DNA of 58,241 nt from Candidatus Limnocylindrales bacterium (GTDB taxonomy: Bacteria; Chloroflexota; Limnocylindria; Limnocylindrales; CSP1-4), in the NCBI GenBank assembly GCA_036559965.1, contig DATBSD010000091.1, positions 1-58,241 of the forward strand. The letters are read 5' to 3'. How positions within the stretch are numbered: the first letter of the stretch is position 1; each line of letters begins with the position of its first letter. Below the pieces are notes generated by a model. The model made no database searches and had not been told where the DNA came from. It was given only the letters and a program-made list of their open reading frames with translations. The position numbers and the translations under genes are program-made. This document shows, one piece after another, positions 1-58,241 of this stretch.

Positions 1-249
1 GACGTCGCACTGGTCGTCACCACGCTCGTCCTGGCGACGACGTTCACGCCCATCAAGACGTGGCTCGAGGCGAAGGTCAAGGACCGGCGCGGCGTCATCC
101 ACGATCCCGCGCTGCCCGCCGAGCGGCCCGCGGACCTCGAGTCGGAGCGCATCGCCGAGCGGGCGGCGGCCATCGTGATGGAACGACTGGCGGCGGGTCC
201 GCGCGCGACTGCGCCACCGCCCCCGCCCGAACGCGCGACGGTAGAATGA
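1..249 (+). CDS. partial CDS, C-terminal end of an unidentified membrane-associated protein (5' end lies outside the window)
   Basis: Frame 1 is open from the window edge to TGA 247-249, with strong G/C third-position bias. The translation starts DVALVVTTLVLATTFTPIKTW (hydrophobic helix) and continues into a charged/Pro-rich tail. No family recognised. Absent from the ORF track because the window holds no start codon for it. Confidence 0.35.
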   Translation, partial: DVALVVTTLVLATTFTPIKTWLEAKVKDRRGVIHDPALPAERPADLESERIAERAAAIVMERLAAGPRATAPPPPPERATVE

Positions 250-339
250 CCGTGGGCTGCCGGGAGACGCCTGCGCGCACGCGCCCGGGATCCGCTCCAC
301 GCATGCCGACCACGCCGCACCCGAGCGCATGAGGATCGC

Positions 340-696
340 GTGACTGGACTCTGGTACGTCCTCGGCTTCGCCTTCGCCGGGTTCACGTTCGTGTTCATCA
401 CCATCGGCGCCAGCTGGCTGCTGACGCATCGCAGCCGTGGCGACCTTCACAAGGGCCTGCCCTACGAGTCGGGCATCGACACCTTCGGCGACACGTGGGG
501 CCGCTTCGGGCTCAGCTTCTACATCTACGCCCTGCTCTTCGTGGCCTTCGACATCGAGGTCATCTTCGTCTTCCTCTGGGCGCTCGTGTTCAAGGACATC
601 CTCGTCGGCGGCTTCCTGTCGATGCTCCTCTTCGTGCTCATCCTGCTCATCGGCCTGGGCTACGCCTGGCGGAAGGGCGTGCTGACGTGGAAGTGA
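340..696 (+). CDS. nuoA: NADH-quinone oxidoreductase subunit A
   Basis: GTG 340 is preceded by GAGGA. The product is 118 aa with three hydrophobic helices and the ND3/NuoA core LPYESGID...FDIEVIFVFLW. First gene of a tightly packed nuo operon. Confidence 0.9.
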   Translation: MTGLWYVLGFAFAGFTFVFITIGASWLLTHRSRGDLHKGLPYESGIDTFGDTWGRFGLSFYIYALLFVAFDIEVIFVFLWALVFKDILVGGFLSMLLFVLILLIGLGYAWRKGVLTWK

Positions 697-1442
697 CGCC
701 CGAGCGCCCGGCGGACGAAGCAGCTGGCGGCCAGGCGGCCGACGCTGCCACGCCGGACCCGACCGAGCCAGTGGGCGTCGTCGCCACCGCGGGGTCAGTG
801 GCCGTCAGCGAGCCGATCCGCGTCGCCAACACCGTCTGGACGCCGGCTGACCCGCAGGCGTATCTCGGCGGCCGTGTGCCGACGGTCGCGCACCTGGCCG
901 AGATCGAGGCCGACTACGACCGATCGGACAACGCCCGCTGGTCGGGGGCGCTCGAGGTCATCCCCACGACGGCCGACTATGTGCTCGATCTCATCCGCGT
1001 CAACAGCCTCTGGCCGCTCCTCTCCGGCCTGGCGTGCTGCGCGATGGAGATGATGTCGGCGGCCACGTCGGTCAACGACATGGACCGCTTCGGCATGTTC
1101 CCCTTCCGGGCCAGCCCCCGCCAGGCCGACGTGCTCATCGTGGCGGGCACGTTGACGACCAAGATGGCCGGCCCGCTCATCCGGCTCTGGGAGCAGATGC
1201 CGGAGCCCAAGTGGTGCGTGGCGATGGGCGACTGCACCTGCTCGGGCGGCCGCTACAAGCGCTCCTACGCGACGATCCAGGGCATCGATCGCGTGATGCC
1301 CGTCGACGTCTACGTGCCCGGCTGCCCGCCCCGGCCGGAGGGCCTCATCTACGGCATGCTCAAGCTCCAGCAGCTGATCATGGAGCGTCGCGGCCACTGG
1401 CGCGATCGGGTCATCGGACCGACCGTCCCGGACGGCGTCTGA
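687..1442 (+). CDS. nuoB: NADH-quinone oxidoreductase subunit B (N2 cluster subunit) with a long N-terminal extension
   Basis: Lies in the 3' part of track ORF 495..1442. GTG 687 (or 693) overlaps the nuoA stop. Conserved motifs GLACCAMEM, GDCTCSGG and VPGCPPRPE are present. About 95 aa of Ala/Pro/Thr-rich sequence precede the conserved core, so the exact start is uncertain. Confidence 0.85.
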   Translation: MEVTPERPADEAAGGQAADAATPDPTEPVGVVATAGSVAVSEPIRVANTVWTPADPQAYLGGRVPTVAHLAEIEADYDRSDNARWSGALEVIPTTADYVLDLIRVNSLWPLLSGLACCAMEMMSAATSVNDMDRFGMFPFRASPRQADVLIVAGTLTTKMAGPLIRLWEQMPEPKWCVAMGDCTCSGGRYKRSYATIQGIDRVMPVDVYVPGCPPRPEGLIYGMLKLQQLIMERRGHWRDRVIGPTVPDGV

Positions 1443-1584
1443 GCAGGCGGAAGGAGCCCCGGCCATCGACACCGCGCTCAAGCGCCGCCTGGAGACCGCT
1501 TTCGCTGCGCAGCTGGCGGGCCCCGTCACGCAGCGCCACGACACGACCGAGATCCGCGTCACGGCCGGCGATGCCGCACAGGTC

Positions 1585-2013
1585 ATGCGCACGCTCCACG
1601 ACGACCCGACGTTCCGCTTCCGCCTGCTGGCTGACATCAGCGGCGTGGATACGGGCACGACGATGCAGGTCGTCTACCACGTCTGGTCCGACACGACGCC
1701 CGACTGGCTGCGCGTCATCGTCGTCGACCTCGAGCGCGACGACCCGCGCTGTCCCTCGATCACCTTCCTCTGGAAGGGCGCCGAGTGGGGCGAGCGCGAG
1801 GCCTACGACATGTTCGGCATCATCTTCGAGGGCAACCGCGACCTGCGCCGCATCTACATGCCGCCCGACTACGTGAGCTTCCCCCTGCGCAAGGACTTCC
1901 TGCTGCCGGACGACGCGTCGCGCTCGCCGGGCATGGGCATCCGACACATGGAGCAGGCTGCGGCGGCACCGTCGACGGCCGGCGCCTCGCTCCGCCAGGC
2001 CAGGACGGACTGA
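1585..2013 (+). CDS. nuoC: NADH-quinone oxidoreductase subunit C (30-kDa subunit); true start probably upstream at a non-canonical codon
   Basis: Motifs FRFRLLADISGVD, WKGAEWGEREAYDMFGIIFEGN and LRRIYMP are present. The first ATG/GTG (1585) leaves only about 10 aa before the FRF..L.D..GVD motif. The in-frame upstream translation (IDTALKRRLETAFAAQLAGPVTQRHDTTEIRVTAGDAAQV) resembles the missing N-terminal strands. AAGGAG lies at 1451-1456. Confidence 0.7.
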   Translation: MRTLHDDPTFRFRLLADISGVDTGTTMQVVYHVWSDTTPDWLRVIVVDLERDDPRCPSITFLWKGAEWGEREAYDMFGIIFEGNRDLRRIYMPPDYVSFPLRKDFLLPDDASRSPGMGIRHMEQAAAAPSTAGASLRQARTD

Positions 2014-2015
2014 CC

Positions 2016-3242
2016 ATGGCGACCGAGCCGCAGACGCGCATCCGCTCGCTCGACGACCCGCTGCTCATGGTCGACACGCCGGCGACCATCTACGACGCCG
2101 TCCCGCCCTACCCGCCGCGAACGGAGCGCGAGGCCGAGTTCTACCACCTGCGCGAAGGCGAGATGCTCGTCAACCTCGGGCCGCAGCATCCCTCGACGCA
2201 CGGCGTCCTGCGTGTCGTGCTGAAGATCGACGGCGAGCGCGTCGTGGATCTCGATCCCGTCCTCGGCTACCTCCACCGGGGCGTCGAGAAGATCTGCGAG
2301 AACAGCGACTGGCATATGGTCGTCAGCCACTGTGACCCGCTCGAGTACATCGCCTCGATGTTCAGCGAGCTGGTGCCGGTCATGGCCGCCGAGCAGCTGC
2401 TCGATGTCAAGGTGCCCCGCCGCGCCGAGTACATCCGCGTCCTGGCCTGCGAGCTCAACCGCATCTCCAGCCATGCCTTGTTCATGGGCTGGCTGGCCCT
2501 CGACCTGGGCGGCCTGACGCCCATCCTCTACGGCTTCATCGAGCGCGACGAGATCGTCGAGATGCTGGCCGCGCTGACGGGCCAGAAGCTGCTCTTCAAC
2601 TACATGCGCATCGGCGGCGTCAACGGCGATCTGAACCACGAGTTCCTGAGCCGGCTGGGCGACTGGATGAGCCACGCCGGCCAGCGCATCGAGGACAGCC
2701 AGACGCTCATCAACGAGAACGAGATCTTCGTCAAGCGCACGCGCGGCCTGGGCGTCGTCGACCGCGAGACGGCGCTCCGCATGTGCCTCACCGGGCCGCC
2801 CCTGCGTGCCACAGGCATCCCCTACGACGTCCGCCGGGCCCATCCCTACGGCGCCTACCCGGAGCTCGAGTTCGAGATCCCGACCCGCGAGGAAGGCGAC
2901 TCCTACGCCCGCTATCTGCTTCACCTCGACGAGATCAAGCAGAGCATCCACATCATCGACCAGGTCCTCCACGAGATGCCCGACGGCCCGATCATGGCCA
3001 AGCTGCCGCGCCTCCTGCGGCCGCGGCCGGGCCGGGCATTCGCAGCCATCGAGAGCCCGCGCGGCCAGTCCGCCGTGTACGCCATGAGCGACGGCAGCGA
3101 TCAGCCCTTCCGGCTGCGCATCCACGACCCGTCGTACTTCAACCTCCAGACGGTCGGCCTGCTGACGCCCGGGCACCTCGTCGCCGACACGATGGCCATC
3201 ATGGCCAGCCTCGACCCGATCATGGGCGGCGTCGACAAGTGA
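2016..3242 (+). CDS. nuoD: NADH-quinone oxidoreductase subunit D (49-kDa subunit)
   Basis: ATG 2016 follows the nuoC stop after a 2-nt gap (internal start of track ORF 1785..3242). The product is 408 aa. Motifs include GPQHPSTHGVLR, RVLACELNRISSH and the C-terminal MASLDPIMGGVDK. Confidence 0.92.
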   Translation: MATEPQTRIRSLDDPLLMVDTPATIYDAVPPYPPRTEREAEFYHLREGEMLVNLGPQHPSTHGVLRVVLKIDGERVVDLDPVLGYLHRGVEKICENSDWHMVVSHCDPLEYIASMFSELVPVMAAEQLLDVKVPRRAEYIRVLACELNRISSHALFMGWLALDLGGLTPILYGFIERDEIVEMLAALTGQKLLFNYMRIGGVNGDLNHEFLSRLGDWMSHAGQRIEDSQTLINENEIFVKRTRGLGVVDRETALRMCLTGPPLRATGIPYDVRRAHPYGAYPELEFEIPTREEGDSYARYLLHLDEIKQSIHIIDQVLHEMPDGPIMAKLPRLLRPRPGRAFAAIESPRGQSAVYAMSDGSDQPFRLRIHDPSYFNLQTVGLLTPGHLVADTMAIMASLDPIMGGVDK

Positions 3243-4624
3243 GCGCGCTGTCGCGGCCGTGGAGCCGCCTGACGCTGGCGGGCAAGATCGTCCTGCCGCT
3301 CATGGCGCTGATGGCCGTGCTCACGCTGGCGCTCCTGGCCGGCGTGGCGCTGGGGCCCGTCCCGTTCGTGGTCGACATCGTGGCCGACACCATCGTCGCC
3401 AACCTGGGCATCGTCCGCTTCGTCGGCGCGGTCACGGCCGTGCTCCTGCTGACCGTGCCGACCGCGTTCATCATCATCTTCCTGGAGATGAAGGTCATCG
3501 CCCTGATGAACCTTCGCCTGGGGCCCAACCGGGTCGGCCCGTGGGGCACGCTCCAGTCGGCCATCCACGGCTTCAAGGTGCTGGGCAAAGAGGACTTCAC
3601 GCCGACCGGCGCCGACGTGCCGGTCTTCACCCTCGCGCCGGCGGTGGTCTACCTGGCGAGCGTGATGTGCTTCCTGGTGCTGCCCTTCGCACCGGGCATC
3701 GTGGGCGCTGACATGAACATCGGGCTGCTCTATTTCTTCGCCGTCGGCAGCCTCGGCGTGGTGGGCCTGATGATGGCCGGCTGGTCGAGCTTCAACAAGT
3801 ACAGCCTGCTGGGCGGCCTGCGCGCGGCGGCCCAGATCATCAGCTACGAGATCCCGCTGACGCTCTCGATCGTCGGCGTCGTGCTCCTGGCGGGCACGCT
3901 CAGCCTCAACAGCATCGTGCTCGAGCAGAGCGGCAGCTTCCTCGACTGGTTCATCTTCCGCCAGCCGCTCGGCTTCCTCATCTTCTTCATCGCCGCCACC
4001 GCCGAGGGCGCCCGGACGCCGTTCGACCTGACCGAGGCGGACTCGGAGATCGTGGCCGGCTTCGCGACCGAGTACAGCGGCATGCGCTTCGGCTTCTTCT
4101 TCTTCGCCGAGTACGTCAACGTCTTCCTGCTCTCGGCACTGACGGTCGTCCTCTTCTTCGGCGGCTGGAACGCCCCGCTCGACCTGGGCGGCATGCTCGC
4201 CGCCATCGGCCTCTCGGTCGACCCCACGCTGGCGCCCGGCCAGCTCGGCATCGGGCTGCTCCTGGGCGTCGGCCTCGTGCCGCCCATCGTCATCCTGCTG
4301 CTCGCCCTGCCCATCTGGGCACTCCGCAGCGACGTCAAGTTCTGGCAGGCCCTGGTCATCGGCTTCCTGCTCTTCAACGTGCTCGTGGTCGGCGCCCTCA
4401 TGCTCTGGGCGACGGCCAGCTTCGAGGCCGTCGAGGGCCTCATCTGGTTCTTCGCCAAGACCTACGTCTTCGTGGTCGTCTTCGTGTGGATGCGCGGCAC
4501 GCTGCCACGCGTGCGCATCGATCAGCTCATGGGCTTCGCCTGGAAGTGGCTGCTGCCCGCCGCCCTCATCAACCTCTTCTTGACGGCGGCCGCCATCGTC
4601 GTCGTCGACTCGGTCCGCGGGTGA
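3239..4624 (+). CDS. nuoH: NADH-quinone oxidoreductase subunit H
   Basis: GTG 3239 overlaps the nuoD stop (GTGA). Polytopic membrane protein. ND1/NuoH motifs LRLGPNRVGPWGTLQS, GWSSFNKYSLLGGLRAAAQ.ISYE and ATEYSGMRFGFFFFAEY are present. There is an extra N-terminal helix; an alternative ATG lies at 3302. Confidence 0.85.
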   Translation: MSALSRPWSRLTLAGKIVLPLMALMAVLTLALLAGVALGPVPFVVDIVADTIVANLGIVRFVGAVTAVLLLTVPTAFIIIFLEMKVIALMNLRLGPNRVGPWGTLQSAIHGFKVLGKEDFTPTGADVPVFTLAPAVVYLASVMCFLVLPFAPGIVGADMNIGLLYFFAVGSLGVVGLMMAGWSSFNKYSLLGGLRAAAQIISYEIPLTLSIVGVVLLAGTLSLNSIVLEQSGSFLDWFIFRQPLGFLIFFIAATAEGARTPFDLTEADSEIVAGFATEYSGMRFGFFFFAEYVNVFLLSALTVVLFFGGWNAPLDLGGMLAAIGLSVDPTLAPGQLGIGLLLGVGLVPPIVILLLALPIWALRSDVKFWQALVIGFLLFNVLVVGALMLWATASFEAVEGLIWFFAKTYVFVVVFVWMRGTLPRVRIDQLMGFAWKWLLPAALINLFLTAAAIVVVDSVRG

Positions 4625-4628
4625 GGCC

Positions 4629-5462
4629 ATGAACATGCTGCCGGGCAAGGGCATCTTCAAGGGCATGGCCCTGACGCTCCTGCGCATGGTCCAGCCCAAG
4701 GCGACCATCCAGTACCCCGAGGTCGTCAACGACATCTCGCCCAGGCACCGTGGCCGGCTGCAGCTGCTCTACGACGAGCACGGCACGCTCAAATGCGAGA
4801 CCTGCTTCCAGTGCGCCCAGGCCTGTCCCATCGAGTGCATCGACATGGGCGGCGTCGACACCAAGGACCGCTTCCACATCCACTGGGGCGCACCGGAGCA
4901 GTACGCCGAGCGGCGCGAGGAATCCGCCCTGCGGCGATCCGGACGGCCGGTGCCCGATCGCTCGTTCGACCCCTTCCTGGGCATCGACACGGCGGCGCTC
5001 GATCGGATCCTCGACGAGGAGGGCTACGACCCGGCGCGCATGCTGACCATCCTGACGCGCACCCAGGAAGCCTACGGCCACCTGCCGGTCGCCGCGCTCA
5101 AGCACATCAGCCACGCGACAGGTGCCTGGTACGCCGAGATCTACGGCACCGCCAGCTCCTACGACCACTTCCGCCTCGACCCACCGAGCGGCCACGTCTT
5201 CGGCGTCTGCCGCTGTCCCGCGTGCCAGTTCCGCGGCAGCGGCCGGATCGTGGCCGCCCTGGAGGACGCGCTCGCCACGACGCTCGGCCAGAGCAGCCCG
5301 GAAGGCGCCGTGCGGCTCGAGGCGATCGACTGCCACGGCGAGGCCGGGACGCAGCCGCTCGTGCTGCTCGACGGTGAGCGGGTCGCCGACGCCTCACCAG
5401 CCGCCGTCGTCGCCAGCGCCACCGCGCTGCGTGCCGCCCACGCCGAGGCGGGGCACGCATGA
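4629..5462 (+). CDS. fusion protein: NuoI-like N-terminal half (single CxxCxxCxxxCP motif) joined to a NuoE-like thioredoxin-fold domain
   Basis: The N-terminus KATIQYPEVVNDISPRHRGRLQLL...CETCFQCAQACPIECIDM matches NuoI up to and including the first ferredoxin motif; the second motif is absent. The C-terminal half ARMLTILTRTQEAYGHLPVAALKHIS...VFGVCRCPACQFRGSGRIVAALED...LEAIDCHGEAGTQPLVLLDG matches the NuoE/24-kDa 2Fe-2S fold, with an altered Cys pattern. Confidence 0.8.
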   Translation: MNMLPGKGIFKGMALTLLRMVQPKATIQYPEVVNDISPRHRGRLQLLYDEHGTLKCETCFQCAQACPIECIDMGGVDTKDRFHIHWGAPEQYAERREESALRRSGRPVPDRSFDPFLGIDTAALDRILDEEGYDPARMLTILTRTQEAYGHLPVAALKHISHATGAWYAEIYGTASSYDHFRLDPPSGHVFGVCRCPACQFRGSGRIVAALEDALATTLGQSSPEGAVRLEAIDCHGEAGTQPLVLLDGERVADASPAAVVASATALRAAHAEAGHA

Positions 5463-6778
5463 CGACTCGCGTCCTGGCGGGCGACAAGTCCTGGCCCCGC
5501 GTCCTGCTCGGCCGGACCTACGATCCCGATGCCGGCCTCGCCGCTGCCGAGCGAGCGGGCGCCTGGAAAGCGTGGCGGACGGCTGCCGCCGACCTCGGGC
5601 CGGAGGCGCTCATCCGCCTCGTCGGCGAATCCGGCCTCCGCGGTCGTGGCGGCGGCGGCTATCCGACGGCCGACAAGTGGCGGACCTGTCGCGCGCAGCC
5701 GTCCCCGACGCGCTACGTCGTCGCCAACGGCTACGAGGCCGACCCCGGCTCGGCGACCGATCGGACGCTCATGGCGAGCGACCCACACGGTGTGCTCGAA
5801 GGCGTCGCCCTGGCCGCCTACGCCGTCGGGGCACGGCGTGCCATCGTCGCCGTCCGAGCCGACGCGACGGTCGCCATCCGGCGTCTCGCGGCCGCCCTGC
5901 GGGAGGCCGAGGAGGCCGGCCTCATCGGCAGCGACGGGCTGGCCCGTGGCATCGACATCCACATCGAGCTGCGCGAGCTGCAGGGCGCCTTCGTGGTCGG
6001 CGAGGAGACGGTCCTGCTGCGCGCCATCGAGGGCAAGCGCGCGATGCCCGACCAGCGACCGCCCTATCCCGCCGAGCGCGGCCTGTGGGATGAGCCGACC
6101 GTCGTCAACAACGTGGCCACGCTGGCGGCCGTGCCCTGGATCGTGACCAACGGCGCCGGCGCCTTCCGCAAGCTGGGCGCCGCCGAGGAGCCCGGCACGA
6201 CGCTCGTCCACGTCAGCGGTGCGGTCAAGGAACCAGGCATCCTCGAGGTGCCCACCGGCACGACGCTCAAGGCCATCATCAAGGCGGCCGGCGGCGCGAC
6301 CGGGACGACCAAGGCGATCCTCGTCGGCGGCCCGTCGGGCGGCTTCCTGCCGGCCGATGCGCTCTCGACCGTCTACGGCCGGGCGGCCCTCCACGAGGCC
6401 GGCGCCATCGTCGGGTCGGGCAGCATCCTGGTCGTCGACCAGTCCGCCTGCATCGTCGAGCTGGCCACGATGCTCGAGCGCTTCATGAGCGACGAGTCGT
6501 GCGGCAAGTGCATCCCCTGCCGCATCGGGACGCGGCGACTGGTCGAGATCGGCGAGCGCTTCACCGGCGGCCGGCCACGACCGACCGACGTGCAGCTGCT
6601 GGCCGACCTGTCGGCCGACGTCCGCGACGGCTCGCTCTGCGGTCACGGCATCACGGCGCCCAATCCGCTGACCAGCGGGATGCGATACTTCGGCGCGGAG
6701 TTCGACGCTCACATCACCCGGAGCACCTGCCCGGCCGGCATCTGCTCGCCGCTGCGCGTCGCCGGAGGCATCGCCTGA
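5459..6778 (+). CDS. nuoF: NADH-quinone oxidoreductase subunit F-like (FMN/NADH-binding 51-kDa subunit)
   Basis: The start is an ATGA overlap with the upstream gene. Motifs include GLRGRGGGGYPTADKW, a central SLBB-like region, ESCGKCIPCRIGTRRL and GSLCGHG (N3 4Fe-4S ligands). Confidence 0.9.
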   Translation: MTTRVLAGDKSWPRVLLGRTYDPDAGLAAAERAGAWKAWRTAAADLGPEALIRLVGESGLRGRGGGGYPTADKWRTCRAQPSPTRYVVANGYEADPGSATDRTLMASDPHGVLEGVALAAYAVGARRAIVAVRADATVAIRRLAAALREAEEAGLIGSDGLARGIDIHIELRELQGAFVVGEETVLLRAIEGKRAMPDQRPPYPAERGLWDEPTVVNNVATLAAVPWIVTNGAGAFRKLGAAEEPGTTLVHVSGAVKEPGILEVPTGTTLKAIIKAAGGATGTTKAILVGGPSGGFLPADALSTVYGRAALHEAGAIVGSGSILVVDQSACIVELATMLERFMSDESCGKCIPCRIGTRRLVEIGERFTGGRPRPTDVQLLADLSADVRDGSLCGHGITAPNPLTSGMRYFGAEFDAHITRSTCPAGICSPLRVAGGIA

Positions 6779-6781
6779 GCC

Positions 6782-9385
6782 ATGGCCGACCTGACGATCC
6801 GCCCCGACGCCGACGCCGCCCAGATGCTCACGTCACCGGCTGACCGCCTGCTCGACGTCCAGGCCCCGCAGCGACCCCTCGCGACGCCGGCCTTCACCAT
6901 CGAGGTCGACGGCCGCCAGGTGACGGGCCGCGAGGGACAGACCATCCTCGAGGTCTGCCGCGACAACGGCATCGAGATCCCGACCCTCTGCTACGAGCCC
7001 AAGCTGCCTGGCTTCGGCGCCTGCCGGATGTGCGTCGTCGAGGTCGAGGGCGAGGACCAGCCGCCCATCAGCTGCTCCCGGGCGTGCGAGCCGGAGATGG
7101 TCGTGCGCACGCAGACACCGCGCATCCGCCAGCTCCGCAAGACGAACCTCGAGCTCATCTTCAGCGACCACAACGCCTACTGCCTGCCGCCCTGCCAGAA
7201 CAAGTGCCCCAGCCACATCGACATCCCGGGCTTCCTGAAGGCCAATGCCGAGGGCGACTTCCGCGAGTCGGCGCGCATCTTCAAGCGCACCATCCCGTTC
7301 CCGAGCGTGCTCGGGCGGGTCTGCCCGGCGCCCTGCGAGGAGCACTGCCGGCGGGACGAGGTCGACGAGGCCATCGCCATCCGCGATACCCACCGTTACG
7401 CCGGCGACCAGGTCCTCAAGGCCCAGACGAAGGGCGTCAAGGCGCCCGTTCCGTTCGCGGTCCAGGCGCCGAGCGGCAAGCGGGCGGCCGTCATCGGCTC
7501 GGGTCCGGCCGGGGCGTCGGCCGCCTACTACCTGGCCATCGCCGGCCACGAGGTGACGATCTACGAGCGCGACCCGGCGCCGGGCGGCATGCTCCGCTAC
7601 GGCATCCCGCAGTACCGCCTGCCGAAGGACGAGGTCCTGGCGGCGGAGTACGAGGGCCTGGCCGACCTTGGTGTGAAGACGGTCTGCGACGCCGAGCTCG
7701 GGCGCGACTTCACCATCGACGACCTCCAGAACCAGGGCTTCGACGCCGTCACCGTCGCCATCGGCTGCTACGACACGAACGAATTGGGCATCCCGGGCGA
7801 GGATGCCGACGGTGTCATCGACGGCCTCGAGTACCTGCGCATCGCGACGCTCGGCCTGCCCTATCCGGGCCACGAGGGCACGCGCGTCGTGGTCATCGGC
7901 GGCGGCTTCACGTCGATGGACTGCACGCGCACCTCGGTCCGCCAGGGAGCCCGCGAGGTGACCCTCGTCTATCGCCGCGACATGAAGGACATGCCCGCCG
8001 CCAACGAGGTCCACGAGGCCATCGAGGAGGGCGCGCGGGCGATCTTCCAGGCCGCGCCGACGCGCGTCGTGACCGACGACCAGAACCGCGTCACGGGCGT
8101 CGAGTTCCAGCGCATGCGCATGGGCGCGCCGGATGCCTCCGGTCGGCGGCGGCCGGAGCCCCAGCCAGGCACCGAGTTCGTCATCGACTGCGATCGCGTC
8201 CTGCTGGCCATCGGCCAGGGTCCCGAGCTGGGTTGGCTGGCCAACGGCGCGGCCGGGGTCACGGCCAGCAAGCAGAAGCGACTGCAGGCCGACGGCGTGA
8301 CCTTCGCCACCGGGCGACCCGGCGTCTTCGGCAGCGGCGACGTGCGCATCGGCGCGGCGACCGTGGTCGAGGCAGTCGCCGAGGGCCGTCGCGCGGCCTA
8401 CGCCGTCGACGCCTACCTCCAGGGCCTCGACCTCGAGGCCATCCGCACGCGCCAGACGCTGGCCGAGCCGCAGCCCGAGTTCCTGTCCATCGTGCCCTAC
8501 ACCCAGGAGCTCAAGGAGCCCCGCATCCGGCTCCAGGCGATGCCCGCCGACGTGCGCAACCAGAGCTACGTCGAGTACGAGATCCCGTACACCCAGCAGG
8601 AGGCGATGGAGGAGTCCAAGCGCTGCCTCCAGTGCACCTGCGAGGCGATCGGCTTCTGCGATCTGCGGCGCCAGGGGATCGAGTACGGGACGACGCTCGA
8701 GACGCTCGAGCCCGCTCGCACGGGGATGTCGTTCCGGAGCGTCAGCGAGAACCGCTTCACGGGCGACAACCACGACTACATCCGCGACGACAGCCACGCC
8801 TTCATCCTGCGCGAGCCGTCACGCTGCATCGACTGCGGCCGCTGCGCCAACGTCTGCAAGGAGGTCGTTGGCGCCGCCTGCTACGACTTCATGCGCAGCG
8901 GCTTCGACACGCTCGTCACCACGCCGCTCGACATGAGCCTCAACACGACGCCGTGCGTCTCGTGCGGGCGGTGCGCCGAGACCTGCCCGACCGGCGCACT
9001 GATGCCCAAGCCACGCGTGCTCGAGAAGTACGAGGTCGACGAGAGCCGCTGCATCCTGTGCGGCATCTGCGTCGACGCCTGTCCCTACGACGCCCTTCGA
9101 TGCGGGCCGGACTTCGAGCTCGCCCACGAGAGCCGCGAGGAGCCGATGATCGACCTCATCGCCCTGGCGGCCATGGAGCGCGACACGGAGATGACCTACG
9201 TGCGCCGAGAGCGCGACTGGCTGGAGCGCGCCCAGGCCTCCGGTCGCCTGCTCGATCCCGGCCGCCTGCTGCCGATGTTGCCGCCGGGCGTGAACGGCAA
9301 CGGCCACGGCGACGGGCACCGCCACGACGGCGACGGCCACGGCGGCAACGGCCATGCCGGCGGCGGCCACGCCCATGCCCGTTAG
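6782..9385 (+). CDS. chimeric Fe-S flavoprotein: NuoG-type N-terminal 2Fe-2S domain, then a GltD-like NAD(P)H/FAD oxidoreductase module, then NuoG-type 4Fe-4S and ferredoxin motifs, then a His/Gly/Asp-rich tail; no molybdopterin-like domain
   Basis: 2Fe-2S domain: [53 protein letters not shown]. GltD-like module: [104 protein letters not shown]. 4Fe-4S region: [15 protein letters not shown]...[17 protein letters not shown] and [17 protein letters not shown]. Confidence 0.8.
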
Positions 9386-9397
9386 GGCGGTCGTCGC

Positions 9398-9940
9398 GTG
9401 ACGCTGCCGGAGACCATCCCGCTGCTCGGCTGGACCTGGAACGACCTGCTCTTCCTGATCCTCGCCGGCACGCTCGTGGGCACGGCGCTGATGGTCGTCC
9501 TGGGCCGCAACATCATCCGCTCGGGGCTCTGGCTCATCCTCTGCTTCGCGACGCTGGCCGGCCTCTACGCGCTGCTTGGCAACGCCATCGTGGCCGTCGC
9601 GCAGGTGCTCGTCTACATGGGCGCCATCGCCGTGCTCATCCTTTTCGCCATCATGCTCACCCAGACGAAGGGTGGACCGGCCGCGCTCGTCTTCCACCAC
9701 CAGGCCTGGGCGGCGGCGATCGCCGCCATCGTGATCGGCGGCCTGCTGGCCATCGTCGACGGCGCCAGCGGCTGGCCGCTGGCGGGCGAGTTCATGCGCA
9801 CGAGCACCGAGGCCGTGGCGGCGCTGCTCTTCGGCGACTACGTCCTGGCCTTCGAGATCGTCGGGGTGCTGCTGCTGGCGGCCGTCATCGGTGGTGTCTT
9901 CCTGGCCAAGCGCGACGACAGCCCGGAGACGCCTGGGTGA
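9398..9940 (+). CDS. nuoJ: NADH-quinone oxidoreductase subunit J
   Basis: GTG start. The product is 180 aa with five hydrophobic helices. The conserved segment [23 protein letters not shown] is present. Confidence 0.85.
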
Positions 9941-10248
9941 GCCAGACGCTGGAGTCATACCTCGCTCTGTCGGCCATCCTCTTCGCCATCGGCACCTTCG
10001 GCTTCCTCGCCCGCCGCAACGCCATCGCGATGCTCATGTCGATCGAGCTGATGCTCAACGCGGTCAACCTCTCGATCATCGCGTTCGGCGCCTTCATCCC
10101 GGAGCTCAACGGCGACGCAGCCGTCATCGCCCTCATGGTCATGGCCGTGGCGGCCGCCGAGGCGACCGTCGGGCTGGCCATCGTCATCGCCATCTACCGC
10201 AACCGCCGCACACCGCTGGTCGACGAGTACACGCAGATGCGGGAGTAG
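9937..10248 (+). CDS. nuoK: NADH-quinone oxidoreductase subunit K
   Basis: GTG 9937 overlaps the nuoJ stop (GTGA). The product is 103 aa: [45 protein letters not shown]...[12 protein letters not shown]. It is only the 3' end of the long track ORF 7030..10248. Confidence 0.9.
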
Positions 10249-10253
10249 CCGTG

Positions 10254-12224
10254 ATGGGCATGCCCACGCTCGTCACGCTGCTGCTCGTGCTGCCCATGGT
10301 GGGCTTCGTGCTGACCGCCCTCGTCGGACGGCGGCTGGCGACCCGGGCGGGCATCATCGCGGTGCCCATCATCGTGCTCACCTGGCTCATCGCGATGATC
10401 GTCGTCTACACCGCCCTGAGCGGCGGCTTCGGCGAGGAAGGCCTCCACTTCACGCTCTACGAGTGGATCCCGGCCGGCGAGTTCCGAGTGCCCTTCAGCC
10501 TCGCTGTCGACAACCTGACCGCATGCCTGCTCATCGTGGTCACGACCGTGGGCATGCTGGTGCATGTCTACTCGGTCGGCTACATGGCCCACGACCCGGG
10601 CCGCTGGCGCTTCTTCGCCTACCTCAACCTGTTCATGTTCAGCATGTTGCTGCTCGTCCTGGCGGGCAACTTCCTGCTCCTCTTCGCGGCCTGGGAGCTG
10701 GTCGGCCTGTCGAGCTACCTGCTCATCGGCTTCTGGTACCCCCGGCGCAGCGCGGCCATCGCGGCCAAGAAGGCGTTCCTCGTCAACCGCGTCGGTGACG
10801 TCGGCTTCGCGCTCGGCATCATGGCCATCTGGACGACCGTCGGGACACTCGAATTCGGCGAGGTCTTCGAGCTCCTGCCCGAGCAGTTCCACGCCGGCGA
10901 GATCGCGCCCTGGATGCTCTTCGGCATCGCGCTGCTGCTCTTCTGCGGCGCGGTCGGCAAGAGCGCCCAGTTCCCGCTCCACGTCTGGCTGCCGGACGCG
11001 ATGGAAGGCCCGACCCCGGTCAGCGCCCTCATCCATGCCGCGACGATGGTCAACGCGGGCGTCTACTTCGTGGCCCGCGCCAACCCCATCTTCAGCCTCT
11101 CACCGGCAGCCATGACGCTGGTCGCCGCCATCGGCATCTTCACGGCCATCCTGGCCGCCTCGATCGCGCTGACCCAGAAGGACATCAAACGCGTGCTGGC
11201 CTACTCGACGCTCAGCCAGCTGGGCTACATGTTCGCGGCCCTTGGGGTCGGCGCCTACATCGCGGCCATCTTCCACCTCATGACCCACGGCTTCTTCAAG
11301 GGCCTCCTGTTCCTCGGATCGGGGTCGGTCATCCACGCCGTCCATGAGGAGCAGGACATGGACCGCATGGGCGGCCTGTGGCGGAAGATCCCGGTGACCC
11401 ACTGGACGATGCTCATCGGTGCCCTGGCCATCGCCGGCATCCCGCCGCTGGCCGGCTTCTTCAGCAAGGACGAGATCCTCGGGGGCGCCTTCGAGAACGG
11501 CTTCTATCTGGTCTGGCTCATCGGGGCCTTCGTCGCCTTCCTGACGGCCTTCTACATGTTCCGCCTGATGGGCAAGACCTTCTACGGCCCGAGCCACGTC
11601 GATCCGACGGTCGAGCCCAAGATCCACGAGTCATCGCGCTGGATGACCATCCCACTCGTCCTGCTGGCCATCCCGTCCATCGCGCTGGGCATGGTCCTCG
11701 GGTTGCCGCTCGGGGAGGGCCTCATCGACCAGTGGCTGGAGCCGGTCTTCGAGCACGCCCAGGAGAACCTCGGCCTGACCCACGAGCCGGTCCAGCTGTT
11801 CGGCATCGACGGCCTGATCATCATCGGCAGCACCGCCGTCGCAGCATTCGGCATCGCCATCGCCATCCGCCTCTTCGGCTTCCACTGGCCGCTTCGCGGG
11901 AGCGACACGGCGCCGCGGCCGGAGCGGGTGGCGGAGCTCACGCAGCGCGCGCCCGCCCTCTATCGCGCGTCGTTCCATAAGTGGTGGTTCGACGACCTCA
12001 ACCACGTCCTGTTCGTGGTCATCGGCGGGCGCATCGCCAACGGCCTCTGGTGGTTCGACCGGGCCATCGTCGACGGCACCGTGAATGGCGTCGGCGACGT
12101 CGTCCAGGGCGCCGGACGCGACCTGCGCCGGATCCAGACCGGCCGGGTGCAGAACTACGCGCTGGGCATCGCCGTCGCCCTCATCGTCGTGGCCGTCTAC
12201 TTCGTGATCGCGGTCGCCGGCTGA
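10254..12224 (+). CDS. nuoL: NADH-quinone oxidoreductase subunit L
   Basis: ATG 10254 (GTG 10251 is an alternative) follows GGGAG. Antiporter-like subunit motifs: WELVGLSSYLLIGFWY, GKSAQFPLHVWLPDAMEGPTPVSALIHAATMV. A long C-terminal region is consistent with the lateral helix. Confidence 0.9.
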   Translation: MGMPTLVTLLLVLPMVGFVLTALVGRRLATRAGIIAVPIIVLTWLIAMIVVYTALSGGFGEEGLHFTLYEWIPAGEFRVPFSLAVDNLTACLLIVVTTVGMLVHVYSVGYMAHDPGRWRFFAYLNLFMFSMLLLVLAGNFLLLFAAWELVGLSSYLLIGFWYPRRSAAIAAKKAFLVNRVGDVGFALGIMAIWTTVGTLEFGEVFELLPEQFHAGEIAPWMLFGIALLLFCGAVGKSAQFPLHVWLPDAMEGPTPVSALIHAATMVNAGVYFVARANPIFSLSPAAMTLVAAIGIFTAILAASIALTQKDIKRVLAYSTLSQLGYMFAALGVGAYIAAIFHLMTHGFFKGLLFLGSGSVIHAVHEEQDMDRMGGLWRKIPVTHWTMLIGALAIAGIPPLAGFFSKDEILGGAFENGFYLVWLIGAFVAFLTAFYMFRLMGKTFYGPSHVDPTVEPKIHESSRWMTIPLVLLAIPSIALGMVLGLPLGEGLIDQWLEPVFEHAQENLGLTHEPVQLFGIDGLIIIGSTAVAAFGIAIAIRLFGFHWPLRGSDTAPRPERVAELTQRAPALYRASFHKWWFDDLNHVLFVVIGGRIANGLWWFDRAIVDGTVNGVGDVVQGAGRDLRRIQTGRVQNYALGIAVALIVVAVYFVIAVAG

Positions 12225-13762
12225 TGGATGGCGTGCCGATGCTGACCCTCATCCTCCTGGCACCGCTGCTCGGTGCCCTGATCATCGCCTTCCTGCCGCG
12301 CCGCTACCCCGACCTCATCCGCGGCACGGCGCTCCTCGCGGCGCTCGTCGCCTTCGCGCTCTCGCTGGCGCTGCTCTCGGCCTTCGACCCCGAGGCGACC
12401 GGCGTGGGCGGCTTCACCTTCGTCGAGAGCGTGCCCTGGATCCCATCCTTCGGCATCACCTACACCCTGGGCATCGACGGCATCAGCCTCGTGCTCGTGG
12501 TCCTGACCACGCTGCTGACCTGGATCAGCATCCTCGCCAGCGTCCGGCCGATCACCGATCGCGTCAAGGAATACATGATCTCGTTCCTCATCCTCGAGGT
12601 CGGCATGCTCGGCGTGTTCATGGCCCTCGACCTCTTCCTGTTCTACGTCTTCTGGGAGATCGTGCTCGTGCCGATGTACCTCATCATCGGCATCTGGGGC
12701 GGGCCGAACCGCATCTACGCGACGCTCAAGTTCGTGCTCTACACCCTCGTCGGCTCGCTGCTCATGCTCGTCGCCATCCTGGCCACGGCCTATGCCTACG
12801 CCTCGACGACGGGCTCGTGGCAGGGTGCCTTCGACTACCTGACCCTGCGCGGCTTCGGCTTCGACACCGCCCTCCAGGTGGGCGCCTTCCTGGCCTTCTC
12901 GCTGGCCTTCGCCATCAAGGTGCCCATGTGGCCGTTCCACACCTGGCTGCCCGACGCGCACGTCGAAGCGCCGACGGCCGGCTCGGTCATCCTCGCCGGC
13001 GTGCTCCTGAAGCTGGGCGGCTACGGCTTCCTGCGCTTCGCGCTGCCGCTCTACCCCGACGCGGCACAGACGTTCGCACCGCTCATCGTCGTGCTCTCGC
13101 TCATCGCCATCATCTATGGCGCCATCGTCTCGATCGTCCAGCCCGACCTCAAGAAGCTGGTCGCCTACAGCTCGGTCAGCCACATGGGCTTCGTGACGCT
13201 GGGCATCTTCGTCTTCCAGCAGCAGGCCATGGACGGGGCCATCCTCCAGATGGTCAACCACGGCCTCATCACCGGCGCCCTGTTCCTGTGCGTGGGCGTC
13301 ATCTACGAGCGGACGCACGACCGGACCATCGCCCGCATGGGCGGCCTGGCGGCGCACACCCCGGCCTATGCCGCCGCCTTCGGCTTCTTCATGCTCGCCA
13401 GCGTCGGGCTGCCGGGCCTGGCCGGCTTCGTCGGTGAGTTCCTCGTCTTCGTCGGCACGTTCGCGGTCAGCCCGCTGGCCGCCGCCATCGCCGCCCTGGT
13501 CATGGTCTTCGGCGCGGTCTACCTGCTCTGGATGTTCCAGCGCGTGGCCTTCGGTCCGCTCTCCGAGTTCCTCAAGGGCCTCGGGCACCACCTCACCGAC
13601 ATGCGCCCGATCGAGGTCCTGACGCTCGCGCCGCTGGCCGGCCTGACCGTCATCTTCGGCCTCTTCCCGGGCCTTCTGCTCGACCTCATCCAGGGGCCGG
13701 TGGACGGCATCATCGCCGGGTTGACCGCGAGCGACGCGGTCGCCTGGCTGCCGTGGCGTTGA
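12224..13762 (+). CDS. nuoM: NADH-quinone oxidoreductase subunit M
   Basis: ATG 12224 overlaps the nuoL stop by 1 nt. Motifs: FYVFWEIVLVPMYLIIGIWG, KVPMWPFHTWLPDAHVEAPTAGSVILAGVLLKLGGYG. Confidence 0.9.
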   Translation: MDGVPMLTLILLAPLLGALIIAFLPRRYPDLIRGTALLAALVAFALSLALLSAFDPEATGVGGFTFVESVPWIPSFGITYTLGIDGISLVLVVLTTLLTWISILASVRPITDRVKEYMISFLILEVGMLGVFMALDLFLFYVFWEIVLVPMYLIIGIWGGPNRIYATLKFVLYTLVGSLLMLVAILATAYAYASTTGSWQGAFDYLTLRGFGFDTALQVGAFLAFSLAFAIKVPMWPFHTWLPDAHVEAPTAGSVILAGVLLKLGGYGFLRFALPLYPDAAQTFAPLIVVLSLIAIIYGAIVSIVQPDLKKLVAYSSVSHMGFVTLGIFVFQQQAMDGAILQMVNHGLITGALFLCVGVIYERTHDRTIARMGGLAAHTPAYAAAFGFFMLASVGLPGLAGFVGEFLVFVGTFAVSPLAAAIAALVMVFGAVYLLWMFQRVAFGPLSEFLKGLGHHLTDMRPIEVLTLAPLAGLTVIFGLFPGLLLDLIQGPVDGIIAGLTASDAVAWLPWR

Positions 13763-13767
13763 CGGGC

Positions 13768-15246
13768 ATGGAGACGACCGGCCTGCTGGCCCTGGCGCCG
13801 CTCATCGTCGTCATCGGCGTCGCCATCCTGGTCGTCATCGTGGACATGATCCGGCCGGGCGACGACCGCCTGGCGGGCGTGGTCGGGACCGTCGGCCTGA
13901 TCGTCGCATTGGCGATGGTCGTCGGTGTCGGCTCGGGCGATGTCCCGGTCATGGGCGGGACCTACATCCGCGACCCGCTGACCGCCCTGCTGGACGCCAT
14001 CTTCATCGTCGTCGCCATCCTGACCATCCTCACCGCCCCGGCCTACCTCCGGCCGCGCGGCCTGCCACTGGGCGAATTCACGGCCACGCTCCTGTTCGCC
14101 ATCGCCGGGGCCATGGTCATCGCCGGCGCGCGCGACCTGCTCATCCTCTTCCTGGGTCTCGAGCTGCTCGTGCTGCCGGGCTACATGCTGGCCGGCTACG
14201 CCAAGCGCGACGGCTACTCGACCGAGGGCGCCATCAAGTACTTCCTGCTGGGCTCGTTCAGCTCGGCCATCTTCCTGTTCGGCCTCGCCTACACGTGGGG
14301 CTATACGGGCACGACGAACATCTCGGCCGTCGCCGACGCGCTCGGCCAGGTGACCGCCATCTCGCCCGCCCTGGCCATGGGCCTCGCCCTGCTGACGGTC
14401 GGCGTGGCCTTCAAGATCGCCGCCGTGCCCTTCCACTACTGGACACCCGACGCCTACCAGGGCTCGCCGACGCCGGTCACCGGCTACCTCAGCGTGGGGC
14501 CCAAGGTGGCCGCCTTCGCGCTCATCCTGCGCCTCTTCGTGGAGGCGCTGGGGCCGCTCCAGGGCGACATCGTCAACGTCGTCATCGTGCTCTCGACGCT
14601 CACGATGACGCTCGGCAACCTGGTCGCCATCACGCAGGACAACATCAAGCGGATGCTGGCCTACAGCTCGATCGCGCACACCGGTTACATGCTCGTCGGG
14701 CTGGCCGCGTATGGGGCGGCGCCGGCCGGCTCGCCGGCCGCCGAGCAAGGCCTCCAGGGGCTGCTCTTCTACAGCGTCGCCTACGCCTTCATGAACATCG
14801 GCGCCTTCGCTGTCGTGACCGCCCTCCAGGGCGTGCCCGGCGTGACCAGTCAGATCGCCTCGTTCTCGGGCCTCGGCCGGCGAGCGCCGGTGGCCGGAGC
14901 GGTGATGACCCTGTTCCTGCTTTCGCTGACCGGCATCCCGCCGACCGCTGGCTTCTTCGCCAAGGCACTCGTCATCCTCTCGGCCGTCGAGGCGGGCGGC
15001 TGGGCGAGCGTGCTGGCCGTCATCGCCGTGCTCAACGCCGCCATCGCCGCCTTCTACTACCTGCGCGTCGTCGTCTACATGTACATGCGCGACGCGCCCG
15101 GCGATGCCAAGCCACTCTCCGACTCGTGGCCGCTGCGCCTGGGCCTCGGCCTGGCCGCCGTGGCGACCATCCTCTTCGGCATCATCCCCGGCCTCATCCT
15201 GCCGACCACTCAGGCCGCCGCCCAGGTCCTGCTGCTCGCGCCGTAG
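13768..15246 (+). CDS. nuoN: NADH-quinone oxidoreductase subunit N
   Basis: ATG 13768; the alternative GTG 13753 would overlap nuoM by 10 nt. Motifs: LGLELLVLPGYMLAGY, KIAAVPFHYWTPDAYQGSPTPVTGYL, KRMLAYSSIAHTGYML. Confidence 0.85.
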   Translation: METTGLLALAPLIVVIGVAILVVIVDMIRPGDDRLAGVVGTVGLIVALAMVVGVGSGDVPVMGGTYIRDPLTALLDAIFIVVAILTILTAPAYLRPRGLPLGEFTATLLFAIAGAMVIAGARDLLILFLGLELLVLPGYMLAGYAKRDGYSTEGAIKYFLLGSFSSAIFLFGLAYTWGYTGTTNISAVADALGQVTAISPALAMGLALLTVGVAFKIAAVPFHYWTPDAYQGSPTPVTGYLSVGPKVAAFALILRLFVEALGPLQGDIVNVVIVLSTLTMTLGNLVAITQDNIKRMLAYSSIAHTGYMLVGLAAYGAAPAGSPAAEQGLQGLLFYSVAYAFMNIGAFAVVTALQGVPGVTSQIASFSGLGRRAPVAGAVMTLFLLSLTGIPPTAGFFAKALVILSAVEAGGWASVLAVIAVLNAAIAAFYYLRVVVYMYMRDAPGDAKPLSDSWPLRLGLGLAAVATILFGIIPGLILPTTQAAAQVLLLAP

Positions 15247-15310
15247 GTCGCCGGAACCGGCCGCGCGCCCGACGACCACCCCGCGATGCCTCCGGCGCCT
15301 CGCGCGCGCC

Positions 15311-15486
15311 ACTGTTCCTGTGGGGAACGTAACCGACCAGATCGGCGGCTGGCGTGCCGACTTCGTTCCCCCACAGAACGCCAACGGCGAGTCGGGCACG
15401 GATCGGTCGACTTCGTTCCCCCACGGAACAGGAGGGGCCGGAACTCGCGGCGCCTCGTCGCTTGCGTTCCCCTGGGGAACGCGCCG
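15311..15486. repeat. array of four 15-nt palindromic units (GTTCC-N5-GGAAC type) spaced 50-51 bp apart in the nuoN/otsB convergent spacer
   Basis: The units are GTTCCTGTGGGGAAC (15314-15328), GTTCCCCCACAGAAC (15365-15379), GTTCCCCCACGGAAC (15415-15429) and GTTCCCCTGGGGAAC (15466-15480). Units 2 and 3 share an identical 17-mer, CGACTTCGTTCCCCCAC. Confidence 0.75.
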
Positions 15487-15516
15487 GACGGCAGGCACGA
15501 CCCAAGGGCGCTGGGC

Positions 15517-16383
15517 CTACCCCGCAGCCCGCAAGCCACGCTCGAACGCGGCCAGGAAGCGGGCGGTCTCGTGCGGTGAGTCGAGCACCGCGTCGGATGT
15601 CTCGGCGACCAGCGCCGGGACGTCGTGCAGCGCCTGGACCCCGAGCGCCGATCCGGCGACTCGGCCGGCGTCGCGTTCGGCCCGCAACACGGCGAACGCC
15701 TCGGCATCGCTGACGTCGTCGCCGATGAGCAGCACGGCGGCCGGCCGTCGGTCGCGCAGCAGCCAGGCGAAGGCGTCGCGCTTGGCGGTCGCGCCCGGTG
15801 GCCGCAGCTCCAGATACCGCTTGCCGGGGAAGCGCTCGAAACGCTCGTGCGGGTCGAGCCGGTCGACGATCGCCCGGACCCGGCGGGCGGCATCGGAGAT
15901 GTCCGGCGCGGCGCGATACCAGAACGTGAGGGCCGGGAACTTCGGCTCGACGATGAGCCACGGCTCACCGATCTCGGCCGGCACCGCCTCGGCCAGGGCA
16001 CGACTCTCGGCCAGATGGCCGTCGTGGCTGGGGTCCGCGACGACCGCCATCGACGCCGCCCGCGCACCCCGCGCCAGCTGCCCCACCTCGAGGCCGTGGT
16101 TGCCGAGGTAGGTCGCGCCGCCGACGCGCACCCGTCCGGCGAGGTCGACCGCCGTGCGGCCCGAGAGGAGCACCACCTCGACGCCGGGCAGGCCGGCCAT
16201 GCGGCGGAGCGACCGCTGGGCGAGCGGCTCGGGCACGGCGCCCCACGGATCGAGGCCGATGCGCGAGATCGTGCCGTCGAAGTCGCTGACCACGAGCCAC
16301 GGCCGCAGCGCCAGGGCCCTGGGAGGGAGCAGACCCATCGCCACGCGAGCGCCGACGGTCTCGCCGCGCGGCGCCACGGTCAT
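15517..16383 (-). CDS. otsB: trehalose-6-phosphate phosphatase-like HAD-IIB hydrolase
   Basis: HAD motif I VVSDFDGTIS is present, along with LLSGR, a GKRYLELRP-type cap region and the C-terminal LIGDDVSDAEAF. The ATG overlaps the upstream gene's stop (ATGA). Confidence 0.7.
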   Translation of the reverse strand: MTVAPRGETVGARVAMGLLPPRALALRPWLVVSDFDGTISRIGLDPWGAVPEPLAQRSLRRMAGLPGVEVVLLSGRTAVDLAGRVRVGGATYLGNHGLEVGQLARGARAASMAVVADPSHDGHLAESRALAEAVPAEIGEPWLIVEPKFPALTFWYRAAPDISDAARRVRAIVDRLDPHERFERFPGKRYLELRPPGATAKRDAFAWLLRDRRPAAVLLIGDDVSDAEAFAVLRAERDAGRVAGSALGVQALHDVPALVAETSDAVLDSPHETARFLAAFERGLRAAG

Positions 16384-17105
16384 GGCGACGCGCTGGGGGC
16401 CGTCGACGGGCTGGTGGGGTCGGGCGGAGGGCTGGCGGGATCGATCGACGAACCAGGATCGCCCGATGCGGCGGGTGCGTCGAAGTCGGGCATCTGCGCC
16501 TCGGGCAAGATGGTCTTCAGCCCGGCCAGCATCTGCTCGGGCCCTGGCCCACCGTAGATGTACTCGCGCACGATGCCGTCTCGATCGACGAAGTAGTGGA
16601 CGGGCAGCGCGTAGGCGTTCCAGGCCAGCTGCGCCTGACCGTCGAGGTCGAGCCCGACCGGCATCGTGATGGCCGTCGAGTCGACCAGCGCCTGGACGAC
16701 GTCGGCCGGCTCCTTGACGTCGATGACGAGGATGGCGACCTCGGGGTTGGCCAGCGCGAAGCGCTCCATCATGCCCAGCTCGTCACGACAGGTCGGGCAC
16801 CAGGACGCGGTGAAGTTGACCCAGACCGGCGATCCGGCGAGGGCCGCCAGGTCGATGTCGCTCTCGCCCAGCCCGCCGACCAGGAGAGCGGGCGCCCGAT
16901 CGCCGAGGCCCACGCCGGTGCTCGGGCTCGGGGCCTCTGACGCGGCCACGCTCGGACCCGGGCTCGGTGTCGGTGGCTCGGTCGGCGCGAGGGTCGGGCG
17001 GGTCGGCGTGATGGCGACCGGCTCGAGCATGGTCAGGCTGGCGCCGATGGCCAGGGCGGCGACAAGCAGGCCGGCGATGACGCCGAGGACGAGGGCGATG
17101 CGCAT
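16380..17105 (-). CDS. membrane-anchored TlpA/ResA-like thiol-disulfide oxidoreductase
   Basis: N-terminal anchor MRIALVLGVIAGLLVAALAIG, then a Pro/Thr/Ser-rich linker, then the thioredoxin motif FTASWCPTCRDE. The start is taken at ATG 17105; the track ORF extends to GTG 17126. Confidence 0.8.
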   Translation of the reverse strand: MRIALVLGVIAGLLVAALAIGASLTMLEPVAITPTRPTLAPTEPPTPSPGPSVAASEAPSPSTGVGLGDRAPALLVGGLGESDIDLAALAGSPVWVNFTASWCPTCRDELGMMERFALANPEVAILVIDVKEPADVVQALVDSTAITMPVGLDLDGQAQLAWNAYALPVHYFVDRDGIVREYIYGGPGPEQMLAGLKTILPEAQMPDFDAPAASGDPGSSIDPASPPPDPTSPSTAPSASP

Positions 17106-17182
17106 CGCGCGGCAGTGTAGCGGCACGGTGCCAGGGACGGATGCGCAGGCTCTCGGGCGATCCTTGCTAGCATCCGCGCGGC

Positions 17183-17905
17183 ATGGACCGCATCCGCAGC
17201 TTCGTCGATCGCCTGCTGCCCGCCGTCATCGCGGCAGGGGGAGTGGCGCTGCTCGCGGCGGGCCTGCTGACCGTCCTCGACCCGGCGGCCGTGCAGGCCG
17301 AGCTCGATGCCAGTCCATCGGTCGCGGTCGCCTCGCGGTCGCCCGCTCCGACCGCATCGGCCGCGCCGTCCGACTCGCCGTCGCCGTCGGCATCGGCCTC
17401 GCCGAGCGGCGGCCCTGAGCCCTCGATCGCCAGCCGCGTCGTCGTGCCCGCGCTCGACATCGACCTGCCTATCGTCGCCCAATCGTTCGGGCCGGGCCGC
17501 GGCTCATACCCGCTGTGCGACGTCGCCCAGTACCTCGAGATCTTCGGCCAGCCGTCGCAGGAGGGCACGACCTACGTCTACGCCCACGCCCGGGAGGGCA
17601 TGTTCCTGCCTCTCCTGCGCGCGTCCGAGCGCAACAACGGCCGGGGCATCATCGGCGACCTCGTCCAGGTCTACACGGCAGACGGGCACCTCTACCTGTA
17701 CGAGATCTTCCAGGTCAAGCGCCACTCGCGGAACTTCGCGCTGGCTGACAAGGTGCCCGAGGGCGAGCATCGGCTCATCCTCCAGACGAGCGAAGGGCCC
17801 AAGGGCACCGTGCCCAAGCTCCAGGTCGCGGCCCGCCTGCTGAGCGTCGACGAGGTGCCGCTCGCCGAGGCCAACCCGAAGCCCAAGCCGCGGGACTGCC
17901 GCTAG
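17183..17905 (+). CDS. exported sortase-fold-like protein with Ser in place of the catalytic Cys (tentative)
   Basis: N-terminal TM anchor, then an S/P/A-rich linker. The pattern VVPALDIDLPIV...TTYVYAHAREGMF..L......GDLVQVYTADGHLYLYEIFQV...HRLILQTSEGP...VAARLL parallels the sortase His / TLxTC / Arg layout but reads LQTSE. Confidence 0.45.
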   Translation: MDRIRSFVDRLLPAVIAAGGVALLAAGLLTVLDPAAVQAELDASPSVAVASRSPAPTASAAPSDSPSPSASASPSGGPEPSIASRVVVPALDIDLPIVAQSFGPGRGSYPLCDVAQYLEIFGQPSQEGTTYVYAHAREGMFLPLLRASERNNGRGIIGDLVQVYTADGHLYLYEIFQVKRHSRNFALADKVPEGEHRLILQTSEGPKGTVPKLQVAARLLSVDEVPLAEANPKPKPRDCR

Positions 17906-17921
17906 GCCCTGCCGCTCCGCA

Positions 17922-18995
17922 TCACAGCCAGCCGATGCGCCGGAACCAGGCGATGGCCACGAGCGCCGCCAGGAACAGCCCGCCGGTGATGACCCAGAAT
18001 CCCCACGCCGACCCGACCGCGGGGATGGCCTCGCTCATGCCGAAGACGCCGGCCACGGCGGCGATGCCGGCCAGGATGCAGGTCACGGCGGTGAGCCGCT
18101 TCATGATGTCCGAGAGGTTGTTGTTGACCGTCGAGAGGTACGCGTCGAGAGTCGTGCTCACCAGCTCGCGGTAGCTGTCCAGCTCGTCCGTCAGGCGGAG
18201 GAGGTGGTCGTAGACGTCGCGGAAGTAGATGATCCGCGCCGGCGCGATGAGCGGCTCGTCGCGATTCGTGAGCTGGTTGAAGATCTCCCGCTGCGGGCTG
18301 ACCGCGTGGCGGATGGCGATGAGGTCGCGTCGGACCTGGAAGAGCCGCTCGACGACCCACTTCGTGGGCCGGCTGATGACGTCCGCCTGGAGGTCGTCGA
18401 TCTCGTCGCCCAGGCGGTCGAAGACCGGGAAGTAGCCATCGACGAGGCCGTCGACGATGCCCCACAGGAGGTAATCGGGCCCGTCGGCCAGGAGCTCCTC
18501 CGGGCCGCGCCGGAGGCTCGACAGCGCGTATGGGTCGAAGCCGCGCCCGTGGCCGGTCAGCAGGAAGCGCCGCCCGAGCACGATGTCGACCTCGTCCTCC
18601 TCGAGTCCGCCGTCATAGGCGAGGGCGAACATGACGATGTGGAGCGTGTCCTCGGTGCGCTCGATCTTGGCCCGCTGGTTGCGCTCGAGGATGTCCTCGG
18701 CCACGAGATGGTGGATGCCAAGGCACTCCGCCAGCTCATCGACGAGCGCGACGTCGCCGTCCACGATGTCGACCCAGATGCGCGTCTCCGGGTCACCCAG
18801 GGCGGCGCGCAGCTCGGCCATGTCGGTCGTCTCGCGGCTGCCGCTCGGGGTGACGACGAGGGCGCGCATGCGCGCCGCGGGCTGATGCGTCCCGGTCGCG
18901 GCGGTCGTCGGTTCCGAGGACCCTGGCACCTCACGCGTCGCGTCGCCCTCAGAGGGCGAGGGCGGGTTCGTCGTCGCCGGCTGCGGCGCGCTCAT
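17922..18995 (-). CDS. corA: CorA-family divalent cation channel with GMS instead of the GMN signature
   Basis: The C-terminus has two TM helices flanking VAGVFGMSEAIP (GMS at 18033-18041). The cytoplasmic N-domain is typical of CorA. The start is uncertain: 18995 overlaps the MFS gene by 47 nt, and an alternative ATG lies at 18869. Confidence 0.75.
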   Translation of the reverse strand: MSAPQPATTNPPSPSEGDATREVPGSSEPTTAATGTHQPAARMRALVVTPSGSRETTDMAELRAALGDPETRIWVDIVDGDVALVDELAECLGIHHLVAEDILERNQRAKIERTEDTLHIVMFALAYDGGLEEDEVDIVLGRRFLLTGHGRGFDPYALSSLRRGPEELLADGPDYLLWGIVDGLVDGYFPVFDRLGDEIDDLQADVISRPTKWVVERLFQVRRDLIAIRHAVSPQREIFNQLTNRDEPLIAPARIIYFRDVYDHLLRLTDELDSYRELVSTTLDAYLSTVNNNLSDIMKRLTAVTCILAGIAAVAGVFGMSEAIPAVGSAWGFWVITGGLFLAALVAIAWFRRIGWL

Positions 18996-20577
18996 CGCTG
19001 CCGATGGTAGACGACGCCGGGGCCGCCGACGAGGCGCGCGACCGGCGCATGGCGAGAGCGGGCACGATGGCCACGAGCATGACCACGGCCGCGACGGCCA
19101 TCAGCCCGGCCAGGATGCCGGCTGCCTGCCCCGCCGCCCACGTCTCGAGCGCGTCGACCACGAAGGGATCCTGGAGCGGCCGACCCTGGAGGTCGGGCGG
19201 CAGGACCGCGTCGCGCGCGACCTGGTCGACGAGCACGACCGAGAGCGCCTCGATGCGATTCGACCCGAGGCCCGTGAGGATGGCCAGCCCGACGCCCATG
19301 CCCAGCATGCGCGCGACCGTCACCGCCGCCGCGGCAGCCCCGTATGCCCCCCGCCCGAGTGCCTCCATGGCCGCCGTCGAGCGCGGCGTGACCGAGAGCC
19401 CGAATCCGAGCCCGAAGGCCGCCAGGGCCGCGGCATAGGCCGTCAGGGCCGTCTCGGGCGTGGCCTGGGCCAGGAGGCCCAGGCCAGCCGCGCCAAGGAG
19501 CAGGCCGGCGACGCTCACGGGCACGATGCCCAGTCGTCGGACGACGAAGCCCGAGACGAGCGCGCCGACGGCCATCATGCCCGCCAATGCCCCGAGCGCC
19601 ACCTGCTGCTCTTCCGGCCCGCCGTACCGCACACGGTCGACGAACACGGCCGCGCCCACGATGGCCGTCGCGAGGGCGTAGCCGGTCAGCAGGCTGACCA
19701 GCACGGCGGAGCTGAAGACCCGGTCGCGGAACGCGCGCAGATCGAGGAACGGCTCGGGCGTCCGCAGGCAGCGGACGACGGTCGCGATGGCCGCAACGAG
19801 CGCGACCATGGCGGCGATGGGCAGGCCGGTGCCGCCTGGTCCGGCCTCGGTGCCCAGCCACGTCAGCGCCAGCAGTGTGGCGGACAGCGCGGTCGTGAAC
19901 AGGGCCGCGCCCAGCACGTCCAGGCGACCGCGTCGATGGACGTCCTGCCAGCCCGGTGCCGCTGCCCAGACGACAAGGGCGACGACGAGCGCGAGCGGTG
20001 CGCCGAGGTAGAAGACCCAGCGCCAGGCGGGCGCCAGGAAGGCCGCGCCGACCGATGTCGCAGCGCCGGCGGCATCGAAGACCGGCCCGAGCTCGAAGCC
20101 GACCAGCACGACGGCGCCGGCGAACGGCCCCAGTGCCATGCCCAGGAAGGTGGCCGCCCCGACGAAGCCCAGGGCGCGCGATCGAGCGTGGCCGTCGTAG
20201 AGGTGCCCGGCACCGGCCGTCGCGAGCGGCACGACCATGCCGCCGCCGAGCCCCTGGACGACGCGCGCGGCGACCAGCCATGCCAGCCCCTGAGCCGCGC
20301 CCGCGAGCAACGACCCGACCGCGAAGAGCACGAGGCCACCGATGAGCAGCCGTGGCAGGCCGAACTGGTCGGCCGCCCGTCCGGCCAGCGGCATGGCCGC
20401 GATATAGGCAAGCAGGTAGGCGTTCACGATCCAGCTCGCCTCGCGCAGCTCCGTCCAGCCGGCGATGTCGTTGATGATCGCCGGCAGCGCGACCGCCGTG
20501 ATCATCAGCTCCGCGCCGACGAGCAGGGCGCCGATCGAGAATGCGCCCAGCAGCACGGCTCGCGTCGAGGCGGTCAC
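18949..20577 (-). CDS. MFS transporter, 14-TM DHA2 (EmrB/QacA)-like
   Basis: The product is 542 aa and polytopic. The N-terminus is AELMITAVALPAIINDIAGW, and the motif-A-like sequence MPLAGRAADQFGLPRLL is present. Confidence 0.8.
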   Translation of the reverse strand: MTASTRAVLLGAFSIGALLVGAELMITAVALPAIINDIAGWTELREASWIVNAYLLAYIAAMPLAGRAADQFGLPRLLIGGLVLFAVGSLLAGAAQGLAWLVAARVVQGLGGGMVVPLATAGAGHLYDGHARSRALGFVGAATFLGMALGPFAGAVVLVGFELGPVFDAAGAATSVGAAFLAPAWRWVFYLGAPLALVVALVVWAAAPGWQDVHRRGRLDVLGAALFTTALSATLLALTWLGTEAGPGGTGLPIAAMVALVAAIATVVRCLRTPEPFLDLRAFRDRVFSSAVLVSLLTGYALATAIVGAAVFVDRVRYGGPEEQQVALGALAGMMAVGALVSGFVVRRLGIVPVSVAGLLLGAAGLGLLAQATPETALTAYAAALAAFGLGFGLSVTPRSTAAMEALGRGAYGAAAAAVTVARMLGMGVGLAILTGLGSNRIEALSVVLVDQVARDAVLPPDLQGRPLQDPFVVDALETWAAGQAAGILAGLMAVAAVVMLVAIVPALAMRRSRASSAAPASSTIGSDERAAAGDDEPALAL

Positions 20578-20695
20578 CAGGCCAGTCTATCGACGCCGCT
20601 CCCGTGGCCGCGGGTGCCGGTCCGTTGCTCGACCCGCGCGGGCGTCGCGCCCGTCGAGCGCCCCCGATCTCTCGCGGTCGCACGAGGACGCCGCG

Positions 20696-21334
20696 CTAGG
20701 AGAGCGGCGGTGGCGTGGCCCCGGTGATGATCCAAGCCACAACCGCCACGGCCGGCAGTGTCCAGGCAAGGGCGAGCCACGCGAACGACCGACGACTGGC
20801 ACGCAGGACGGCGACCGTGACGACCCCGATAGACGCCGTGATGGGCAGCGCCAGGACGGTGGCGTAGAGCGTGATGACGAAGACCACGACCACCACACCC
20901 AGGATGGCGCCCGGCAGCTCCGCAAGGTCGATCGTCGGACGCTCGACGAACGTGGTCACGGCAGACGGCAGCCCGCCGCCGACGAAGACGAGCACACCCA
21001 TGAGCATCGCCACCACGCCGAGCCCCGCCCCGACGAGCAATGGCCGGCGTGTGGCCATCACGCGGGGCGCGGCGACGAAACCGATGACGGCCCCGATGAT
21101 CACGCCCTGTCCGGCGACGCTGGCCACGAAACCGGCATCGAGCAGCTCGGCCCCGACGGCCACGAGGCCGCAGATCCCGGCCGCGACGAACGCGCCGCGA
21201 AGCCGGATGACCAGGCCGGCGCGACGGGCCGCGCCGGGTCGATCCGAGGACTCCGCCGTGGCAGCCCCTCGATCCGAGGGGCGATCGGTGGGCCCGCCTG
21301 TCGCGAGTCGGACGCTCGCCATGGCTCGCTCCAT
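20696..21334 (-). CDS. hypothetical polytopic membrane protein
   Basis: 212 aa with strong GC3 bias and four or five Gly/Val/Ala-rich hydrophobic segments. No family recognised. Confidence 0.5.
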   Translation of the reverse strand: MERAMASVRLATGGPTDRPSDRGAATAESSDRPGAARRAGLVIRLRGAFVAAGICGLVAVGAELLDAGFVASVAGQGVIIGAVIGFVAAPRVMATRRPLLVGAGLGVVAMLMGVLVFVGGGLPSAVTTFVERPTIDLAELPGAILGVVVVVFVITLYATVLALPITASIGVVTVAVLRASRRSFAWLALAWTLPAVAVVAWIITGATPPPLS

Positions 21335-21454
21335 AACGTGCTAGTTGCCGCTAGCACTATCTTTCACCGGTTTCTCGCTCCTGTCAAGTAGCACGCACGT
21401 CGGTGCGCCACGGCGCCGGGATCTGTGCCACGCGCCGGTAACCAGTTCGGGTCA

Positions 21455-21961
21455 TCATTCCGCGCTGGCCAGCACCACGTCGAGCTGGTCGAACTGCTCG
21501 GGGAAGGCGCCGGTGCTGTCCGAGGCGAGGGCGGCGTCGAGGGCGTCCTTGCTGGGATACAGGTCGTGGAGCACGAGATGGGTCTTGCCGTCCTTTTCCT
21601 CGAAGGTGACGGTGGTGACCGAGCCGTCGTCGGTCTCCTCGTTGGTCCAGACGAGGCGCTTGGGCGGCGTCACTTCGAGATATCTGCCGAAAAAGGCCGC
21701 GGGCTCGGGCTGACCGGGCACGTCGAAGACGAAGCGGTAGCGCCCGCCGGTGCGGGCATCGACCTCGCAGCCGACGAGGTTGATGCCGAAGGATTCGGGC
21801 ACCCACCAGCGCATCAGCAGTTCGGGCGTGGTCCAGGCCTTGAAGACCAGATGGACCGGGCCGTTGAAGGTGCGGGTGATGACCAGTTCGCGGTCGGAGG
21901 TGCGCTCCGTCGTGGTGCCGTCCCTGACGTCGGCGGGGTCATTCGCCTGTGTCGCGTCCAT
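21455..21961 (-). CDS. SRPBCC / Aha1-domain (AHSA1-like) protein
   Basis: Internal ATG of track ORF 21455..22099. The pattern ELVITRTFNGPVHLVFKAWTTPELLMRWW...GGRYRF...RLVWT is typical of the Aha1/START-like family commonly paired with ArsR regulators. Confidence 0.75.
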   Translation of the reverse strand: MDATQANDPADVRDGTTTERTSDRELVITRTFNGPVHLVFKAWTTPELLMRWWVPESFGINLVGCEVDARTGGRYRFVFDVPGQPEPAAFFGRYLEVTPPKRLVWTNEETDDGSVTTVTFEEKDGKTHLVLHDLYPSKDALDAALASDSTGAFPEQFDQLDVVLASAE

Positions 21962-22301
21962 CGGCTTTCTCCTGTCGCTTGAGTTCTTCGACGATCGTGT
22001 CGAGCGCGTTGAAACGTTCGGCCCAGAGCTGGCGATAGCGTTCGATCCAGGCTGCCTCGTCGGCCAGGGTGCGTGCACCAAGCCGGCAGGTGCGGACACG
22101 ACCGACCTTCCGGGTGGCGACGAGGCCCGCCTGCTCCAGCACGCTCACATGCTTCTTCATGCCGGTGAGCGTCATGCCGAAGCGGTCGGCGAGTTGCGTG
22201 ATCGACGCGTCCGACCGCACCAGTTGTTCGAGCACGCCGCGCCGTGTCGCGTCAGACAGGGCGGCGAACGAAGCGTCGAAGTGAGACTGATACTGAACCA
22301 T
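21939..22301 (-). CDS. ArsR/SmtB-family transcriptional regulator
   Basis: Internal ATG 22301 of track ORF 21939..22385. Winged-HTH sequence LSDATRRGVLEQLVRSDASITQLADRFGMTLTGMKKHVSVLEQAGLV. Overlaps the downstream SRPBCC gene by 23 nt. Confidence 0.8.
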   Translation of the reverse strand: MVQYQSHFDASFAALSDATRRGVLEQLVRSDASITQLADRFGMTLTGMKKHVSVLEQAGLVATRKVGRVRTCRLGARTLADEAAWIERYRQLWAERFNALDTIVEELKRQEKADGRDTGE

Positions 22302-22313
22302 ATAGTTCAGTAT
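22290..22313. promoter_or_regulatory. perfect 9-6-9 inverted repeat (ATACTGAAC-catata-GTTCAGTAT) spanning the start codon of the minus-strand ArsR gene; candidate auto-operator
   Basis: Read directly: arms at 22290-22298 and 22305-22313, with the start codon (CAT on the plus strand) at 22299-22301. It is an AT-rich island in GC-rich DNA. Confidence 0.55.
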
Positions 22314-22366
22314 ACGCAAGGACTGGCTGTTGGCAAGGGGTGAACTTCCACGAGCACCAACGACCC

Positions 22367-22396
22367 TTGACACGGCCTGTGCCACGCGCGTAGTAT
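22367..22396 (+). promoter_or_regulatory. sigma-70-like promoter (TTGACA, 18-nt spacer, TAGTAT) for the ArsR-led PI/PIM operon
   Basis: TTGACA at 22367-22372 and TAGTAT at 22391-22396, about 50 nt upstream of GTG 22446. Confidence 0.55.
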
Positions 22397-22403
22397 CAAC
22401 GGA

Positions 22404-22417
22404 GATTTATATAAATC
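22404..22417. promoter_or_regulatory. perfect 14-bp AT-rich palindrome GATTTATATAAATC just downstream of the -10 box; candidate ArsR-type operator
   Basis: Read directly. It starts 8 nt downstream of the -10 hexamer and is highly atypical in composition for this genome. Confidence 0.55.
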
Positions 22418-22445
22418 CCTGCTAGTAGGTCCATCGATCCAACCC

Positions 22446-22778
22446 GTGCCGACACCTGCCCGCATCCGCAACACGCTGGCCACCATCACCGCTCCGCCAG
22501 AGGAGCTGCGTGAGCTGCGCGCCTACCACAAGGCCCTTGCGGATGTCACGCGCCTGCGCATCCTCGAGCGCCTCGCGGAGTCGCCGGCGACGGTGACCGA
22601 GCTCATCGAGCACGTCGACCTGTCGCAGCCGCTCGTGAGCTGGCACCTGCGAACGCTCAAGGCCATCGGGCTCGTCGAGACCCGACGCCAGGGCCGCGAG
22701 GTCATCTGCTCGCTGCGCGCCGACGAGATCGACCGCTACACCCGCCGCGAGCGTCGCATGCTCGGGCTGGCGGGCTAG
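22446..22778 (+). CDS. ArsR/SmtB-family transcriptional regulator (no obvious metal-site Cys/His motifs)
   Basis: LADVTRLRILERLAESPATVTELIEHVDLSQPLVSWHLRTLKAIGLVETRRQGREV. There is no ELCVCDL-type motif. Lies 7 nt upstream of the PIP synthase gene on the same strand. Confidence 0.85.
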   Translation: MPTPARIRNTLATITAPPEELRELRAYHKALADVTRLRILERLAESPATVTELIEHVDLSQPLVSWHLRTLKAIGLVETRRQGREVICSLRADEIDRYTRRERRMLGLAG

Positions 22779-22785
22779 GGCGATC

Positions 22786-23442
22786 ATGAGCGACGGCTCA
22801 CTGCTCTCGAACGAGAAGCGCAACCGGTTCCGCGCCATCGTCCAGCCCTACGCGGCCGGGCTGGCAAAGCTCGGTCTGACACCCAACATGCTGACGCTCA
22901 TCGGCTTCGGCATCGCCATCGCCTCGGCTGTCCTCGCCGGCCTCGAGCTGTGGGTCGCGGCCGGCATCGTGAGCGTCGTGGCCGGGTCGTTCGACATGCT
23001 CGATGGCGCCGTGGCGCGCGCGACCGGCCAGACGTCGAAGTTCGGCGCCTTCATGGACTCGACGTTCGACCGCTGGGGCGAGGGCGTCATCTACGTCGGC
23101 ATCGTGGCCGGCGCCGCGGCCGCTGCCAACCAGGCGACGGCCATCCTGGCCGTGCTTGCCGCCGTGTGCGCCTTCATGGTCAGCTACACGCGAGCCAAGG
23201 CCGAGGGTCTCGGCTTCAGCGGCGAGGTCGGCATCGCGCCGCGACCCGAGCGCATCGTCATCCTTGGCGTCGGGCTCGTCGCCAGCGGCCTGACCGGCGG
23301 CCCGGCGGCATCGCCCTGGCTCCAGATCGCCCTCGGCGCCATCGTCGTGCTGACGACCATCACCATCATCCAGCGCATCCTTCACGTCCGCCGCCAGGCC
23401 AGCCAGGCGGCCATCGAACCAGCATCCACGTCCAGCGAGTAG
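22786..23442 (+). CDS. CDP-alcohol phosphatidyltransferase, phosphatidylinositol-phosphate synthase type (PgsA1-like)
   Basis: Family motif DMLDGAVARATGQTSKFGAFMDSTFDRWGE (D-x2-DG-x2-AR...G-x3-D-x3-D). About six TM helices. Assigned to the inositol-phosphate branch by context (ino1, PimA and acyltransferases downstream). Confidence 0.8.
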   Translation: MSDGSLLSNEKRNRFRAIVQPYAAGLAKLGLTPNMLTLIGFGIAIASAVLAGLELWVAAGIVSVVAGSFDMLDGAVARATGQTSKFGAFMDSTFDRWGEGVIYVGIVAGAAAAANQATAILAVLAAVCAFMVSYTRAKAEGLGFSGEVGIAPRPERIVILGVGLVASGLTGGPAASPWLQIALGAIVVLTTITIIQRILHVRRQASQAAIEPASTSSE

Positions 23443-23466
23443 CCAGAGGAACAGGGAGAACCCATC

Positions 23467-24702
23467 GTGAGCAAGAACGGCAAGAACGGCGCCAACGCGT
23501 CGACCGAGACCACCTGGGCCGGCGCGGGGCGCCGCGGAGACGGCAAGATCCGGGTCGCCATCGTCGGCGTCGGCAACTGCGCGTCGAGCCTCGTCCAGGG
23601 TCGCTACTACTACGAGAACGCCAAGGCCGACGACTTCGTGCCCGGCCTGATGCACGTCGACCTGGGCGGCTACCACGTCCGCGACATCGAGTTCGTGGCC
23701 GCCTTCGACGTCGACAAGAACAAGGTCGGCCGAGATCTTTCGGAGGCCATCTACACGAAGCCCAACAACACCTACGTCTTCCAGCAGGTACCGCACCTCG
23801 ACGTGCGCGTCGAGCGGGGCATGACCCACGACGGCCTGGGCAAGTACCTCAGCCAGGTCATCACCAAGGCGCCCGGCCCGACCGCCGACGTGGTCGGCAT
23901 CCTCAAGGAGCGCGAGGTCGACGTCATGGTCTCCTACCTGCCCGTCGGCAGCGAGCAGGCGACCAAGTGGTACGTCGAGCAGGCCCTGGCGGCCGGCGTC
24001 GGCTTCATCAACGCCATCCCCGTCTTCATCGGCCGGGAGCCCTACTGGCAGCGACGCTTCGCCGATCGCGGCCTGCCGGTCATCGGTGACGACATCAAGA
24101 GCCAGGTCGGCGCGACCATCAGCCACCGCGTGCTGACCCGCCTGTTCATGGATCGCGGCGTCCGCCTCGATCGGACGTACCAGCTCAACTTCGGCGGCAA
24201 CACCGACTTCCTGAACATGCTCGAGCGCGAGCGCCTGGAGTCGAAGAAGATCTCCAAGACGAACGCCGTGACGTCGATGCTCGACTACGACCTCGACCCC
24301 GACGACGTCCACGTCGGCCCCAGCGACCACGTGCCGTGGCTGCTCGACCGCAAGTGGTGCTACATCCGGATGGAGGGCACGACCTACGGCGACGTGCCGC
24401 TCAACGCCGAGCTCAAGCTCGAGGTCTGGGACAGCCCCAACAGCGCGGGCGTCATCACCGATGCCATCCGCTGCCTCAAGCTGGGCCTCGACCGCGGCCT
24501 CAAGGGCACCCTCGTGGCGCCCTCGAGCTACTTCATGAAGAGCCCGCCGATGCAGATCCACGACGACATCGCCTTCAACCGCGTCGAGGCGTTCATCCGC
24601 GGCGAGGACAGCGAGACACTCGTCGGCACGGAGATCCTGCCGACCAAGAAGGTGCGCAAGCTGGCGGGGTCGCGCGCCAAGGTCGCCGCCGGCGCCCAGT
24701 AG
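23467..24702 (+). CDS. ino1: myo-inositol-1-phosphate synthase
   Basis: The product is 411 aa. N-terminal Rossmann fold [18 protein letters not shown], plus [14 protein letters not shown] and [17 protein letters not shown], typical of bacterial/archaeal MIPS. Confidence 0.88.
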
Positions 24703-24721
24703 CGCCGGCGGCACGGTCGCG

Positions 24722-25780
24722 ATGACCGAGCAGTCGAGTGAGGAGATCGTCCGCGGCGATCGACCGGCCACGAGCCGGCCGGTGGGGGGCCTCGCGCACG
24801 GCCCCCTGAAGCGCACGTCGCAAGGGTCGTGGGTCGGCCGCGCCCTCGTCCGCCTGACCGAGCGCGCCGTCGTGCTGGGCTATCGTTTCGCCTCCTGGCT
24901 GCTCGGCGTCGTGCCGCTCGGCATCAGCCTGCCGCTCGCCGGCGGCGCGATGCGCGTGGCCTGGGTCGTCTGGCCGGCCAAGCGACGAGTCATCCTCGCC
25001 AACGCGTCGCACATCCTCGGCCGCCCGACCGACGACCCCGCCGTGCGTCGCCTCGCGGGGCGCGTCTATCAGACCTATGGTCGCTACATCGTCGAGCTCA
25101 TGCGCCTGCCGTCGCTGCCGCCGGAGGCACCGGCGGCGATGATGGATTCGCGCGGCGAGCGCGGAGTCGATGCCTTCGCCGAGCTCTGGGCGAGGCTGGA
25201 GGCCGAGGGCCGGGGCATCATCGCCCTGTCCATCCACATCGGCAGCATCGAGACGCTCATCGCCGCCATGGCCGCACGCGGCTTCCCGACGTACGGCCTG
25301 GCCGACGACTCGTCGTATCCCGAGCTCTACGCCCTGCTCCAGGCCCAGCGCAAGCGCTGGGGCGTCGACGTCTTCCCGTGGAAGCAGCTCCGTCGCGTCT
25401 ATGCCGTCCTGCGCCAGCCGGCGTTGCTCGGCCTGCTCGTCGACTGGGGCTACCGCGCCGACGGCATCCCGGTGCGGCTGTTCGGCGACTGGACGACGCT
25501 GCCGGCCGGCCCGGCCGTGCTGGCAGCCAAGACGAACGCGGTCATCGTGCCCATCGTCTGCCGTCGGCTGCCCGGCGGCCGATTCAGTGCCGAGTGGCTC
25601 GACCCGATCGAGGTCGTCGACGACGATCCGGCGACGATCAGCGCCGCCACGCAGGCCGTCGCCCACGCCCTCGAGGGGATGGTCCGGCCGGCGCCGGAGC
25701 AGTGGTACACGTTCAAGCCCATCTGGCCGACATCGGTCGATGAGGCCGCCGAGCTCGCGGCACGGGTGACGTCGTCGTGA
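24722..25780 (+). CDS. LpxL/HtrB-family lysophospholipid acyltransferase (PIM acyltransferase PatA-like), copy 1
   Basis: H-x4-E motif in LSIHIGSIE. LABLAT-family layout (Y..YGRYIVE...LLVDWGY...GPAVLA). Sits in the position that patA occupies in pgsA1-patA-pimA operons. Confidence 0.75.
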   Translation: MTEQSSEEIVRGDRPATSRPVGGLAHGPLKRTSQGSWVGRALVRLTERAVVLGYRFASWLLGVVPLGISLPLAGGAMRVAWVVWPAKRRVILANASHILGRPTDDPAVRRLAGRVYQTYGRYIVELMRLPSLPPEAPAAMMDSRGERGVDAFAELWARLEAEGRGIIALSIHIGSIETLIAAMAARGFPTYGLADDSSYPELYALLQAQRKRWGVDVFPWKQLRRVYAVLRQPALLGLLVDWGYRADGIPVRLFGDWTTLPAGPAVLAAKTNAVIVPIVCRRLPGGRFSAEWLDPIEVVDDDPATISAATQAVAHALEGMVRPAPEQWYTFKPIWPTSVDEAAELAARVTSS

Positions 25781-26715
25781 CAGCGGGGCAGCGCGGCAAG
25801 CTGGCGGCCTTGCGTGCCGTGACCTGGCTCGCCTGCCATCTGCCGGAGCGGCCGCTCCATCGCTGCTTCGCGGCCATCGGCGCCGCGCTCTACCTCGTCG
25901 ACGGCACGCGGCGCGACCTGGCGCGCCGCAATCTGACCCGGATCTGCGCCTGGCTGGTGGCCGAGGGCCGGGCCACGCCGCGGGTCGCCCGGGCGGCGCG
26001 AGACCGACGCGCGATGGACCGCCTCGTCAGGTCGGCGTTCAGCCACCACGCCCGCTACTACCTCGAGGTCCTGCGCATCTCGACCCTCACCGGCGCCTAT
26101 CTCGAGGCGCGCCTCGACTTCGGGGACTGGGAGCCCATCAGGGCAGGCTTCCGCGCCGTTACCGAGAAGCGCGGCCTGATGTACATCGGCATGCACTACG
26201 CGTCGATGGAGGTCCCCGCCCGGTACGCCATCCTCCAGACCGGGGCCATCGCCCTGACGCCCATGGAGACCGTCGACGATCCGGCCATCCAGGCCTGGGC
26301 CGAGGAGCAGCGGCAGCCCATCGGACTCGAGATCATCGACCCGGCACGTGGCGGCCGGCGCATGCTGGCCTACGCCCGCGAGGGCGGCCTGCTGACCGTC
26401 GTCGGCGACCGGCCGCTGGCCGGGACCGCGCGTCCCGTCGAGCTCTTCGGCGCGCCGGCCATGCTGCCCGTCGGCCCGGCGCTGGTCGCGGTCGAGACGG
26501 GCATCACCTGCCAGATCGCCGTCTCGCGCCGGACGGGGCTGGGCACGTATGAGATCGACCTCCACGAGCTGGCTGTCCCGGCTCCCGGCGGACCGCTGCG
26601 CGAGCGCATGGCGACCTTCATGGCCGCTGAGGCGCGTGCCATGGAAGGCATCGTCGCGGTCGCCCCCGAGCAGTGGTGGACGTGCATGTACCCGATCTGG
26701 GATGACATCCGATGA
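25777..26715 (+). CDS. LpxL/HtrB-family acyltransferase, copy 2 (paralog of the preceding gene)
   Basis: The start is a GTGA overlap with copy 1. H-x4-E motif in IGMHYASME, plus LTVVGDRP and MLPVGPALVAVETG. Confidence 0.7.
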   Translation: MTAGQRGKLAALRAVTWLACHLPERPLHRCFAAIGAALYLVDGTRRDLARRNLTRICAWLVAEGRATPRVARAARDRRAMDRLVRSAFSHHARYYLEVLRISTLTGAYLEARLDFGDWEPIRAGFRAVTEKRGLMYIGMHYASMEVPARYAILQTGAIALTPMETVDDPAIQAWAEEQRQPIGLEIIDPARGGRRMLAYAREGGLLTVVGDRPLAGTARPVELFGAPAMLPVGPALVAVETGITCQIAVSRRTGLGTYEIDLHELAVPAPGGPLRERMATFMAAEARAMEGIVAVAPEQWWTCMYPIWDDIR

Positions 26716-27527
26716 GCGCGTCAGGCCCGGGGTCGGTCGGTCGCGCCGACCTCCACATCCACTCCGCCGCGTCCGATGGCGTGGCCGGCGTTGACGCCAT
26801 CCTGCGTCATGTCCAGGAGCAGACCGACCTCGACGTCATCGCCATCACCGACCACGAGCGCATCGACGCCGCCCTGGCGGCGCAGGCCATGGCTGCCGAT
26901 CGCGGCGCACGCTTCGAGGTCATCGTCGGCGAGGAGGTCACCACTCGCAGCGGTCACCTGCTCGGCCTCTTCCTGCGTCAGCCCGTGCCGCCGCTGCGAT
27001 CGCTGCGCTGGAGCATCGCGGCCATCCACGAGCAGGGCGGCCTGGCCATCCCCGCACATCCGCTCGTGCCGGTGCCGATGAGTACGTCGGCACGTCGCAT
27101 CCGAGCGCTGCTCGACGATGCCGACCGCGCGGTCCAGCCGGACGCGCTCGAGGTCTTCAACCCGACGACCGTCGGCCGGCGCTGGCATCCGCGCGTGGTC
27201 GCCTTCGCCGCCCAGCACGGCCTGCCCGGCGTGGGCAACAGCGATGCCCACCTGCCGGCGCACATCGGCCAGGTCACGACCGGCTTCGAGGGCCACACCG
27301 CAGAGGACCTGCGCCGCGCCATCGAGGCCGGCACGACGACCTGGCAGGGCGACTTCTACCCGCCGCTCGCCCAGGTCGGCATGTTCGGGCACCAGGTCCG
27401 CAAGTACGCTCGCGACGTGCGCGACGAAGTGCGCGGCAAGCTGCTGCGTGACGGCACGGGACGTGACCTGGGCTATCCGGGTGGGCGGCAGCGACCGCCG
27501 CGCTTCGAGATCGACCGGCGGCCATGA
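26712..27527 (+). CDS. PHP-domain metal-dependent phosphoesterase
   Basis: ATGA overlaps at both ends. PHP motifs ADLHIHSAASDG, IAITDHERID, GEEVTT..GHLLG, IPAHPL and NSDAH. Confidence 0.8.
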   Translation: MSASGPGSVGRADLHIHSAASDGVAGVDAILRHVQEQTDLDVIAITDHERIDAALAAQAMAADRGARFEVIVGEEVTTRSGHLLGLFLRQPVPPLRSLRWSIAAIHEQGGLAIPAHPLVPVPMSTSARRIRALLDDADRAVQPDALEVFNPTTVGRRWHPRVVAFAAQHGLPGVGNSDAHLPAHIGQVTTGFEGHTAEDLRRAIEAGTTTWQGDFYPPLAQVGMFGHQVRKYARDVRDEVRGKLLRDGTGRDLGYPGGRQRPPRFEIDRRP

Positions 27528-28708
27528 AGATCGGCCTCGTCACGCCGTATGTCTATCCGCTGCCCGGCGGCGTCAACGAGCACGTCCGCTACCTCTACGA
27601 CGGCCTCCTCGAGCGGGGCCACGAGGTGCGCATCATCAGCAGCACGCACGGCCTCCAGCGCGCCGCCGAGGGCGATGTCATCCGACTCGGGCGTGGCTTC
27701 AGCGTGCCGACCAACGGTTCGATGGGCACGGTCACCGTCTCGCCCCGCTACCTGTCTCAGATCAGCCGCCTGCTCGATCGCGAGCGCTTCGACGTGCTCC
27801 ATTTCCACGAGCCGTTCGTGCCGCTCCTGTCGCCATTCCTGCTCCGCGAGTCGAACAGCGTCAACGTGGCCACGTTCCATGCGTACGCCGGCTGGAGCCC
27901 GTCGTACGAGCTAGGCAGCCGGTTCATGGGCCGGCTCGCCGCGCGCCTGCACGGCCGCGTCGCGGTCAGCGCCGCCGCCCGCCACTTCATCGATCGCTAC
28001 TTCCCGGGCGACTACAAGGTCATCCCCAACGGCGTCGACCTGGGTCGCTTCGGCGACCTCGAGCCCATCGAGCAGTGGCGCGACGGGACGGCCAACCTGC
28101 TCTTCGTCGGCCGCTTCGAGCAGCGCAAGGGCCTGCTCGTGCTGCTCCGCGCGTTCCGAGCCCTGCGGCGTTCCGGTCGCGACTGCCGCCTGCTCGTCGT
28201 GGGTCGCGGGCCGCAGGAGCGCGAGGCGCGACGCTACATCGCCACGCGCGGCCTGACCGGCGTCCATCTGCTCGGGCGGGTGAGCGACCAGGAGAAGGCG
28301 CGCCTGTTCGCGACCGCCGACGTCTACGTCTCGCCGGCCACCGGCCAGGAGTCGTTCGGCATCGTGCTGCTCGAGGCGATGGCCGCCGGCACGGCCATCG
28401 TGTGCAGCGACATCCACGGCTACAAGGGCGTCGTCCGACGCGGTCAGCAGGCGCTCCTCGTGCCGCCGCGCGACCCCGTCGAGCTGGCCGAGGCCATCGG
28501 CAGCCTGCTCGACGACCCGGCGCTTCGGGCTCGCATGGGCGCCTCCGGACGACAGCGGGCCGAGCAGTTCTCGTGGCCGAGCATCGCGGCCAAGGTCGAC
28601 GACTACTACGGCTTCGTCATCCGCCGACTCGCGAACCAGGGCGCGCTGCCGGCAGATTTTCGGTCGGACGTGCCGGCCGCGCCACGGCCTCCCCGAGCGG
28701 TGGCCTGA
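27524..28708 (+). CDS. pimA: GT4 (GT-B) GDP-mannose-dependent phosphatidylinositol alpha-mannosyltransferase PimA-like
   Basis: The N-terminus MKIGLVTPYVYPLPGGVNEHVRYLYDGLLERGHEVRIIS closely parallels the PimA N-terminus. The C-terminal E-x7-E region is GQESFGIVLLEAMAAGTAIV. Confidence 0.8.
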   Translation: MKIGLVTPYVYPLPGGVNEHVRYLYDGLLERGHEVRIISSTHGLQRAAEGDVIRLGRGFSVPTNGSMGTVTVSPRYLSQISRLLDRERFDVLHFHEPFVPLLSPFLLRESNSVNVATFHAYAGWSPSYELGSRFMGRLAARLHGRVAVSAAARHFIDRYFPGDYKVIPNGVDLGRFGDLEPIEQWRDGTANLLFVGRFEQRKGLLVLLRAFRALRRSGRDCRLLVVGRGPQEREARRYIATRGLTGVHLLGRVSDQEKARLFATADVYVSPATGQESFGIVLLEAMAAGTAIVCSDIHGYKGVVRRGQQALLVPPRDPVELAEAIGSLLDDPALRARMGASGRQRAEQFSWPSIAAKVDDYYGFVIRRLANQGALPADFRSDVPAAPRPPRAVA

Positions 28709-28719
28709 ACGTCAGGTCG

Positions 28720-29550
28720 TCAGGGCCGGATGAACAGCGAGCGGGACCACTCGCCGACGTTGCCCTTCTTGTCCCGCGCCCTGATCCGATACTCGTAGAG
28801 TTGGCCCTTGAGCAGGCGGCGGACCATGCCGTCGCGGGTGGTCGCGCTGTAGACCGTCGTCCAGGCGGTCACGCCGGGGCGGCGCTTCTGGACCTGGTAG
28901 CTGGCGAAGCCGGCGGTCAGCACCTGGAGTCGGCGGTCTGCGCCCTTCCACTCGATGCGCACCCGACGCCGGGCGCCGCTGCTCGCCGTCGAGACCGTGT
29001 CGGCGCTGGCGTTGCTGTCGGTCCGGAACTTGGCCCACGCGCCGGTGCGGTCAGGGCCCTTCATGAAGATGGCCGTCCAGATCTTCTTGCCGCTCCCGTC
29101 GACCGCCAGGCCGATGCCGAAGTAGTTGTAGTCGGCGCTCGTCAGCAGCTTGTAGTGACCGGACGAGTCATGCCACTGGCGGCTGACCGCGCTGGCCGAC
29201 TCGCTCAGCGTGCCGTGCGTGTTCCAGGCGATGTTCTCGCCCGCCCCGAACCACCGGATGCCGGCGTCGCTCATGAGGTCCCAGGCCCAGTCGCCATCGG
29301 GCTCCTGGTGGGAGAAGTAGCCCTTCGAGGCCATGTCCTCCGACCGACCTCGAGCGATGGCGGCCAGCCTGGCGTCGCGGCGGAGCACGACGCGGCCGAT
29401 GGCCTGGCGCTGGTCGTTGAGCAGGCCAGCGACCTTGGCCTCGGCCCCGGCGACGGTCAGATCGTCGGCGGCAGCGACGATGGGGACGATGGTGGCGAGC
29501 AGCAGGGCGGCCAGGGCGATCGGGCCCAGGCGTCGGGCGATGGTCATCAT
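28720..29550 (-). CDS. secreted CAP/SCP (PR-1-like) domain protein with a C-terminal FN3-like beta domain
   Basis: Internal ATG of track ORF 28720..29610. Signal-like MMTIARRLGPIALAALLLATIVPIVAAA. CAP motifs MASKGYFSHQ, GENIAW and SSGHYKLL. The C-terminus (VRIEWKG...YQVQKRR.G...W..V...T......L.KGQLYEYRIRARD..GN.GEWS) looks FN3-like. Confidence 0.7.
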   Translation of the reverse strand: MMTIARRLGPIALAALLLATIVPIVAAADDLTVAGAEAKVAGLLNDQRQAIGRVVLRRDARLAAIARGRSEDMASKGYFSHQEPDGDWAWDLMSDAGIRWFGAGENIAWNTHGTLSESASAVSRQWHDSSGHYKLLTSADYNYFGIGLAVDGSGKKIWTAIFMKGPDRTGAWAKFRTDSNASADTVSTASSGARRRVRIEWKGADRRLQVLTAGFASYQVQKRRPGVTAWTTVYSATTRDGMVRRLLKGQLYEYRIRARDKKGNVGEWSRSLFIRP

Positions 29551-29700
29551 CGTCCCCTGGCGTGGCAACGGACCGGGACCTCCGGCGCGGACCGCCAGTC
29601 TCCCCGGCAACGGCCGCCGACTCCATAGCCAAGCGGTCCCATGGCCGCCCGACCCGGTGGTACGGGCGGGCGGTGCGCGGATGCACCATCGACCGAGCGC

Positions 29701-32700
29701 TCAGGCCGTCGCGGAGCCGCCTTCTGTGGGGTCCTCGTCGGGCCCGGGGGCCCAGCCGCCGGAACGCCAGACGGCGGCTGCGTACATCGCCGCACCGGCC
29801 AGACAGGCGACCATCGCAGTCAGGGCCACCGACTCGAGGCTCAGGAAGCTCGTCTCGGTCGCGCCGGCTGTGTTGACCGCGAACTGGAAGTCGTAGTTGT
29901 AGGTCGAGAGCGGCAACGTCTGGAACAGCCGCGCCAGGCCGGTCGGCACGGGCAGTGCCGCGATCGTCGGCTGGAAGGCGACGAACCAGATGATCATGGC
30001 GCCGAACGTGCCGATGATGAAGCGGCGCGGATCGCGCGCCCCGATGACCAGCCAGGCGGCGACGGCGAGCGGCAGGCCGAGCAGCAGCGCACCGACGTAC
30101 GGCCCGATGTCGCCGATGGGTGCGGTCACGAGCGGTGTCTCGGCGAAGCGCGACTGGACGATGGCCACGGCCACGCCCGTCGTGACCGCCGTGATGAGCA
30201 GCCAGATGGCGCCCGGCGGCAGCCTGCCACCCGGCGTCGCCTCGAAGTCGGAGCGCCGCCGGCGGAGACCGAGCGTGTGCGCCTGCCAGGCCAGGATGAC
30301 GATGCCGACGAGCACGATGAGCAGCGACACGGCGGCCCGCTCGGTGAGCACGAACGCCTCGCTCACGTAGCCGCATGCCTGCGAGCCCGGATTGACCTGG
30401 GCGACGCCCGAGACCGCGCAGAGCGGCACGCGCAGCAGCCAGAGCAAGGGCACCGCGACGAGCATGGCCGCGACCGACACGCGTGCCAGCAGCCAGGTCC
30501 GTGCCGAAGGACCGTGCCACAGCTCGGCCAGGAAGTAGGCCAGGCCGATGATCACGAACGGCAGGCTCGTGTAGTAGTGGTACTGGAAGGTCGCCCGGTC
30601 GATGCGCGCCCAGGGCAGCCACTGGCAGGCGAAGCCGATGAGCACCAGCGCGAGGGCCAGGCTGCGGCGGTGCCAGGCGGTGAAGGCGAGCCAGATCATG
30701 GCCGGCACCGAGAGCCAGAAGAGGACGAGGTTGCCGGCGTCGTAGATGACCGCCGTCCACCCCTCCGCCAGGTTGCCCAGGTAGAACCAGACCGGCTTGA
30801 GATCGAAGGGCCAGGCCCACCACGGCGACGATGCGGCGTGCGTCGCGCGCAGGTTGTCGTGGTACTCGTACATCTGGATCTGGAGCGCGAGCAGGGTCTG
30901 GCCTTCGTTGCCGGCCGGGAACGACTCGATCCAGCGGTTGCCGAGCTCCACCCAGGGAGCGAAGCTGATGACGTAGACGACGACCGGGATGGCCAGCACG
31001 CAGCCCAGCGCCCACAGCCAGGGCAGCCCGAAGCGCCAGCCGGGTCGCAACCAGCCACGCGGCGGTTGACCGGCCGGCAGGCCTCCCGCGGGCTCGATGG
31101 TGACCGTTGGGGCCAGGGGTCCACGGCCGCGCGACGCGGCCATCGCCAGGCCGATGTAGGCCAGGACCCCGACCGCGACGAGGCCGAGCGAGGCCGCCAG
31201 GAGGGTCGTGGGATCGACCATGCCCTCGCTCGGCAGGCTCGAACTCGCGGCCACGAGCAAGAGCGTGCCCACGATGCCCAGCACGACGGGCGCGGCCACC
31301 GCGAAGCGTGCCTCGTCGCGCGACCAGCGGACCGGCCGCAGGACGATGGCCACGGCCAGCAGCAGGGTGACCGCGAGCGTGATGACCACGAACACGCCAT
31401 TGCCCTTGACGCTCACCAGGATCGGCGCCGCGACGGCCGCGAAGACAAGGCCGACGAGGAGGACCGTCCTGCCTGCCCGGGAGACATGCAGGACGAGACC
31501 GGTGAGCAGCATCGCCAGGATGGTCACCACGATCGTGCCCACGACGTCCGGCGTGCTCGACGTCGGCGAGCTGATGGCCACCCAGCCCAACACGCCGGTC
31601 ATGGCGATGAGCGCGGCCAGGGCGATGAGCCTGCCGACCGCCGAGCGGATGAGGATGAGCAGGACGATGCCACCGATGGCGTATAGCCCGACCCATTTGG
31701 CGGCCAGCGCGAGGCCCAGGATGACGCCCAGCAACGGCAGGCCCACGAGCAGGGCGCTCCAGCCACGCCAGCGCCCGAGCCAGAGCAGGGCGAAGACGAG
31801 GTAGGCGGCGGCGATGAAGGCGCCGACATAGACATCGTTCATGCCGATGCGCGACTGGGCGAACATCATGCCGTCGACGAGCACCAGCCCGGCCACGGCC
31901 AGCCCGACCGTCCGACGGCGGATGAGGACGCGCGCCAGGAGGTAGATGAGCGCCGCCGTGAGGGCGCCCAGGATGACGCCCGGCAGCCGCCACCCGAAGG
32001 CGTTGCGGCCGGTCTCGACGACGGCCACCTGGCCATCGGCCGCGATGGTCAGCAGCTGTTGGCGATCCTGGCTCGGGCGATCGGCATCGGCATCGAGCGC
32101 CCATGCGACCGGCGGCGCCGGCAGCAGCGCGTCGGCATAGACGGCGTTGGCGTGCGGCTCGACGACGTAGACCGTCGAGGCGTCGCCGTCCGGTGTCCGC
32201 CCGAGCACGTGGAGCATCTGGGTCGCGGAGTCGTACACGAGGTCGTACACGGCCGCGGGCATCCAAACGTCATCGCGCTTGACCGGCGCCTGACCCTTCT
32301 TGACTTCGACCCGCAGCAGCCGCTCGCCGGTCGTGCCATAGAGCGTCGGCTCGGCGGGACCCTCGACGTGAACGACCGATGTCACCGGCGCATCCGTGGC
32401 GATGGCATCGACGCGAGCCAGGGTGGCCGCGTCGAGCAGCACGAGGCCCTCCGTCGCGGCGACGGCCACGAGGTCGCCGCTCTCGATCGTCGTGCCCGGC
32501 AGCTCGCCTTGGTCGAGCGCCTCCTGGATGTTGATGGCCTCGTCCTGTTCGAGGTTCGAGACGACGGTCACGACGCCCTCGGCACCGACCAGCAGTGCAC
32601 GGATCCGCGTGGCGTCGTCGGCCAGGATGCCGGCCAGCGTCTCGGCCAGGCTGCCGGGCTCGTCGACCGCGCCGACGTCGACGACGAGGCGCTGGCCGCC

Positions 32701-35253
32701 GGTCGTGGCCGCAGCGTCCGCCGCCCCAGGCACCGCCGCCTCGGCAAGGATGGTGCCGTCGGCCAGGTCGACGATGGCGACACGGCCGTCGTCGAGCACG
32801 GCGGTCAGGCGCTCGCCGGTGTCGTCGACGATCATCGCCTGGACGGGCGCGCCGAGGTCGCCGAGTCGATCGGCCGACGGCACGATGGTCGGGTCATCGC
32901 CGGCCCGGACGTCGTCGAGGTAGCGCGTGTCGAGCGTCCAGAGTCCGCCGGACATGTCGCTGATGACGAGCCGGTGGCTGGTCTCGTCGATGGCCAGCGC
33001 CTTGGGCTGGGCGCCATCGAGCTGGAGCTCGGTCACGAGCTGCCGGCCGGCGAGGTCGAACGCGCGCACACCGCCGTCACCCGAGACGTAGAGCCGGTCG
33101 CCGGCGCGGCCGGCCGTCGATGCCACGGCGTCCCAGCGTCGCTCGATGACGGCATCGCGTGGCGCGAAGCCGAGCGCGGAGGTCGCGCTGACCTCGTCGT
33201 CACCGAAGAGCACGATGCCGGCGGCCATGAGGTACTTGGCCAGGTGCGGGTGCGTGTACTCGTAGATGGCATGCGGCTCGCCGTACCGCCAGTGCTGGAG
33301 GAACTCGGTCGCGGTACGAGCGTGGTAGACCTCGTCGAAGTACATGTCGTAGGGCTCCTCGACGCGCCAGCCCCGCAGGGTCAGCGCCGAGACGAGCAGC
33401 AGCAGGGCGACGAAGACGTCGAGACGATCGATCCGGCCGGGCGGCTCACCGGCCAGCTCGGCGCTCCGATCGCGGCGTCGGAGGCCGCTGCCGACCTGGC
33501 GGCGGACGGCCGACCGAAGGCCGGCCAGCAGCGGCGCATCGTCGCCCTCGTCGTCGTGCTCCGCGGACCCTGCCGGATCTCCGCCCATGGTCACGACCGC
33601 GGCGGCACGCGTTGCGGTCGCCTCGCGGTCGGACGGGGCAAGGGCCACGGGCTCGGGTCGCGGCCGAACCTCCTCCAGCCAAGGCGCGTCGACGACCGCG
33701 CCAAGTGCTGCCAGCCCGGTCGGATCCGGCACCCGCGCAGGTTCGTCGCGCGACGGGCTGGGCGCGGTCATGGGGTCGGGCGCGTCGAGCGCGGCCGGCT
33801 CCATGTCGACGAGGGGCGTCGCGATCACGCTGGCGTCGGTCCGCAGCGTCGCCCGAACGACCTGCCAGAGCAGGAACAGGAAGACACCGGTCGTGACGAA
33901 GACGCTGCCGAGCAGGACCGGCGTCGCCCGGAAGTCCGGGCCGAAGAAGAAGTCGTCGAGGTTCGGGGTGGCCCAGATGGGCGAGCTCAGCACCGCGTGC
34001 AGGTTGACGAAGGTCGAGATGGCCAGGATGACGGTCGCCACGAGGTAGCGCCGATCGAGGATGGCGAGCAAGGGCAGCAGCGAGAAGACCGGGAACAGGT
34101 AGCGCTCGTGGACGCGCGTCGGCAGCATGAAGAAGGCGAGGCAGAGGTAGGCGGCGGCGAGCAGGATCGTCAGGCGCTCGTCGCGCCGGACGAGCAGCGC
34201 CAGCCCGACCACGAAGCCGCCCACCAGAAGCACCGTCCCGATGACGACCCCGGGCACGGGTCCGATGAGCCCGATCGTGTCCGACGGCCAGCGCCCCAGG
34301 CCCGCCTCGACCATCGCGCTCTGATCGCCCGAGCCCACCAGCGCCCAGGGGTTGAGGGCGTTGACGGTCAGGTAGGCGTACGTGCCGGCGGCCCGGCCGT
34401 ACTGGATGATGAGACCGGGCATATCGAGGCCGAACGGCGCCACGACGACGACCAACAGGCTGGCGCCGACGGCCGCCGATGAGACCAGGCGCCAGATGCC
34501 GGTCTCGTGCTCACACCATCGCCGATACCACGATGGCCCGGCCGTCACCCGCGGACCGCTGCCCGGGAGCAGCAGGTGCCGGCGCAACAGCACGACGGCC
34601 AGCAGGGGCACGAGGACCACGCCGTACTGCGGTTTCGCGAGGCCGGCCAGCACGGTCACCGCCGTGGCTGCCTCCTCGTGGCCCTCGACGAGCAGCGCGA
34701 CCATGGCCAGGGTCAGCAGCGCGCCGATCGCGTCGACCTGGCCCCAGATCGCCGAGTCGTACCAGGTCACCGGGTTGAACACGTAGAGCGCGGCGGCGAG
34801 CAGCGCCAGCTGCCCGCCTCGGGGGCGGTCCCCGAACCAGCGCATGGCCACGACGTAGAGCAGCGCGCCGGTCGCGATGTCGGCCAGGATGGGCGGCATC
34901 TTGAGCAGCGCCGTCGTCGTCGCCACGCCGGTGCCGTCGGCGGCACCGATGATCTGGCCGAGTCGCCCCAGGAACCCCAGCACGAGCATGTAGGCGGGCG
35001 GGTAGTCGGACAGGCCGGGCACGTCGTAGAAGCCCGCAGCGCCGACCTCGACCATCCGGAATGCCCAGGCGGTGAAGGTCCCAAGGTCCGACTCGAAGCC
35101 GGACTTTGGCAGCAGGACGTATGCGATGATGAGCCGGAGGGCCAGGGCGGCCAGCAGCAGGATCGTCAGGGCTGGGACGGCCGATGGCGCCCGGACCGAG
35201 CGAGTCGACGCTCCGAGGCCCCGATCGGGCGCACCCGCCCCGGGCGTCGTCAA
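29701..35253 (-). CDS. roughly 1850-aa polytopic fusion glycosyltransferase: N-terminal PIG-V/Gpi18-like GT-C module, acidic/Pro-rich linker, then a PMT (GT39) protein-O-mannosyltransferase-like GT-C module interrupted by a roughly 400-aa repeat-rich soluble insertion, plus an extended C-terminal TM region
   Basis: Lies in the 3' 5.5 kb of track ORF 29701..36072. The start is taken at TTG 35253, with GGAGG 11 nt upstream; an alternative TTG lies at 35271. There is no in-frame ATG/GTG before the first TM helix. Module 1: LPKSGFESDLGTFTAWAF...GLSDYPPAYMLVL. Module 2: YDMYFDEVYHARTA...YTHPHLAKYL, FGWRLPGVILGALTAALIYLLAR, SRIGMNDVYV, SSPWWAWPF, GNLVLFW, ATFQYHYY. Confidence 0.75.
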   Translation of the reverse strand: MTTPGAGAPDRGLGASTRSVRAPSAVPALTILLLAALALRLIIAYVLLPKSGFESDLGTFTAWAFRMVEVGAAGFYDVPGLSDYPPAYMLVLGFLGRLGQIIGAADGTGVATTTALLKMPPILADIATGALLYVVAMRWFGDRPRGGQLALLAAALYVFNPVTWYDSAIWGQVDAIGALLTLAMVALLVEGHEEAATAVTVLAGLAKPQYGVVLVPLLAVVLLRRHLLLPGSGPRVTAGPSWYRRWCEHETGIWRLVSSAAVGASLLVVVVAPFGLDMPGLIIQYGRAAGTYAYLTVNALNPWALVGSGDQSAMVEAGLGRWPSDTIGLIGPVPGVVIGTVLLVGGFVVGLALLVRRDERLTILLAAAYLCLAFFMLPTRVHERYLFPVFSLLPLLAILDRRYLVATVILAISTFVNLHAVLSSPIWATPNLDDFFFGPDFRATPVLLGSVFVTTGVFLFLLWQVVRATLRTDASVIATPLVDMEPAALDAPDPMTAPSPSRDEPARVPDPTGLAALGAVVDAPWLEEVRPRPEPVALAPSDREATATRAAAVVTMGGDPAGSAEHDDEGDDAPLLAGLRSAVRRQVGSGLRRRDRSAELAGEPPGRIDRLDVFVALLLLVSALTLRGWRVEEPYDMYFDEVYHARTATEFLQHWRYGEPHAIYEYTHPHLAKYLMAAGIVLFGDDEVSATSALGFAPRDAVIERRWDAVASTAGRAGDRLYVSGDGGVRAFDLAGRQLVTELQLDGAQPKALAIDETSHRLVISDMSGGLWTLDTRYLDDVRAGDDPTIVPSADRLGDLGAPVQAMIVDDTGERLTAVLDDGRVAIVDLADGTILAEAAVPGAADAAATTGGQRLVVDVGAVDEPGSLAETLAGILADDATRIRALLVGAEGVVTVVSNLEQDEAINIQEALDQGELPGTTIESGDLVAVAATEGLVLLDAATLARVDAIATDAPVTSVVHVEGPAEPTLYGTTGERLLRVEVKKGQAPVKRDDVWMPAAVYDLVYDSATQMLHVLGRTPDGDASTVYVVEPHANAVYADALLPAPPVAWALDADADRPSQDRQQLLTIAADGQVAVVETGRNAFGWRLPGVILGALTAALIYLLARVLIRRRTVGLAVAGLVLVDGMMFAQSRIGMNDVYVGAFIAAAYLVFALLWLGRWRGWSALLVGLPLLGVILGLALAAKWVGLYAIGGIVLLILIRSAVGRLIALAALIAMTGVLGWVAISSPTSSTPDVVGTIVVTILAMLLTGLVLHVSRAGRTVLLVGLVFAAVAAPILVSVKGNGVFVVITLAVTLLLAVAIVLRPVRWSRDEARFAVAAPVVLGIVGTLLLVAASSSLPSEGMVDPTTLLAASLGLVAVGVLAYIGLAMAASRGRGPLAPTVTIEPAGGLPAGQPPRGWLRPGWRFGLPWLWALGCVLAIPVVVYVISFAPWVELGNRWIESFPAGNEGQTLLALQIQMYEYHDNLRATHAASSPWWAWPFDLKPVWFYLGNLAEGWTAVIYDAGNLVLFWLSVPAMIWLAFTAWHRRSLALALVLIGFACQWLPWARIDRATFQYHYYTSLPFVIIGLAYFLAELWHGPSARTWLLARVSVAAMLVAVPLLWLLRVPLCAVSGVAQVNPGSQACGYVSEAFVLTERAAVSLLIVLVGIVILAWQAHTLGLRRRRSDFEATPGGRLPPGAIWLLITAVTTGVAVAIVQSRFAETPLVTAPIGDIGPYVGALLLGLPLAVAAWLVIGARDPRRFIIGTFGAMIIWFVAFQPTIAALPVPTGLARLFQTLPLSTYNYDFQFAVNTAGATETSFLSLESVALTAMVACLAGAAMYAAAVWRSGGWAPGPDEDPTEGGSATA

Positions 35254-35286
35254 CAGGCGACCGGCCTCCAAAGAACGAGCGACGAG

Positions 35287-36723
35287 GTGGAGGGGAGTAT
35301 AGCAACGGCGCCTGCCGACACCCGTTCGGCCGATCCAGCCGCTGCGGCCCCCGGCGACGGCATCGCCGGCCGCCTCGGACGCCTCGATCCCCGCTGGCTG
35401 ACGATCGGTTTCGTGGTCCTTGGCATCGTCGTCTACATCGTCAGCAACCCCAGCCGCCAGAACTTCTACAACCACTTCGTGTGGCAGGCCGACGCCTTCC
35501 TCCAGGGCCGCGCCTGGATCCCCTGGCCGCTGACCGATGGTCAGTTCCAGAACGGCTACTTCCAGGACGTCTTTCCCATCGGGGACGGGCGTGGCCTGCT
35601 GCCGTTCCCGCCACTGCCCGCCATCGCGTTGCTGCCGTTCGTGGCCGCGTTCGGGCTGGGCACGGACGCCGCTCTCGTGGCGGCCGTGCTCGGCGGCATC
35701 AACCTCGGGCTTGCCCATCGGATGGTCCGGCGCCTCACGAGCGATGCCCTGGTAGCCATCCTGGCCGCGCTCTTCTACGGCTTCGGGACGGTCGCCTGGT
35801 ATGCCGCCATGCTCGGCAGCACCTGGTTCCTGGCACATGTCGTCGCGTCGACGTTCCTGCTGCTGGCCATCACCGGCGCCCTCGACGCCGACCGCCGCTC
35901 CGCTCGCGAGGCGGCTGCCGTCGCGGCCGAGGACGAGGGCGCCGGATGGCGACGTGCCTGGCCGCCCGATGGGCGCCAGGTCATTGCCGGGCTGCTGTTC
36001 GGCATGGCGGCGGCGGCGCGCCTGACGACGCTCCTGGCGGCGCCCTTCTTCGTCTTCGTCGGCGGCGGCCACTCGGCGCTCCGTCGCGGCCTGTCAGCGG
36101 GCATCGGCGCGGTCATCCCGGTGCTCCTGCTGCTGGCCTACAACGTGGCCACCAGCGGCCAGCTCTTCCACCCCGGGTACGAGCACCTCTACCAGACCGA
36201 GTACACGCCCGTCCCGTCGGGCCTGCTCGCTCAGCTCGTGCCGGCCCTTGAGGGCATCACCTATCACCCCGGGGAGTGGGCCCTCCAGGACCCCCGCTAC
36301 GTGCCGCAGAACCTGCTCATCCTCCTGGCCTGGCTGCCCGAGGTCCACACCGAGTGCGGTTTGGCACTGCTCGACCAAGGCTGCGCGTTGATCCGACCCG
36401 ATAGGTTGGGCATGAGCGTCCTGCTCACCAGCCCCGCCTGGCTGCTGGGGCTGCCCGTCGTGCTGCGCGAGTGGCGCCGGCGGATCGTGCTCGGGTCGGC
36501 GCTCGCGGTCGGCGCGGTCACGCTCGTCAACCTCATGCACTTCAGCCAGGGCTGGGTCCAGTTCGGATATCGCTTCAGCAACGACGCCGCGCCATTCGCC
36601 CTGCTCCTCGTGACGCTCGGGCTGGCGCGCTACGGCGTGCGCTGGTGGACGGCCGGCCTGGTGCTGCTCTCGATCGTCATCAACGCCTGGGGCGTCTACT
36701 GGGGCGTCGTCCTCGGCTGGTGA
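35287..36723 (+). CDS. GT-C fold membrane glycosyltransferase (ArnT/PMT_2-like), paralog A
   Basis: GTG 35287 is an internal start of track ORF 34507..36723; the upstream part of that ORF is antisense to the giant gene. After TM1 comes the loop motif WQADAFLQGRAWIPWP...LPFPPLPAIALLPFVAAFG. The C-terminal motif VQFGYRFSNDAAPF is shared with the next gene. Confidence 0.7.
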   Translation: MEGSIATAPADTRSADPAAAAPGDGIAGRLGRLDPRWLTIGFVVLGIVVYIVSNPSRQNFYNHFVWQADAFLQGRAWIPWPLTDGQFQNGYFQDVFPIGDGRGLLPFPPLPAIALLPFVAAFGLGTDAALVAAVLGGINLGLAHRMVRRLTSDALVAILAALFYGFGTVAWYAAMLGSTWFLAHVVASTFLLLAITGALDADRRSAREAAAVAAEDEGAGWRRAWPPDGRQVIAGLLFGMAAAARLTTLLAAPFFVFVGGGHSALRRGLSAGIGAVIPVLLLLAYNVATSGQLFHPGYEHLYQTEYTPVPSGLLAQLVPALEGITYHPGEWALQDPRYVPQNLLILLAWLPEVHTECGLALLDQGCALIRPDRLGMSVLLTSPAWLLGLPVVLREWRRRIVLGSALAVGAVTLVNLMHFSQGWVQFGYRFSNDAAPFALLLVTLGLARYGVRWWTAGLVLLSIVINAWGVYWGVVLGW

Positions 36724-36729
36724 GGGGCC

Positions 36730-37968
36730 TCAGAAGCTGACGAAGTCGAGGACCGTGATGACGTAGATGCCGTAGGCGTGGACGAGGATGCCGATGAGGA
36801 TCGCGAGGCGCGCGGGCAGGGAGATGCGGCGCACGAAGAGCATGCCCAGCATGATCCACAGGATGGGCGCCACGTCGAGGCTGAACCGGTAGCCGAACTG
36901 TGTCTCGCCGACATTGCCGTGGGTCACGATGGGGATGAGCGCGCAGAGGATGGCGACCCAGCCGAAGACCACGAACGGCTCGCGCCGGCGGAGCTTGATG
37001 AGCCAGAAGTAGATCGGCGTCGTGAACGTCAGCGCGAGGCCGGTCCAGTTGGGCCGGAACCAAGGGAAGCCGTCGGCGAAGTCGAAGCCGCGGACGAAGA
37101 TCGTGTGCAGGTGCCTCGGGATGTAGCTGATGGACAGGATGCCATCGCGATACCAGGGCTCTAGGAGCACGCCGGGGATCCTTTCGTAGCCGAAGTCGAA
37201 GGGGCTGCCGAAGCGAGCGATGTTGTAGAGCGCGACGAGCACCGCCGGCACGGCCAGGCCGACGACGAACAGCCCCGCGTCGGCGAGGCGGCGCCGATCG
37301 GGGATGGCGAGGCGCGGCGCGACCTGCACCCCGGCGTACAGCGCGAGGTAGAGCGGCAGGGTCAACCCGACCGGCAAGCGTGAAGCGGCGGCCGCTCCCA
37401 GGCACAGCCCGGCAACGACCGGCCAGCGCCGATCGAGCGCCAGCCAGAGCGCGAGCAGGGACCAGAAGACACCGTTGACGCCGGCGAACAGCCACGACGT
37501 GCCCATGCCGGCCGCCCACCAGAGCACGCTGCCGACGGCGAACGCGGCCGTCAGGGAGCGTCGCGGCAGCGGCGCCACGCCCAGTCGTCCCAGGATCGTC
37601 CACAGGATGGCGACGCTCAGGCCGCCCAGGATGGCCGCCGCGTAGCCCTGGTCGAAGCCGGCCCCGAAGACGGCCACGAAAGGCAGCACCGAGATGGCCG
37701 GCATGGGCGGATAGGGCACGTACCAGCTGCCATCGGGCCGGTCGACATGCTCGATCCAGGGCATCGGCTCGATGATGTGGAGCCGGCCGTGGAGGAAGGC
37801 GTCGGCGAGCGGCACGAAGGCGTCCAGGCCGACCGGCTTGGGACCGGTCCACCAGTAGAGCAACGCGGCGCCGGCGGCGATGAGGGCGAAGGTCGTCAAC
37901 GCACGCCACGCGCTAAGGCCCTCGTCGGGTGTCGCCGAGGCGTCCGCCGCGGCGGGGGCAGCGGCCAT
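36730..37968 (-). CDS. GT-C fold membrane glycosyltransferase (ArnT/PMT_2-like), paralog B
   Basis: The product is 412 aa. Motifs: LADAFLHGRLHIIEPMPW...VPYPPMPAISVLPFVAVFG and TQFGYRFSLDVAPI. Converges on paralog A with a 6-nt gap. Confidence 0.75.
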   Translation of the reverse strand: MAAAPAAADASATPDEGLSAWRALTTFALIAAGAALLYWWTGPKPVGLDAFVPLADAFLHGRLHIIEPMPWIEHVDRPDGSWYVPYPPMPAISVLPFVAVFGAGFDQGYAAAILGGLSVAILWTILGRLGVAPLPRRSLTAAFAVGSVLWWAAGMGTSWLFAGVNGVFWSLLALWLALDRRWPVVAGLCLGAAAASRLPVGLTLPLYLALYAGVQVAPRLAIPDRRRLADAGLFVVGLAVPAVLVALYNIARFGSPFDFGYERIPGVLLEPWYRDGILSISYIPRHLHTIFVRGFDFADGFPWFRPNWTGLALTFTTPIYFWLIKLRRREPFVVFGWVAILCALIPIVTHGNVGETQFGYRFSLDVAPILWIMLGMLFVRRISLPARLAILIGILVHAYGIYVITVLDFVSF

Positions 37969-37989
37969 GGCCCCGACTATACTGCCGCG

Positions 37990-38805
37990 ATGTCCGTCCC
38001 CGCCGCCTCAACGACCACGGCGACGGCGCCTGCCCAGGATGCCGGATCGAGTCGTGTCGCCGCCCTGACCTACTTCTTCCCGGCGCACAACGAGGCCGAG
38101 AACATCGAGGCGCTCGTGGCTGAAGCGCTGGAGTCGCTGCCGGCCCTGGCCGAGACGTTCGAGATCATCGCCGTCGACGACGGCAGCAAGGACGGCACGG
38201 CGGCCATCGCCGATCGCCTCGCCGAGCAGCACCCCGGCGTCGTCCGCGTGGTCCATCACCCGGTCAACCGTGGCTACGGCGCCGCACTGCGGAGTGGTTT
38301 CGCGGCCGCCGGTCACCCGCTCATCGCCTTCACCGACGGCGACCGGCAGTTCCGCGTCGCCGACATCGGCCGCCTGCTGGCTCGGTCGGCTGCAGCCGAC
38401 GCGCCCGACGTCGTCGTCGGCTACCGCCTCCGACGCGCCGACCCGACCATCCGCCTGGTCTACGCCAGGGCATATCGCTTCTGTCTCCGGCTGTTCTACG
38501 GGCTGCCGGTGCGCGACGTGGATTGTGCCTGCAAGCTCTTCCGTCGCGAGGCCCTCGAGGGCATCCGCCTCGAGTCGGGCGGCGCCTTCCTGTCGGCCGA
38601 GCTGCTGATCAAGGTTCGCGCCCGTGGGCGCAGCATCGGCGAAGTCGGCGTGCCCCACCATCCGCGCACGGCCGGCCAGGCATCGGGCGCCGATCCGCGC
38701 GTCGTGGCGCGTGCCATCCGCGACTTCTGGCGGCTGCGGCTGCGGCTCTGGTTTCGACGTGGCCCCGCACTCGAGCGCGGCGAACCGGTGCTCGGTCCGT
38801 CCTAG
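37990..38805 (+). CDS. GT2 polyprenol-phosphate sugar synthase (Ppm1/DPM1/GtrB-like)
   Basis: Internal ATG 37990 of track ORF 37747..38805. Motifs: YFFPAHNEAENIE, IIAVDDGSKDGT, NRGYGAALRSGF, AFTDGDRQF, CACKLFRRE. Confidence 0.8.
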   Translation: MSVPAASTTTATAPAQDAGSSRVAALTYFFPAHNEAENIEALVAEALESLPALAETFEIIAVDDGSKDGTAAIADRLAEQHPGVVRVVHHPVNRGYGAALRSGFAAAGHPLIAFTDGDRQFRVADIGRLLARSAAADAPDVVVGYRLRRADPTIRLVYARAYRFCLRLFYGLPVRDVDCACKLFRREALEGIRLESGGAFLSAELLIKVRARGRSIGEVGVPHHPRTAGQASGADPRVVARAIRDFWRLRLRLWFRRGPALERGEPVLGPS

Positions 38806-39293
38806 TCGGATCGGCGGCCGGGCTCGTCGTCGAGCGAGTTGACGAACTCGCGGAAGACCGACAGCTTCTCGTCCTCGTCGGGCTCCGGCGTCACACCGGC
38901 GCGGTCGAGCACGATGTCGGTGGCGAAGATGGGCACCCCGACGCGGATGGCCAGGGCGATGGCGTCGGATGGTCGCGCGTCGATGTCGACGGTCCGCTCC
39001 CCGACCTCGAGGATGAGCCTCGCTCGATAGGTCTCGTCGGAGAGGTCCGAGACGATGACCTGCTTGACGACCACCCCGAGCTCCTCGAGCGTCGTCGCGA
39101 ACAGGTCGTGGGTCAGCGGTCGCTCGGGCGTGATGCCCTGGAGCCGGCGGGCGATGGCGTCGGCCTCGTTGACGCCGATCCAGATGGGCAGGTAGAGGTC
39201 GCGATCGACGTCCTTGAGGATGACCACATGCTGTGACGAGTGCATGTGCACGCGCACGCTCTCGACGACCATCTCTTTCAGCCCGTGCGCCAT
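38802..39293 (-). CDS. bifunctional nuclease (DUF151/BFN) domain protein
   Basis: Internal ATG 39293 of track ORF 38802..39428. Motifs: VVILKDVDRDLYLPIWIGVNEADAIA, RPLTHDL, DARPSDAIALAIRVGVPIF. Confidence 0.75.
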   Translation of the reverse strand: MAHGLKEMVVESVRVHMHSSQHVVILKDVDRDLYLPIWIGVNEADAIARRLQGITPERPLTHDLFATTLEELGVVVKQVIVSDLSDETYRARLILEVGERTVDIDARPSDAIALAIRVGVPIFATDIVLDRAGVTPEPDEDEKLSVFREFVNSLDDEPGRRSD

Positions 39294-39327
39294 GTCGCGA
39301 TTATCCCACGGGCCTACGGCCGCGCCA

Positions 39328-41592
39328 TCAGGGCTTCGGCTTCTTGGTCGGCTTCGGCGTCTTGGTCGGCTCGGGGCTGACCGAAGGCGATGCGTCCGGC
39401 GACGGGGACGCGGCGACCTCGGTAGCATCGGTCAACGGGCTGGCCAGCAGGCGCCCGGCGTCGGCCCAGACGAGGACCTTGGGCTGGCCAGCCTCGGCGC
39501 CCTCGACCACGAACATACCGCGCAGATCGTCGAGCGGCTCGCCGCCTTCGATGCCCACGAACTGCTCGAGGTAGTCACCGCTCGACTTCTCCATGGCCAG
39601 GATGCGGTCGTGCTCGCCGTCCCAGAGCCAGGTTCGGCCCTCGCGCCGGAAGGGGTCGATGGCGAAGAGTCGGTAGTCGTGGCCGGGTCGGACGTCGCCG
39701 TCGTCGGGTGGCAGCTCGAGCTCGTAATCATCCGCCCGACCGCTCTGGTACCGCGTCACGCCATCCCGCGTCAGGGCGTACGCGTCACCGTCGATGAGCA
39801 GGCCGCGGAACGCCGCCACGTCGCTCGGCGTGGCCAGATACTCCGCCGGGTCGCCCGGGTAGCCGCTGCCGTCGGCGGTCGGCGGATAGCGCAGGATCTG
39901 CTTCGAGCTGGGATCGACGACGTAGAAGAAGTAGAGGCCGGAGTCGGCGTTCCGGGCATAGGTCGCCGTGTCCCTGATGTCATCGCCCAGCGCCGTGTCG
40001 CCGCCGAGGCGCAGCTTGGCCAGCGTGCCACGGCCCTTGGCGTCGGACGGTCGCCAGCGCCAGAGCGTCCCGGCACGGTCGAGGATGAGCAGGTCGGGCC
40101 CGCCGAGCGTCATGAGCCATGGCTCGCCGATGCCCTTGCCCGGCCCGTCGCCGGCCTTGACCACGGCCGACGCGCTCTGCTTGGCGAGGTCGATGCGGAT
40201 GATCGACTTCGTGCTCGCGTCGATGACATAGGCGGCGCCATCGGGTCCGCGCGCGACGTCGATGATGTCCGCCTCCGGCGACAGCTCTGCAGTCAGATCG
40301 AACACGACCGAGCTGGCGACCGGCTTGACGAGGTTGATCCGATCGAGGCCATCGGAGACCTCGCTGCGAAGCGGTCGCAGGACCGCCGCCGAGACACCCA
40401 GCCCATCCGCCTTCTCGAGCTCCGCCCACGCCTCGCGCAGCAGGCGCTGCGCCTTGACCACATCGCCGGCGATGAGATCGCCCTCGCCGAAGACCTGATC
40501 GATGCGTTCCTGAGCCAGCGCGAGCGCCTGGTCGCCGGCGTTGACATCGCTGATCTGGTCGTCCCGGCCGGGCAGCGCCCCGCCGACCAGCCAGAGCCCC
40601 ACTCCGAGGGCGACGACCACGCCCAGGAAGGCGAGCGCCGCGAAGCCGGCCCGGCGCTGCGAATCACGTTTCGAGGCGAGCGGCGTGACGCGCCGATAGC
40701 GCGACCGGCGGCGGGGCATGAACCCGATGAGGCGATCGATGATCGAGGCTCCGGCGAGCCCGATCCCGAGGCGCAGGTCGTTGGCCCGCTGGCCGACCGC
40801 CCCAGCGGCGCCGGCGATGGGATCGGCGAGCGGGATGGGCGATCGATCGGGGGCGCCGGCCAGCGGCTCGGCCGGCCGCACCGGCACCAGCTTGTGCTCG
40901 GCGCGCGTGGCCGGGACCTCGGACGCCTCGAGCGCCAGGATGGCGTCCGAGCCGCTGCCCTTGGCAGCCACGAAGAGGTGATGGAGGTGCTCCACGGCGG
41001 ACTGCGGATGAAGCGTCACGAGGGCGTCCTTGAACTCCTCCGTGCCGACCATCCGGGTCACGTTGCCCGACACCAGGAGCAGCGAATCGCCGACGGCGAT
41101 CTCACCCCGCCAGACATCGACGTGCAGCTCGTCGACGGTCGGCAGCCCCTCGCCGCGATCGTCTTCCGGGAGCGTCAACAGGCGAGCCTGGCGGACGAGA
41201 TAGGCGTCGGCATCGCCGATGGTCGCCACGTAGAGCTCGTGGCCGCGCACGACGGCCACGCAGGCCCCGATGGCGCCGGCAGCCAGGCCGTGGCTCTCGC
41301 GTGCCTGGCGAAGCAGCTGGTTGGCCGCCCGGACCGACTTCTCGAGGCAGATCGGGATGCCCGCGGACTCGTCGTAGTAGTAGCGGTCACGGACGGCGTC
41401 GGCCACCAGCCGGGCGGCCTCGGCCGGCTTGCCACCGCTCCGCGGGCGGACGGTCACGACGCCGTAGAGGTTGCCCTTCGAGCGGCTCGTCGAGCCGATG
41501 GTCGGCTCGTGGTGGATGACCTGATCGGGAGACGTCGACAGGCGGTCGGCTCCGGGCACGAGGCCGATCTTGAGGTGCAGTCGGACGGCCAT
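39328..41592 (-). CDS. membrane protein with a cytoplasmic PP2C/PPM-like (possibly degenerate) domain, one TM helix and a large extracytoplasmic repeat (beta-propeller-like) domain with a PT-rich tail
   Basis: PPM-like segments ACVAVVRGHELYVATIGDADAYLVRQARLLTL, VGDSLLLVSGNV and GSGSDAILAL are present; the canonical DG.GG segment reads VRPRSGG. TM helix: AALAFLGVVVALGVGLWLVGG. The C-terminal tail is SPSPDASPSVSPEPTKTPKPTKKPKP. Confidence 0.6.
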   Translation of the reverse strand: MAVRLHLKIGLVPGADRLSTSPDQVIHHEPTIGSTSRSKGNLYGVVTVRPRSGGKPAEAARLVADAVRDRYYYDESAGIPICLEKSVRAANQLLRQARESHGLAAGAIGACVAVVRGHELYVATIGDADAYLVRQARLLTLPEDDRGEGLPTVDELHVDVWRGEIAVGDSLLLVSGNVTRMVGTEEFKDALVTLHPQSAVEHLHHLFVAAKGSGSDAILALEASEVPATRAEHKLVPVRPAEPLAGAPDRSPIPLADPIAGAAGAVGQRANDLRLGIGLAGASIIDRLIGFMPRRRSRYRRVTPLASKRDSQRRAGFAALAFLGVVVALGVGLWLVGGALPGRDDQISDVNAGDQALALAQERIDQVFGEGDLIAGDVVKAQRLLREAWAELEKADGLGVSAAVLRPLRSEVSDGLDRINLVKPVASSVVFDLTAELSPEADIIDVARGPDGAAYVIDASTKSIIRIDLAKQSASAVVKAGDGPGKGIGEPWLMTLGGPDLLILDRAGTLWRWRPSDAKGRGTLAKLRLGGDTALGDDIRDTATYARNADSGLYFFYVVDPSSKQILRYPPTADGSGYPGDPAEYLATPSDVAAFRGLLIDGDAYALTRDGVTRYQSGRADDYELELPPDDGDVRPGHDYRLFAIDPFRREGRTWLWDGEHDRILAMEKSSGDYLEQFVGIEGGEPLDDLRGMFVVEGAEAGQPKVLVWADAGRLLASPLTDATEVAASPSPDASPSVSPEPTKTPKPTKKPKP

Positions 41593-41604
41593 GGGTCGCC
41601 TAGT

Positions 41605-41958
41605 CTACGTCGGTGGGGGTGGTCGGTCGCCCGTCGCCGGGCGGTCCCGCTGCACGACGACCCGGATGCCCGTGATGTTGCGCGCCGCCGGGGTCCGGAC
41701 GAGCGCCTCGAGCAGCTCCGTGGCGCGAAGCCGGAGCTCCTGGGCGACGGCTGGGTCGGCCGTCCCGACGACGACCCCGCGCTCCTCGACACTCACGAGA
41801 TGACTTCCCCCGGCCGCCGCCGGGACGTGCTCCGCGACCGTCCGCTCCCAGGCAGCCGCCAGGCGCGCCCGCTGGAGATCGGCCTCGATGCCCAGCTCGG
41901 CGGCGGCCTCCGGCAGCAGCTCGCTCAGGCGACGCATCGGGCGGCGCCGTTCGACCAT
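41605..41958 (-). CDS. dciA: DUF721 protein (DciA-type putative replicative-helicase operator)
   Basis: 117 aa, immediately downstream of recF. The sequence L.AAWERTVAEHV......LVSVEERGVVVGTADPAVAQELRLRATELLEAL is typical of DUF721. Confidence 0.7.
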   Translation of the reverse strand: MVERRRPMRRLSELLPEAAAELGIEADLQRARLAAAWERTVAEHVPAAAGGSHLVSVEERGVVVGTADPAVAQELRLRATELLEALVRTPAARNITGIRVVVQRDRPATGDRPPPPT

Positions 41959-41967
41959 CGTGTCTCC

Positions 41968-43116
41968 TCAGGCGCCCACGCGAGCCGCGCCCGGCCGCAC
42001 GGCATTCTCGCGCACATGCCACGTCGACGACGCCGCGACGAGCGCCGGGTCGAGGTCGTCGAGGGCGGTCGTGGTGACGATGGCCTGGGGCAGGTCCAGG
42101 ATGCGTCGCACGAGGTGCGCCCGACGGTCGGGGTCGAGCTCGCTGAAGACGTCGTCGAGGAGGAGCAGCGGCCGCTCGTCGGTCGTCGGATCGGCCAGCA
42201 GGTCCAGCTCCGCCAGCTTGAGCGAGAGGATGGCCGTGCGCTGCTGCCCGCGCGAGGCGAACGTGGTCATGTCGCGGCCGTCGAGCTCGAAGGTGACGTC
42301 GTCGCGGTGAGGGCCGACGAGGGTGGCGCCGTTCCAGACCTCGCGCTCGGCGGTCTCCGCCAGCCGCCGTGCGATGGCCTCGGCCGGCGACTCGGCAGCG
42401 AGCGCCGGGGCGTTGGTCAGGTAGCGCAGCTCGAGGACCGGCTCGCTGGGGGCGATCTGGCGATGCGCGTCGGCGACCAGCGGTCGGAGTCGCTCGAGCA
42501 GCTCGAGGCGCCCGGCGACGATGGCGCCGCCCTCGGCGGTGACGATGCCATCCCAGTAGGGCAGCTGATCGCGGTCGGCCTCGCCCTCGCGGATCCGGCG
42601 CAGCAGGCTGTTGCGCTGCTGGAGCGCCCGCCCGTAGGTCGAGAGCGCCCGCCCGTAGGCCGGCGAGCCGGCGCTCGCCATGGCGTCGATGGCGCCCCGC
42701 CTGAGCGACGGCGGCCCGACCACGAGCAGCATCTCCTCTGGCGCGAAGAGCACCACGCGGAGGGCCTCGGCAAGCCCGGAGGCTCGGCGCGGCACGCCGT
42801 CGACACGGAGCCGCTTGCGGGCGCCCGCGCCCAGCGGCCCGCTGCGCTCGAGCGCGACGTCGACGTGGTCGGTGCCGCGGGCGCCGCCATGATCGATGGC
42901 CGCCTCGACCCTGGCCACGGTGTCGCCCCAACGCACGAGCTCGGCGTCGCTCGAGGTGCGATGCGAGGAACCGCGCGCGAGCAGGACGATGGCCTCGACG
43001 AGGTTCGTCTTGCCGGCGGCGTTGTCCCCGACGACGATCTGGGGGCCGGGCCCGAGCCGCAGCTCGAGTGCCTCGTACGAGCGGAAGGACGTCAGCGAGA
43101 GCTGCTCGACGCGCAC
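41968..43116 (-). CDS. recF: DNA replication and repair protein RecF
   Basis: N-terminus LSLTSFRSYEALELRLGPGPQIVVGDNAAGKTNLVEAI (Walker A). Signature-like SRGQQRT. Walker B LLLLDDVFSELD. Confidence 0.92.
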   Translation of the reverse strand: MRVEQLSLTSFRSYEALELRLGPGPQIVVGDNAAGKTNLVEAIVLLARGSSHRTSSDAELVRWGDTVARVEAAIDHGGARGTDHVDVALERSGPLGAGARKRLRVDGVPRRASGLAEALRVVLFAPEEMLLVVGPPSLRRGAIDAMASAGSPAYGRALSTYGRALQQRNSLLRRIREGEADRDQLPYWDGIVTAEGGAIVAGRLELLERLRPLVADAHRQIAPSEPVLELRYLTNAPALAAESPAEAIARRLAETAEREVWNGATLVGPHRDDVTFELDGRDMTTFASRGQQRTAILSLKLAELDLLADPTTDERPLLLLDDVFSELDPDRRAHLVRRILDLPQAIVTTTALDDLDPALVAASSTWHVRENAVRPGAARVGA

Positions 43117-43141
43117 GTGCCGGGTCGGCCGCGGCAGCCGC

Positions 43142-44254
43142 TCAGGACGGCGTTCGGACCGGCATGATGACGTGCACGTAGTCGTCGTCGCCGACCGGCT
43201 TGAGCACGCCAGGCGACAGCGGGCCCTGGAATTCGAGAGCGAGCTGGGTCGTCCCGAGGTTCGCCAGCGCCTCCTGGAGATAGCGTGCGTTGAATGCCAC
43301 GGTCAATGCCTCGCCCTCGGTCTGGGCGTCGACGTGACCCTCCGTCTCGCCGACGTCGGCAGCTGCGGCCACGGTGATGCCGGACTCGGGCTCGATGCGC
43401 AGGCGGACGACGTTGGCCGACGAGCTGGCGATGAGCGCGGACAGCCGGACGGCCTTGAGCAGCTCCTCGCGATCGGTCACGGCGCGCGTCGTGTGGGCCG
43501 TCGGCAGGACCTGGTTGTAGTTCGGGAATTGGCCGTCGATGAGCCGACTGACAAGGTCGATGCCCTCGAGGTGGAAGACGATCTGATTCTTCGACTGCGC
43601 GAGCACGACATCGATCGCGTCGTCGGTGTCGCTGAGCACGCGCTCGACCTCGTGGTACGACCGTGCGGGCACGACGATGGCCGTCTCCTCGACCGGCGCC
43701 AGGGTCGTCAGCGTCTTGACCGCGATGCGGTAGTTGTCGGCCGCCGCGAGCGTCAGGCGGTCGCCCTCGAAGCGAGTCAGGACGCCGGTCAGGATGGGCC
43801 GCGCCTCATCGGAAGCGGCTGCGAAGACGACCTCCGAGAGGGCCTGCTTGAGGACCCGCTGGCTGATGCGCGTCGTCGGCCGCTCGCCGGCCGATGGGAT
43901 GACCGGGAACTCGTCAGCATCGATGCCGCGCAGCTGAGCTCGCTGGCGGCCGCACTGGATGTTCAGCGTCGCCGCCCCATCGGCCTCGAGGTCGACGCGC
44001 TCGCCCGGTGGCAGCGAGTTGACGACGTCGGTGATGAGCCGTGCCGGGACGGTCAGGCTGCCATCGTTCTCGATCTTGCCCGGCACCCAGTAGGAGATGC
44101 CGATCTCGAGGTTGGTGGCCGTCAGCCTCAGGCCCGCATCCTCCGTCCGGAGCAGGACGTTGGCCAGCACCGGCAGGGTGCTGCGCGAGCTCACCGCTCG
44201 GCTGACGACCTGGAGGCCGCGGGCCAGGTTCTCCTGCATCACGGATAGCTTCAC
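43142..44254 (-). CDS. dnaN: DNA polymerase III beta sliding clamp
   Basis: The product is 370 aa. The N-terminus is MKLSVMQENLARGLQVVSRAVSSRSTLPVLANVLL, and the C-terminus ends in the typical ...VIMPVR. Confidence 0.92.
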   Translation of the reverse strand: MKLSVMQENLARGLQVVSRAVSSRSTLPVLANVLLRTEDAGLRLTATNLEIGISYWVPGKIENDGSLTVPARLITDVVNSLPPGERVDLEADGAATLNIQCGRQRAQLRGIDADEFPVIPSAGERPTTRISQRVLKQALSEVVFAAASDEARPILTGVLTRFEGDRLTLAAADNYRIAVKTLTTLAPVEETAIVVPARSYHEVERVLSDTDDAIDVVLAQSKNQIVFHLEGIDLVSRLIDGQFPNYNQVLPTAHTTRAVTDREELLKAVRLSALIASSSANVVRLRIEPESGITVAAAADVGETEGHVDAQTEGEALTVAFNARYLQEALANLGTTQLALEFQGPLSPGVLKPVGDDDYVHVIMPVRTPS

Positions 44255-44609
44255 GGTCGATCATCTCCCTCGGGTGGCGGTGGGCACGACGCGGACCCGG
44301 GCGCCTGGTCCACGACCGGACGCATGGGTAGGGGTGTTCTTCGTTCCTATCTTCTCACTCCATCGTCATCATCATCAGTGTGTGGACGCTGGGGACGACC
44401 ACGCTCGGCCACGCACGGTCGGTCGGTGGACGACCGGGCCATCGGCCGTCCGTATCGACCGACCGATGGTGGACGAACGAGCCTCGGCCGGGGACGTCTC
44501 GTGGATGACTCCCGACAGCGCAGATGGGCCGTCCCCGACGTCGTCCCCGGTGAGACGCCCGAGAAGGTGCGCTTGCCCACCGCTGGGACGAGGCTGTCCA
44601 CAGCCCGTC
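44255..44609. other. candidate oriC: DnaA-box cluster plus a relatively AT-rich stretch in the dnaA-dnaN spacer
   Basis: Six 9-mers match TTGTCCACA/TTATCCACA or its complement at 7-8 of 9 positions. They are TGGTCCACG (44306), TGTGGACGC (44381), GGTGGACGA (44425 and 44468, identical), CGTGGATGA (44500) and CTGTCCACA (44594). An AT-richer segment lies at 44331-44380 (TTCTTCGTTCCTATCTTCTCACTCCATCGTCATCATCATCA). Confidence 0.6.
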
Positions 44610-45950
44610 TCAGTCGGCGTAGATGAGCTCCCGGACGGCAGCGATGTCGCGCCGCAGGTCCTCGTTCTCCTGGCTCGCCCGGTCGATCTTGTCGCAAGCA
44701 TGGAGCACGGTCGAGTGGTCCCGGCCCCCAAGCTCGGCGCCGATGCGCAGGAGCGAGACGTCCGTCTCGTTGCGCATCAGGTACATCGCCACCTGGCGAG
44801 GCAGGACGATGGCCTTGTCGCGCTTCTGGCCGCGCAGCGTATCGAGGTCGACGCCATAGAACTCGGACACGGCGAGGGCGATGCGCTCGGTCGTCACGCT
44901 CCGACGCTTGGGGTTGTAGAGCACGTTCGAGAGCACCGCCTGCGCGAGGTCGATGGTGATGGGCATGGCGCCCATGCTCGCGTAGGCGACGATGCGGTTG
45001 AGGGCGCCCTCGAGCTCGCGGATGTTGCTGACGACCTTGCGCGCGATGAACTCGAGCACGTCCTGGCCGATGGGCACGCCGTTCTCCTCGGCCTTGGCGC
45101 GCAGGATGGCGATGCGGGTCTCGAGGTCGGGCGCCGTGAGGTCGGCGATGAGGCCCCACTCGAAGCGGCTGCGAAGCCGTTCCTCGAGGGTCAGGATGGC
45201 CTTCGGTGGCCGGTCAGACGAGAGCACGATCTGCTTGCCATCCTCGTGGATGGCATTGAAGGTGTGGAAGAACTCCTCCTGCGTGCGCTCCTTGTCGGCG
45301 ATGAACTGGATGTCGTCGATGAGCAGCAGGTCGATCTTCCGGTAGCGGGCTCGGAAGTCGTCGATGCGGCCCTGCTGGATGCTGGTGATGAACTCGTTGG
45401 TGAACTTCTCACTCGTGGCATAGACGACGCGCTTGCGAGGGAAGCGGGCGATGACCTGGTTGCCGATGGCGTGCATCAGGTGGGTCTTGCCAAGGCCGAC
45501 CCCGCCGTACAGGAAGAGCGGGTTGTAGGCGTGCCCCGGCCGCTCGGCGACCGACAGGCTGGCGGCGTGGGCGAGCCGGTTGGCAGAGCCGACGATGAAG
45601 GTCGAGAAGGTGTAGCGCTGGCTGAGACTGGCCGCCGCCCCCTCGCCGCCGACCCGACCGGGCTCGAGCCTGACGGGCTCGGCCACCTCGTCGGCTTCGG
45701 GCGCCATCTCGCGGACCTCGAAGGCGAGCTGCACGTTGTAGCCCACGACTCGCGCCAGCGTCTGACTGATGAGCGATCGGTAGCGGGTCTCGAGCCAGTC
45801 CTTGGCGAAGCCGTTGGGCACCGCGATGGTGAACGTCGTGTCGGTGACGTCGACGAGCGCGGTGTCCTTCAACCACGTCTCGAAGTTCGCCTGAGAGAGG
45901 GAGACCTGGAGCTCTCCCAGCGCGGCGCGCCAGACCTGCTTCGCGTCCAT
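44610..45950 (-). CDS. dnaA: chromosomal replication initiator protein DnaA
   Basis: Internal ATG 45950 of track ORF 44610..46325. N-terminus MDAKQVWRAALGELQ. AAA+ motifs YNPLFLYGGVGLGKTHLMHAIG and LLLIDDIQF. Domain IV: VLPRQVAMYLMR and LGGRDHSTVLHA. Confidence 0.93.
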   Translation of the reverse strand: MDAKQVWRAALGELQVSLSQANFETWLKDTALVDVTDTTFTIAVPNGFAKDWLETRYRSLISQTLARVVGYNVQLAFEVREMAPEADEVAEPVRLEPGRVGGEGAAASLSQRYTFSTFIVGSANRLAHAASLSVAERPGHAYNPLFLYGGVGLGKTHLMHAIGNQVIARFPRKRVVYATSEKFTNEFITSIQQGRIDDFRARYRKIDLLLIDDIQFIADKERTQEEFFHTFNAIHEDGKQIVLSSDRPPKAILTLEERLRSRFEWGLIADLTAPDLETRIAILRAKAEENGVPIGQDVLEFIARKVVSNIRELEGALNRIVAYASMGAMPITIDLAQAVLSNVLYNPKRRSVTTERIALAVSEFYGVDLDTLRGQKRDKAIVLPRQVAMYLMRNETDVSLLRIGAELGGRDHSTVLHACDKIDRASQENEDLRRDIAAVRELIYAD

Positions 45951-46164
45951 CGATGGCACGACCTGTGTTCGGGGCCCAAGACGATAGATCGGCCATCCGG
46001 GCCCATATGGGCGGCGTCGGATGGCGTTGTCGACACCGGTCGACGAGCGGTCGTCGCGCTGCTCCTCCCGCATCCTGCCGGGTCGTCGGTGGCCGATCGC
46101 CACCTGCGTCCCGGCGCCGGAGGCCTGGGAAGCGTAGCACCGCGGTTGGGGCCTCGCAACGTGA

Positions 46165-46199
46165 ATCCGGCATACTCCCCGGGAGTATCCGTTCCGGAT
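46165..46199. promoter_or_regulatory. nested palindrome upstream of dnaA (ATCCGG..ATACTCCC-C-GGGAGTAT..CCGGAT)
   Basis: Perfect 8-1-8 palindrome at 46172-46188, flanked by ATCCGG (46165-46170) and CCGGAT (46194-46199). Lies about 220 nt upstream of the dnaA start. Confidence 0.4.
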
Positions 46200-46293
46200 C
46201 GCCCATCGGTCCGGGACGGCGGATGATGCCACGTCTCGCGGGCGCCTGCTGGCCGCTCGCGTCGGCGGTCCACCGGCCGGCTGGCGAGCACCT

Positions 46294-46668
46294 TCAGCCG
46301 ACAGGATCGCCCGGCATGGCGCCATCGTCGACGCCCAGGAGCGGGATGCGGCCGTCGGCCGGCAGGGCGCCCAGGACGAGCACCTCGGAGGCGAAGCCGG
46401 CGATGCGGCGAGGCGCGAAGTTGACGACGCAGACGACGAGACGGCCGATCAGCGACGCGGGCTCCGGATAGGTGCCCGGCAGCTGCGCCGACGATCGCCG
46501 CCGGCCGCCCGGGCCGAGGTCGACGACGAGCTTGTAGGCGGGCTTCCTGGCCTCGGGCAACGGCTCCGCGGCGACGATCCGTCCGATCCGCACGTCCAGC
46601 CGGCGCCAGTCGTCGATGCTGGCACTGCCGGGTGGCTGGAAGGACTCGCCGTCGCTGGCTGCGGTCAT
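46294..46668 (-). CDS. tRNA-binding (OB-fold, CsaA/EMAP-II-like) domain protein
   Basis: DVRIGRIVAAEPLPEARKPAYKLVVDLGP...SAQL......LIGRLVVCVVNFAPRRIAGF.SEVLVLG. Confidence 0.75.
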   Translation of the reverse strand: MTAASDGESFQPPGSASIDDWRRLDVRIGRIVAAEPLPEARKPAYKLVVDLGPGGRRRSSAQLPGTYPEPASLIGRLVVCVVNFAPRRIAGFASEVLVLGALPADGRIPLLGVDDGAMPGDPVG

Positions 46669-46691
46669 GGTCGTTCCTTCGTGGAGCGGGT

Positions 46692-46721
46692 TTGACGGGT
46701 CATCGGGGCCCGGCCTATCAT
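46692..46721 (+). promoter_or_regulatory. sigma-70-like promoter (TTGACG, 18-nt spacer, TATCAT) upstream of rpmH
   Basis: TTGACG at 46692-46697 and TATCAT at 46716-46721. This implies a leader of roughly 125 nt before rpmH. Confidence 0.4.
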
Positions 46722-46854
46722 CCCCCGGTTCGACTGGCGTGCCAGGTCGTTTCGTGCTGCGAGACGAACGGGTGCGCTTTCCTACGGGGCAGGCCGTCCG
46801 CCGCCGGACCGCTGACGCTCCTCATCGACCCGGCCAAGGAGCCATCCCCGCGCG

Positions 46855-46989
46855 ATGAAGCAGACCTATCAGCCCAAGAAGCGACACCGCGCGAAGGAGC
46901 ACGGCTTTCGGGCCCGCATGAAGTCCAAGGGTGGTCGTCGGGTGCTGGCCGCCCGACGTGCCAGAGGCCGTCATCGGCTGACCGTCTGA
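46855..46989 (+). CDS. rpmH: 50S ribosomal protein L34
   Basis: Found by manual translation because it is below the track size cutoff: [50 protein letters not shown] lies upstream at 46836-46841. Confidence 0.93.
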
Positions 46990-47014
46990 CGACGGCTGTC
47001 ATCGATCGACGGGC

Positions 47015-47371
47015 GTGACACGGACGCCCGAGATGCTCCGATCCGCGAGGGACTTCGCGGCCGTCGGGCGATCGGAGGTCGTCCGCTCGGACGCTCGCCT
47101 GAGCGCCCGGTTCGCCCGCACCGAGCGCGACGGCATCAGGTTCGGCATCTCGACCAGCCGCCGACTCGGTGGCGCGGTCGTCCGCAATCGGATCAGGCGG
47201 CGGATCCGCGAGAGCCTCAGGGCGTTGGCGCCGCGCTTGGAGCCCGGCTACGACATCCTGCTGGTCGCTCGACCGGCCAGCGCCACCGCCAGCCAGGCGG
47301 AGCTGGCAGCGACACTCGAGCGACTGCTCAGCAGGGGCGGGGCGCTTCACAAGGAGAGGACCGAGGGGTGA
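47015..47371 (+). CDS. rnpA: ribonuclease P protein component
   Basis: Follows rpmH. Motifs: [27 protein letters not shown] and YDILLVARP. Confidence 0.88.
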
Positions 47372-47574
47372 AAAGACTCGGCATCGGCGCCATCCACGTC
47401 TATCGGATCGTGTTCGCCTGGTTGCCGTCATCCTGCCGCTACGAGCCGACCTGCTCGCGCTACACGGAGCAGGCCATCGAGCGCTACGGCCTGCTGCGCG
47501 GCAGCTGGCTGGGCGCCCGCCGCATCGCTCGCTGCCACCCCTGGGCGGCCGGCGGCTACGACCCGGTCCGTTGA
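47368..47574 (+). CDS. yidD: membrane protein insertion efficiency factor YidD
   Basis: The start is a GTGA overlap with rnpA. Motifs: [20 protein letters not shown]...[14 protein letters not shown]. Confidence 0.9.
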
Positions 47575-47599
47575 CGATCGAGCAGCACGGCCAGCCAAC

Positions 47600-48943
47600 G
47601 TGAGCCGAGATCGGCGTACGAAGCTCGGCCTGGTCGCCGTCCTCGCCATCGCGTCGAGCCTGCTCCTTGGCCTGCCTGCGATGGCGGAGACGCAGCGCTC
47701 CGAACCGGTCGCCGCGGCGCCGGAGGCCGGCATCAGCCCGAGCCCCGATGTCGCTGCCAGCCCGGCCCCGACCACATCGACGGCGCCGTGCCCCAACCCG
47801 ACGCCGGCGCCGACGCCGTCGCCCGCCCCGACGCTCGAGGGCGCCGCGCCGCAGCCGACGGCGGTGCCCGAGCCGACGATCCGTCCGAACCTCTGCCCGG
47901 CCGTACCGGGAGCCGACCCGATCAGCACCATCGCCTGGATCTTCACGCCGCTCTTCCAGGCCATCTTCATCGGGCTCGTGCTGGCCTACGACGCCGTCGG
48001 CGCACTGGAGGTCGCGCTCGGCAGCGCCTCGCCGGCGCCCATCGGCGCGGCCATCATCATCGTCACGCTGGTCATCCGGTTCCTGCTCGTGCCCATCTTC
48101 CGGCGGCAGATCGTGTCGTCCCGTCGGATGGTCGCCCTGCAGCCCGAGGTCAAGGCCCTCCAGGCCAAGTACAAGGGCGATCGGGCGAAGATCGCCCAGG
48201 AGCAGCAGCGGCTGTACAGCGAGCGCGGCGTCAGCCCGGCGTCCGGCTGCCTGCCCGCCCTGCTGACGCTCTTCCTGCTCGGCCCGATGTACTACGTCTT
48301 CACGTCCGGCCTCACGGCGCCCGACATCTCCTCGATGCTGACCGTGCTCGGCTTCCAGATCCCGGTCACCTGCCAGCCGGAGGCTGTCACGGGCTACGCC
48401 TCGTGTCTCAACCCGTACATCCCCTGGCTCGGCTTCCTGAGCACCGATCCGCGCGGGCTCAACGCGAGCGTGCCGGAGATCCTGTTCACGCTGCCCGTGC
48501 TCGGCTTCGGGGTCAGCCTGCTGGCGCTCATCGCCGCCTTCCTGCAGCTCATCCAGACGCGCATGTCGCAGATGCCCACGAATGACCCGCAGATGCGCGT
48601 CCAGAACCGGACGATGCTCATCCTGCCGGCCATCTCGATCATCTACGGCGCCTTCCTGCCGGCCGGCCTGTTCGTCTACTGGACCACGACGACCATCTTC
48701 TCCATCGTCCAGCAGTACCTCATCGCGGGCTGGGGTGCCCTCTTCCCGCTCTTCGGCTGGAACCCGTCATTCGCCCGCAACCACACGCCGCGCTATGCCA
48801 TCGCGGCGCCACCACCAGCGCCCAACACGCTCTCCGGCGCCGTCTCCGCTCCGACGCGGCGATCGACGACCGACAGCGCCGCCGGGACCGTCAAACCATC
48901 CAGACAGCGAGCCCGCACAAGCAGGCGGGGGAGACGACGATGA
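47600..48943 (+). CDS. yidC: membrane protein insertase YidC/Oxa1 family with a Pro/Thr/Ala-rich N-terminal region
   Basis: LVIRFLLVPIFRRQIVSSRRMVALQPEVKALQAKYKGDRAKIAQEQQRLYSERGVSPASGCLPALL, plus a basic C-terminal tail. Confidence 0.88.
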   Translation: MSRDRRTKLGLVAVLAIASSLLLGLPAMAETQRSEPVAAAPEAGISPSPDVAASPAPTTSTAPCPNPTPAPTPSPAPTLEGAAPQPTAVPEPTIRPNLCPAVPGADPISTIAWIFTPLFQAIFIGLVLAYDAVGALEVALGSASPAPIGAAIIIVTLVIRFLLVPIFRRQIVSSRRMVALQPEVKALQAKYKGDRAKIAQEQQRLYSERGVSPASGCLPALLTLFLLGPMYYVFTSGLTAPDISSMLTVLGFQIPVTCQPEAVTGYASCLNPYIPWLGFLSTDPRGLNASVPEILFTLPVLGFGVSLLALIAAFLQLIQTRMSQMPTNDPQMRVQNRTMLILPAISIIYGAFLPAGLFVYWTTTTIFSIVQQYLIAGWGALFPLFGWNPSFARNHTPRYAIAAPPPAPNTLSGAVSAPTRRSTTDSAAGTVKPSRQRARTSRRGRRR

Positions 48944-49947
48944 GCGATTACCAGGAGTTCACGGGCAAGTCCGTCGAGGACGCCATCAAGCAGGCCATGA
49001 CCGCCTTCGGCGTCAGCAGCCTCAACGACCTCGACTTCGAGATCCTGACCCACGGCGCCCGCGGCGTCTTGGGCATGGGCGCCGAGCCGGCCCGCATCGT
49101 GGCGGCACCGCGCTCCGCCCTGGGTGGGGCCGCGCCGCGCCGCGAGGCCGCCGCCGCGGTCCCGCTGCCGGCCCCGGCCCGCGACGACCGCCAGCGCGAT
49201 AGCACGCCGGCGGCAACGCCAAGCAGCAGCTCGGCCGGAGACGTCGCCGACCCGCAGGCCGCGGTCGCGGCTCCTGTCGCCGACGTTGCCCCGACCGCCG
49301 AGCAGAGCCAGCGCCGCGAGCGTCGCCCGCGCGACGATCGCGGGCCGCGCGACGATCGTGGCCGACGCGAGAGCCGACCCACGCGCTCGAGCACGCTGAC
49401 CGAGGGGGAGCAGGCGCAGCTCACGGCCGCCCGCCAGTCGTCGGCCACCGATCGCGAGGACATCCAGGCGGCCGAGGCGTCGCCCGAGGCACTGGCGGCA
49501 GGCAAGGAGATCCTCGAGCAGGTCATGGAGCTGCTCGGCTACAAGGTGACGGTGACCATCGAGACCGGCGAGACGTCGCGGCTGAGCGTCATCGGCGACG
49601 ACTCCGAGAAGGAGTCGCTGGGCGCCCTCATCGGGCGCAAGGGCGAACGCCTCTCGGCGCTCCAGCATCTCGTCAACCTCATGCTCTCGAAGCGCATGGG
49701 CGCCTGGACGCGCGTGCTCGTCGACGTCGAGGAGTACCGTGGCCGGCGTGAGCGGCAGCTCAACGAGATCGCCGAGCGGGCGGCGTCGCGCGTCGTCGAG
49801 ACCGGCCGCATGCTCCAGCTCGACCCGATGACCCCGCTCGAGCGCCGCTGGATCCACCTCGCCCTGCGCGCCAATCCCGAGGTGACCACGCAGTCGATCG
49901 GCGAAGAGCCCGATCGCCGCGTCGTCATCCTGCCGCGGAGCGCCTGA
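48940..49947 (+). CDS. jag: Jag/KhpB RNA-binding protein (Jag_N, KH, R3H) with a roughly 130-aa disordered insert
   Basis: The start is an ATGA overlap with yidC. Jag_N: FTGKSVEDAIKQAMTAFG. KH: LIGRKGERLSALQHLVN. R3H: LDPMTPLERRWIHLAL..NPEVTTQSIGEEPDRRVVI. Confidence 0.85.
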   Translation: MSDYQEFTGKSVEDAIKQAMTAFGVSSLNDLDFEILTHGARGVLGMGAEPARIVAAPRSALGGAAPRREAAAAVPLPAPARDDRQRDSTPAATPSSSSAGDVADPQAAVAAPVADVAPTAEQSQRRERRPRDDRGPRDDRGRRESRPTRSSTLTEGEQAQLTAARQSSATDREDIQAAEASPEALAAGKEILEQVMELLGYKVTVTIETGETSRLSVIGDDSEKESLGALIGRKGERLSALQHLVNLMLSKRMGAWTRVLVDVEEYRGRRERQLNEIAERAASRVVETGRMLQLDPMTPLERRWIHLALRANPEVTTQSIGEEPDRRVVILPRSA

Positions 49948-49993
49948 CCTGCCGCTCGGCGCCCGCGCCGCCGCCTGCTAGGATTCGCAGCCC

Positions 49994-51832
49994 GTGACGA
50001 CCGAAAGCATCGCCCTCGCCGGTTCCCAGCCACGCGATCGTGGCTGGCGTTTCGGCGCGCTCGGCTTCGTCGTCGCGCTCGCCTTCGCCGTCGTGCTCGT
50101 GGCCGGCTTCCTGGCCGGCCTGGCGGTCATCTACCAGAACCGGGTGATGCCCGGCGTGACCGTGGCCGGCGTACCGGTCGCGGGCATGGATCGCGCGGCT
50201 GCCGAGGCCGCGCTCCGTGCAGGGCTGCCACCGCTCAGCGATGGCGAGGTCACGCTGACCGTCGACGACGAGACGGTCACCCTGCCCTACGCCTCGGTCG
50301 CCCGCGACTACGACATGGCGGCCATGCTCGACGCGGCCTTCCAGGTCGGTCGCGGCGGCACGGTCGCCGAGCAGTCGCTCGACCGCGTCCGGAGCCTGCT
50401 CCGCGGCAGCCAGGTGACTGCCGTCGCCGGCTACGACCAGGAGCTCGCCCGCAGCCGTCTGCTCGTCCTCGCGACGACGCTCGCGCGCGACCCGGTCGAC
50501 GCGTCCATCAGCCTGCCCGAGGGCAGCATCTTCTTCACCGTCAGCCCGGCCGTCGCCGGCCGAGCGCTCGACGTGCCGGCCACGCTCGCGGTCATCGATC
50601 CCCTGCTCGCCAGCGCCGACGCCGGGGCGGTCACCGCGCCGGCCGTGACCCAGCCGGTCGAGGCCGCCGTGAGCACGCCCGAGGCGCAGGCCGCCGCGAC
50701 ACAGGCCGGCCTGATGACCGCGTCGGACCTGGCACTGACGGCCGAGAAGAAGACGTTCAAGATCAACAACGAGACGCTCCGCACGTGGGTCGCCTTCGGG
50801 GTCGGAGCCGACGGCGCCATCGCGCCGACGCTCGTCGATGCCAAGATCGCCAAGGCCATCAAGGGCATCGCCAAGAAGGTCGATCAGGCCGGCACGAATG
50901 CCCGCTACCGCGTGGTCAACGGACGGCCGAGCACGGTCATCCCGAGCAAGCCCGGCCGCTCCACGGATCAGGCGGCGTCCGTGCTGGCCGTCAAGGCAGC
51001 GTTGAGCGACCCGGCCCTGGCTGCGGCGCCGGTCGCGCTGGCGGTGGCCTCGAGCGAGCCGGCCTTCACGACTGCCGACGCCAAGGCCTGGCGGACCAAG
51101 CTCAAGCCCATCCGACGCGCGCGTTGGACGACGCACTTCCCCCAGGGCGAGCGGAACTTCTTCGGCAAGAACATCTCGATCCCGACCTCGCTCATCAACG
51201 GCTACGTGGTCGCACCCGGCGAGTGGTTCGACTTCTGGGATGTCGTCGGCGAGATCAGCCGGGCACGAGGCTTCGGGCCTGGCGGCGCCATCATCAACGG
51301 CCGCACCGAGCCCACCGGCGCCCTGGCCGGCGGCATCTGCAGCTGCTCGACGACGCTCTTCAACGCGGCCCTGCGCTACGGCCTCGAGATGGGCGACCGG
51401 CGCAACCACTACTACTACATCGACCGCTATCCCCTCGGCCTTGACGCGACCGTGTTCAAGAGCGGAGGCGGCAGTGTCCAGTCGATGAGCTTCAAGAACG
51501 ACACCGAGTCGCCCATCATGATCCGCGGCTGGACGAGCTTCGGCATCGTCAACTTCCAGCTCTGGTCGGTCGACTCCGGACGCCGGGTGAGCTTCTCGCG
51601 ACCGACCGTGCGCAACATCCGGCCGGCCGGCTGGAGCATCCAGTACACCTCTTCGCTGGCGCCCGGTCGTCGCCAGACCGTCGAGTACCCGGCGACAGGC
51701 AAGGACGTCTGGGTCACCCGCTTCGTGCGCGACCGGAACGGCAAGCTGCTCGACAGGCAGACGTTCTACTCGCACTACGCTCGGATCACCGGCATCACGC
51801 TCGTCGGTCGCGGCTCGGCCGACTCCCGCTAG
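49994..51832 (+). CDS. VanW-domain (YoaR-like) cell-envelope protein
   Basis: N-terminal TM anchor, then repeated PG_binding_4-like segments, then the VanW core GYVVAPGEWFDFWDVVGEIS..RGF......ING....ALAGGICSCSTTLFNAALRYGLE...R.NH. Confidence 0.8.
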   Translation: MTTESIALAGSQPRDRGWRFGALGFVVALAFAVVLVAGFLAGLAVIYQNRVMPGVTVAGVPVAGMDRAAAEAALRAGLPPLSDGEVTLTVDDETVTLPYASVARDYDMAAMLDAAFQVGRGGTVAEQSLDRVRSLLRGSQVTAVAGYDQELARSRLLVLATTLARDPVDASISLPEGSIFFTVSPAVAGRALDVPATLAVIDPLLASADAGAVTAPAVTQPVEAAVSTPEAQAAATQAGLMTASDLALTAEKKTFKINNETLRTWVAFGVGADGAIAPTLVDAKIAKAIKGIAKKVDQAGTNARYRVVNGRPSTVIPSKPGRSTDQAASVLAVKAALSDPALAAAPVALAVASSEPAFTTADAKAWRTKLKPIRRARWTTHFPQGERNFFGKNISIPTSLINGYVVAPGEWFDFWDVVGEISRARGFGPGGAIINGRTEPTGALAGGICSCSTTLFNAALRYGLEMGDRRNHYYYIDRYPLGLDATVFKSGGGSVQSMSFKNDTESPIMIRGWTSFGIVNFQLWSVDSGRRVSFSRPTVRNIRPAGWSIQYTSSLAPGRRQTVEYPATGKDVWVTRFVRDRNGKLLDRQTFYSHYARITGITLVGRGSADSR

Positions 51833-51843
51833 CCGGGGTCCCG

Positions 51844-52530
51844 ATGCTCAGCATGATCGCCCGGCTGGCCGCCGTCGGCACGGCCGGCGCGGCCTACGTC
51901 ATCGGGGTCCGGCCGCAGCTCCGAGTGTGGGGCGCCAGCGAGGCCGAGGCGAGCGAGTCGCTGCCGGGCGACGAGCACGTGCCGGCGCCGCGCTTCAGCT
52001 CGACCCGCGCCATCGACATCGCGGCCGCCCCATCGGCCGTCTGGCCGTGGCTCGTCCAGCTCGGCGAGGGCCGGGCCGGGCTCTACAGCTACGAGGCCCT
52101 CGAGCGGCTCATCGGCGCCGACATGCAGAGCAGCGACACCATCGTGCCCGAGCTCCAGGATCTCGCCGTCGACGACACCATCCGTCTGGCACCCATCGGC
52201 GGGCCTGACGGCCTGACCCTGGTCGTCGACCAGCTCGAGGCGCCGGAGTTGCTCGTCCTCGTCGGCCGCCGTCAGGCCGACGACGGTGACTACTTCAATG
52301 GCGCGGTGGCCGTCAGCTGGACGCTCGTGGCGCGCGCCGCCGAGTCCGGGGTGACCCGGCTCATCTCGCGCTGGCGCATGAGCTGGGCGCCCTCGGCCGC
52401 CGCCGACCTGTTCAACGGGGCGCTCGTGGAGCCGTTCCACTTCGCGCTCGACGAGAAGCTTCTGCGCGGCATCCGCGATCGCGCCGAACGACCCGGCGTC
52501 CGCGACGCCGGCGCCACCGGCCAGCGCTGA
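51844..52530 (+). CDS. SRPBCC-like hypothetical protein
   Basis: 228 aa. The sequence SSTRAIDIAAAPSAVWPWLVQLGEGRAGLYSY..LE is typical of START/SRPBCC-superfamily proteins of unknown function. Confidence 0.55.
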   Translation: MLSMIARLAAVGTAGAAYVIGVRPQLRVWGASEAEASESLPGDEHVPAPRFSSTRAIDIAAAPSAVWPWLVQLGEGRAGLYSYEALERLIGADMQSSDTIVPELQDLAVDDTIRLAPIGGPDGLTLVVDQLEAPELLVLVGRRQADDGDYFNGAVAVSWTLVARAAESGVTRLISRWRMSWAPSAAADLFNGALVEPFHFALDEKLLRGIRDRAERPGVRDAGATGQR

Positions 52531-52570
52531 GGCCGACGCCACCACCGGTCGTGGGCCGCCAGGGACCCGC

Positions 52571-53461
52571 TCAGCTCGGCAGCTCGCCGATCAGGACTGG
52601 CGGGCCACCACCGTCGCCGGCGACGGTCTCGAGGCTGACCCCGAAGTGGCCGCCGCGGTCGAGCTCGAGGTCGCCGTAGCGCTCCATCGAACCTGCCCAG
52701 GCGGCGACGTCGCCGTTGAAGTCCATCACACCGATGGGCGTCCGAGCGCCGTCGCGCTCGACCCAGCAGCGATACTCGAGACCCTCGCCGGGTGGCGCCA
52801 GGGCCGCCGACAGGACCACGATCTCCTCGTCCGACCAGGACACCGATCCGGCCGGCTGACCGTCCAGCCCGACCAGGCCGACGACCCAGCTGTGGTCGGC
52901 CTTGAGGACATCGTCGAGGCTCGTGGCGAGGTCGACGAGCTCGGCTGCGCTGGTCCGGGCGGCTTCGGCACGGCGCGCCTGGTCGATGGCCACCGCAGCA
53001 GACCCGAGGATGAGCAGGACGGCGATGACGGCGGCGATGCCCTGCCACGGCCTGACGTCGCGTCCGGCGCCAGGCACCCCGCGTCCCGTACCGGTGGCAG
53101 CCGTTCGGTCGTCCAGGATGACCGGCCGGCGCGGGGATCCCGGCGGGATGCGGGACGATGGCGTGGCCAGGCCCTCGACGGCCGCCCGGAGCTCCGGCGG
53201 CGGCACGTCGGGGCTGCCAGTGGCCGGGTCGTTGCGGCGCTCGCTGGATCCCGGTCGGAGCGGCCCGCCGTCGGTGATGGTCGTCCGGATCGCCTCGTGC
53301 GTCCGACGCCAGGCATCGAGATTGGCCTGGCACGCGGGACAGGCGCGGACGTGGCTCATGAGTGCCGTGGCGTCGGGCGACGGATCGGTCGGCAGGGCGG
53401 CCAGGCCGCCGGGCTCGATGGCCAGGTCGGCGATGCGCTCGCTCGCCTCAGCGTGATCCAT
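52571..53461 (-). CDS. membrane-spanning anti-sigma factor (zf-HC2 N-terminus, RskA-like extracytoplasmic domain)
   Basis: Internal ATG 53461 of track ORF 52571..53716. Motif HVRACPACQANLDAW (H-x3-C-x2-C). TM helix IAAVIAVLLILGSAAVAI. The C-terminus is RskA-like: YRCWVERDG...GHFGVSLE...GGGPPVLIGEL. Confidence 0.75.
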   Translation of the reverse strand: MDHAEASERIADLAIEPGGLAALPTDPSPDATALMSHVRACPACQANLDAWRRTHEAIRTTITDGGPLRPGSSERRNDPATGSPDVPPPELRAAVEGLATPSSRIPPGSPRRPVILDDRTAATGTGRGVPGAGRDVRPWQGIAAVIAVLLILGSAAVAIDQARRAEAARTSAAELVDLATSLDDVLKADHSWVVGLVGLDGQPAGSVSWSDEEIVVLSAALAPPGEGLEYRCWVERDGARTPIGVMDFNGDVAAWAGSMERYGDLELDRGGHFGVSLETVAGDGGGPPVLIGELPS

Positions 53462-54188
53462 CGTCCGACTCCGCTGCCGTGCGCAGATCCGGGATCGGCG
53501 CCAGCAGCTCCCGCAGGCGCGCCATGGCGCGACGCGTGCGGGACTTGACCGTGCCGATGGGCAGCCCGAGCCGGGCTGCGATCTGCGATTGGCTGAGGTC
53601 CTCGTCGTAGGCCAGCACCAGGACCGACCGCTCGTCGGCCGGCATGCCGGCCACGGCCGCTCGGACGACCGCTTGCGTCCAGCGCCGCTCGAGGCTCGGT
53701 CCCGGTTGTGCGTCAACGGACGCCGTGCCGCCGATCGTCGGCTCCGACCAGCGCGCAGACCGGTCGTCGATGCCGTCCGCGATGGCGACCAGGCGCGGGC
53801 GACGAGCTTCGGCCCGCAGCCGATCGAGCGCGCGATGACGCGCCACGCTGAGCAGCCATGTGCGCAGGCTGCCGGCGTCCGCTCGGTAGGACGCCGCGCG
53901 CTGCCAGAGGGCGAGGTACGTCTCCTGGACGACCTCGGCCGCCGCCTCCCGATCGCCCAGGAAGCGGGTCATGACGCCGAACAGGACGACCACGTGGGCG
54001 TCATACGCCTCCATGAAGGCCGGTTCGTCACCGGCCGCGATGAGCGTTGCGATGGCAGCGTCGGACCGCCGCTCGGGCGGGTCGCCGGATCGTCGCGCCG
54101 GTGGCTCCACGGGCTCGATGGTCGTACGCCGGGTCGTTTTCGTCCAGCACCGCCTATGGGGTGGCGGCCGGCGAGGCGCCGCCGCCAC
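53448..54188 (-). CDS. ECF (group IV) RNA polymerase sigma factor
   Basis: Region 2: VQETYLALWQRAASYR...LRTWLLSVARHRALDRLR. Region 4: ERSVLVLAYDEDLSQSQIAARLGLPIGTVKSRTRRAMARLR. The stop overlaps the anti-sigma start by 14 nt. The start is uncertain (GTG 54188 or GTG 54110). Confidence 0.8.
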   Translation of the reverse strand: MAAAPRRPPPHRRCWTKTTRRTTIEPVEPPARRSGDPPERRSDAAIATLIAAGDEPAFMEAYDAHVVVLFGVMTRFLGDREAAAEVVQETYLALWQRAASYRADAGSLRTWLLSVARHRALDRLRAEARRPRLVAIADGIDDRSARWSEPTIGGTASVDAQPGPSLERRWTQAVVRAAVAGMPADERSVLVLAYDEDLSQSQIAARLGLPIGTVKSRTRRAMARLRELLAPIPDLRTAAESDDGSR

Positions 54189-54732
54189 GCGAGTAGTCGT
54201 CGTCGCCCGGCGTCGCCGACGCGTCCGTCCCGCCGCCCGAGCTCGAGCCGGTCGGCGGGACGACGAACCAGACGTCGTTGACCCCCTGGCCCGTCACGTC
54301 GCCGGCCTTGGCGTCGGCGGCGAAGTAGTAGAGCGGCTTGCCGTCATAAGTCACCTGAAGCGCGCCATCTTCACGCGTGATCGTCGCCAGGACGCCGGGA
54401 ACGCCCTCGCCACCGACCACGCTGGCCCCGGCAGCGATGACGAACGGCGGCCAGGACGCCGCGCAATCGCCGCTGCAGACGCTCGTGCCGCCTGTGTCCT
54501 TGGTGAACAGGTAGAGCGTCTTGCCGCCCTCGCCGACGAGGATCGGCCCGAGCGTCGCGTCGGTTGCCGTGGTCACCTCGACCGTCTCGCCGACCGGTGA
54601 CTCGGACGCGGGAGCCGCCGACGGCGACGGCGACGGCGACCCGCCGGTCGTGGCACAGCCGGCGAGGAGCACGGCGACCCCCGCCACGGCCACGAGCGAT
54701 CGTCGACCACGGATGAGACGTACGCGCATCAC
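54154..54732 (-). CDS. lipoprotein with tandem Y-x-[FY]-x2-D repeats (PF03640/COG4315-like)
   Basis: Lipobox LLAGCATT. Repeats: GKTLYLFTKDTGGTSVCSGDCAASWPPF and GKPLYYFAADAKAGDVTGQGVNDVWFVV. Confidence 0.75.
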   Translation of the reverse strand: MMRVRLIRGRRSLVAVAGVAVLLAGCATTGGSPSPSPSAAPASESPVGETVEVTTATDATLGPILVGEGGKTLYLFTKDTGGTSVCSGDCAASWPPFVIAAGASVVGGEGVPGVLATITREDGALQVTYDGKPLYYFAADAKAGDVTGQGVNDVWFVVPPTGSSSGGGTDASATPGDDDYSRGGGASPAATP

Positions 54733-54739
54733 AAGGAGA

Positions 54740-54779
54740 CCTCCATCAGCAGCCAGCCGCGTGGCTGGCTGCGTGGAGG
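54740..54779 (-). promoter_or_regulatory. 16-bp interrupted stem-loop whose 3' arm contains the GGAGG ribosome-binding site of the lipoprotein gene; it could alternatively be a terminator for the upstream gene
   Basis: On the minus-strand RNA: CCUCCA-c-GCAGCCAGCC-acgc-GGCUGGCUGC-uga-UGGAGG, followed 7 nt later by GTG 54732 and ATG 54729. Confidence 0.5.
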
Positions 54780-54838
54780 TACGTCCGTGCGAGCCGATCG
54801 GATCTCGCCATCAGCGTCGAGAGCTCGTCGAGCGAAGA

Positions 54839-55255
54839 TCAGACGTTGAGCGTCGCCCGGCAGATCTCACCACTCTTGACGTTGACCGCTTTGGCCTTGA
54901 TGGTGTCGGTACCCGCCCGGTTCGCGATGCGGCGCTCCAGGGAGAAGGAGCCACTCGGCGGTGCGGTCCATCGATAGCCGCTGAACACGCGGATGCCGTC
55001 GTCCCAGAGCTTGACCCGCCACTGCTGCCGGTTGCGGTTCTGGTCGACTTCGAACTCGACCTCGATCCGGCCGTCGTCGTGCTTGGCCTTGAGCTTGCTG
55101 GTGCTGTGCCCGCTGCACGAGCCGGTCACGCGGATGGCGTCACCGCCTTTGGCGGCCGCGGTCGCCGGCATGATCATGGCGCCGAGCGCGAGGCTGAGGG
55201 TCAGCGCGCCGGCGGCCAGGAGCCGCGACGGGATGTGGGATGTGGGGAGTGGCAT
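54839..55255 (-). CDS. small secreted hypothetical protein
   Basis: Internal ATG 55255 of track ORF 54839..55396. Signal-like MPLPTSHIPSRLLAAGALTLSLALGAMIMPATAAA, followed by a roughly 100-aa beta-rich domain with two Cys. No family recognised. Confidence 0.5.
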   Translation of the reverse strand: MPLPTSHIPSRLLAAGALTLSLALGAMIMPATAAAKGGDAIRVTGSCSGHSTSKLKAKHDDGRIEVEFEVDQNRNRQQWRVKLWDDGIRVFSGYRWTAPPSGSFSLERRIANRAGTDTIKAKAVNVKSGEICRATLNV

Positions 55256-55453
55256 CGGGGTTCTCCTTGTCGAGCTTGTCGTCCGAGCGGTCGCCGCTGC
55301 GCTGCGGTCCGATCCGTCTCGACGCTTAGCCTCGGTGGGCGGACCCATCGAGGACAACGGGCCTCGGTCGAGAACGGCATCCGACCTTGGTCTCATCCGA
55401 GCAGCGACCTACGGCCGTATCGGCCGCGACGAGGCCCGGCGTACGATGGGTCG

Positions 55454-56956
55454 ATGGCCACGTCCACACCGCCCATCGCGGCCCCATCGTCGCCGCCAGA
55501 CGTCCGCCACGACAGGTCGGCGACGTCGTTCGGCCGAAGGCGATCAACCGCGCCTGGCCCTCGCCTGACCCTGGCGCGTCGATTCCTGGCGGCGAACCTC
55601 GTCATCCTCGTCGTCGCCGGCGTGGTGGTCGGAGTCTGGATCGGCGACACGCTCGAACGAGGCATCGTCGATCGGACGGCAGCCGTCACGGCGCTCTACG
55701 TCGAGAGCTTCGTCGAGCCACATCTGCAGGCCGCTTCGGCGGATGGTTCGATCCCTGCCGCCAGCGCCGAGCAGCTCGACCGGCTGCTGCAGAGTGGACC
55801 GCTCGGCGATCTCGTGGTCTCGCTTCGCGTCTGGTCGCCGTCGGGCACCATCGTCTACGGCTCGATCGGCGAGTTGGTCGGGCAAACGTTCCCGGTCGAG
55901 GGTGAGTTGGCGGAGGCCTTCGATGGGCGTGTCACGGCGCAGCTGAGCGACCTGACCGGGACCGAGAATGCGGTCGAGCGTCGCGATTGGGCCCGCCTGC
56001 TCGAGATGTACGTCCCCGTCCGCCACGGCGGTTCGGACGAGGTCGCATCGGTGGTCGAGTTCTACCTGCTGCCGGACGCCATCGACCGCGAGGTCTGGCA
56101 GGCCCGGATGCTGTCCTGGCTCCTCGTGGCGGCCGCCATCGGCGTCTCGCTCTTGCTCCTTTACGGCATCGTCAAGCAGGGCAGCGACACGATCGGCCGG
56201 CAGGAGGCGGAGCTGGAGGGCCAGGTTCGAGAGCTCTCCTCGCTCCTCGCCCAGAACGAGGCCCTGAGCGACAAGGTGCGAGCGGCCGCAGAACGGACCA
56301 CGACACTCAACGAGCGGTCGCTGCGTCGCATCAGCGCCGACCTGCACGATGGTCCGGGCCAGACGATGGCGCTGGCGCTGTTACGCCTGGACGCATTGCG
56401 AGGATCGGCTGGAGGCCACGGTGCGACAGCGCCGGAGGTGACCGAGGTCGAGGGAGCGCTCCAGGATGCGCTTCGAGACATGCGCGCCATCGCTGCCGGG
56501 CTGCGCATGCCCGAGCTCGCAAGCCTGGACGCCGGCCAGGTCGCCCTGCGCGCCGTCCAGGACCATGTGCGTCGAACCGGGATGGCCGTCGAGACGCACA
56601 TCCGGGACGACCTGCCGACCGTTTCGCTGCCCATCAGGATCGCCCTCTACCGCGCGATCCAGGAGCTGCTCTCGAATGCCTTTCGGCACGCTAACGGCGT
56701 CGGCGTGCGGGTGACGGTCGATGTCGCGGACCACGACCTGCTGCTCGATGTCGCCGACGCTGGCCCCGGAATCGATGCCGCGCTGCTACAGGCAGAGCGT
56801 GGGCTCGGGCTGGCAGGCATGCGCGAACAGGCCGAGCTGCTGGGCGGTGACTTCGACCTGATGTCGGAGCGCGGGCATGGCACGACGGTCTCGCTGCGAT
56901 GGCCGATCCATCCTGAGCAGCCCATGATCCACGCCAGCACATCTGGTGACGCATGA
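55454..56956 (+). CDS. sensor histidine kinase, HisKA_3 (NarX/LiaS/DesK-like) class
   Basis: Internal ATG 55454 of track ORF 54521..56956. Two TM helices flank a roughly 160-aa sensor domain. H-box RISADLHDGPGQTM. N-box LLSNAFRHA. G-boxes DAGPGI and GLGLAGMRE. Confidence 0.85.
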   Translation: MATSTPPIAAPSSPPDVRHDRSATSFGRRRSTAPGPRLTLARRFLAANLVILVVAGVVVGVWIGDTLERGIVDRTAAVTALYVESFVEPHLQAASADGSIPAASAEQLDRLLQSGPLGDLVVSLRVWSPSGTIVYGSIGELVGQTFPVEGELAEAFDGRVTAQLSDLTGTENAVERRDWARLLEMYVPVRHGGSDEVASVVEFYLLPDAIDREVWQARMLSWLLVAAAIGVSLLLLYGIVKQGSDTIGRQEAELEGQVRELSSLLAQNEALSDKVRAAAERTTTLNERSLRRISADLHDGPGQTMALALLRLDALRGSAGGHGATAPEVTEVEGALQDALRDMRAIAAGLRMPELASLDAGQVALRAVQDHVRRTGMAVETHIRDDLPTVSLPIRIALYRAIQELLSNAFRHANGVGVRVTVDVADHDLLLDVADAGPGIDAALLQAERGLGLAGMREQAELLGGDFDLMSERGHGTTVSLRWPIHPEQPMIHASTSGDA

Positions 56957-57606
56957 CCGAGACCATCCGTCTCGTGGTCGCGGACGACCACCCGATGTTC
57001 CGGGCCGGTGTGGTCGCTTCATTGGACGCGGCACCAGACCTCGAAGTCGTTGCCCAGGCGACCGATGCCGCGAACGCGGTCGAGCTTGCGCGCGAGCTCC
57101 TGCCCGACGTCGTGCTCATGGACATCGCCATGCCCGGAGGTGGCATCTCGGCCGCACGGGACATCAGCACCGCGTGCCCCGCGACACGAGTCGTGATGTT
57201 GACCGTGTCCGAAGACGAGGACGACCTCCTTGCCGCCATGAAGGCAGGGGCCTCTGGCTACGTCCTCAAGGGCGCCGGTGCGACCGAGCTCATCGGTGTC
57301 ATCCGCGCCATCCACGCGGGCCAGGTCTATGTCGCGCCGGCGCTCGCCTGGGGCCTCCTGCGCGAGATGTCGAAGCCCCGCACCTCGCCCTTCGACGAGC
57401 TGACGACGAGGGAGCGCGAAGTCCTCGAGCTCGTCGCTTCGGGCCTCGGAAACCAGGAGATCGCCGACCGCCTCGGCCTGTCGGAGAAGACGATCAAGCA
57501 CCACATGACGAACATCCTGGGCAAGCTTCGCGTCCGGAGTCGAGTGGAGGCTGCGCTGCTCGCCGCGCGCGAAGGGCTTGGCACTCCGGCGGATGGCGTG
57601 CGCTGA
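56953..57606 (+). CDS. NarL/LuxR-family response regulator
   Basis: The start is an ATGA overlap with the kinase. Receiver domain RLVVADDHPMFR..., DVVLMDIAMPG, with the conserved Lys in GYVLKG. HTH: LTTREREVLELVASGLGNQEIADRLGLSEKTIKHHMTNILGKL. Confidence 0.9.
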   Translation: MTETIRLVVADDHPMFRAGVVASLDAAPDLEVVAQATDAANAVELARELLPDVVLMDIAMPGGGISAARDISTACPATRVVMLTVSEDEDDLLAAMKAGASGYVLKGAGATELIGVIRAIHAGQVYVAPALAWGLLREMSKPRTSPFDELTTREREVLELVASGLGNQEIADRLGLSEKTIKHHMTNILGKLRVRSRVEAALLAAREGLGTPADGVR

Positions 57607-57663
57607 GTGTTCGCCGGGTGCCCAAGCGCCCTGTCTCCCGTCGATCGGCCGCTGGAGCGCGAA

Positions 57664-57695
57664 GAAGCGGCGCTCCGGCGGGAGAGCGCCGCTTC
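57664..57695. terminator. perfect 12-bp GC-rich hairpin between the response regulator gene and the 3' end of ssrA (probable bidirectional terminator)
   Basis: GAAGCGGCGCTC (57664-57675), an 8-nt loop, then GAGCGCCGCTTC (57684-57695). On the minus strand it is followed by a short TTCTTC run. Confidence 0.6.
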
Positions 57696-57706
57696 GAGGT
57701 GAGTGC

Positions 57707-58078
57707 TGGTGGAGATGGGGGAGGGTCGAACTCCCCGTCCAGAACCTTCAGCCGGAGACATGCTACGAGCGTGTCCGATGCTTTGTCGTCGACCGGACGG
57801 ACGGCCATCGGCAGTCTGCCGTCCGGTCCAGTCACGTCCCCTTGCGGGCTTTGCTCCGGACTACGTGACGCTCATCCGGGGCGCATCCCCGCTGGATGAC
57901 GCTTCCACAGCCCGCGGGGAGGAGGCTGCTTCCACGCTCACCTTACCGCCTAAGCGGCGAGGGCGAGAGCAGGCTGGCGGTTGCCAGTTACTTCGTTTTG
58001 CCGCCGGTTTAACGAGGCCTGACGGCACCTCGGCTCGCGTTCCCCGGGGATCCGGCCCTGTCGAAACCACGCATCCCC
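57707..58078 (-). ncRNA. ssrA: transfer-messenger RNA (tmRNA), one-piece, 372 nt, encoded CCA end
   Basis: 5' end: GGGGAUGCGUGGUUUCGACAGGG. 3' end: GGACGGGGAGUUCGACCCUCCCCCAUCUCCACCA. The acceptor stem has the G3-U wobble required for alanylation. The tag reading frame GGC AAC CGC CAG CCU GCU CUC GCC CUC GCC GCU UAG (57985-57950) gives GNRQPALALAA. smpB lies directly upstream. Confidence 0.9.
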
Positions 58079-58140
58079 AGATGGCCCGGACCGCGTCCGG
58101 ACCACGCTATCGTAGCACCAGGTCCGCGAGCGACCCTGCC

Positions 58141-58241
58141 TTAGCGGCCGCGACGGGCGTCCGCCAGCTCGCGGTCGAGGTCTCGCCTTGCGTCGCGCTC
58201 CGCGATCGATCGGCGCTTGTCATGGAGCTGCTTGCCGCGGG
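58141..58241 (-). CDS. smpB: SsrA-binding protein SmpB, C-terminal fragment (5' end lies outside the window)
   Basis: Minus-strand translation from the window edge gives RGKQLHDKRRSIAERDARRDLDRELADARRGR, ending at TAA (58143-58141). This is a typical basic SmpB tail, in the position immediately upstream of ssrA. Confidence 0.7.
   Translation of the reverse strand, partial: RGKQLHDKRRSIAERDARRDLDRELADARRGR

What the first reader, a model, noticed from the sequence alone, without database searches (positions are those of the whole stretch)
4629..5462. NuoI truncated to one ferredoxin motif and fused to a NuoE-like domain with a rewired Cys pattern
The 277-aa product starts like NuoI (KATIQYPE...PRHRGRL...CETCFQCAQACP) and then continues IECIDMGG. 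The second CxxCxxCxxxCP motif is missing. In NuoI each 4Fe-4S cluster (N6a and N6b) takes three Cys from one motif and one from the other, so a single motif cannot ligate the canonical pair. From about aa 125 (nt 5001 onward) the sequence becomes NuoE-like. Its Cys pattern is C-R-C-P-A-C ... C-H-G-E-A-G instead of C-x4-C ... C-x3-C: the fourth canonical Cys is lost and an extra Cys appears in the first motif. The other two forward frames across 4750-5377 contain no hidden ferredoxin motif, so a simple frameshift does not explain it. The result would covalently tether an N-module subunit to the Q-module connector while removing part of the conserved Fe-S wire.
Basis: partly seen in the sequence, partly recalled or inferred. 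Interest (0 to 1): 0.7.

Follow-up and report, generated by a model that had tools for sequence, protein, structure and literature searches.

The report
Complex I subunit NuoI split by insertion
The iron-sulfur subunit NuoI of this bacterium's respiratory complex I is not truncated: a three-gene NAD(P)H-dehydrogenase cassette sits inside its gene, so its two halves lie on two different proteins, an arrangement that I found conserved in hundreds of Chloroflexota genomes and described in no paper I could search.

Summary
ORF 4629-5462 (277 aa) has a NuoI N-terminal half with one CxxCxxCxxxCP motif, fused to a NuoE-like domain with C-R-C-P-A-C ... C-H-G-E-A.

The conclusion that part of the Fe-S wire is gone is wrong. 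The missing NuoI half is the C-terminal extension of the third gene downstream (ORF3, aa about 744-830, nt 9011-9271), just before nuoJ.

The operon reads nuoA-B-C-D-H-[NuoI-N::NuoE-like]-[NuoF-like]-[StnC/NfnA-like with GltD domain::NuoI-C]-J-K-L-M-N. A Stn/Nfn-type (Bfu-family) three-gene module lies inside nuoI. Joined in silico, the two halves align colinearly with solved NuoI (E 1.4e-22).

All 80 related loci examined show the same order. They are the best 80 of 542 confirmed matches in species-representative genomes, nearly all labelled Limnocylindria or Chloroflexota. All eight NuoI cysteines are invariant. Three more divergent families share the same junction, and so does a pyruvate-oxidoreductase/Bfu cluster.

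Most likely the halves reassemble into the N6a/N6b ferredoxin fold, which anchors and wires an NADH/NADPH-oxidising module to the quinone module. The rewired NuoE cysteine pattern is family-wide.

I found no published description. The closest concepts are the predicted Nuo-Bfu and Mbh-Bfu complexes.

The parts
340..4624 (+). nuoA (340-696), nuoB (687-1442), nuoC (1585-2013), nuoD (2016-3242) and nuoH (3239-4624), which encode the first part of the complex I core
   Evidence: ORF translations and coordinates. NuoB has the tandem-Cys 'GLACCAMEMM' and 'PGCPPRPE'. NuoD has 'QHPSTHG' and 'GYLHRGVEK' (read). Homologous genes lie in the same order in 80 loci.
4629..4889 (+). ORF1 aa 1-87: the N-terminal half of NuoI, made of the N-terminal helix, the first CxxCxxCxxxCP motif (C56, C59, C62, C66) and the first hairpin strand
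   Evidence: The ten best NCBIfam hits for the fragment aa 1-100 are all NuoI, e.g. TIGR01971 positions 1-68/121. It aligns with 8qby_I residues 18-82. The four Cys are invariant in 81/81 sequences.
4890..5000 (+). ORF1 aa 88-124: a conserved linker (EQYAERREESALRRSGRPVPD...) between the NuoI half and the NuoE-like domain
   Evidence: Many invariant columns: R96, R102, R103, G105, R106, V108, P109, D110, D120. AlphaFold2 predicts a helix at aa 91-103 but with low confidence.
5001..5462 (+). ORF1 aa 125-277: a NuoE/BfuC/StnA-like thioredoxin-like [2Fe-2S] domain with the rewired ligand pattern C194-x-C196-x2-C199 ... C235
   Evidence: PF01257 at 87 bits. Best solved matches are StnA 8oh5_A (E 6.5e-22) and NfnC 9bov_C. 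AlphaFold2 pLDDT is 84-95 and the top Foldseek hits are NfnC, HydC, FdsG and StnA.
5459..6778 (+). ORF2 (439 aa): a NuoF/BfuB-core flavoprotein (FMN/NADH site, N3 cluster) without the N-terminal [2Fe-2S] and C-terminal 2x[4Fe-4S] domains of bifurcating BfuB. Its start overlaps the ORF1 stop (ATGA).
   Evidence: Pfam Complex1_51K, SLBB and NADH_4Fe-4S. It aligns with 9bov_B residues 124-526 of 584 (E 2.7e-115) and StnB residues 125-527.
6782..9001 (+). ORF3 aa 1-740: a StnC/NfnA-like large subunit. It has a [2Fe-2S] domain (aa 38-112), a GltD-like FAD/NAD(P)H domain with two [4Fe-4S] clusters (aa 134-548), and a Fer4_Nqo3 two-cluster domain (aa 675-740; C682-692, C725-735).
   Evidence: Pfam and NCBIfam hits. 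It is colinear with 9bov_A residues 6-698 (E 1e-161) and StnC 8oh5_C residues 5-700 (E 1e-149). All Fe-S Cys are invariant in 56/56 sequences.
9011..9271 (+). ORF3 aa 744-830: the C-terminal half of NuoI, made of the second hairpin strand (LEKYEVD), the second CxxCxxCxxxCP motif (C757, C760, C763, C767), '[13 protein letters not shown]' and the C-terminal helices
   Evidence: The seven best NCBIfam hits for this fragment are all NuoI, e.g. TIGR01971 positions 71-117/121. It aligns with 8qby_I residues 93-143. In the 62-sequence C-terminal alignment, C757, C760, C763 and C767 are invariant (62/62). The rejoined sequence aligns with 8qby_I residues 18-143 at E 1.4e-22.
9284..9385 (+). ORF3 aa 835-867: a His/Gly/Asp-rich low-complexity tail (GNGH-type repeats ending HAHAR)
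   Evidence: Read. Similar tails occur in most family members. Function unknown.
9398..15246 (+). nuoJ (9398-9940), nuoK (9937-10248), nuoL (10251-12224), nuoM (12224-13762) and nuoN (13753-15246), which encode the rest of the membrane arm
   Evidence: ORF translations, coordinates, and the same order in the related loci.

Best explanation
The window carries an 11-subunit-type complex I operon (nuoABCDH-I-JKLMN). A three-gene Stn/Nfn-type (Bfu-family) NAD(P)H dehydrogenase cassette sits inside nuoI, in frame at both ends.

What the sequence shows. The first half of NuoI is the N-terminus of the NuoE-like subunit (ORF1). The second half is the C-terminus of the StnC-like subunit (ORF3), where it replaces the inactive FdhF-like domain of StnC.

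What I infer about assembly. On assembly the two halves complement each other to rebuild the 2x[4Fe-4S] NuoI fold (clusters N6a and N6b). In that fold each cluster takes three Cys from one motif and one from the other. The rebuilt domain would do two jobs. It would bolt the soluble dehydrogenase module onto NuoB/C/D/H without the large NuoG C-terminal domain that canonical complex I uses for docking. It would also complete the electron wire.

Proposed electron route (inferred). Entry is through FAD/NAD(P)H in the GltD domain of ORF3 and/or FMN/NADH in ORF2. Electrons then pass along the Fe-S chain of ORF3. Its last two-cluster domain ends only about 8 residues before the NuoI-C half. From there they go to N6a/N6b, then N2 in NuoB, then quinone, with proton pumping by NuoH and NuoJ-N.

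Bifurcation. In the Limnocylindria version the NuoF-like subunit lacks both bifurcation hallmark domains, and the NuoE-like cluster site is rewired. This version is therefore probably a non-bifurcating NADH/NADPH:quinone oxidoreductase. A sister family (locus L089) keeps the full bifurcating-type B subunit.
For: 1. Complementary halves. ORF1[1-100] and ORF3[741-830] each hit NuoI models best, and they cover non-overlapping parts of them: TIGR01971 positions 1-68 and 71-117 of 121. The rejoined sequence aligns colinearly with solved NuoI chains, e.g. 8qby_I residues 18-143/163 at E 1.4e-22.

2. Motif bookkeeping. The window has only three CxxCxxCxxxCP motifs. ORF3 motifs 1 and 2 (C682-692, C725-735) belong to the Fer4_Nqo3 two-cluster domain, which is colinear with StnC/NfnA. 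That leaves one orphan motif in ORF3 and one in ORF1.

3. Position. The two halves sit exactly where nuoI should be, between nuoH and nuoJ.

4. Conservation. The gene order is identical in all 80 loci, which are the best 80 of 542 confirmed matches in species-representative genomes. All eight NuoI Cys and all ORF3 Fe-S Cys are invariant.

5. The same junction recurs in three further divergent families (L089, L086, L088).

6. The same split NuoI-like pair flanks a Bfu cassette in a pyruvate-oxidoreductase cluster (L081). This shows the pair behaves as a unit.

7. Identity of the cassette. ORF1, ORF2 and ORF3 best match the A/C, B and large subunits of StnABC (8oh5) and NfnABC (9bov/9bp5, 9n5u). 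[quoted passage not shown]

8. AlphaFold2 on ORF1 alone folds the NuoE-like domain confidently (pLDDT 84-95) but not the NuoI half (pLDDT 29-41). That fits a half-domain that needs a partner, though it is weak evidence.
Against: - No direct evidence that the two halves associate or bind clusters.
- By sequence alone, ORF3 motifs 2 and 3 resemble an ordinary self-contained 2x[4Fe-4S] ferredoxin. Polyferredoxin matches span both motifs.
- Several features of the E/F-like pair look degenerate in this family, so the NADH/FMN entry may be impaired. The second N3 Cys is Thr or Ser in 56/70 relatives, although it is Cys in the window. The FMN-loop N-A-D-E is N-G-[FY]-E. The fourth N1a-type Cys is absent.
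- I could not check whether these genomes also encode an intact nuoI or a canonical nuoEFG elsewhere.
Confidence: 0.8

Rival explanations
1. NuoI is truly truncated to one motif, the canonical N6a/N6b pair cannot form, and part of the conserved Fe-S wire has been removed.
For: Within ORF1 itself there is only one motif, and no other frame of 4750-5377 holds one.
Against: The second NuoI half is encoded at nt 9011-9271 as the C-terminus of ORF3, with all four Cys invariant. The rejoined sequence matches full-length NuoI at E 1.4e-22.
Confidence: 0.03
2. An artefact or pseudogene. A frameshift, misassembly or recent disruptive insertion broke nuoI in this one assembly.
For: None beyond the unusual arrangement.
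Against: All 80 independent MAG or genome loci examined have the identical arrangement, with intact reading frames in nearly all of them. They include a complete chromosome (OY970306.1) and CSP1-4, and they are the best 80 of 542 confirmed matches in species-representative genomes. There are more than 2,800 homologous proteins, and the best-scoring ones are about 277 aa. Cys residues are strictly conserved. GC3 of 0.92-0.95 is typical of coding sequence here.
Confidence: 0.01
3. The two half-motifs do not pair with each other. ORF3 motifs 2 and 3 form an ordinary self-contained 2x[4Fe-4S] ferredoxin domain. The ORF1 NuoI-like piece is then only a membrane/Q-module anchor, with one cluster or none.
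For: The 20-residue spacing between ORF3 motifs 2 and 3 is typical of a ferredoxin, and polyferredoxins align across both motifs.
Against: - Motif 2 is already the partner of motif 1 in the Fer4_Nqo3 domain, which is colinear with StnC/NfnA.
- Motif 3 is flanked by NuoI-specific sequence and best matches NuoI models.
- The four Cys of ORF1 are invariant in 81/81 sequences and in three other families. That is unexpected for a vestigial anchor.
- The pair co-occurs even outside nuo operons.
Confidence: 0.1
4. A functional variant of the main explanation. The split NuoI reassembles, but the NuoE/NuoF-like pair is a degenerating scaffold. The real electron entry is NAD(P)H at the GltD-like FAD domain of ORF3, which would make this essentially an NADPH:quinone oxidoreductase.
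For: - All ORF3 cluster ligands are invariant in 56/56 sequences.
- The ORF2 N3 motif lacks its second Cys in 56/70 relatives.
- The FMN loop carries an aromatic residue in place of Asp.
- Both bifurcation hallmark domains are missing from ORF2.
- The NuoE-like site lacks its fourth Cys throughout the family.
Against: - The window's own ORF2 keeps all four N3 Cys and the glycine-rich FMN loop.
- ORF2 is still well conserved and scores 363 bits against the NuoF family model.
- The invariant Cys196, or the common Ser239, may replace the lost ligand.
Confidence: 0.25

Closest known systems
Canonical 14-subunit complex I (NuoA-N / Nqo1-14), e.g. Thermus thermophilus, Paracoccus denitrificans (8qby), E. 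coli (7awt)
   Same: All membrane and Q-module subunits are present (A, B, C, D, H, J-N). NuoB has the tandem-Cys N2 motif. NuoI sequence signatures are present. E-, F- and G-like subunits supply a flavin site and an Fe-S chain.
   Different: - NuoI is encoded in two halves on two polypeptides.
- The E/F/G-like genes lie between nuoH and nuoJ, not between nuoD and nuoH.
- The G-like subunit lacks the molybdopterin-like domain and carries a GltD-like FAD/NADPH domain.
- The NuoE-like cluster ligands are rewired.
StnABC / NfnABC electron-bifurcating transhydrogenases of the Bfu family (PDB 8oh5, 9bov/9bp5, 9n5u; PMC10482914)
   Same: There are three colinear subunits. ORF1's C-domain resembles StnA/NfnC. 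The ORF2 core resembles StnB/NfnB. ORF3 aa 40-766 are colinear with 9bov_A residues 6-698 (E 1e-161), including the [2Fe-2S] domain, the GltD domain and the two-cluster domain.
   Different: - Those enzymes are soluble.
- Their B subunit has an N-terminal [2Fe-2S] domain and a C-terminal 2x[4Fe-4S] domain, the hallmarks of bifurcation. Both are absent from ORF2.
- Their large subunit ends in an FdhF-like domain, replaced here by the NuoI C-half.
- Their A/C subunit has no NuoI N-half.
Predicted 'Nuo-Bfu' and 'Mbh-Bfu' membrane complexes (Schut et al. 2022, PMC9304861)
   Same: [quoted passage not shown]
   Different: - Nuo-Bfu is described as 14 subunits (A-N) in Deferribacteres, Proteobacteria, Planctomycetes and Nitrospirae.
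- The paper's main text contains none of the words NuoI, split, fusion or GltD.
- The Limnocylindria ORF2 lacks the ferredoxin-type domain that the paper used to define BfuB, so this family would not have been in that survey.
- I could not test whether Dehalococcoides Mbh-Bfu also splits its NuoI homologue.
11-subunit complex I-like enzymes with alternative input modules (cyanobacterial NDH-1 with ferredoxin; Fpo with FpoF; PMC3144371)
   Same: An A-D, H-N core is supplied with electrons at the NuoI end by a non-NuoEFG module.
   Different: In those enzymes the input partner docks non-covalently on an intact NuoI/NdhI/FpoI. Here the partner is covalently built into both halves of NuoI.

Membership tests
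NuoI (TIGR01971 / PRK05888) | N-terminal segment plus the first CxxCxxCxxxCP motif | tested here: met
   ORF1 aa 9-80 match NF004536 positions 13-84/180 (E 8e-15) and TIGR01971 positions 1-67.
NuoI (TIGR01971 / PRK05888) | Second CxxCxxCxxxCP motif and C-terminal segment on the same polypeptide | tested here: not met
   Absent from ORF1. Present instead in ORF3 at aa 744-830, matching TIGR01971 positions 71-117/121.
NuoI (TIGR01971 / PRK05888) | Whole-protein score above the curated cutoff (113 bits for TIGR01971) | tested here: not met
   Each half scores 47-51 bits. I did not score the rejoined sequence against the family model, but it aligns with solved NuoI at 83 bits, E 1.4e-22.
NuoI (TIGR01971 / PRK05888) | Gene located between nuoH and nuoJ in a nuo operon | tested here: met
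   Both halves lie between nuoH (ends 4624) and nuoJ (starts 9398), and likewise in the related loci.
NuoI (TIGR01971 / PRK05888) | Binds two [4Fe-4S] clusters (N6a, N6b) shared between the two motifs | not testable with these tools
   All eight Cys are invariant. Assembly in trans is inferred.
NuoE / thioredoxin-like [2Fe-2S] ferredoxin (PF01257) | Domain match above the Pfam gathering score | tested here: met
   87.3 bits against a cutoff of 24.8, over aa 125-261. The AlphaFold2 model matches NfnC, HydC, FdsG and StnA.
NuoE / thioredoxin-like [2Fe-2S] ferredoxin (PF01257) | Four Cys ligands in the pattern C-x4-C ... C-x3-C | tested here: not met
   C194, C199 and C235 are present. The fourth position is Ala in the window and Ser, Asn, Gly, Ala or His in 81/81 family members. 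An extra Cys196 is invariant.
NuoE / thioredoxin-like [2Fe-2S] ferredoxin (PF01257) | NuoE equivalog score (TIGR01958 cutoff 142 bits) | tested here: not met
   58.8 bits. The best models are formate dehydrogenase gamma and HoxE, also below their cutoffs.
Bfu family (HydABC / NfnABC / StnABC) | Adjacent genes for C/A-like, B-like and A/large subunits homologous to solved members | tested here: met
   Best solved matches are 8oh5 and 9bov chains for all three ORFs.
Bfu family (HydABC / NfnABC / StnABC) | B subunit with an N-terminal thioredoxin-like [2Fe-2S] domain and a C-terminal 2x[4Fe-4S] domain (bifurcation hallmark per PMC10482914 and PMC9304861) | tested here: not met
   ORF2 (439 aa) aligns only with residues 124-526 of the 584-aa 9bov_B and has no Fer4 or PF01257 hit. 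The sister family L089 does have both domains.
Bfu family (HydABC / NfnABC / StnABC) | Flavin-based electron bifurcation with ferredoxin | not testable with these tools
   Biochemical property.
Stn/Nfn-type large subunit (StnC/NfnA) | [2Fe-2S] domain, inserted GltD-like FAD/NADPH domain and two-cluster NuoG-like domain, colinear | tested here: met
   ORF3 aa 40-766 align with 9bov_A residues 6-698 (E 1e-161) and with NF009454 (E 1e-164).
Stn/Nfn-type large subunit (StnC/NfnA) | C-terminal FdhF/molybdopterin-like domain | tested here: not met
   The alignment to 9bov_A and 8oh5_C stops near residue 700 of about 1,175. ORF3 continues with the NuoI C-half instead.
Nuo-Bfu (Schut et al. 2022) | Bfu-type genes in the middle of a nuo cluster, replacing NuoEFG | tested here: met
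   Gene order; description.
Nuo-Bfu (Schut et al. 2022) | 14 separate subunits A-N, including an intact NuoI and a full BfuB | tested here: not met
   There are 13 genes, NuoI is split, and ORF2 lacks the BfuB extra domains.

The most novel reading that the evidence does not exclude
The split NuoI-like ferredoxin is a portable plug. One half sits on the small Bfu subunit and the other on the large one. This would let a Stn/Nfn-type NAD(P)H module be wired covalently into different catalytic partners.

The partners seen or suspected are the complex I core (four families found here), pyruvate:ferredoxin oxidoreductase (locus L081), and perhaps the Dehalococcoides 'Mbh-Bfu' hydrogenase.

In Limnocylindria this would give a proton-pumping complex I that takes electrons from NADPH as well as, or instead of, NADH. 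Run in reverse, it would use the proton-motive force to make NADPH. It would also record an acquisition of an N-module by the 11-subunit core that is independent of NuoEFG.
Probability: 0.35. Interest if true: 0.85.

Novelty: new variant of a known kind. Interest (0 to 1): 0.75.

Why it matters
Complex I is among the best-studied respiratory enzymes, and to my knowledge its seven-cluster electron wire and subunit set are treated as near-invariant.

This case shows a natural two-cluster ferredoxin domain encoded as two half-domains on different polypeptides, the result of a gene cassette sitting inside a gene. The arrangement is fixed across an abundant, uncultured soil and freshwater class (Limnocylindria) and in other lineages.

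If the halves reassemble as inferred, three things follow:
- It is a natural example of split-protein complementation used to dock and wire a redox module.
- It is a second, independent route by which the 11-subunit core acquired an NAD(P)H-oxidising module. That bears directly on the question of how the N-module was recruited.
- It predicts a complex I with an NADPH site, which would change how energy and redox budgets are modelled for these organisms.

There is also a practical point. The sources that name the first fusion product call it only 'NADH-quinone oxidoreductase subunit E' or 'NAD(P)H-dependent oxidoreductase subunit E'. nuoI may therefore look absent in metabolic reconstructions.

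Tried and rejected
1. AlphaFold2 on the in-silico rejoined NuoI without an alignment gave pLDDT 34, which is uninformative.
No paired or multimer prediction was possible.
3. AlphaFold2 on ORF1 with 30 homologues gives no coordinates, so I could not measure Cys-Cys distances in the rewired [2Fe-2S] site.
4. I could not name the organisms of the divergent families L082-L089. Exact look-ups returned no source names.
5. I ran nine literature searches on combinations of NuoI, NuoE, NuoG, NuoH, fused, GltD, Bfu, BfuABC, Limnocylindria, Chloroflexi, HoxEFU, 11-subunit and StnABC. None found a description of a split NuoI. The Nitrospina NUO-2 and the mbx-like complexes with GltD in place of NuoI are different things.
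6. Hidden-frame or frameshift explanation: rejected, since there are only three motifs in all six frames of the window.
7. P0216/P0297 first looked like another nuo-linked fusion, but it lies in a pyruvate-oxidoreductase/Bfu cluster. It turned out to carry the same split NuoI-like pair.
Full report
**Observation.** The ORF at 4629-5462 (+) encodes 277 aa. Residues 9-80 match NuoI family models, but only over the first half of those models. The matches are NF004536 positions 13-84/180 (E 8e-15) and TIGR01971 positions 1-67/121. They also match solved NuoI chains, for example Paracoccus 8qby_I residues 18-82. This part has a single motif, C56-x2-C59-x2-C62-x3-C66-P. Residues 125-261 match the thioredoxin-like [2Fe-2S] family PF01257 at 87 bits. 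Their cysteine pattern is C194-R-C196-P-A-C199 ... C235-H-G-E-A239. Aligned to StnA, A239 occupies the place of the fourth canonical cysteine. A six-frame scan finds only three CxxCxxCxxxCP motifs in the whole 58 kb window, and none is hidden in another frame of this gene.

**Surroundings.** The gene lies in a tight + strand operon:
- nuoA (340-696), nuoB (687-1442), nuoC (1585-2013), nuoD (2016-3242), nuoH (3239-4624)
- ORF1 (4629-5462), ORF2 (5459-6778), ORF3 (6782-9385)
- nuoJ (9398-9940), nuoK, nuoL, nuoM, nuoN (to 15246)

NuoB carries the tandem-Cys N2 motif. NuoD carries the QHPxxHG and GYLHRG signatures rather than hydrogenase NiFe ligands (read). The core is therefore a quinone-reducing complex I. 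There is no separate nuoI gene between nuoH and nuoJ.

**Where the missing half is.** ORF3 (867 aa) is a [2Fe-2S] domain, then a GltD-like FAD/NAD(P)H domain, then a Fer4_Nqo3 two-cluster domain. After these comes one further ferredoxin motif, C757-C767, flanked by '[10 protein letters not shown]' and '[18 protein letters not shown]'. NCBIfam already matched residues 745-791 to NuoI positions 71-117/121. Solved NuoI chains match the same stretch, for example 8qby_I residues 93-143.

Tested in isolation, ORF3[741-830] has NuoI as its seven best families, and ORF1[1-100] has NuoI as its ten best. The two cover complementary, non-overlapping parts of the same models. Joining ORF1[1-87] to ORF3[744-...] in silico gives one colinear alignment to 8qby_I residues 18-143/163 (E 1.4e-22). 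Plant, mammalian, E. coli, Thermus and mycobacterial NuoI align the same way. The break falls in the hairpin between the two cluster motifs, and both strands are retained ('DRFHIHWG' in ORF1, 'LEKYEVD' in ORF3).

**Is ORF3's last motif really NuoI?** The alternative is that it belongs to ORF3's own ferredoxin domain. ORF3 residues 40-766 are colinear with the large subunit of Caldicellulosiruptor NfnABC (9bov_A residues 6-698, E 1e-161) and with Sporomusa StnC (8oh5_C residues 5-700, E 1e-149). In those proteins the eight cysteines equivalent to C682-692 and C725-735 form the two-cluster NuoG-like domain. After residue ~700 those proteins continue into an FdhF-like domain. So ORF3's motifs 1 and 2 are partners of each other, and motif 3 is an orphan, just as ORF1's motif is. 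Together with the NuoI-specific flanks and the position before nuoJ, this makes the split-NuoI reading much better supported than a self-contained ferredoxin. Sequence alone cannot exclude the latter.

**What was inserted.** The three ORFs best match the three subunits of the Stn/Nfn-type members of the Bfu family.
- ORF1's C-domain matches StnA (E 6.5e-22) and NfnC. The Foldseek hits of the AlphaFold2 model agree.
- ORF2 matches NfnB and StnB (E 2.7e-115 and 5.4e-111), but only their core, residues about 124-526 of 584.
- ORF3 matches as described above.

[quoted passage not shown] In the window the FdhF-like domain is replaced by the NuoI C-half, and ORF2 lacks both hallmark domains.

**Not an artefact.** ORF1 has more than 2,800 homologues. 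The best 120 are 205-283 aa long (mostly about 277) and 62-100 % identical. A scan of one genome per species confirmed 542 matches, and the 80 best were kept. Nearly all are labelled Limnocylindria/Limnocylindrales or Chloroflexota/Chloroflexia MAGs, including CSP1-4 and a complete chromosome. All 80 loci show the same order: A-B-C-D-H-ORF1-ORF2-ORF3 (with the NuoI C-half)-J-K-L-M-N, as far as each contig reaches.

Cysteine conservation in alignments of these loci:
- ORF1 C56, C59, C62, C66: 81/81
- ORF3 C757, C760, C763, C767: 62/62
- all other ORF3 Fe-S cysteines: 56/56

The linker after the NuoI N-half is itself highly conserved.

**Beyond Limnocylindria.** An exhaustive profile-free search found full-length fusions at 28-40 % identity. 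Their contexts are:
- L089 (GCA_040769125.1; the P0195 family, more than 120 clusters): nuoABCDH, fusion (253 aa), full Bfu-type B subunit (636 aa, both hallmark domains), 824-aa GltD protein, nuoJKLMN.
- L086/L087: nuoABCDH, fusion, NuoF-like, 799-aa GltD protein.
- L088: nuoH, fusion, 1048-aa NuoF::GltD fusion, 265-aa HoxU-like protein, nuoJKLMN.

In each case the last protein before nuoJ (or before the operon end) finishes with '...CxxCGxCxxxCPTGA[LI], then 6-10 residues, then Y-x-L-D-x-S-x-C-I-[FY]-C..C...CP..AL...[FY]EL[AS]'. These C-terminal fragments again best match NuoI. L089 and L088 have canonical NuoE cysteines and a canonical FMN loop. The Limnocylindria version is therefore a trimmed derivative.

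A fifth context is not a nuo operon. In a pyruvate-oxidoreductase/Bfu cluster (L081), the small subunit carries an N-terminal half-motif that best matches NuoI positions 35-84/180. The large subunit carries '...[47 protein letters not shown]', best matching NuoI positions 69-118/121. That segment is followed by the PorB TPP domain. The split pair thus travels with the cassette.

**The rewired NuoE-like site.** Across 81 family members C194, C196 and C199 are invariant and C235 is present in 75. The canonical fourth position is never Cys: Ser in 53, Asn in 14, Gly in 8, Ala in 4, His in 1. The same C-x-C-x2-C variant occurs in the L086 family (P0203, P0268). P0268 also lacks the fourth Cys, whereas families with the canonical C-x4-C ... 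C-x3-C pattern lack the extra Cys. This co-variation suggests that C196, or Ser239, replaces the lost ligand. That is an inference. From my own knowledge, ligand swapping has been reported in thioredoxin-like [2Fe-2S] ferredoxins.

**Likely mechanism.**

*Shown.* A complex I core operon has nuoI interrupted in frame by a Stn/Nfn-like three-gene module. Both halves and all cluster ligands are under strong conservation.

*Inferred.* The halves complement in trans to rebuild the NuoI fold with N6a and N6b. In that fold each cluster needs cysteines from both motifs, so both polypeptides are required. This would anchor the module on the Q-module without the NuoG C-terminal domain and would complete the wire. 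Electrons would run from FAD/NAD(P)H (GltD domain) and/or FMN/NADH (ORF2), through the ORF3 clusters, to N6a/N6b, then N2, then quinone. The last ORF3 two-cluster domain ends only about 8 residues before the NuoI C-half.

Because ORF2 lacks the bifurcation hallmark domains, the Limnocylindria enzyme is probably non-bifurcating. Several ORF2 features look relaxed in the family. The second N3 Cys is Thr in 51 and Ser in 5 of 70 relatives, although the window keeps Cys. The N-A-D-E loop is N-G-[FY]-E. NADPH via the GltD domain may therefore be the main entry.

AlphaFold2 on ORF1 alone folds the NuoE-like domain well (pLDDT 84-95) but not residues 23-114 (pLDDT 29-41). This agrees with a half-domain but is weak evidence.

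**Comparison with the literature.** Schut et al. 2022 predicted 'Nuo-Bfu' complexes (14 subunits; Geobacter, Planctomycetes, Nitrospirae) and a Dehalococcoides 'Mbh-Bfu'. In both, the Bfu genes lie in the middle of the membrane-complex genes, and the Mbh-Bfu has one subunit with an unexplained extra flavin site. Their main text contains none of the words NuoI, split, fusion or GltD. Their definition of BfuB requires the ferredoxin-type domain that ORF2 lacks. The Nitrospina/Kuenenia NUO-2 and mbx-like complexes in which a GltD protein replaces NuoI are different arrangements. None of the nine full-text searches found a description of a split NuoI. Subscription-only papers are not covered by the library.

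**Verdict.** The feature is a new variant of a known kind: complex I with a Bfu-type input module. What sets it apart is a two-cluster ferredoxin subunit encoded in two halves around an inserted Stn/Nfn-like cassette.

Noticed in passing
L081 10001-15933 (contig ERZ25039462 contig_18644): A pyruvate-oxidoreductase/Bfu gene cluster carries the same split NuoI-like pair. One half-motif sits at the N-terminus of the NuoE-like subunit. The matching half sits between the two-cluster domain and a PorB TPP domain of the large subunit. The GltD part of that large subunit appears frameshifted in this contig (the '465-aa' ORF).
   Followed up: partly
window 6500-6520 (ORF2 aa 348-354) and related loci: The second Cys of the N3 [4Fe-4S] motif of the NuoF-like subunit is Thr in 51 and Ser in 5 of 70 Limnocylindria relatives. 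The window itself has Cys. In L086 it is the third Cys of the motif that is replaced, by Gly. The conserved N-A-D-E of the FMN loop is N-G-[FY]-E in this family.
   Followed up: partly
window 9284-9385 (ORF3 aa 835-867): A His/Gly/Asp-rich low-complexity tail (GNGH-type repeats ending HAHAR) closes ORF3. Tails of similar composition occur in most family members. Function unknown; metal binding is possible.
   Followed up: partly
L043, L045, L047, L068 (ORF3 homologues): In four loci the ORF3 reading frame runs on to 996-1091 aa. In L047 at least it runs into NuoJ-like sequence. This is either an ORF3::NuoJ fusion or a sequencing or frame problem.
   Followed up: no
L089 10774-12684 (GCA_040769125.1): A sister family of split-NuoI operons keeps a full bifurcating-type B subunit (636 aa, with an N-terminal [2Fe-2S] domain and a C-terminal 2x[4Fe-4S] domain) together with canonical NuoE cysteines. 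It could be a bifurcating or confurcating complex I. The organism could not be identified with these tools.
   Followed up: partly
L086 and L087: In this family the operon is nuoABCDH, fusion, NuoF-like, GltD protein, with no nuoJKLMN genes directly downstream on either contig. The membrane-arm genes must lie elsewhere or be absent.
   Followed up: no
window 1442-1585 and 1585-2013: nuoC as the longest ORF is only 142 aa, and a 140-nt gap follows nuoB. This is shorter than the 161-164 aa NuoC genes called in loci L082-L089. The start site was not examined.
   Followed up: no
window 29701-36069 (-): A 2122-aa ORF has protein O-mannosyltransferase (PMT, PMT_4TMC) domains only in its C-terminal third. 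The first 1,350 or so residues have no Pfam match.
   Followed up: no
window 44610-46322 (-): dnaA lies about 30 kb from the nuo operon, so the window is near the chromosomal replication origin. Other neighbours include trehalose-phosphatase, an AhpC/TSA-family redoxin, sortase, CorA, inositol-1-phosphate synthase and a VanW-like protein.
   Followed up: no

Follow-up and report, generated by a model that had tools for sequence, protein, structure and literature searches.

The window, a stretch of 58,241 nucleotides from Candidatus Limnocylindrales bacterium, carries on its forward strand a complex I operon with the gene order nuoA-B-C-D-H-[I'E]-F-[G'I'']-J-K-L-M-N. The membrane-arm subunits (NuoA, H, J, K, L, M, and N) are all encoded in this one operon, the Q-module subunits NuoB, NuoC, and NuoD are present, and NuoB, NuoD, and NuoH score above the NCBIfam trusted cut-offs. 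Identities are given relative to a related locus, L003. The first gene, nuoA (340..696), matches Pfam Oxidored_q4 (E = 5e-30) and shares 86% identity with nuoA as called in L003. It is followed by nuoB (801..1442, aligned part, start codon uncertain; 215.5 bits to NF005012, cut-off 116, and a tblastn match to L003 NuoB), nuoC (1567..2013, start approximate; 77% identity to its L003 counterpart, which was called with PF00329, Complex1_30kDa), nuoD (2022..3242; 412 bits to NF004739, cut-off 360, and 89% identity), and nuoH (3239..4624; 322.9 bits to NF004741, cut-off 305). The distal genes are nuoJ (9398..9940; Oxidored_q3, E = 1e-30), nuoK (9937..10248; Oxidored_q2, 81% identity), nuoL (10296..12224, start approximate; Proton_antipo_N and Proton_antipo_M), nuoM (12224..13762; Proton_antipo_M and Oxidored_q5_N), and nuoN (13783..15246, in an ORF that opens at 13753; Proton_antipo_M). 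From nuoH through nuoJ, start and stop codons overlap or lie no more than ~13 nt apart.

The three remaining genes, I'E (4629..5462), F (5459..6778), and the gene under study, G'I'' (6782..9385), lie between nuoH and nuoJ and thereby occupy the position of nuoI. An NfnC/StnA-like E, an NfnB/StnB-like F, and an NfnA/StnC-like G' thus form a three-gene cassette within the nuoI of an operon with 11-subunit order. The initial annotation had placed G'I'' in the canonical nuoG slot, which is wrong, as the gene follows F and precedes nuoJ at the nuoI position.

G'I'' is a single unbroken frame of 867 aa with coding-type composition (GC3 0.95). A [2Fe-2S] domain equivalent to N1b/A1 comes first (aa 38-112, nt 6893..7117; Cys70, Cys81, Cys84, and Cys98; Pfam Fer2_4, E = 4e-20), followed by a GltD/NfnL-like module (aa 134-535, nt 7181..8386; Fer4_20, Pyr_redox_2, and alignment to NfnA). 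The subsequent NuoG/HydA-type Fe-S region (8624..9001) matches Fer4_Nqo3 (aa 675-740, sub-threshold), Fer4_7, and Fer4 (a dicluster at aa 725-771), and aligns with the ferredoxin domains of HydA and YjgC. It contains an A3/N5-like CxxCxCx5C motif at aa 615-626 and a 2x[4Fe-4S] ferredoxin domain, whose ligand sets Cys682/685/688/692 and Cys725/728/731/735 correspond to an A2/N4-like cluster plus A4. The Pfam searches bear out the order 2Fe-2S, GltD-like flavoprotein, 4Fe-4S first read from the sequence, and the motifs quoted with it are all present in the translation. The protein ends in a His/Gly-rich low-complexity tail (aa ~835-867, with the stop codon nt 9284..9385, from the translation), which differs among orthologues.

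The GltD-like module holds the full set of its family, namely two N-terminal [4Fe-4S] sites (Cys134/138/142 and Cys181/185/189), an FAD fold with GSGPAG, and an NADPH fold with GGGFTSMD. Pfam Fer4_20, the GltD/DPD-type Fe-S region, matches aa 134-214 (E = 3e-19) and Pyr_redox_2 matches aa 234-535 (E = 3e-26), while domain-level matches over aa 136-546 come from TIGR01318 (324 bits) and TIGR01316 (303 bits), below all whole-protein cut-offs. It is a domain within the 867 aa and not a stand-alone GltD-type subunit of ~470 aa, and the neighbours, which are nuo genes, include no gltB or nfnA/S. The AF2 model has pLDDT values mostly above 80 over aa 230-555, and Foldseek gives target-normalised TM-scores of 0.76-0.80 for the module against NfnI-L, NfnB, and GltD; judged from this model, the module is complete at the level of the fold, and its earlier assignment as GltD-like holds by both domain and structure searches. 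In a residue-level alignment, the NADPH site, including VYRR..MPA, corresponds to that of NfnA, which oxidizes NADPH (PMC11829005; PMC10482914). Together with F, G' gives the operon two predicted dinucleotide-binding flavoproteins, as had been noticed before.

The molybdopterin-like domain had been called absent, and no Pfam molybdopterin family matches G'I''. As the NuoG model TIGR01973 in addition covers aa 40-139 only (92.6 bits; cut-off 470.05), we conclude that the large C-terminal domain of NuoG is indeed lacking. In PDB sequence comparisons, aa 39-768 align with Csac NfnA (9bov_A residues 6-698, E about 1e-161 to 1e-162) and StnC (8oh5_C residues 5-700, E = 1e-149), and the same two structures are the top Foldseek matches. 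The alignment stops at residue ~700 of these 1172-1178 aa proteins, and G'I'' ends ~100 aa after its ferredoxin domain. Of the large-subunit set of the Bfu family (Nfn-Bfu), the N-terminal [2Fe-2S] domain, the NfnL/GltD-like FAD/NADPH domain, and the NuoG-type [4Fe-4S] clusters are present, whereas the Fdh/NuoG-like, pterin-less C-terminal domain (cluster A5/C1) is absent and NuoI sequence stands there instead. By its sequence, G'I'' is an NfnA/StnC-type subunit in which the pterin-like C-terminal domain is replaced by half of NuoI. It is not a NuoG with a swapped-in module, as had been supposed, nor a one-off chimera, but an NfnA/StnC homologue whose gene order is shared by 83 loci. Membership in NCBIfam PRK12814 (2Fe-2S plus GltD) was considered and rejected: that architecture is related, but G'I'' reaches 549.5 of the 916 bits required (aa 39-695, model positions 5-631/657).

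The two upstream genes are, by sequence, closest to NfnC/StnA and NfnB/StnB. I'E (277 aa) comprises the N-terminal half of NuoI, a conserved linker, and a NuoE/NfnC/StnA-like domain (aa ~121-261). The latter is matched by NuoE-family models (aa 121-267) and by StnA (8oh5_A; aa 118-261, E = 7e-22), and StnA and NfnC are the closest solved relatives of this part. Its [2Fe-2S] motif, which is altered in the window clade, reads C194-x-C196-x2-C199...C235 and has Ala for the fourth canonical Cys (BfuC cluster C1/A1 of Stn), whereas Thermoleophilia homologues have the canonical ligand set. F (439 aa; Complex1_51K, SLBB, and NADH_4Fe-4S) finds its best PDB matches in NfnB (9bov_B, 388.7 bits) and StnB (375 bits), compared with 280 bits for mycobacterial NuoF. 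It retains the FMN loop, four N3 cysteines, and the H418/C424/C429 motif common to Bfu-type F subunits. However, it aligns to residues 124-526 of the 584-aa NfnB/StnB only; equivalents of StnB 1-124 and 527-584, the two terminal domains of Bfu-type B subunits, are absent from the window F, both in this alignment and by comparison with the 636-638 aa Thermoleophilia F, a full bifurcating-type B subunit with both domains; the Limnocylindria subunit is a trimmed form. As a NuoF equivalog, F was rejected (362.6 bits to TIGR01959, cut-off 558.65), being nearer to NfnB and StnB. With NfnABC and StnABC as the closest solved relatives of all three subunits, the initial annotation was right in relating the module to soluble enzymes of NAD(P)H-linked and bifurcating type.

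The operon has no intact nuoI, that is, no single polypeptide with two CxxCxxCxxxCP motifs for clusters N6a and N6b; its halves lie on separate proteins. The N-terminal half occupies aa ~9-80 of I'E (nt ~4653-4868) and includes the first CxxCxxCxxxCP, CETCFQCAQACP; the NuoI model TIGR01971 matches aa 12-79, and the PDB NuoI chains 8e9g_I and 8qby_I match aa 10-79. The C-terminal half lies in G'I'' (aa ~745-798, including FELA; nt 9014..9175). The halves cover complementary parts of TIGR01971 (positions 1-67 and 71-117 of 121) and of Paracoccus NuoI 8qby_I (residues 18-82 and 93-143). Rejoined in silico, they give one continuous alignment to 8qby_I residues 18-143 (E = 4e-23) and 101.2 bits to TIGR01971 (positions 1-117/121), below the cut-off of 113.05, whereas the separate halves reach 50 and 60 bits. 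The CxxCxxCxxxC motif occurs three times, hence an odd number of times, in each of the 77 complete G'I'' orthologues, and I'E has exactly one CxxCxxCxxxCP, at about position 55, in 69 of 70; each protein thus bears an unpaired half-ferredoxin. The A4 motif of G'I'' runs into its NuoI half, and this stretch aligns with consecutive units of the polyferredoxin FwdF. The NuoI/E fusion had been recognized earlier, but the splitting of nuoI around the cassette was overlooked, and what had been taken for an additional ferredoxin motif (aa 757-768) is actually the C-terminal half of NuoI. NuoI function may be restored by complementation of both halves. The geometry of the junction cannot be read from the AF2 model of G'I'', because pLDDT falls below 50 over aa 620-807.

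The split bears directly on whether E, F, and G' could be a separate soluble transhydrogenase or NAD(P)H dehydrogenase that is encoded in the nuo operon by chance. The closest characterized relatives are soluble, and an 11-subunit complex I can run on other donors (PMC3144371). However, the only NuoI sequence of the operon consists of the two halves fused to I'E and G', so that a membrane complex without the E/F/G' proteins would lack N6a and N6b. G' moreover lacks the Fdh-like domain, which in Stn mediates tetramerization and whose deletion prevented isolation of an active complex (PMC10482914). We regard a separate enzyme as very improbable.

Our preferred reading, which we hold with somewhat better than even confidence, is that G'I'' is the large subunit of an NfnABC/StnABC-type input module integral to complex I, and that the whole would pump protons as an NAD(P)H:quinone oxidoreductase that has two entry sites and does not bifurcate. 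The NuoI halves would reassemble into one 2x[4Fe-4S] fold (N6a/N6b) on NuoB/C/D/H, tethering the input arm at both ends and offsetting the docking surface lost with the C-terminal domain of NuoG. Electrons from NADH would pass from the FMN of F via the N3-type cluster and the [2Fe-2S] cluster to A2, and those from NADPH from the GltD-like FAD via A7, A6, and A3 to the same A2. In soluble NfnA and StnC, the A2-A4-A5 branch is a dead end (PMC11829005; PMC10482914). In the variant complex, electrons would leave A2 via A4, which the NuoI half follows after ~20 residues in a polyferredoxin-like arrangement, and continue over N6a, N6b, and N2 (NuoB) to quinone, probably menaquinone (the quinone type being assumed), with quinone reduction driving proton pumping by NuoH/J/K/L/M/N. 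The joint wiring of both sites would permit an uncoupled NADPH:NAD+ short circuit, which the cell would need to avoid and for which no preventive feature is visible in the sequence.

The soluble NfnABC/StnABC enzymes, bifurcating NADPH:NAD+/ferredoxin transhydrogenases known from Caldicellulosiruptor saccharolyticus (9BOV), Sporomusa ovata (8OH5), and Thermococcus sibiricus (9N5U), share with the window the gene order of a C/A-like subunit, then B, then an A/C-like subunit. Like G', their large subunit has an N-terminal [2Fe-2S] domain, an NfnL/GltD-like domain inserted in the NuoG-type cluster region, an A3 motif, and a 2x[4Fe-4S] domain. NfnA and StnC differ from G' in a ~470-aa pterin-less Fdh/NuoG-like C-terminal domain with cluster A5 and a tetramerization interface, where G' has half of NuoI, and the A7 ligand Lys170 of NfnA is His204 in the GltD-like module of G'. 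NfnC and StnA, in turn, have neither the other NuoI half nor the non-canonical cluster motif of I'E, and the window module is encoded within a nuo operon.

A bifurcating or confurcating, ferredoxin-linked enzyme, in which reduced ferredoxin and NAD(P)H are co-oxidized for quinone reduction and pumping, appears improbable to us for the window. The ancestry of all three module subunits lies in Bfu-type enzymes, and this chemistry was proposed by Schut et al. 2022 (PMC9304861) for the predicted 'Nuo-Bfu' of Geobacter, Deferribacteres, Planctomycetes, and Nitrospirae, a presumed proton-pumping membrane complex of 14 subunits A-N with BfuABC replacing NuoEFG. In the available part of that source, a GltD-like domain and a split NuoI go unmentioned, the phyla reported are other than Chloroflexota or Actinomycetota, and the definition of BfuB calls for a 4Fe-4S ferredoxin-type domain that the window F would fail to provide. 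The window F is missing both accessory domains, including the C-terminal domain that in StnB and NfnB serves as the ferredoxin site. In the window, the NuoE-like cluster, without which Stn does not bifurcate, has ligands that depart from the canonical set, and sister species can dispense with it. With the bifurcation-specific domains deleted in its lineage, the window enzyme is most likely non-bifurcating. Bifurcation would not be needed when quinone is the acceptor, because either dinucleotide is then oxidized exergonically. Thermoleophilia homologues, which keep both B-subunit domains, may bifurcate or be linked to ferredoxin.

All 83 related loci compared, 53 of them with the full 13 genes, share the gene order of the window operon, as does an added Thermoleophilia genome contig (L084). 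The arrangement is found in two phyla, in Limnocylindria (Chloroflexota) and Thermoleophilia (Actinomycetota). Across them, core and module subunits are similarly conserved, mostly at 36-53% identity, and the fusion protein has the lowest value, about 30%. In G', all cluster cysteines are invariant across both phyla, those of the [2Fe-2S] domain in a set of 58 sequences. No variation occurs in the FAD motif, NADPH motif, or YRR of G' among the 67 tabulated Limnocylindria species. Of the module subunits, G' has changed least within Limnocylindria: against the two nearest loci in the comparison it is 84-91% identical, versus 65-87% for F and the fusion protein. On the other side of the module, the acidic pair of the canonical NG-DE-GDPG of F has become YE, FE, or YG in all Limnocylindria species, its second N3 cysteine is replaced by Thr, Ser, or Ala in ~90% of them, and the NuoE-like thioredoxin-like [2Fe-2S] domain is missing from 26 of 64 aligned fusion proteins. 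The FMN loop, GEE, and three N3 cysteines of F are nonetheless kept in 97-100% of species, and in the window clade F has lost neither the FMN loop nor any of the four N3 cysteines, and the glutamate of its YE pair is retained.

This pattern weighs on two readings that assign the module a single donor. In one, rather unlikely in our judgement, complex I is NADH-only and the GltD-like module is a relic scaffold, electron reservoir, or docking surface, with NADPH not a physiological donor. NADH is the usual respiratory donor, the FMN loop and N3 motif of the window F are intact, and the Thermoleophilia subclade P0257 and P0393 has a degenerate second Rossmann motif and has lost YRR but kept the operon, so that the NADPH site is not indispensable to the architecture. 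The invariance of the G' motifs, set against the decay of F and E, points to selection on the GltD site, not around it. The same contrast could favour the other reading, an essentially NADPH:quinone oxidoreductase with the GltD-like FAD as main or sole entry and with F and the NuoE-like domain as a scaffold positioning the N-terminal NuoI half. It too is unlikely, if not negligibly so, as conservation of the FMN loop, GEE, and three N3 cysteines is unexpected for a pure scaffold and the window clade retains even the fourth. Of the two entry sites, it is the GltD-like one that these alignments show to be better conserved, and the two-site enzyme that we prefer would probably accept NADPH as well as NADH. 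Of the functional options listed in the initial annotation, an NADPH entry point fits best, given FAD/NADPH motifs that do not vary among the 67 Limnocylindria species and that match the NADPH-dependent NfnA, while a bifurcating input and a ferredoxin link are disfavoured for the window lineage.

Canonical 14-subunit complex I (Thermus, Paracoccus, E. coli, and Mycobacterium) has in common with the window NuoA-D, H, and J-N as its core, together with a flavoprotein of the FMN/N3 kind, a protein with the NuoE fold, and cluster motifs of N1b/N4/N5 type. Its E-F-G genes, however, lie between D and H, whereas in the window they come after H and inside I, and it has NuoI as a single polypeptide and a NuoG C-terminal domain. 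The window enzyme differs further in an extra FAD/NADPH module, an extra cluster A4, and a predicted exit to NuoI by A4 rather than N5, and its NuoF and NuoG counterparts score below the canonical family cut-offs. The 11-subunit enzymes, cyanobacterial/plastid NDH-1 with ferredoxin and archaeal Fpo with FpoF (Moparthi and Hagerhall 2011, PMC3144371), have the order A-B-C-D-H-I-J-K-L-M-N, which is that of the window minus the cassette, and likewise combine one shared core with varying electron-input devices; these dock separately, whereas the window module is joined covalently through the split NuoI. Mbx-like operons of Thermotoga and some proteobacteria (Degli Esposti 2015, PMC4758237) also have a GltD-family NAD(P)-binding flavoprotein at the NuoI position, said to substitute for NuoI. 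By their description as Mrp/Mbx-type sulfur- or NADP-reducing complexes without NuoE/F partners, NuoG-type 2Fe-2S/ferredoxin domains, or a split NuoI, they are set apart.

[quoted passage not shown] To our knowledge, no proton-pumping NADPH-linked complex I has been characterized. As a tentative scenario, to which we give rather less than even credence, the 11-subunit core gained a dehydrogenase arm a second, independent time, when a complete NfnABC/StnABC-type cassette was inserted into nuoI and the dead-end A2-A4 branch became the wire to N6a/N6b. If so, Limnocylindria would hold a proton-pumping NADPH- and NADH-menaquinone oxidoreductase, and the Thermoleophilia version could be a four-substrate machine (NADH, NADPH, ferredoxin, and quinone) in which bifurcation or confurcation is coupled directly to the proton pump. 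We note that Limnocylindria are common soil and freshwater Chloroflexota, apparently with some hundreds of species-level genomes.

The 867-residue open reading frame at 6782–9385 (+), here G'I'', lies in an nuo operon in which nuoA, B, C, D and H stand 5' of an inserted cassette, and nuoJ, K, L, M and N follow on the 3' side. Two genes separate it from nuoH, one encoding a 277-residue fusion protein (I'E, 4629–5462, +) and one a NuoF-like protein (F, 5459–6778, +), and across the nuoH–nuoJ stretch neighbouring genes either overlap or leave gaps of no more than about 13 nt. No separate nuoI is present in the operon. The NuoI model TIGR01971 matches the fusion protein with its first half only (model positions 1–67 of 121, residues 12–79), followed by NuoE-family models over residues 121–267, and matches G'I'' with its second half only (positions 71–117 of 121, residues 745–791). 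Paracoccus NuoI (8qby_I) is likewise matched in complementary parts, residues 18–82 by the fusion protein and residues 93–143 by G'I''. Rejoined in silico, residues 1–79 of the fusion protein and 742–816 of G'I'' align with 8qby_I in a single stretch (residues 18–143, E 4e-23) and cover TIGR01971 positions 1–117 with 101 bits, short of the trusted cut-off of 113; the halves alone give 50 and 60 bits. Because the halves match complementary parts of NuoI and the rejoined sequence aligns in one stretch, nuoI is, on these alignments, split, and G'I'' carries its C-terminal half. An assembly or frameshift artefact was considered and rejected, as neither fusion frame is interrupted and 84 of 84 related loci, from two phyla, show the arrangement. 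Within the window, tblastn finds no second nuo operon and gives only cross-matches among the L/M/N paralogues, and a promoter and terminator scan of positions 1–16500 returns nothing above chance.

The frame of G'I'' is unbroken and its composition is of the coding type (GC3 0.95, in a window of 70% GC). The initial annotation had read the protein as a 2Fe-2S/GltD-like/4Fe-4S chimera in place of NuoG, and the Pfam search bears out this order, with Fer2_4 (residues 38–112), the GltD/DPD-type Fe-S region Fer4_20 (134–214), Pyr_redox_2 (234–535) and a 4Fe-4S dicluster (725–771); all the motifs it quoted are found in the translation. The NuoG-specific Pfam family NADH-G_4Fe-4S_3 matches marginally, by its first 17 model positions only (residues 119–135), and Fer4_Nqo3 stays below threshold. 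The top NCBIfam model is PRK12814, of 2Fe-2S plus GltD architecture (549 bits, under its cut-off of 916). Pfam and NCBIfam searches of the 867 residues found no molybdopterin domain, and the NuoG model TIGR01973 covers residues 40–139 only (92.6 bits, cut-off 470), in agreement with the predicted loss of the molybdopterin-like domain. The annotated "additional ferredoxin motif" does exist, but it is the C-terminal half of NuoI, part of a split gene that the annotation had missed. In an AF2 model built from a 58-sequence alignment the GltD module is good, and residues 620–807 have pLDDT below 50, which leaves the model uninformative on the geometry of the ferredoxin/NuoI junction. The Limnocylindria proteins share a 17-residue insertion at about residues 637–653 (window 8732–8782) that is found neither in Thermoleophilia nor in the aligned StnC-like proteins, and a His/Gly-rich low-complexity tail at the C-terminus (window 9284–9382) varies among orthologues.

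All three inserted genes are, by sequence comparison, nearest to subunits of the soluble bifurcating (Bfu-type) transhydrogenases NfnABC and StnABC. G'I'' matches Caldicellulosiruptor saccharolyticus NfnA (9bov_A, E 1e-161, residues 6–698 of 1178) and S. ovata StnC (8oh5_C, E 1e-149, residues 5–700 of 1172), with T. sibiricus NfnA also among its PDB matches, and Foldseek with the AF2 model returns the same top three structures. Among solved structures the NuoE-like part is nearest to StnA and NfnC, and F scores 389 bits with NfnB and 375 with StnB, against 280 with true NuoF. NfnA/StnC combine a [2Fe-2S] domain, an NfnL/GltD-like FAD/NADPH domain, NuoG-type clusters and a pterin-less Fdh-like C-terminal domain; electrons pass along clusters A7-A6-A3-A2-A1 to B1/FMN, and the A2-A4-A5 branch is a "dead-end" (PMC10482914; PMC11829005). 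G'I'' keeps everything through the A2/A4 ferredoxin domain, whereas about 20 residues past the A4 motif the NuoI half replaces A5 and the Fdh-like domain, at a junction that aligns with consecutive FwdF polyferredoxin units. The NADPH-site residues of the NADPH-oxidising NfnA (VYRR..MPA) are retained. Lys170 of NfnA, which like its StnC counterpart is the fourth ligand of cluster A7/C7, corresponds to His204 (window 7391–7393), and histidine occupies this position in 58 of 58 aligned G' proteins of split complexes; in Stn, replacing the A7/C7 lysine by arginine halves activity and by cysteine abolishes it (PMC11829005).

F aligns with residues 124–526 only of NfnB/StnB and, unlike them, is without the C-terminal 2x[4Fe-4S] domain, the ferredoxin site. 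A H418/C424/C429 motif kept at its C-terminus is probably the Zn-stabilised linker described for StnB; in Thermoleophilia F the motif immediately precedes the C-terminal ferredoxin domain, and we interpret it as a remnant inherited from a Bfu B subunit. Ferredoxin-linked confurcation would accord with this ancestry; with the ferredoxin site gone from F, we consider it very improbable. As the parts specific to bifurcation are missing in the window, the enzyme encoded there would probably be a non-bifurcating NAD(P)H:quinone oxidoreductase.

Thousands of database proteins match G'I'' at E <1e-10. The best 120 matches are 81–91% identical, and those with a named source belong to Chloroflexota or Ca. 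Limnocylindrales MAGs; the fusion protein is distributed likewise. The relatives go under the names "FAD-dependent oxidoreductase", "formate dehydrogenase major subunit" and "NADPH-dependent glutamate synthase beta subunit-like". A truncated or selenocysteine-interrupted formate-dehydrogenase-like gene was considered as the identity of G'I'' and rejected; some relatives of about 800–850 residues do end "...HCARL" inside the pterin domain, but they have no NuoI half and form a separate group. Scanning one genome per GTDB species gave 481 stretches encoding relatives, the best 80 of which are 76–91% identical and all from MAGs of Chloroflexota lineages by submitters' labels; since Limnocylindria fill these best 80, the breadth of the distribution rests on a search of 50%-identity representatives and on one seeded with P0257, a G' homologue. 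Among 1.8 billion cluster representatives, nearly all other close relatives are StnC/NfnA-like proteins of 1000–1400 residues, and the top 150 (50% identity) contain, besides fragments of the same family, only one other full-length cluster that ends in the NuoI half, P0257 (816 residues, 42–44% identity). Homologues found with P0257 as query carry the name Thermoleophilia (Actinomycetota), and in three loci of that class (L001, L002 and L084) the operon is ordered in the same way and the fusion protein carries the N-terminal half of NuoI.

The order A-B-C-D-H-[I'E]-F-[G'I'']-J-K-L-M-N holds, as far as contigs reach, in all 83 loci compared, with all 13 genes in order in 53 of them; the few apparent L/M/N swaps are artefacts of best-hit assignment among paralogues. 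Exactly three CxxCxxCxxxC motifs occur in each of 77 complete G' proteins and exactly one in 69 of 70 fusion proteins, a survey in which noisy ORF starts (split HSPs) meant that motif counts alone were used and alignments were re-derived. Between Limnocylindria and Thermoleophilia, core and module subunits are alike in identity, mostly 36–53%; the lowest value, about 30%, is that of the fusion protein. This similarity of core and module fits one ancestral operon. G'I'' is, at the sequence level, a real and strongly conserved part of a transhydrogenase cassette spliced into nuoI. Two contigs of one MAG (L056 and L079 of SMAG_U924, DASTIG01) each carry a G', 78% and 80% identical to that of the window, so that either the operon exists in two copies or the bin is mixed.

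The lineages differ in how much of the module is kept. Thermoleophilia have the full Bfu-type module; in the loci of that class, F measures 636–638 residues and includes both Bfu accessory domains, and the NuoE cluster motif is canonical. In the window's small clade F is trimmed and all four N3 cysteines are kept (CGKCIPC), and the NuoE-like [2Fe-2S] motif is non-canonical (C-x-C-x2-C...C, the fourth Cys replaced by Ala). About 90% of Limnocylindria species have Thr, Ser or Ala (CGKTIPC) in place of the second N3 cysteine of F, and the acidic pair of the canonical NG-DE-GDPG motif is YE, FE or YG in all Limnocylindria species tabulated. The thioredoxin-like [2Fe-2S] domain of NuoE is gone in 26 of the 64 Limnocylindria fusion proteins aligned; this 26-species subclade (among L042–L083) has fusion proteins of 217–236 residues that keep the N-terminal half of NuoI, the linker and the N-terminal helical domain of NuoE. 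These changes in F count in favour of the rival reading of an essentially NADPH-only enzyme, which we regard as unlikely; against it, the window's own clade has its N3 cysteines intact.

In G', the FAD motif, the NADPH motif and YRR are invariant in 67 of 67 Limnocylindria species tabulated, all cluster cysteines are invariant across both phyla, and the protein is better conserved than F or the fusion protein. This pattern argues that the GltD-like entry site and the chain of clusters are under the strongest selection. An NADH-only complex I with a vestigial GltD module is, given these motifs, quite unlikely for the window; in its favour, one Thermoleophilia subclade (P0257 and P0393; loci L001 and L002) has a G' with a degenerate second Rossmann fold (VVGDGFAA, no YRR, and a loop lost in P0257). 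In typical Thermoleophilia, P0440 for example, both GGGFTAMD and YRR are present.

In the proposed mechanism, the two NuoI halves would complement each other to build clusters N6a and N6b on the Q-module and so anchor the input arm. NADH would enter at the FMN of F and NADPH at the FAD of G'; both routes would join at A2 and leave via A4, N6a, N6b and N2 to quinone (its type being assumed), driving the proton pump. Very probably the module belongs to complex I as an integral component tethered through NuoI. The full statement, in which this tethered module also provides NADPH entry, we favour at somewhat better than even odds. A separate soluble enzyme, as its relatives are, is the weakest rival and hardly credible, because the operon offers no other NuoI and a complex without the E, F and G' proteins would lack it.

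Compared with the Nfn-Bfu enzymes (NfnABC/StnABC), the system has neither the Fdh-like domain nor the BfuB accessory domains; compared with canonical complex I, it has no single-chain NuoI and no NuoG, and its NuoF falls under the family cut-off. Since defining features of both parent families are lacking, the system is, as judged from its subunits, a hybrid that is a member of neither. Besides these two, the closest families are the Nuo-Bfu predicted for Geobacter and other bacteria (PMC9304861), the 11-subunit complex I-like enzymes (PMC3144371) and those Mbx-like operons that have a gltD-related flavoprotein (PMC4758237). In full-text literature, a scope that most subscription-journal papers fall outside, we found no description of a split-nuoI/transhydrogenase arrangement and no paper joining Limnocylind- and nuo- terms.

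How modular complex I gained its NADH-oxidising arm is a long-standing question. The operon looks like a separate solution to the origin of the N-module, in which a soluble Nfn/Stn-type module was wired in via a cut NuoI, and an evolutionary series appears to be visible, from the full module of Thermoleophilia, through the window's clade with F trimmed, to sister clades that are also without the NuoE cluster domain. From this architecture one would expect NADPH to feed the respiratory chain at a site coupled to proton pumping. The arrangement would also assign a role to the A2-A4 branch, unexplained in the solved NfnABC/StnABC structures, and would present a naturally occurring two-cluster ferredoxin subunit that is divided between two polypeptides and needs reassembly. 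The bacteria that carry the operon are common in soil and freshwater and mostly uncultured; their respiratory chains stand under generic annotation names, and pipelines that rely on NuoG and NuoI models will probably misread how these bacteria gain energy.

Other features of the window were noted. The genes 3' of nuoN (15517–18995) encode a trehalose phosphatase, an AhpC/redoxin-like protein and a sortase-domain protein, which are neighbours of the operon in L003, a distant Limnocylindria locus, as well; corA is a further gene of the window. Positions 41605–49947 are a chromosomal replication-origin neighbourhood, with a DciA-like gene (41605–41958, −), recF (41968–43116, −), dnaN (43142–44254, −), dnaA (44610–46325, −), rnpA (47015–47371, +), yidC (47600–48943, +) and jag/khpB (48940–49947, +); the GC skew changes sign near 46–48 kb, and dnaA is about 30 kb from the nuo operon. 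Three ORFs of coding type have no Pfam match at E ≤1e-4 (20696–21334, −, 212 residues; 36730–37968, −, 412 residues; 39328–41592, −, 754 residues). The last of these adjoins the DciA-like gene and recF, a position near recF where gyrB is often found. A 2123-residue ORF (29701–36072, −) matches in Pfam only PMT and PMT_4TMC (protein O-mannosyltransferase), in its C-terminal third, with no Pfam match over the first ~1350 residues. A tmRNA gene with the tag peptide GNRQPALALAA lies at 57707–58078 (−). Finally, the cluster at 22786–28708 encodes a CDP-alcohol phosphatidyltransferase, a myo-inositol-1-phosphate synthase, two lipid A-type acyltransferases, a PHP-domain protein and a GT4 glycosyltransferase, and resembles actinobacterial genes for phosphatidylinositol and PI-mannoside synthesis, which is noteworthy in Chloroflexota.

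What the first reader, a model, noticed from the sequence alone, without database searches (positions are those of the whole stretch)
22446..38805. 16-kb super-locus joining cytoplasmic PI/PIM synthesis to extracytoplasmic GT-C elongation: a possible lipomannan-like lipoglycan or coupled O-mannosylation system
In mycobacteria and corynebacteria several functions are scattered around the chromosome. These are the genes for PI, the early PIMs (pgsA1, patA, pimA), the polyprenol-phosphate-mannose donor (ppm1), and the GT-C enzymes that extend PIMs to LM/LAM or O-mannosylate proteins (PimE, MptA/B/C, Emb, Pmt). Here equivalents of all of these classes lie contiguously: a regulator, PIP synthase, ino1, two acyltransferases, a phosphoesterase, PimA, a secreted CAP protein, a double GT-C fusion, two further GT-C genes and a Ppm1-like GT2. 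The GT-C components are not obvious one-to-one orthologs of the mycobacterial set, given the PIG-V-like module, the PMT with a propeller insert and the unnamed paralog pair. The product may therefore be a structurally new PI-anchored glycolipid, or a combined lipoglycan/protein-glycosylation system.
Basis: inference. Interest (0 to 1): 0.75.

Follow-up and report, generated by a model that had tools for sequence, protein, structure and literature searches.

The report
PI-mannoside operon beside GT-C glycosyltransferases
An uncultured soil Chloroflexota bacterium carries, next to its replication origin, a mycobacteria-like operon for inositol lipids and their first mannoside, beside membrane glycosyltransferases that include a giant two-enzyme fusion; whether the two halves form one pathway is unproven.

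Summary
All twelve genes exist at 22446-38805, and the organism is a Ca. Limnocylindria (Chloroflexota) MAG, not an actinobacterium.

**Left half.** One tightly packed operon encodes ArsR, PIP synthase, Ino1, two PatA-like acyltransferases, a PHP phosphoesterase and a clear PimA orthologue (E 6e-60 to the PimA structure).

**Right half.** At least four transcription units. They encode:
- a 1850-aa fusion of an ALG6/PimE-like GT-C module with a GT39 protein-O-mannosyltransferase carrying a ~400-aa insert in loop 1;
- two paralogous proteins with no Pfam family, which AlphaFold/Foldseek place in the GT-C fold;
- a soluble DPM1/ArnC-type GT2.

**Conservation.** The arrangement recurs in about 41 of 42 species representatives with full flanks. 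The neighbouring dnaN-recF-dciA genes are just as conserved, so synteny alone proves little.

**Against one pathway.**
- The halves converge.
- The PI operon's conserved operator is absent from the GT-C side.
- Unrelated genes interrupt the junction in some relatives.
- One species lacks the PI operon at this site.
- Stand-alone N-module homologues elsewhere have no PI neighbours.

**Verdict.** Partly supported. PI/acyl-PIM synthesis and polyprenyl-phosphate-sugar-dependent extracytoplasmic glycosylation are well supported. A lipomannan-like product is plausible but untested. The PHP enzyme is a candidate PIP phosphatase.

The parts
22367..22417 (+). Promoter and operator of the PI operon: TTGACA (22367-22372), TAGTAT (22391-22396), AT-rich palindrome GATTTATATAAATC (22404-22417).
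   Evidence: Sequence read. The palindrome is unique in the window. The architecture ATCAAC-N4-TTTATATAAAT-N4-GTTGA is conserved upstream of arsR across the class, and the AT-rich core is found only there in all loci.
22446..22778 (+). ArsR/SmtB-type winged-helix regulator, first gene of the PI operon.
   Evidence: HTH_5 at 4e-15. Present in 40 of 42 full loci.
22786..23442 (+). Phosphatidylinositol-phosphate synthase (PgsA1-like).
   Evidence: CDP-OH_P_transf. NCBIfam PIPSynth at 3e-46, 157.6 bits against a cut-off of 170. Best PDB matches are PIPS of Renibacterium (2e-27) and M. tuberculosis (9e-26), with the D-x2-DG-x2-AR...G-x3-D-x3-D motif present.
23467..24702 (+). myo-Inositol-1-phosphate synthase (Ino1).
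   Evidence: Inos-1-P_synth at 1e-34. TIGR03450 at 1e-157. 75-93% identical across the class.
24722..25780 (+). PatA-like acyltransferase 1.
   Evidence: Lip_A_acyltrans at 2.5e-27. The best NCBIfam model is PIM acyltransferase PRK07920, at 101.6 bits against a cut-off of 209. PatA structures are the only PDB hits, 2e-12 over the full length; the catalytic His is aligned and Glu200 is replaced by Asp.
25777..26715 (+). PatA-like acyltransferase 2, a paralogue of acyltransferase 1.
   Evidence: Lip_A_acyltrans at 1e-20. PRK07920 is the best model at 1.8e-22. 29% identical to acyltransferase 1. 4-nt overlaps with both neighbours.
26712..27527 (+). PHP-family metal-dependent phosphoesterase; candidate PIP phosphatase (inference).
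   Evidence: PHP_C at 4.5e-14 and PHP at 1.5e-5. The metal-ligand motifs HIH, DHE, GEE, AHP and NSDAH are visible in the sequence. ATGA overlaps with both neighbours. Present in 41 of 42 loci. It is the only phosphatase in the operon.
27524..28708 (+). PimA orthologue (GDP-Man:PI alpha-mannosyltransferase, GT4).
   Evidence: PimA structures 4N9W/2GEJ at 6e-60 over residues 1-363; the next hit is MshA at 2e-20. PimA's PGGV, ATFH, GR..RKG and ESFGIVL.EAMAAG motifs are aligned and kept.
28720..29610 (-). Secreted CAP/YkwD-type protein with a C-terminal fn3-like domain; lineage-specific passenger.
   Evidence: CAP at 1.8e-12 and fn3 at 3e-3. Signal-peptide-like N-terminus. Present in only 6 of 42 loci.
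33844..35253 (-). Giant protein, residues 1-470: N-terminal GT-C module.
   Evidence: AlphaFold model with pTM 0.86. Foldseek best hits are ALG6 6SNH (TM 0.61/0.64), PIG-M, ALG3 and PimE. Sub-threshold Alg6_Alg8 in 14 of 19 orthologues, GT87 in 8 of 19, PIG-U in 6 of 19. Invariant RVHERY; D56 nearly invariant in loop 1.
33433..33843 (-). Giant protein, residues 471-607: Ala/Pro/Arg/Asp-rich linker, predicted cytoplasmic.
   Evidence: Composition. Poorly conserved in the alignment. Arg-rich on both flanks of the adjoining helices (positive-inside inference).
33214..33432 (-). Giant protein, residues 608-680: first helix of the PMT module and loop-1 catalytic motif YFDEVYHARTA.
   Evidence: Sequence. 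D640, E641, Y643 and H644 are invariant in 14 orthologues. Weak PMT match to profile positions 3-64.
31999..33213 (-). Giant protein, residues 681-1085: soluble insert in loop 1 with beta-propeller-like repeats.
   Evidence: Repeats of the type 'DRLYV..DGGVRAFDL' and 'DGRVAIVDLADG'. Weak WD40 (Prp19) profile hit at E 0.3. Not modelled.
29701..31998 (-). Giant protein, residues 1086-1850: PMT (GT39) core with the C-terminal 4-TM domain.
   Evidence: PMT at 8e-13 (48.9 bits, cut-off 22.7) and PMT_4TMC at 2e-12 (47.3 bits, cut-off 32.4). The profile hits yeast Pmt1 6P25 at 2e-5 and Pmt4.
35287..36723 (+). memA: GT-C-fold membrane protein with no Pfam family.
   Evidence: No Pfam family. All homologues are named 'hypothetical'. 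AlphaFold pTM 0.89. Every Foldseek hit with high probability is a GT-C enzyme: STT3, PimE, ALG12, PIG-M, Pmt4. Present in 37 of 42 loci.
36730..37968 (-). memB: paralogue of memA in a variable slot.
   Evidence: 29% identical to memA, E 6e-24. A true orthologue is present in only the closest relatives (3 of 42). Elsewhere the slot holds a TMEM260-like (PF11028) GT-C or nothing.
37990..38805 (+). Soluble GT2, polyprenyl-phosphate sugar synthase type (Ppm1/DPM1-like).
   Evidence: Glycos_transf_2 at 5.5e-27. NCBIfam PpgS, halophile Dol-P-hexose transferase and ArnC at about 1e-15, all below cut-off. PDB: ArnC 8e-14, Pyrococcus DPMS 6.5e-10, GtrB. No TM segment. Present in 41 of 42 loci.

Best explanation
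The locus is a conserved cell-envelope glycoconjugate island of Ca. Limnocylindria. It consists of two neighbouring but separately transcribed modules.

**Module 1 (22446-28708, one operon).** It is autoregulated by its ArsR protein through an AT-rich operator and works on the cytoplasmic face.
1. Ino1 makes inositol-1-phosphate.
2. The PIP synthase joins it to CDP-diacylglycerol.
3. The PHP phosphoesterase removes the phosphate to give PI (inferred).
4. PimA adds the first mannose from GDP-mannose.
5. The two PatA-like enzymes add one or two acyl chains (the second target is inferred).

**Module 2 (29701-38805, several units).** It works on the outer face.
- The soluble GT2 charges polyprenyl phosphate with a sugar, most likely mannose.
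- The GT39 half of the 1850-aa fusion uses this donor to O-mannosylate secreted or membrane proteins. Its loop-1 insert acts as an acceptor-binding domain.
- The fused ALG6/PimE-like N-module and the interchangeable memA, memB or TMEM260-like GT-Cs add further sugars.
- Whether those further sugars go onto O-mannose or onto flipped acyl-PIM is unresolved.

**Shown:** gene content, folds, family similarities, conservation, separate promoters.
**Inferred:** substrates, sugar identity, the role of the PHP protein, and any link between the modules.
For: **Module 1**
- PIPS, Ino1, PimA and PatA similarities.
- 4-nt start/stop overlaps from acyltransferase 1 through PimA.
- A conserved promoter and operator found only upstream of arsR.
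- The genes are present in 41 of 42 loci.
- PI synthesis through PIP needs a phosphatase. Such an enzyme has been identified only in Bacteroides, where it is PgpA-like (PMC9246714). The PHP protein is the only phosphoesterase in the operon and keeps its metal ligands.

**Module 2**
- The PMT and PMT_4TMC domains score above their gathering thresholds, and the DE motif is invariant.
- The GT-C fold of the N-module and of memA is modelled with confidence.
- The GT2 is closest to ArnC, DPMS and GtrB.
- GT2 stays next to the giant gene even where memA is lost, as in L029 and L087.
- The fusion is intact in all 80 species loci, including those where the first match looked partial.

**Separation of the two modules**
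- They are convergent.
- They share no operator.
- Unrelated insertions sit at the junction in some relatives.
- L044 lacks the PI operon at this site.
Against: - No biochemical data exist for any of these proteins, and the organism is uncultured.
- The sugar carried by the GT2 product is unknown, and all NCBIfam equivalog scores are below cut-off.
- GT39 enzymes with a ~400-aa loop-1 insert and a fused second GT-C have not been characterised, so a non-protein acceptor cannot be excluded.
- No second cytoplasmic mannosyltransferase (PimB') was found in the window. The cytoplasmic product may therefore stop at acyl-PIM1, or PimB' lies elsewhere.
- The near-universal adjacency of the two modules (41 of 42) would also fit a single pathway.
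Confidence: 0.5

Rival explanations
1. Single pathway. Acyl-PIM made by the operon is flipped and then extended by the N-module, memA, memB or TMEM260-like GT-Cs, and possibly the PMT-like module. They use polyprenyl-phosphate-mannose from the GT2 and build a PI-anchored lipomannan-like lipoglycan.
For: - Both halves are adjacent in 41 of 42 species with full flanks.
- The logic matches the mycobacterial PIM to LM route.
- The N-module's fold is close to ALG6 and PimE. PimE's own closest structural relative is ALG6 (PMC12041525).
- Sub-threshold GT87 (PimE family) hits occur in 8 of 19 N-modules and 4 of 29 memA relatives.
- No PimB' is present, so periplasmic GT-Cs could take over early.
- Cultured Chloroflexota (Dictyobacter) have PI, unidentified glycolipids and mannose (PMC12453558).
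Against: - The flanking dnaN-recF-dciA-pp2c-bfn genes are equally syntenic, so adjacency is not specific.
- The units are convergent and share no operator.
- The junction tolerates an IS element and unrelated genes.
- L044 keeps the GT-C half without the PI operon at this site.
- Stand-alone N-module homologues elsewhere have no PI neighbours.
- No GT-C here reaches the GT87 threshold.
- The only GT-C that can be assigned to a family is GT39, a protein-modifying family.
Confidence: 0.27
2. The right half glycosylates neither proteins nor PIM. It acts on another envelope acceptor, such as a wall polysaccharide, an S-layer glycan or a lipid in the manner of ArnT, possibly with a sugar other than mannose. 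Its position next to the PI operon is historical accident in a rearrangement-poor origin region.
For: - The GT2 scores highest against ArnC and PpgS-type enzymes, which carry non-mannose sugars.
- The slot next to memA varies between species, as in polysaccharide-diversity loci.
- The whole ~30-kb origin region is collinear across the class.
- The loop-1 insert is unlike any characterised PMT.
Against: - PMT plus PMT_4TMC is the GT39 signature, and both score above threshold.
- The DE motif is invariant.
- All characterised GT39 enzymes use Dol-P-Man or polyprenyl-P-Man and protein Ser/Thr acceptors (established knowledge).
Confidence: 0.15
3. The left operon does not make PIM. The GT4 would glycosylate inositol-phosphate, as MshA does, and the PHP protein would dephosphorylate the product, giving a soluble inositol glycoside or thiol precursor.
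For: - Ino1 matches the 'mycothiol_INO1' model best.
- MshA is among the GT4 hits.
- The phosphatase that follows MshA is also unidentified in actinobacteria (own knowledge).
Against: - PimA scores 6e-60 over the full length, against 2e-20 for a partial MshA match.
- A PIP synthase and two PatA-like lipid acyltransferases are translationally coupled in the same operon.
- No MshB, MshC or MshD homologues occur in the window.
Confidence: 0.05

Closest known systems
Mycobacterial/corynebacterial early PIM operon pgsA1-patA-pimA (Rv2612c-Rv2610c), plus ino1
   Same: - PIP synthase, PatA-type acyltransferase and PimA are encoded together.
- PimA aligns full-length with the catalytic motifs kept.
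- PIPS is closest to actinobacterial PIPS structures.
- PatA structures are the only PDB matches of acyltransferase 1.
   Different: - The host is Chloroflexota.
- ino1, an ArsR regulator, a second PatA paralogue and a PHP phosphoesterase are inside the operon.
- There are no HIT or Nudix genes and no PimB' nearby.
- The PatA-like and PIPS scores fall below the NCBIfam equivalog cut-offs.
Actinobacterial protein O-mannosylation (Ppm1 + Pmt, GT39)
   Same: - A soluble GT2 of the polyprenyl-phosphate-sugar-synthase type sits near a PMT + PMT_4TMC enzyme with the loop-1 DE motif.
   Different: - The PMT is fused behind a complete second GT-C module.
- It carries a ~400-aa insert in loop 1.
- Eukaryotic PMTs instead carry MIR domains in loop 5, and actinobacterial Pmt has no insert (own knowledge).
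PPM-dependent GT-C mannosyltransferases of PIM/LM/LAM synthesis (PimE, MptA/B/C; GT87 and relatives)
   Same: - GT-C fold, with PimE among the top structural matches of both the N-module and memA.
- Weak GT87 profile hits in some orthologues.
- Genomic proximity to PimA.
   Different: - No member reaches the GT87 threshold.
- The N-module is closer to ALG6 (TM 0.61) than to PimE (TM 0.46).
- memA and memB have no Pfam family.
- The N-module and memA families are not detectably related to each other.
Eukaryotic GPI-anchor assembly (PIG-M, PIG-V, PIG-B, DPM1, PIG-W)
   Same: - The concept matches: a PI-based lipid made on the cytoplasmic face and Dol-P-Man-dependent GT-C enzymes on the other face.
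- PIG-M and PIG-U are among the structural matches.
- JGI names the giant protein 'Gpi18-like'.
   Different: - There is no hit to the PIG-V Pfam model.
- There is no GlcNAc-PI step.
- The resemblance is at fold level only.
Bacteroides inositol-lipid cluster (MIPS BT_1526, PIPS BT_1523, PIP phosphatase BT_1525)
   Same: - MIPS, PIPS and a phosphatase are encoded together for PI synthesis through PIP (PMC9246714).
- The PIPS here also hits the BT1523 model at 5e-33.
   Different: - The phosphatase here is PHP-family, not PgpA-family.
- The downstream genes lead to mannosides, not sphingolipids.

Membership tests
PimA (GT4 GDP-Man:PI alpha-1,2-mannosyltransferase) | Full-length similarity to characterised PimA, well above other GT4 families. 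| tested here: met
   4N9W/2GEJ at 6e-60 over residues 1-363; the next family (MshA) scores 2e-20.
PimA (GT4 GDP-Man:PI alpha-1,2-mannosyltransferase) | Conserved nucleotide-sugar and catalytic residues: the Gly loop, His118, Arg196/Lys202 and the E-x7-E motif. | tested here: met
   PGGV, ATFH, GRF.EQRKG and ESFGIVLLEAMAAG align with the PimA residues. The residue roles are recalled from the literature.
PimA (GT4 GDP-Man:PI alpha-1,2-mannosyltransferase) | Transfers mannose to PI. | not testable with these tools
   Needs an enzyme assay or lipid analysis.
Bacterial PIP synthase (PgsA1) | CDP-alcohol phosphotransferase motif and closest similarity to PIPS rather than to PgsA, PssA or Cls. | tested here: met
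   The motif is present. PIPS structures score 2e-27 to 2e-22, against 5e-4 for PssA. NCBIfam PIPSynth gives 157.6 bits, just under its cut-off of 170.
PatA (PIM acyltransferase, LPLAT superfamily) | Best similarity to PatA, and the catalytic His / acidic dyad. | tested here: inconclusive
   PatA structures are the only PDB hits (2e-12). His is aligned and Glu200 is replaced by Asp. PRK07920 is the best model but gives 101.6 and 79.8 bits against a cut-off of 209.
Complete mycobacterial-type cytoplasmic PIM2 pathway | A second cytoplasmic GT4 (PimB'). | tested here: not met
   There is only one GT4 in the 58-kb window. The rest of the genome was not available.
GT39 protein O-mannosyltransferase (PMT/Pmt) | PMT domain plus the C-terminal 4-TM domain, both above Pfam thresholds. 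| tested here: met
   PMT 48.9 bits (cut-off 22.7) and PMT_4TMC 47.3 bits (cut-off 32.4). The profile hits Pmt1 and Pmt4 structures.
GT39 protein O-mannosyltransferase (PMT/Pmt) | Acidic DE motif in the first extracytoplasmic loop. | tested here: met
   YFDEVYH at residues 638-644. D640 and E641 are invariant in 14 orthologues.
GT39 protein O-mannosyltransferase (PMT/Pmt) | Protein Ser/Thr acceptor. | not testable with these tools
   Needs glycoproteomics or an in-vitro assay.
GT87 (PimE and related PPM-dependent mannosyltransferases) | Match to PF09594 at or above threshold. | tested here: not met
   The window's N-module and memA do not hit it. Only 8 of 19 and 4 of 29 orthologues give weak hits (best 8e-5 and 2e-4).
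GT-C superfamily (fold level) | Multi-helix GT-C core with a long first outer loop, recognisable by structure comparison. | tested here: met
   N-module: pTM 0.86, ALG6 TM 0.61/0.64. memA: pTM 0.89, and all high-probability hits are GT-C enzymes.
PIG-V/Gpi18 (GT76) | Match to the PIG-V Pfam model (PF04188, accession recalled from memory) or to a PIG-V structure. | tested here: not met
   No hit, even at E up to 10 for the window protein and up to 1 for 19 orthologues. No PIG-V structure appeared among the fold matches. Only JGI's name says 'Gpi18-like'.
Polyprenyl-phosphate mannose synthase (Ppm1/DPM1) | GT2 catalytic domain of the Dol-P/Und-P sugar synthase type. | tested here: met
   GT2 at 5.5e-27. 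ArnC 8e-14, Pyrococcus DPMS 6.5e-10 and GtrB 4.5e-7.
Polyprenyl-phosphate mannose synthase (Ppm1/DPM1) | Specificity for GDP-mannose. | not testable with these tools
   All NCBIfam equivalog hits are far below cut-off and name different sugars.
PIP phosphatase of the Bacteroides type (BT_1525, PgpA family) | PgpA-family fold. | tested here: not met
   The operon's phosphoesterase is PHP/PHP_C. It could only be a functional analogue.

The most novel reading that the evidence does not exclude
Limnocylindria make a PI-anchored, acylated mannoglycolipid (a lipomannan analogue) outside the Actinobacteria, using GT-C enzymes that are not orthologous to PimE or the Mpt enzymes. Within the same locus, the PHP protein would be the long-missing non-Bacteroides PIP phosphatase. 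The second PatA paralogue would be the inositol acyltransferase that is still unidentified in mycobacteria.
Probability: 0.22. Interest if true: 0.8.

Novelty: new variant of a known kind. Interest (0 to 1): 0.5.

Why it matters
- **PIMs outside actinobacteria.** PIMs and their biosynthetic operon are regarded as an actinobacterial hallmark. A clear PimA/PatA/PIPS operon conserved across hundreds of species of an abundant, uncultured soil and freshwater Chloroflexota class would extend PI-mannoside biology to another phylum.
- **Candidates for unassigned steps.** A PHP-family PIP phosphatase is one candidate. That step is identified so far only in Bacteroides (PMC9246714). A second PatA-type acyltransferase is another, because the inositol acyltransferase is unknown in mycobacteria (PMC12041525).
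- **A new architecture.** The 1850-aa fusion of two GT-C enzymes, with a large loop-1 insert in the PMT half, is uncharacterised as far as I know (no targeted literature search was run). So are the memA/memB GT-C proteins, which have no Pfam family. Both could inform how O-mannosylation or lipoglycan elongation is organised in monoderm bacteria.

Tried and rejected
- **Sequence search of the giant protein against the PDB** found nothing. A profile was needed.
- **The memA profile against the PDB** found nothing. Only the fold search placed it.
- **The homologue lists for the giant protein, PHP and memA** were saturated with close Limnocylindria relatives. They could not show distant contexts. 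The single genome scan had the same limit: its best 80 loci are all one class.
A sub-alignment cut from A3 failed because MAFFT scattered the tail of the short query. The single N-module sequence was used instead.
- **Cluster look-up of ten stand-alone N-module homologues** returned no organism names.
- **Apparent gene fusions** (PHP-GT4 and acyltransferase-acyltransferase in L009, acyltransferase-PHP in L006) were not used as evidence. L009 also has split dnaN and recF genes, which suggests assembly indels.
- **Apparent unfused PMT modules** in L068, L085 and L086 were rejected. Their ORFs are continuous.
- **A shared ArsR operator near the GT-C genes** was searched for and not found.
- **Homology between the N-module and memA** was tested and rejected.
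- **Literature searches** for PIM or PimA in Chloroflexi or Chloroflexota found nothing relevant. The library covers open-access papers only.

Full report
**What is there**

The window has about 70% G+C, so mechanical ORFs overlap heavily. I used third-position GC to choose frames and inspected candidate starts.

The region 22446-38805 holds twelve genes. On the + strand, seven genes are packed as one operon:
- ArsR-type regulator, 22446-22778
- PIP synthase, 22786-23442
- Ino1, 23467-24702
- Two Lip_A-type acyltransferases, 24722-25780 and 25777-26715
- PHP/PHP_C phosphoesterase, 26712-27527
- GT4, 27524-28708

The last four genes overlap by 4 nt.

Converging on this operon from the - strand are a secreted CAP+fn3 protein (28720-29610) and an 1850-aa membrane protein (29701-35253). 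Then follow:
- memA (35287-36723, +), which diverges from the giant gene with 33 nt between the two start codons;
- memB (36730-37968, -), which converges on memA;
- a GT2 (37990-38805, +), which diverges from memB with 21 nt between the two start codons.

Database proteins identical to my calls exist for the giant protein (1850 aa), memA (478 aa) and the PHP protein (271 aa).

**Where it comes from**

The window proteins occur only on metagenome contigs. Homologues of the giant protein are named Ca. Limnocylindrales, Limnocylindria or Chloroflexota, including the MAG CSP1-4. This is not an actinobacterium.

The locus lies beside the replication-origin genes. A BFN nuclease, a PP2C-like protein, DciA, recF, dnaN and dnaA follow on one side. 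AHSA1, MFS, CorA, sortase and a complex I operon lie on the other.

**Left half**

- The PIP synthase carries the CDP-alcohol motif. It is closest to the PIPS structures of Renibacterium (2e-27) and M. tuberculosis (9e-26).
- Ino1 matches TIGR03450 at 1e-157.
- The GT4 aligns over its full length with PimA structures at 6e-60. The next family, MshA, scores 2e-20. PimA's Gly loop, His, Arg/Lys and E-x7-E motifs are kept.
- For acyltransferase 1, PatA structures are the only PDB hits (2e-12), with the catalytic His aligned. For both acyltransferases, the PIM acyltransferase model is the best NCBIfam match, although below its cut-off.
- The PHP protein keeps its metal-ligand motifs. It has only weak, N-terminal PDB matches.

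PI synthesis through PIP needs a phosphatase. That enzyme has been identified only in Bacteroides, as a PgpA-like protein (PMC9246714). The PHP protein is translationally coupled inside the operon and present in 41 of 42 loci. It is the obvious candidate, but this is inference.

A second PatA paralogue could add the second acyl chain. In mycobacteria the inositol acyltransferase is still unknown (PMC12041525). This too is inference.

No PimB' is present in the window.

**Right half**

The C-terminal part of the giant protein scores above threshold for PMT and PMT_4TMC, and its profile finds yeast Pmt1 and Pmt4. The first helix of that module (residues 608-626) is followed by an invariant YFDEVYH motif. 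A soluble insert of about 400 aa comes next, with blade-like repeats and a weak WD40 hit. I did not model this insert.

Residues 1-470 have no Pfam family. The AlphaFold model (pTM 0.86) is a GT-C fold, closest to:
- ALG6 (TM 0.61/0.64)
- PIG-M
- ALG3
- PimE
- PIG-U

Across 19 orthologues, sub-threshold profile hits go to Alg6_Alg8 (14), GT87 (8) and PIG-U (6). None go to PIG-V.

memA and memB are paralogues with no Pfam family. All their homologues are named 'hypothetical'. The memA model (pTM 0.89) matches only GT-C enzymes at high probability. The N-module and memA families are not detectably related to each other.

The GT2 has no membrane segment. It is closest to ArnC, Pyrococcus Dol-P-Man synthase and GtrB. 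This places it in the polyprenyl-phosphate sugar synthase class. The sugar itself cannot be read from sequence.

The positive-inside distribution of Arg around residues 1-27, 471-475 and 580-607 fits a topology in which both catalytic first loops face outward. This is inference from the sequence.

**Is the block a unit?**

Five homologues of the giant protein on long contigs, 42-70% identical, show the same order. The genome scan found at least 494 species genomes with a relative. The best 80 are all Chloroflexota MAGs.

I mapped all window proteins onto these loci. Among the 42 loci with full flanks:

| Gene(s) | Loci with the gene |
|---|---|
| PI-operon genes from PIPS to PimA | 41 |
| arsR | 40 |
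| GT2 | 41 |
| memA | 37 |
| True memB orthologue | 3 |
| CAP | 6 |
| dnaN, recF, dciA, pp2c, bfn | 41-42 |
| MFS | 34 |
| CorA | 18 |

So the block is conserved, but no more than the replication genes beside it. Synteny within this one class cannot separate function from inheritance.

The memB slot is filled in most species by a TMEM260-like (PF11028) GT-C, or it is empty. In five species memA is missing. In two of these (L029, L087) GT2 abuts the giant gene. In L069 a TMEM260-like gene abuts it instead, and GT2 is absent from the locus.

**Evidence bearing on coupling**

- The PI operon has a TTGACA-N18-TAGTAT promoter followed by the palindrome GATTTATATAAATC. The element is conserved upstream of arsR across the class.
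- In all loci, the AT-rich core occurs only at arsR: 78 of 80 hits lie within 200 nt of it, and none lies near a GT-C gene.
- The junction between the giant gene and pimA holds unrelated genes in three species. L039 has an SDR plus an unknown ORF, L041 has a GNAT and a luciferase-like oxygenase, and L065 has an IS110 transposase.
- In L044 a NiFe hydrogenase cluster and an ABC transporter follow the giant gene, and no PI operon lies within 10 kb.
- The N-module family is large, with 3922 cluster representatives, many of them stand-alone proteins of 450-530 aa.
- Two stand-alone members were examined. One sits in a pafBC-tatAC context next to BacA. The other sits next to a PMT_2-like protein. 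Neither has PI genes nearby.
- A 2390-aa variant of the giant protein sits on a short contig without GT2, memA or PimA in view.

Together these points show that the halves are separately regulated and separable. They do not exclude a shared pathway, given the 41 of 42 adjacency.

**Conclusion**

The best-supported reading is two neighbouring modules of envelope mannosylation.
- A cytoplasmic PI to acyl-PIM operon.
- An extracytoplasmic, polyprenyl-phosphate-sugar-dependent GT-C set built around a GT39 fusion. This fusion most likely O-mannosylates proteins.

The acceptor of the additional GT-Cs is unresolved. It could be O-mannose chains or flipped PIM.

The lipomannan-like single-pathway reading remains a live rival, at about one in four.

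Cultured Chloroflexota such as Dictyobacter contain PI, unidentified glycolipids and mannose (PMC12453558), so inositol lipids in the phylum are not new. I found no report of PIMs or PimA in Chloroflexota in the searchable library.

I rate the finding a new variant of known systems, of moderate interest. Three elements are concrete and testable: the PHP candidate PIP phosphatase, the double GT-C fusion, and the memA/memB proteins that have no Pfam family.

Noticed in passing
window 21939-22313 (- strand): A second ArsR-like HTH gene starts at the ATG at 22301 on the - strand (MVQYQSHFDASFAALSDATRRGVLEQL...). It lies upstream of the AHSA1/SRPBCC gene (21455-22099). A near-perfect 12+12 palindrome, ATACTGAACCAT|ATAGTTCAGTAT, spans its start codon (22290-22313). 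My GC3 filter missed the gene. It is divergent from the PI operon's own arsR.
   Followed up: partly
window 37960-37995: The memB and GT2 start codons are 21 nt apart on opposite strands. Both sit 7-8 nt downstream of one palindromic -10-like box (TATAGT / TATACT), which suggests two leaderless divergent transcripts sharing one element. By contrast, the giant gene has a GGAGG upstream of its start, and that start is only 33 nt from memA's.
   Followed up: no
window 38802-46325: The origin-side gene order is dnaA-dnaN-recF-DciA-(754-aa PP2C-like protein)-BFN nuclease. It is conserved in essentially all 42 full loci. The PP2C-like protein has almost no Pfam coverage (one weak PP2C stretch). Some relatives (L069, L093) have a rhomboid protease inserted before BFN.
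   Followed up: partly
L044:15200-25000: In this species representative (Chloroflexota MAG DEBay_Sum019D_L_G_81), a NiFe hydrogenase cluster (Fe-S/NAD-binding subunit, large subunit, HycI protease) and a sugar ABC transporter follow the giant gene where the PI operon normally lies.
   Followed up: partly
L094:1333-8505: A 2390-aa variant of the double GT-C fusion has about 860 extra residues between the N-module and the PMT module. It sits on a 9.5-kb contig without the usual neighbours.
   Followed up: no
L009 and L006 (long-read MAG contigs): Gene calls show PHP-GT4 and acyltransferase-acyltransferase fusions in L009, and an acyltransferase-PHP fusion in L006. L009 also has split dnaN and recF genes. 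The fusions are therefore probably assembly indels at the 4-nt gene overlaps, not real Rosetta-stone fusions.
   Followed up: partly
window 6782-9385: Within the complex I (nuo) operon, an 867-aa protein combines a 2Fe-2S domain, a pyridine-nucleotide-disulphide oxidoreductase (FAD/NAD) domain and 4Fe-4S domains. It occupies the position where NuoG would be expected.
   Followed up: no
window, whole: GC skew changes sign at about 28 kb and about 46 kb, in step with the switch of coding strand. The coding strand is C-rich. The skew here therefore tracks transcription direction rather than marking the origin.
   Followed up: no
L091:10001-12521: A stand-alone homologue of the N-module (528 aa, 33% identity) lies next to a BacA/UppP undecaprenyl-diphosphatase gene, in a pafB/pafC-tatA-tatC type neighbourhood. 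This fits a polyprenyl-phosphate-dependent role for the family outside Chloroflexota.
   Followed up: partly
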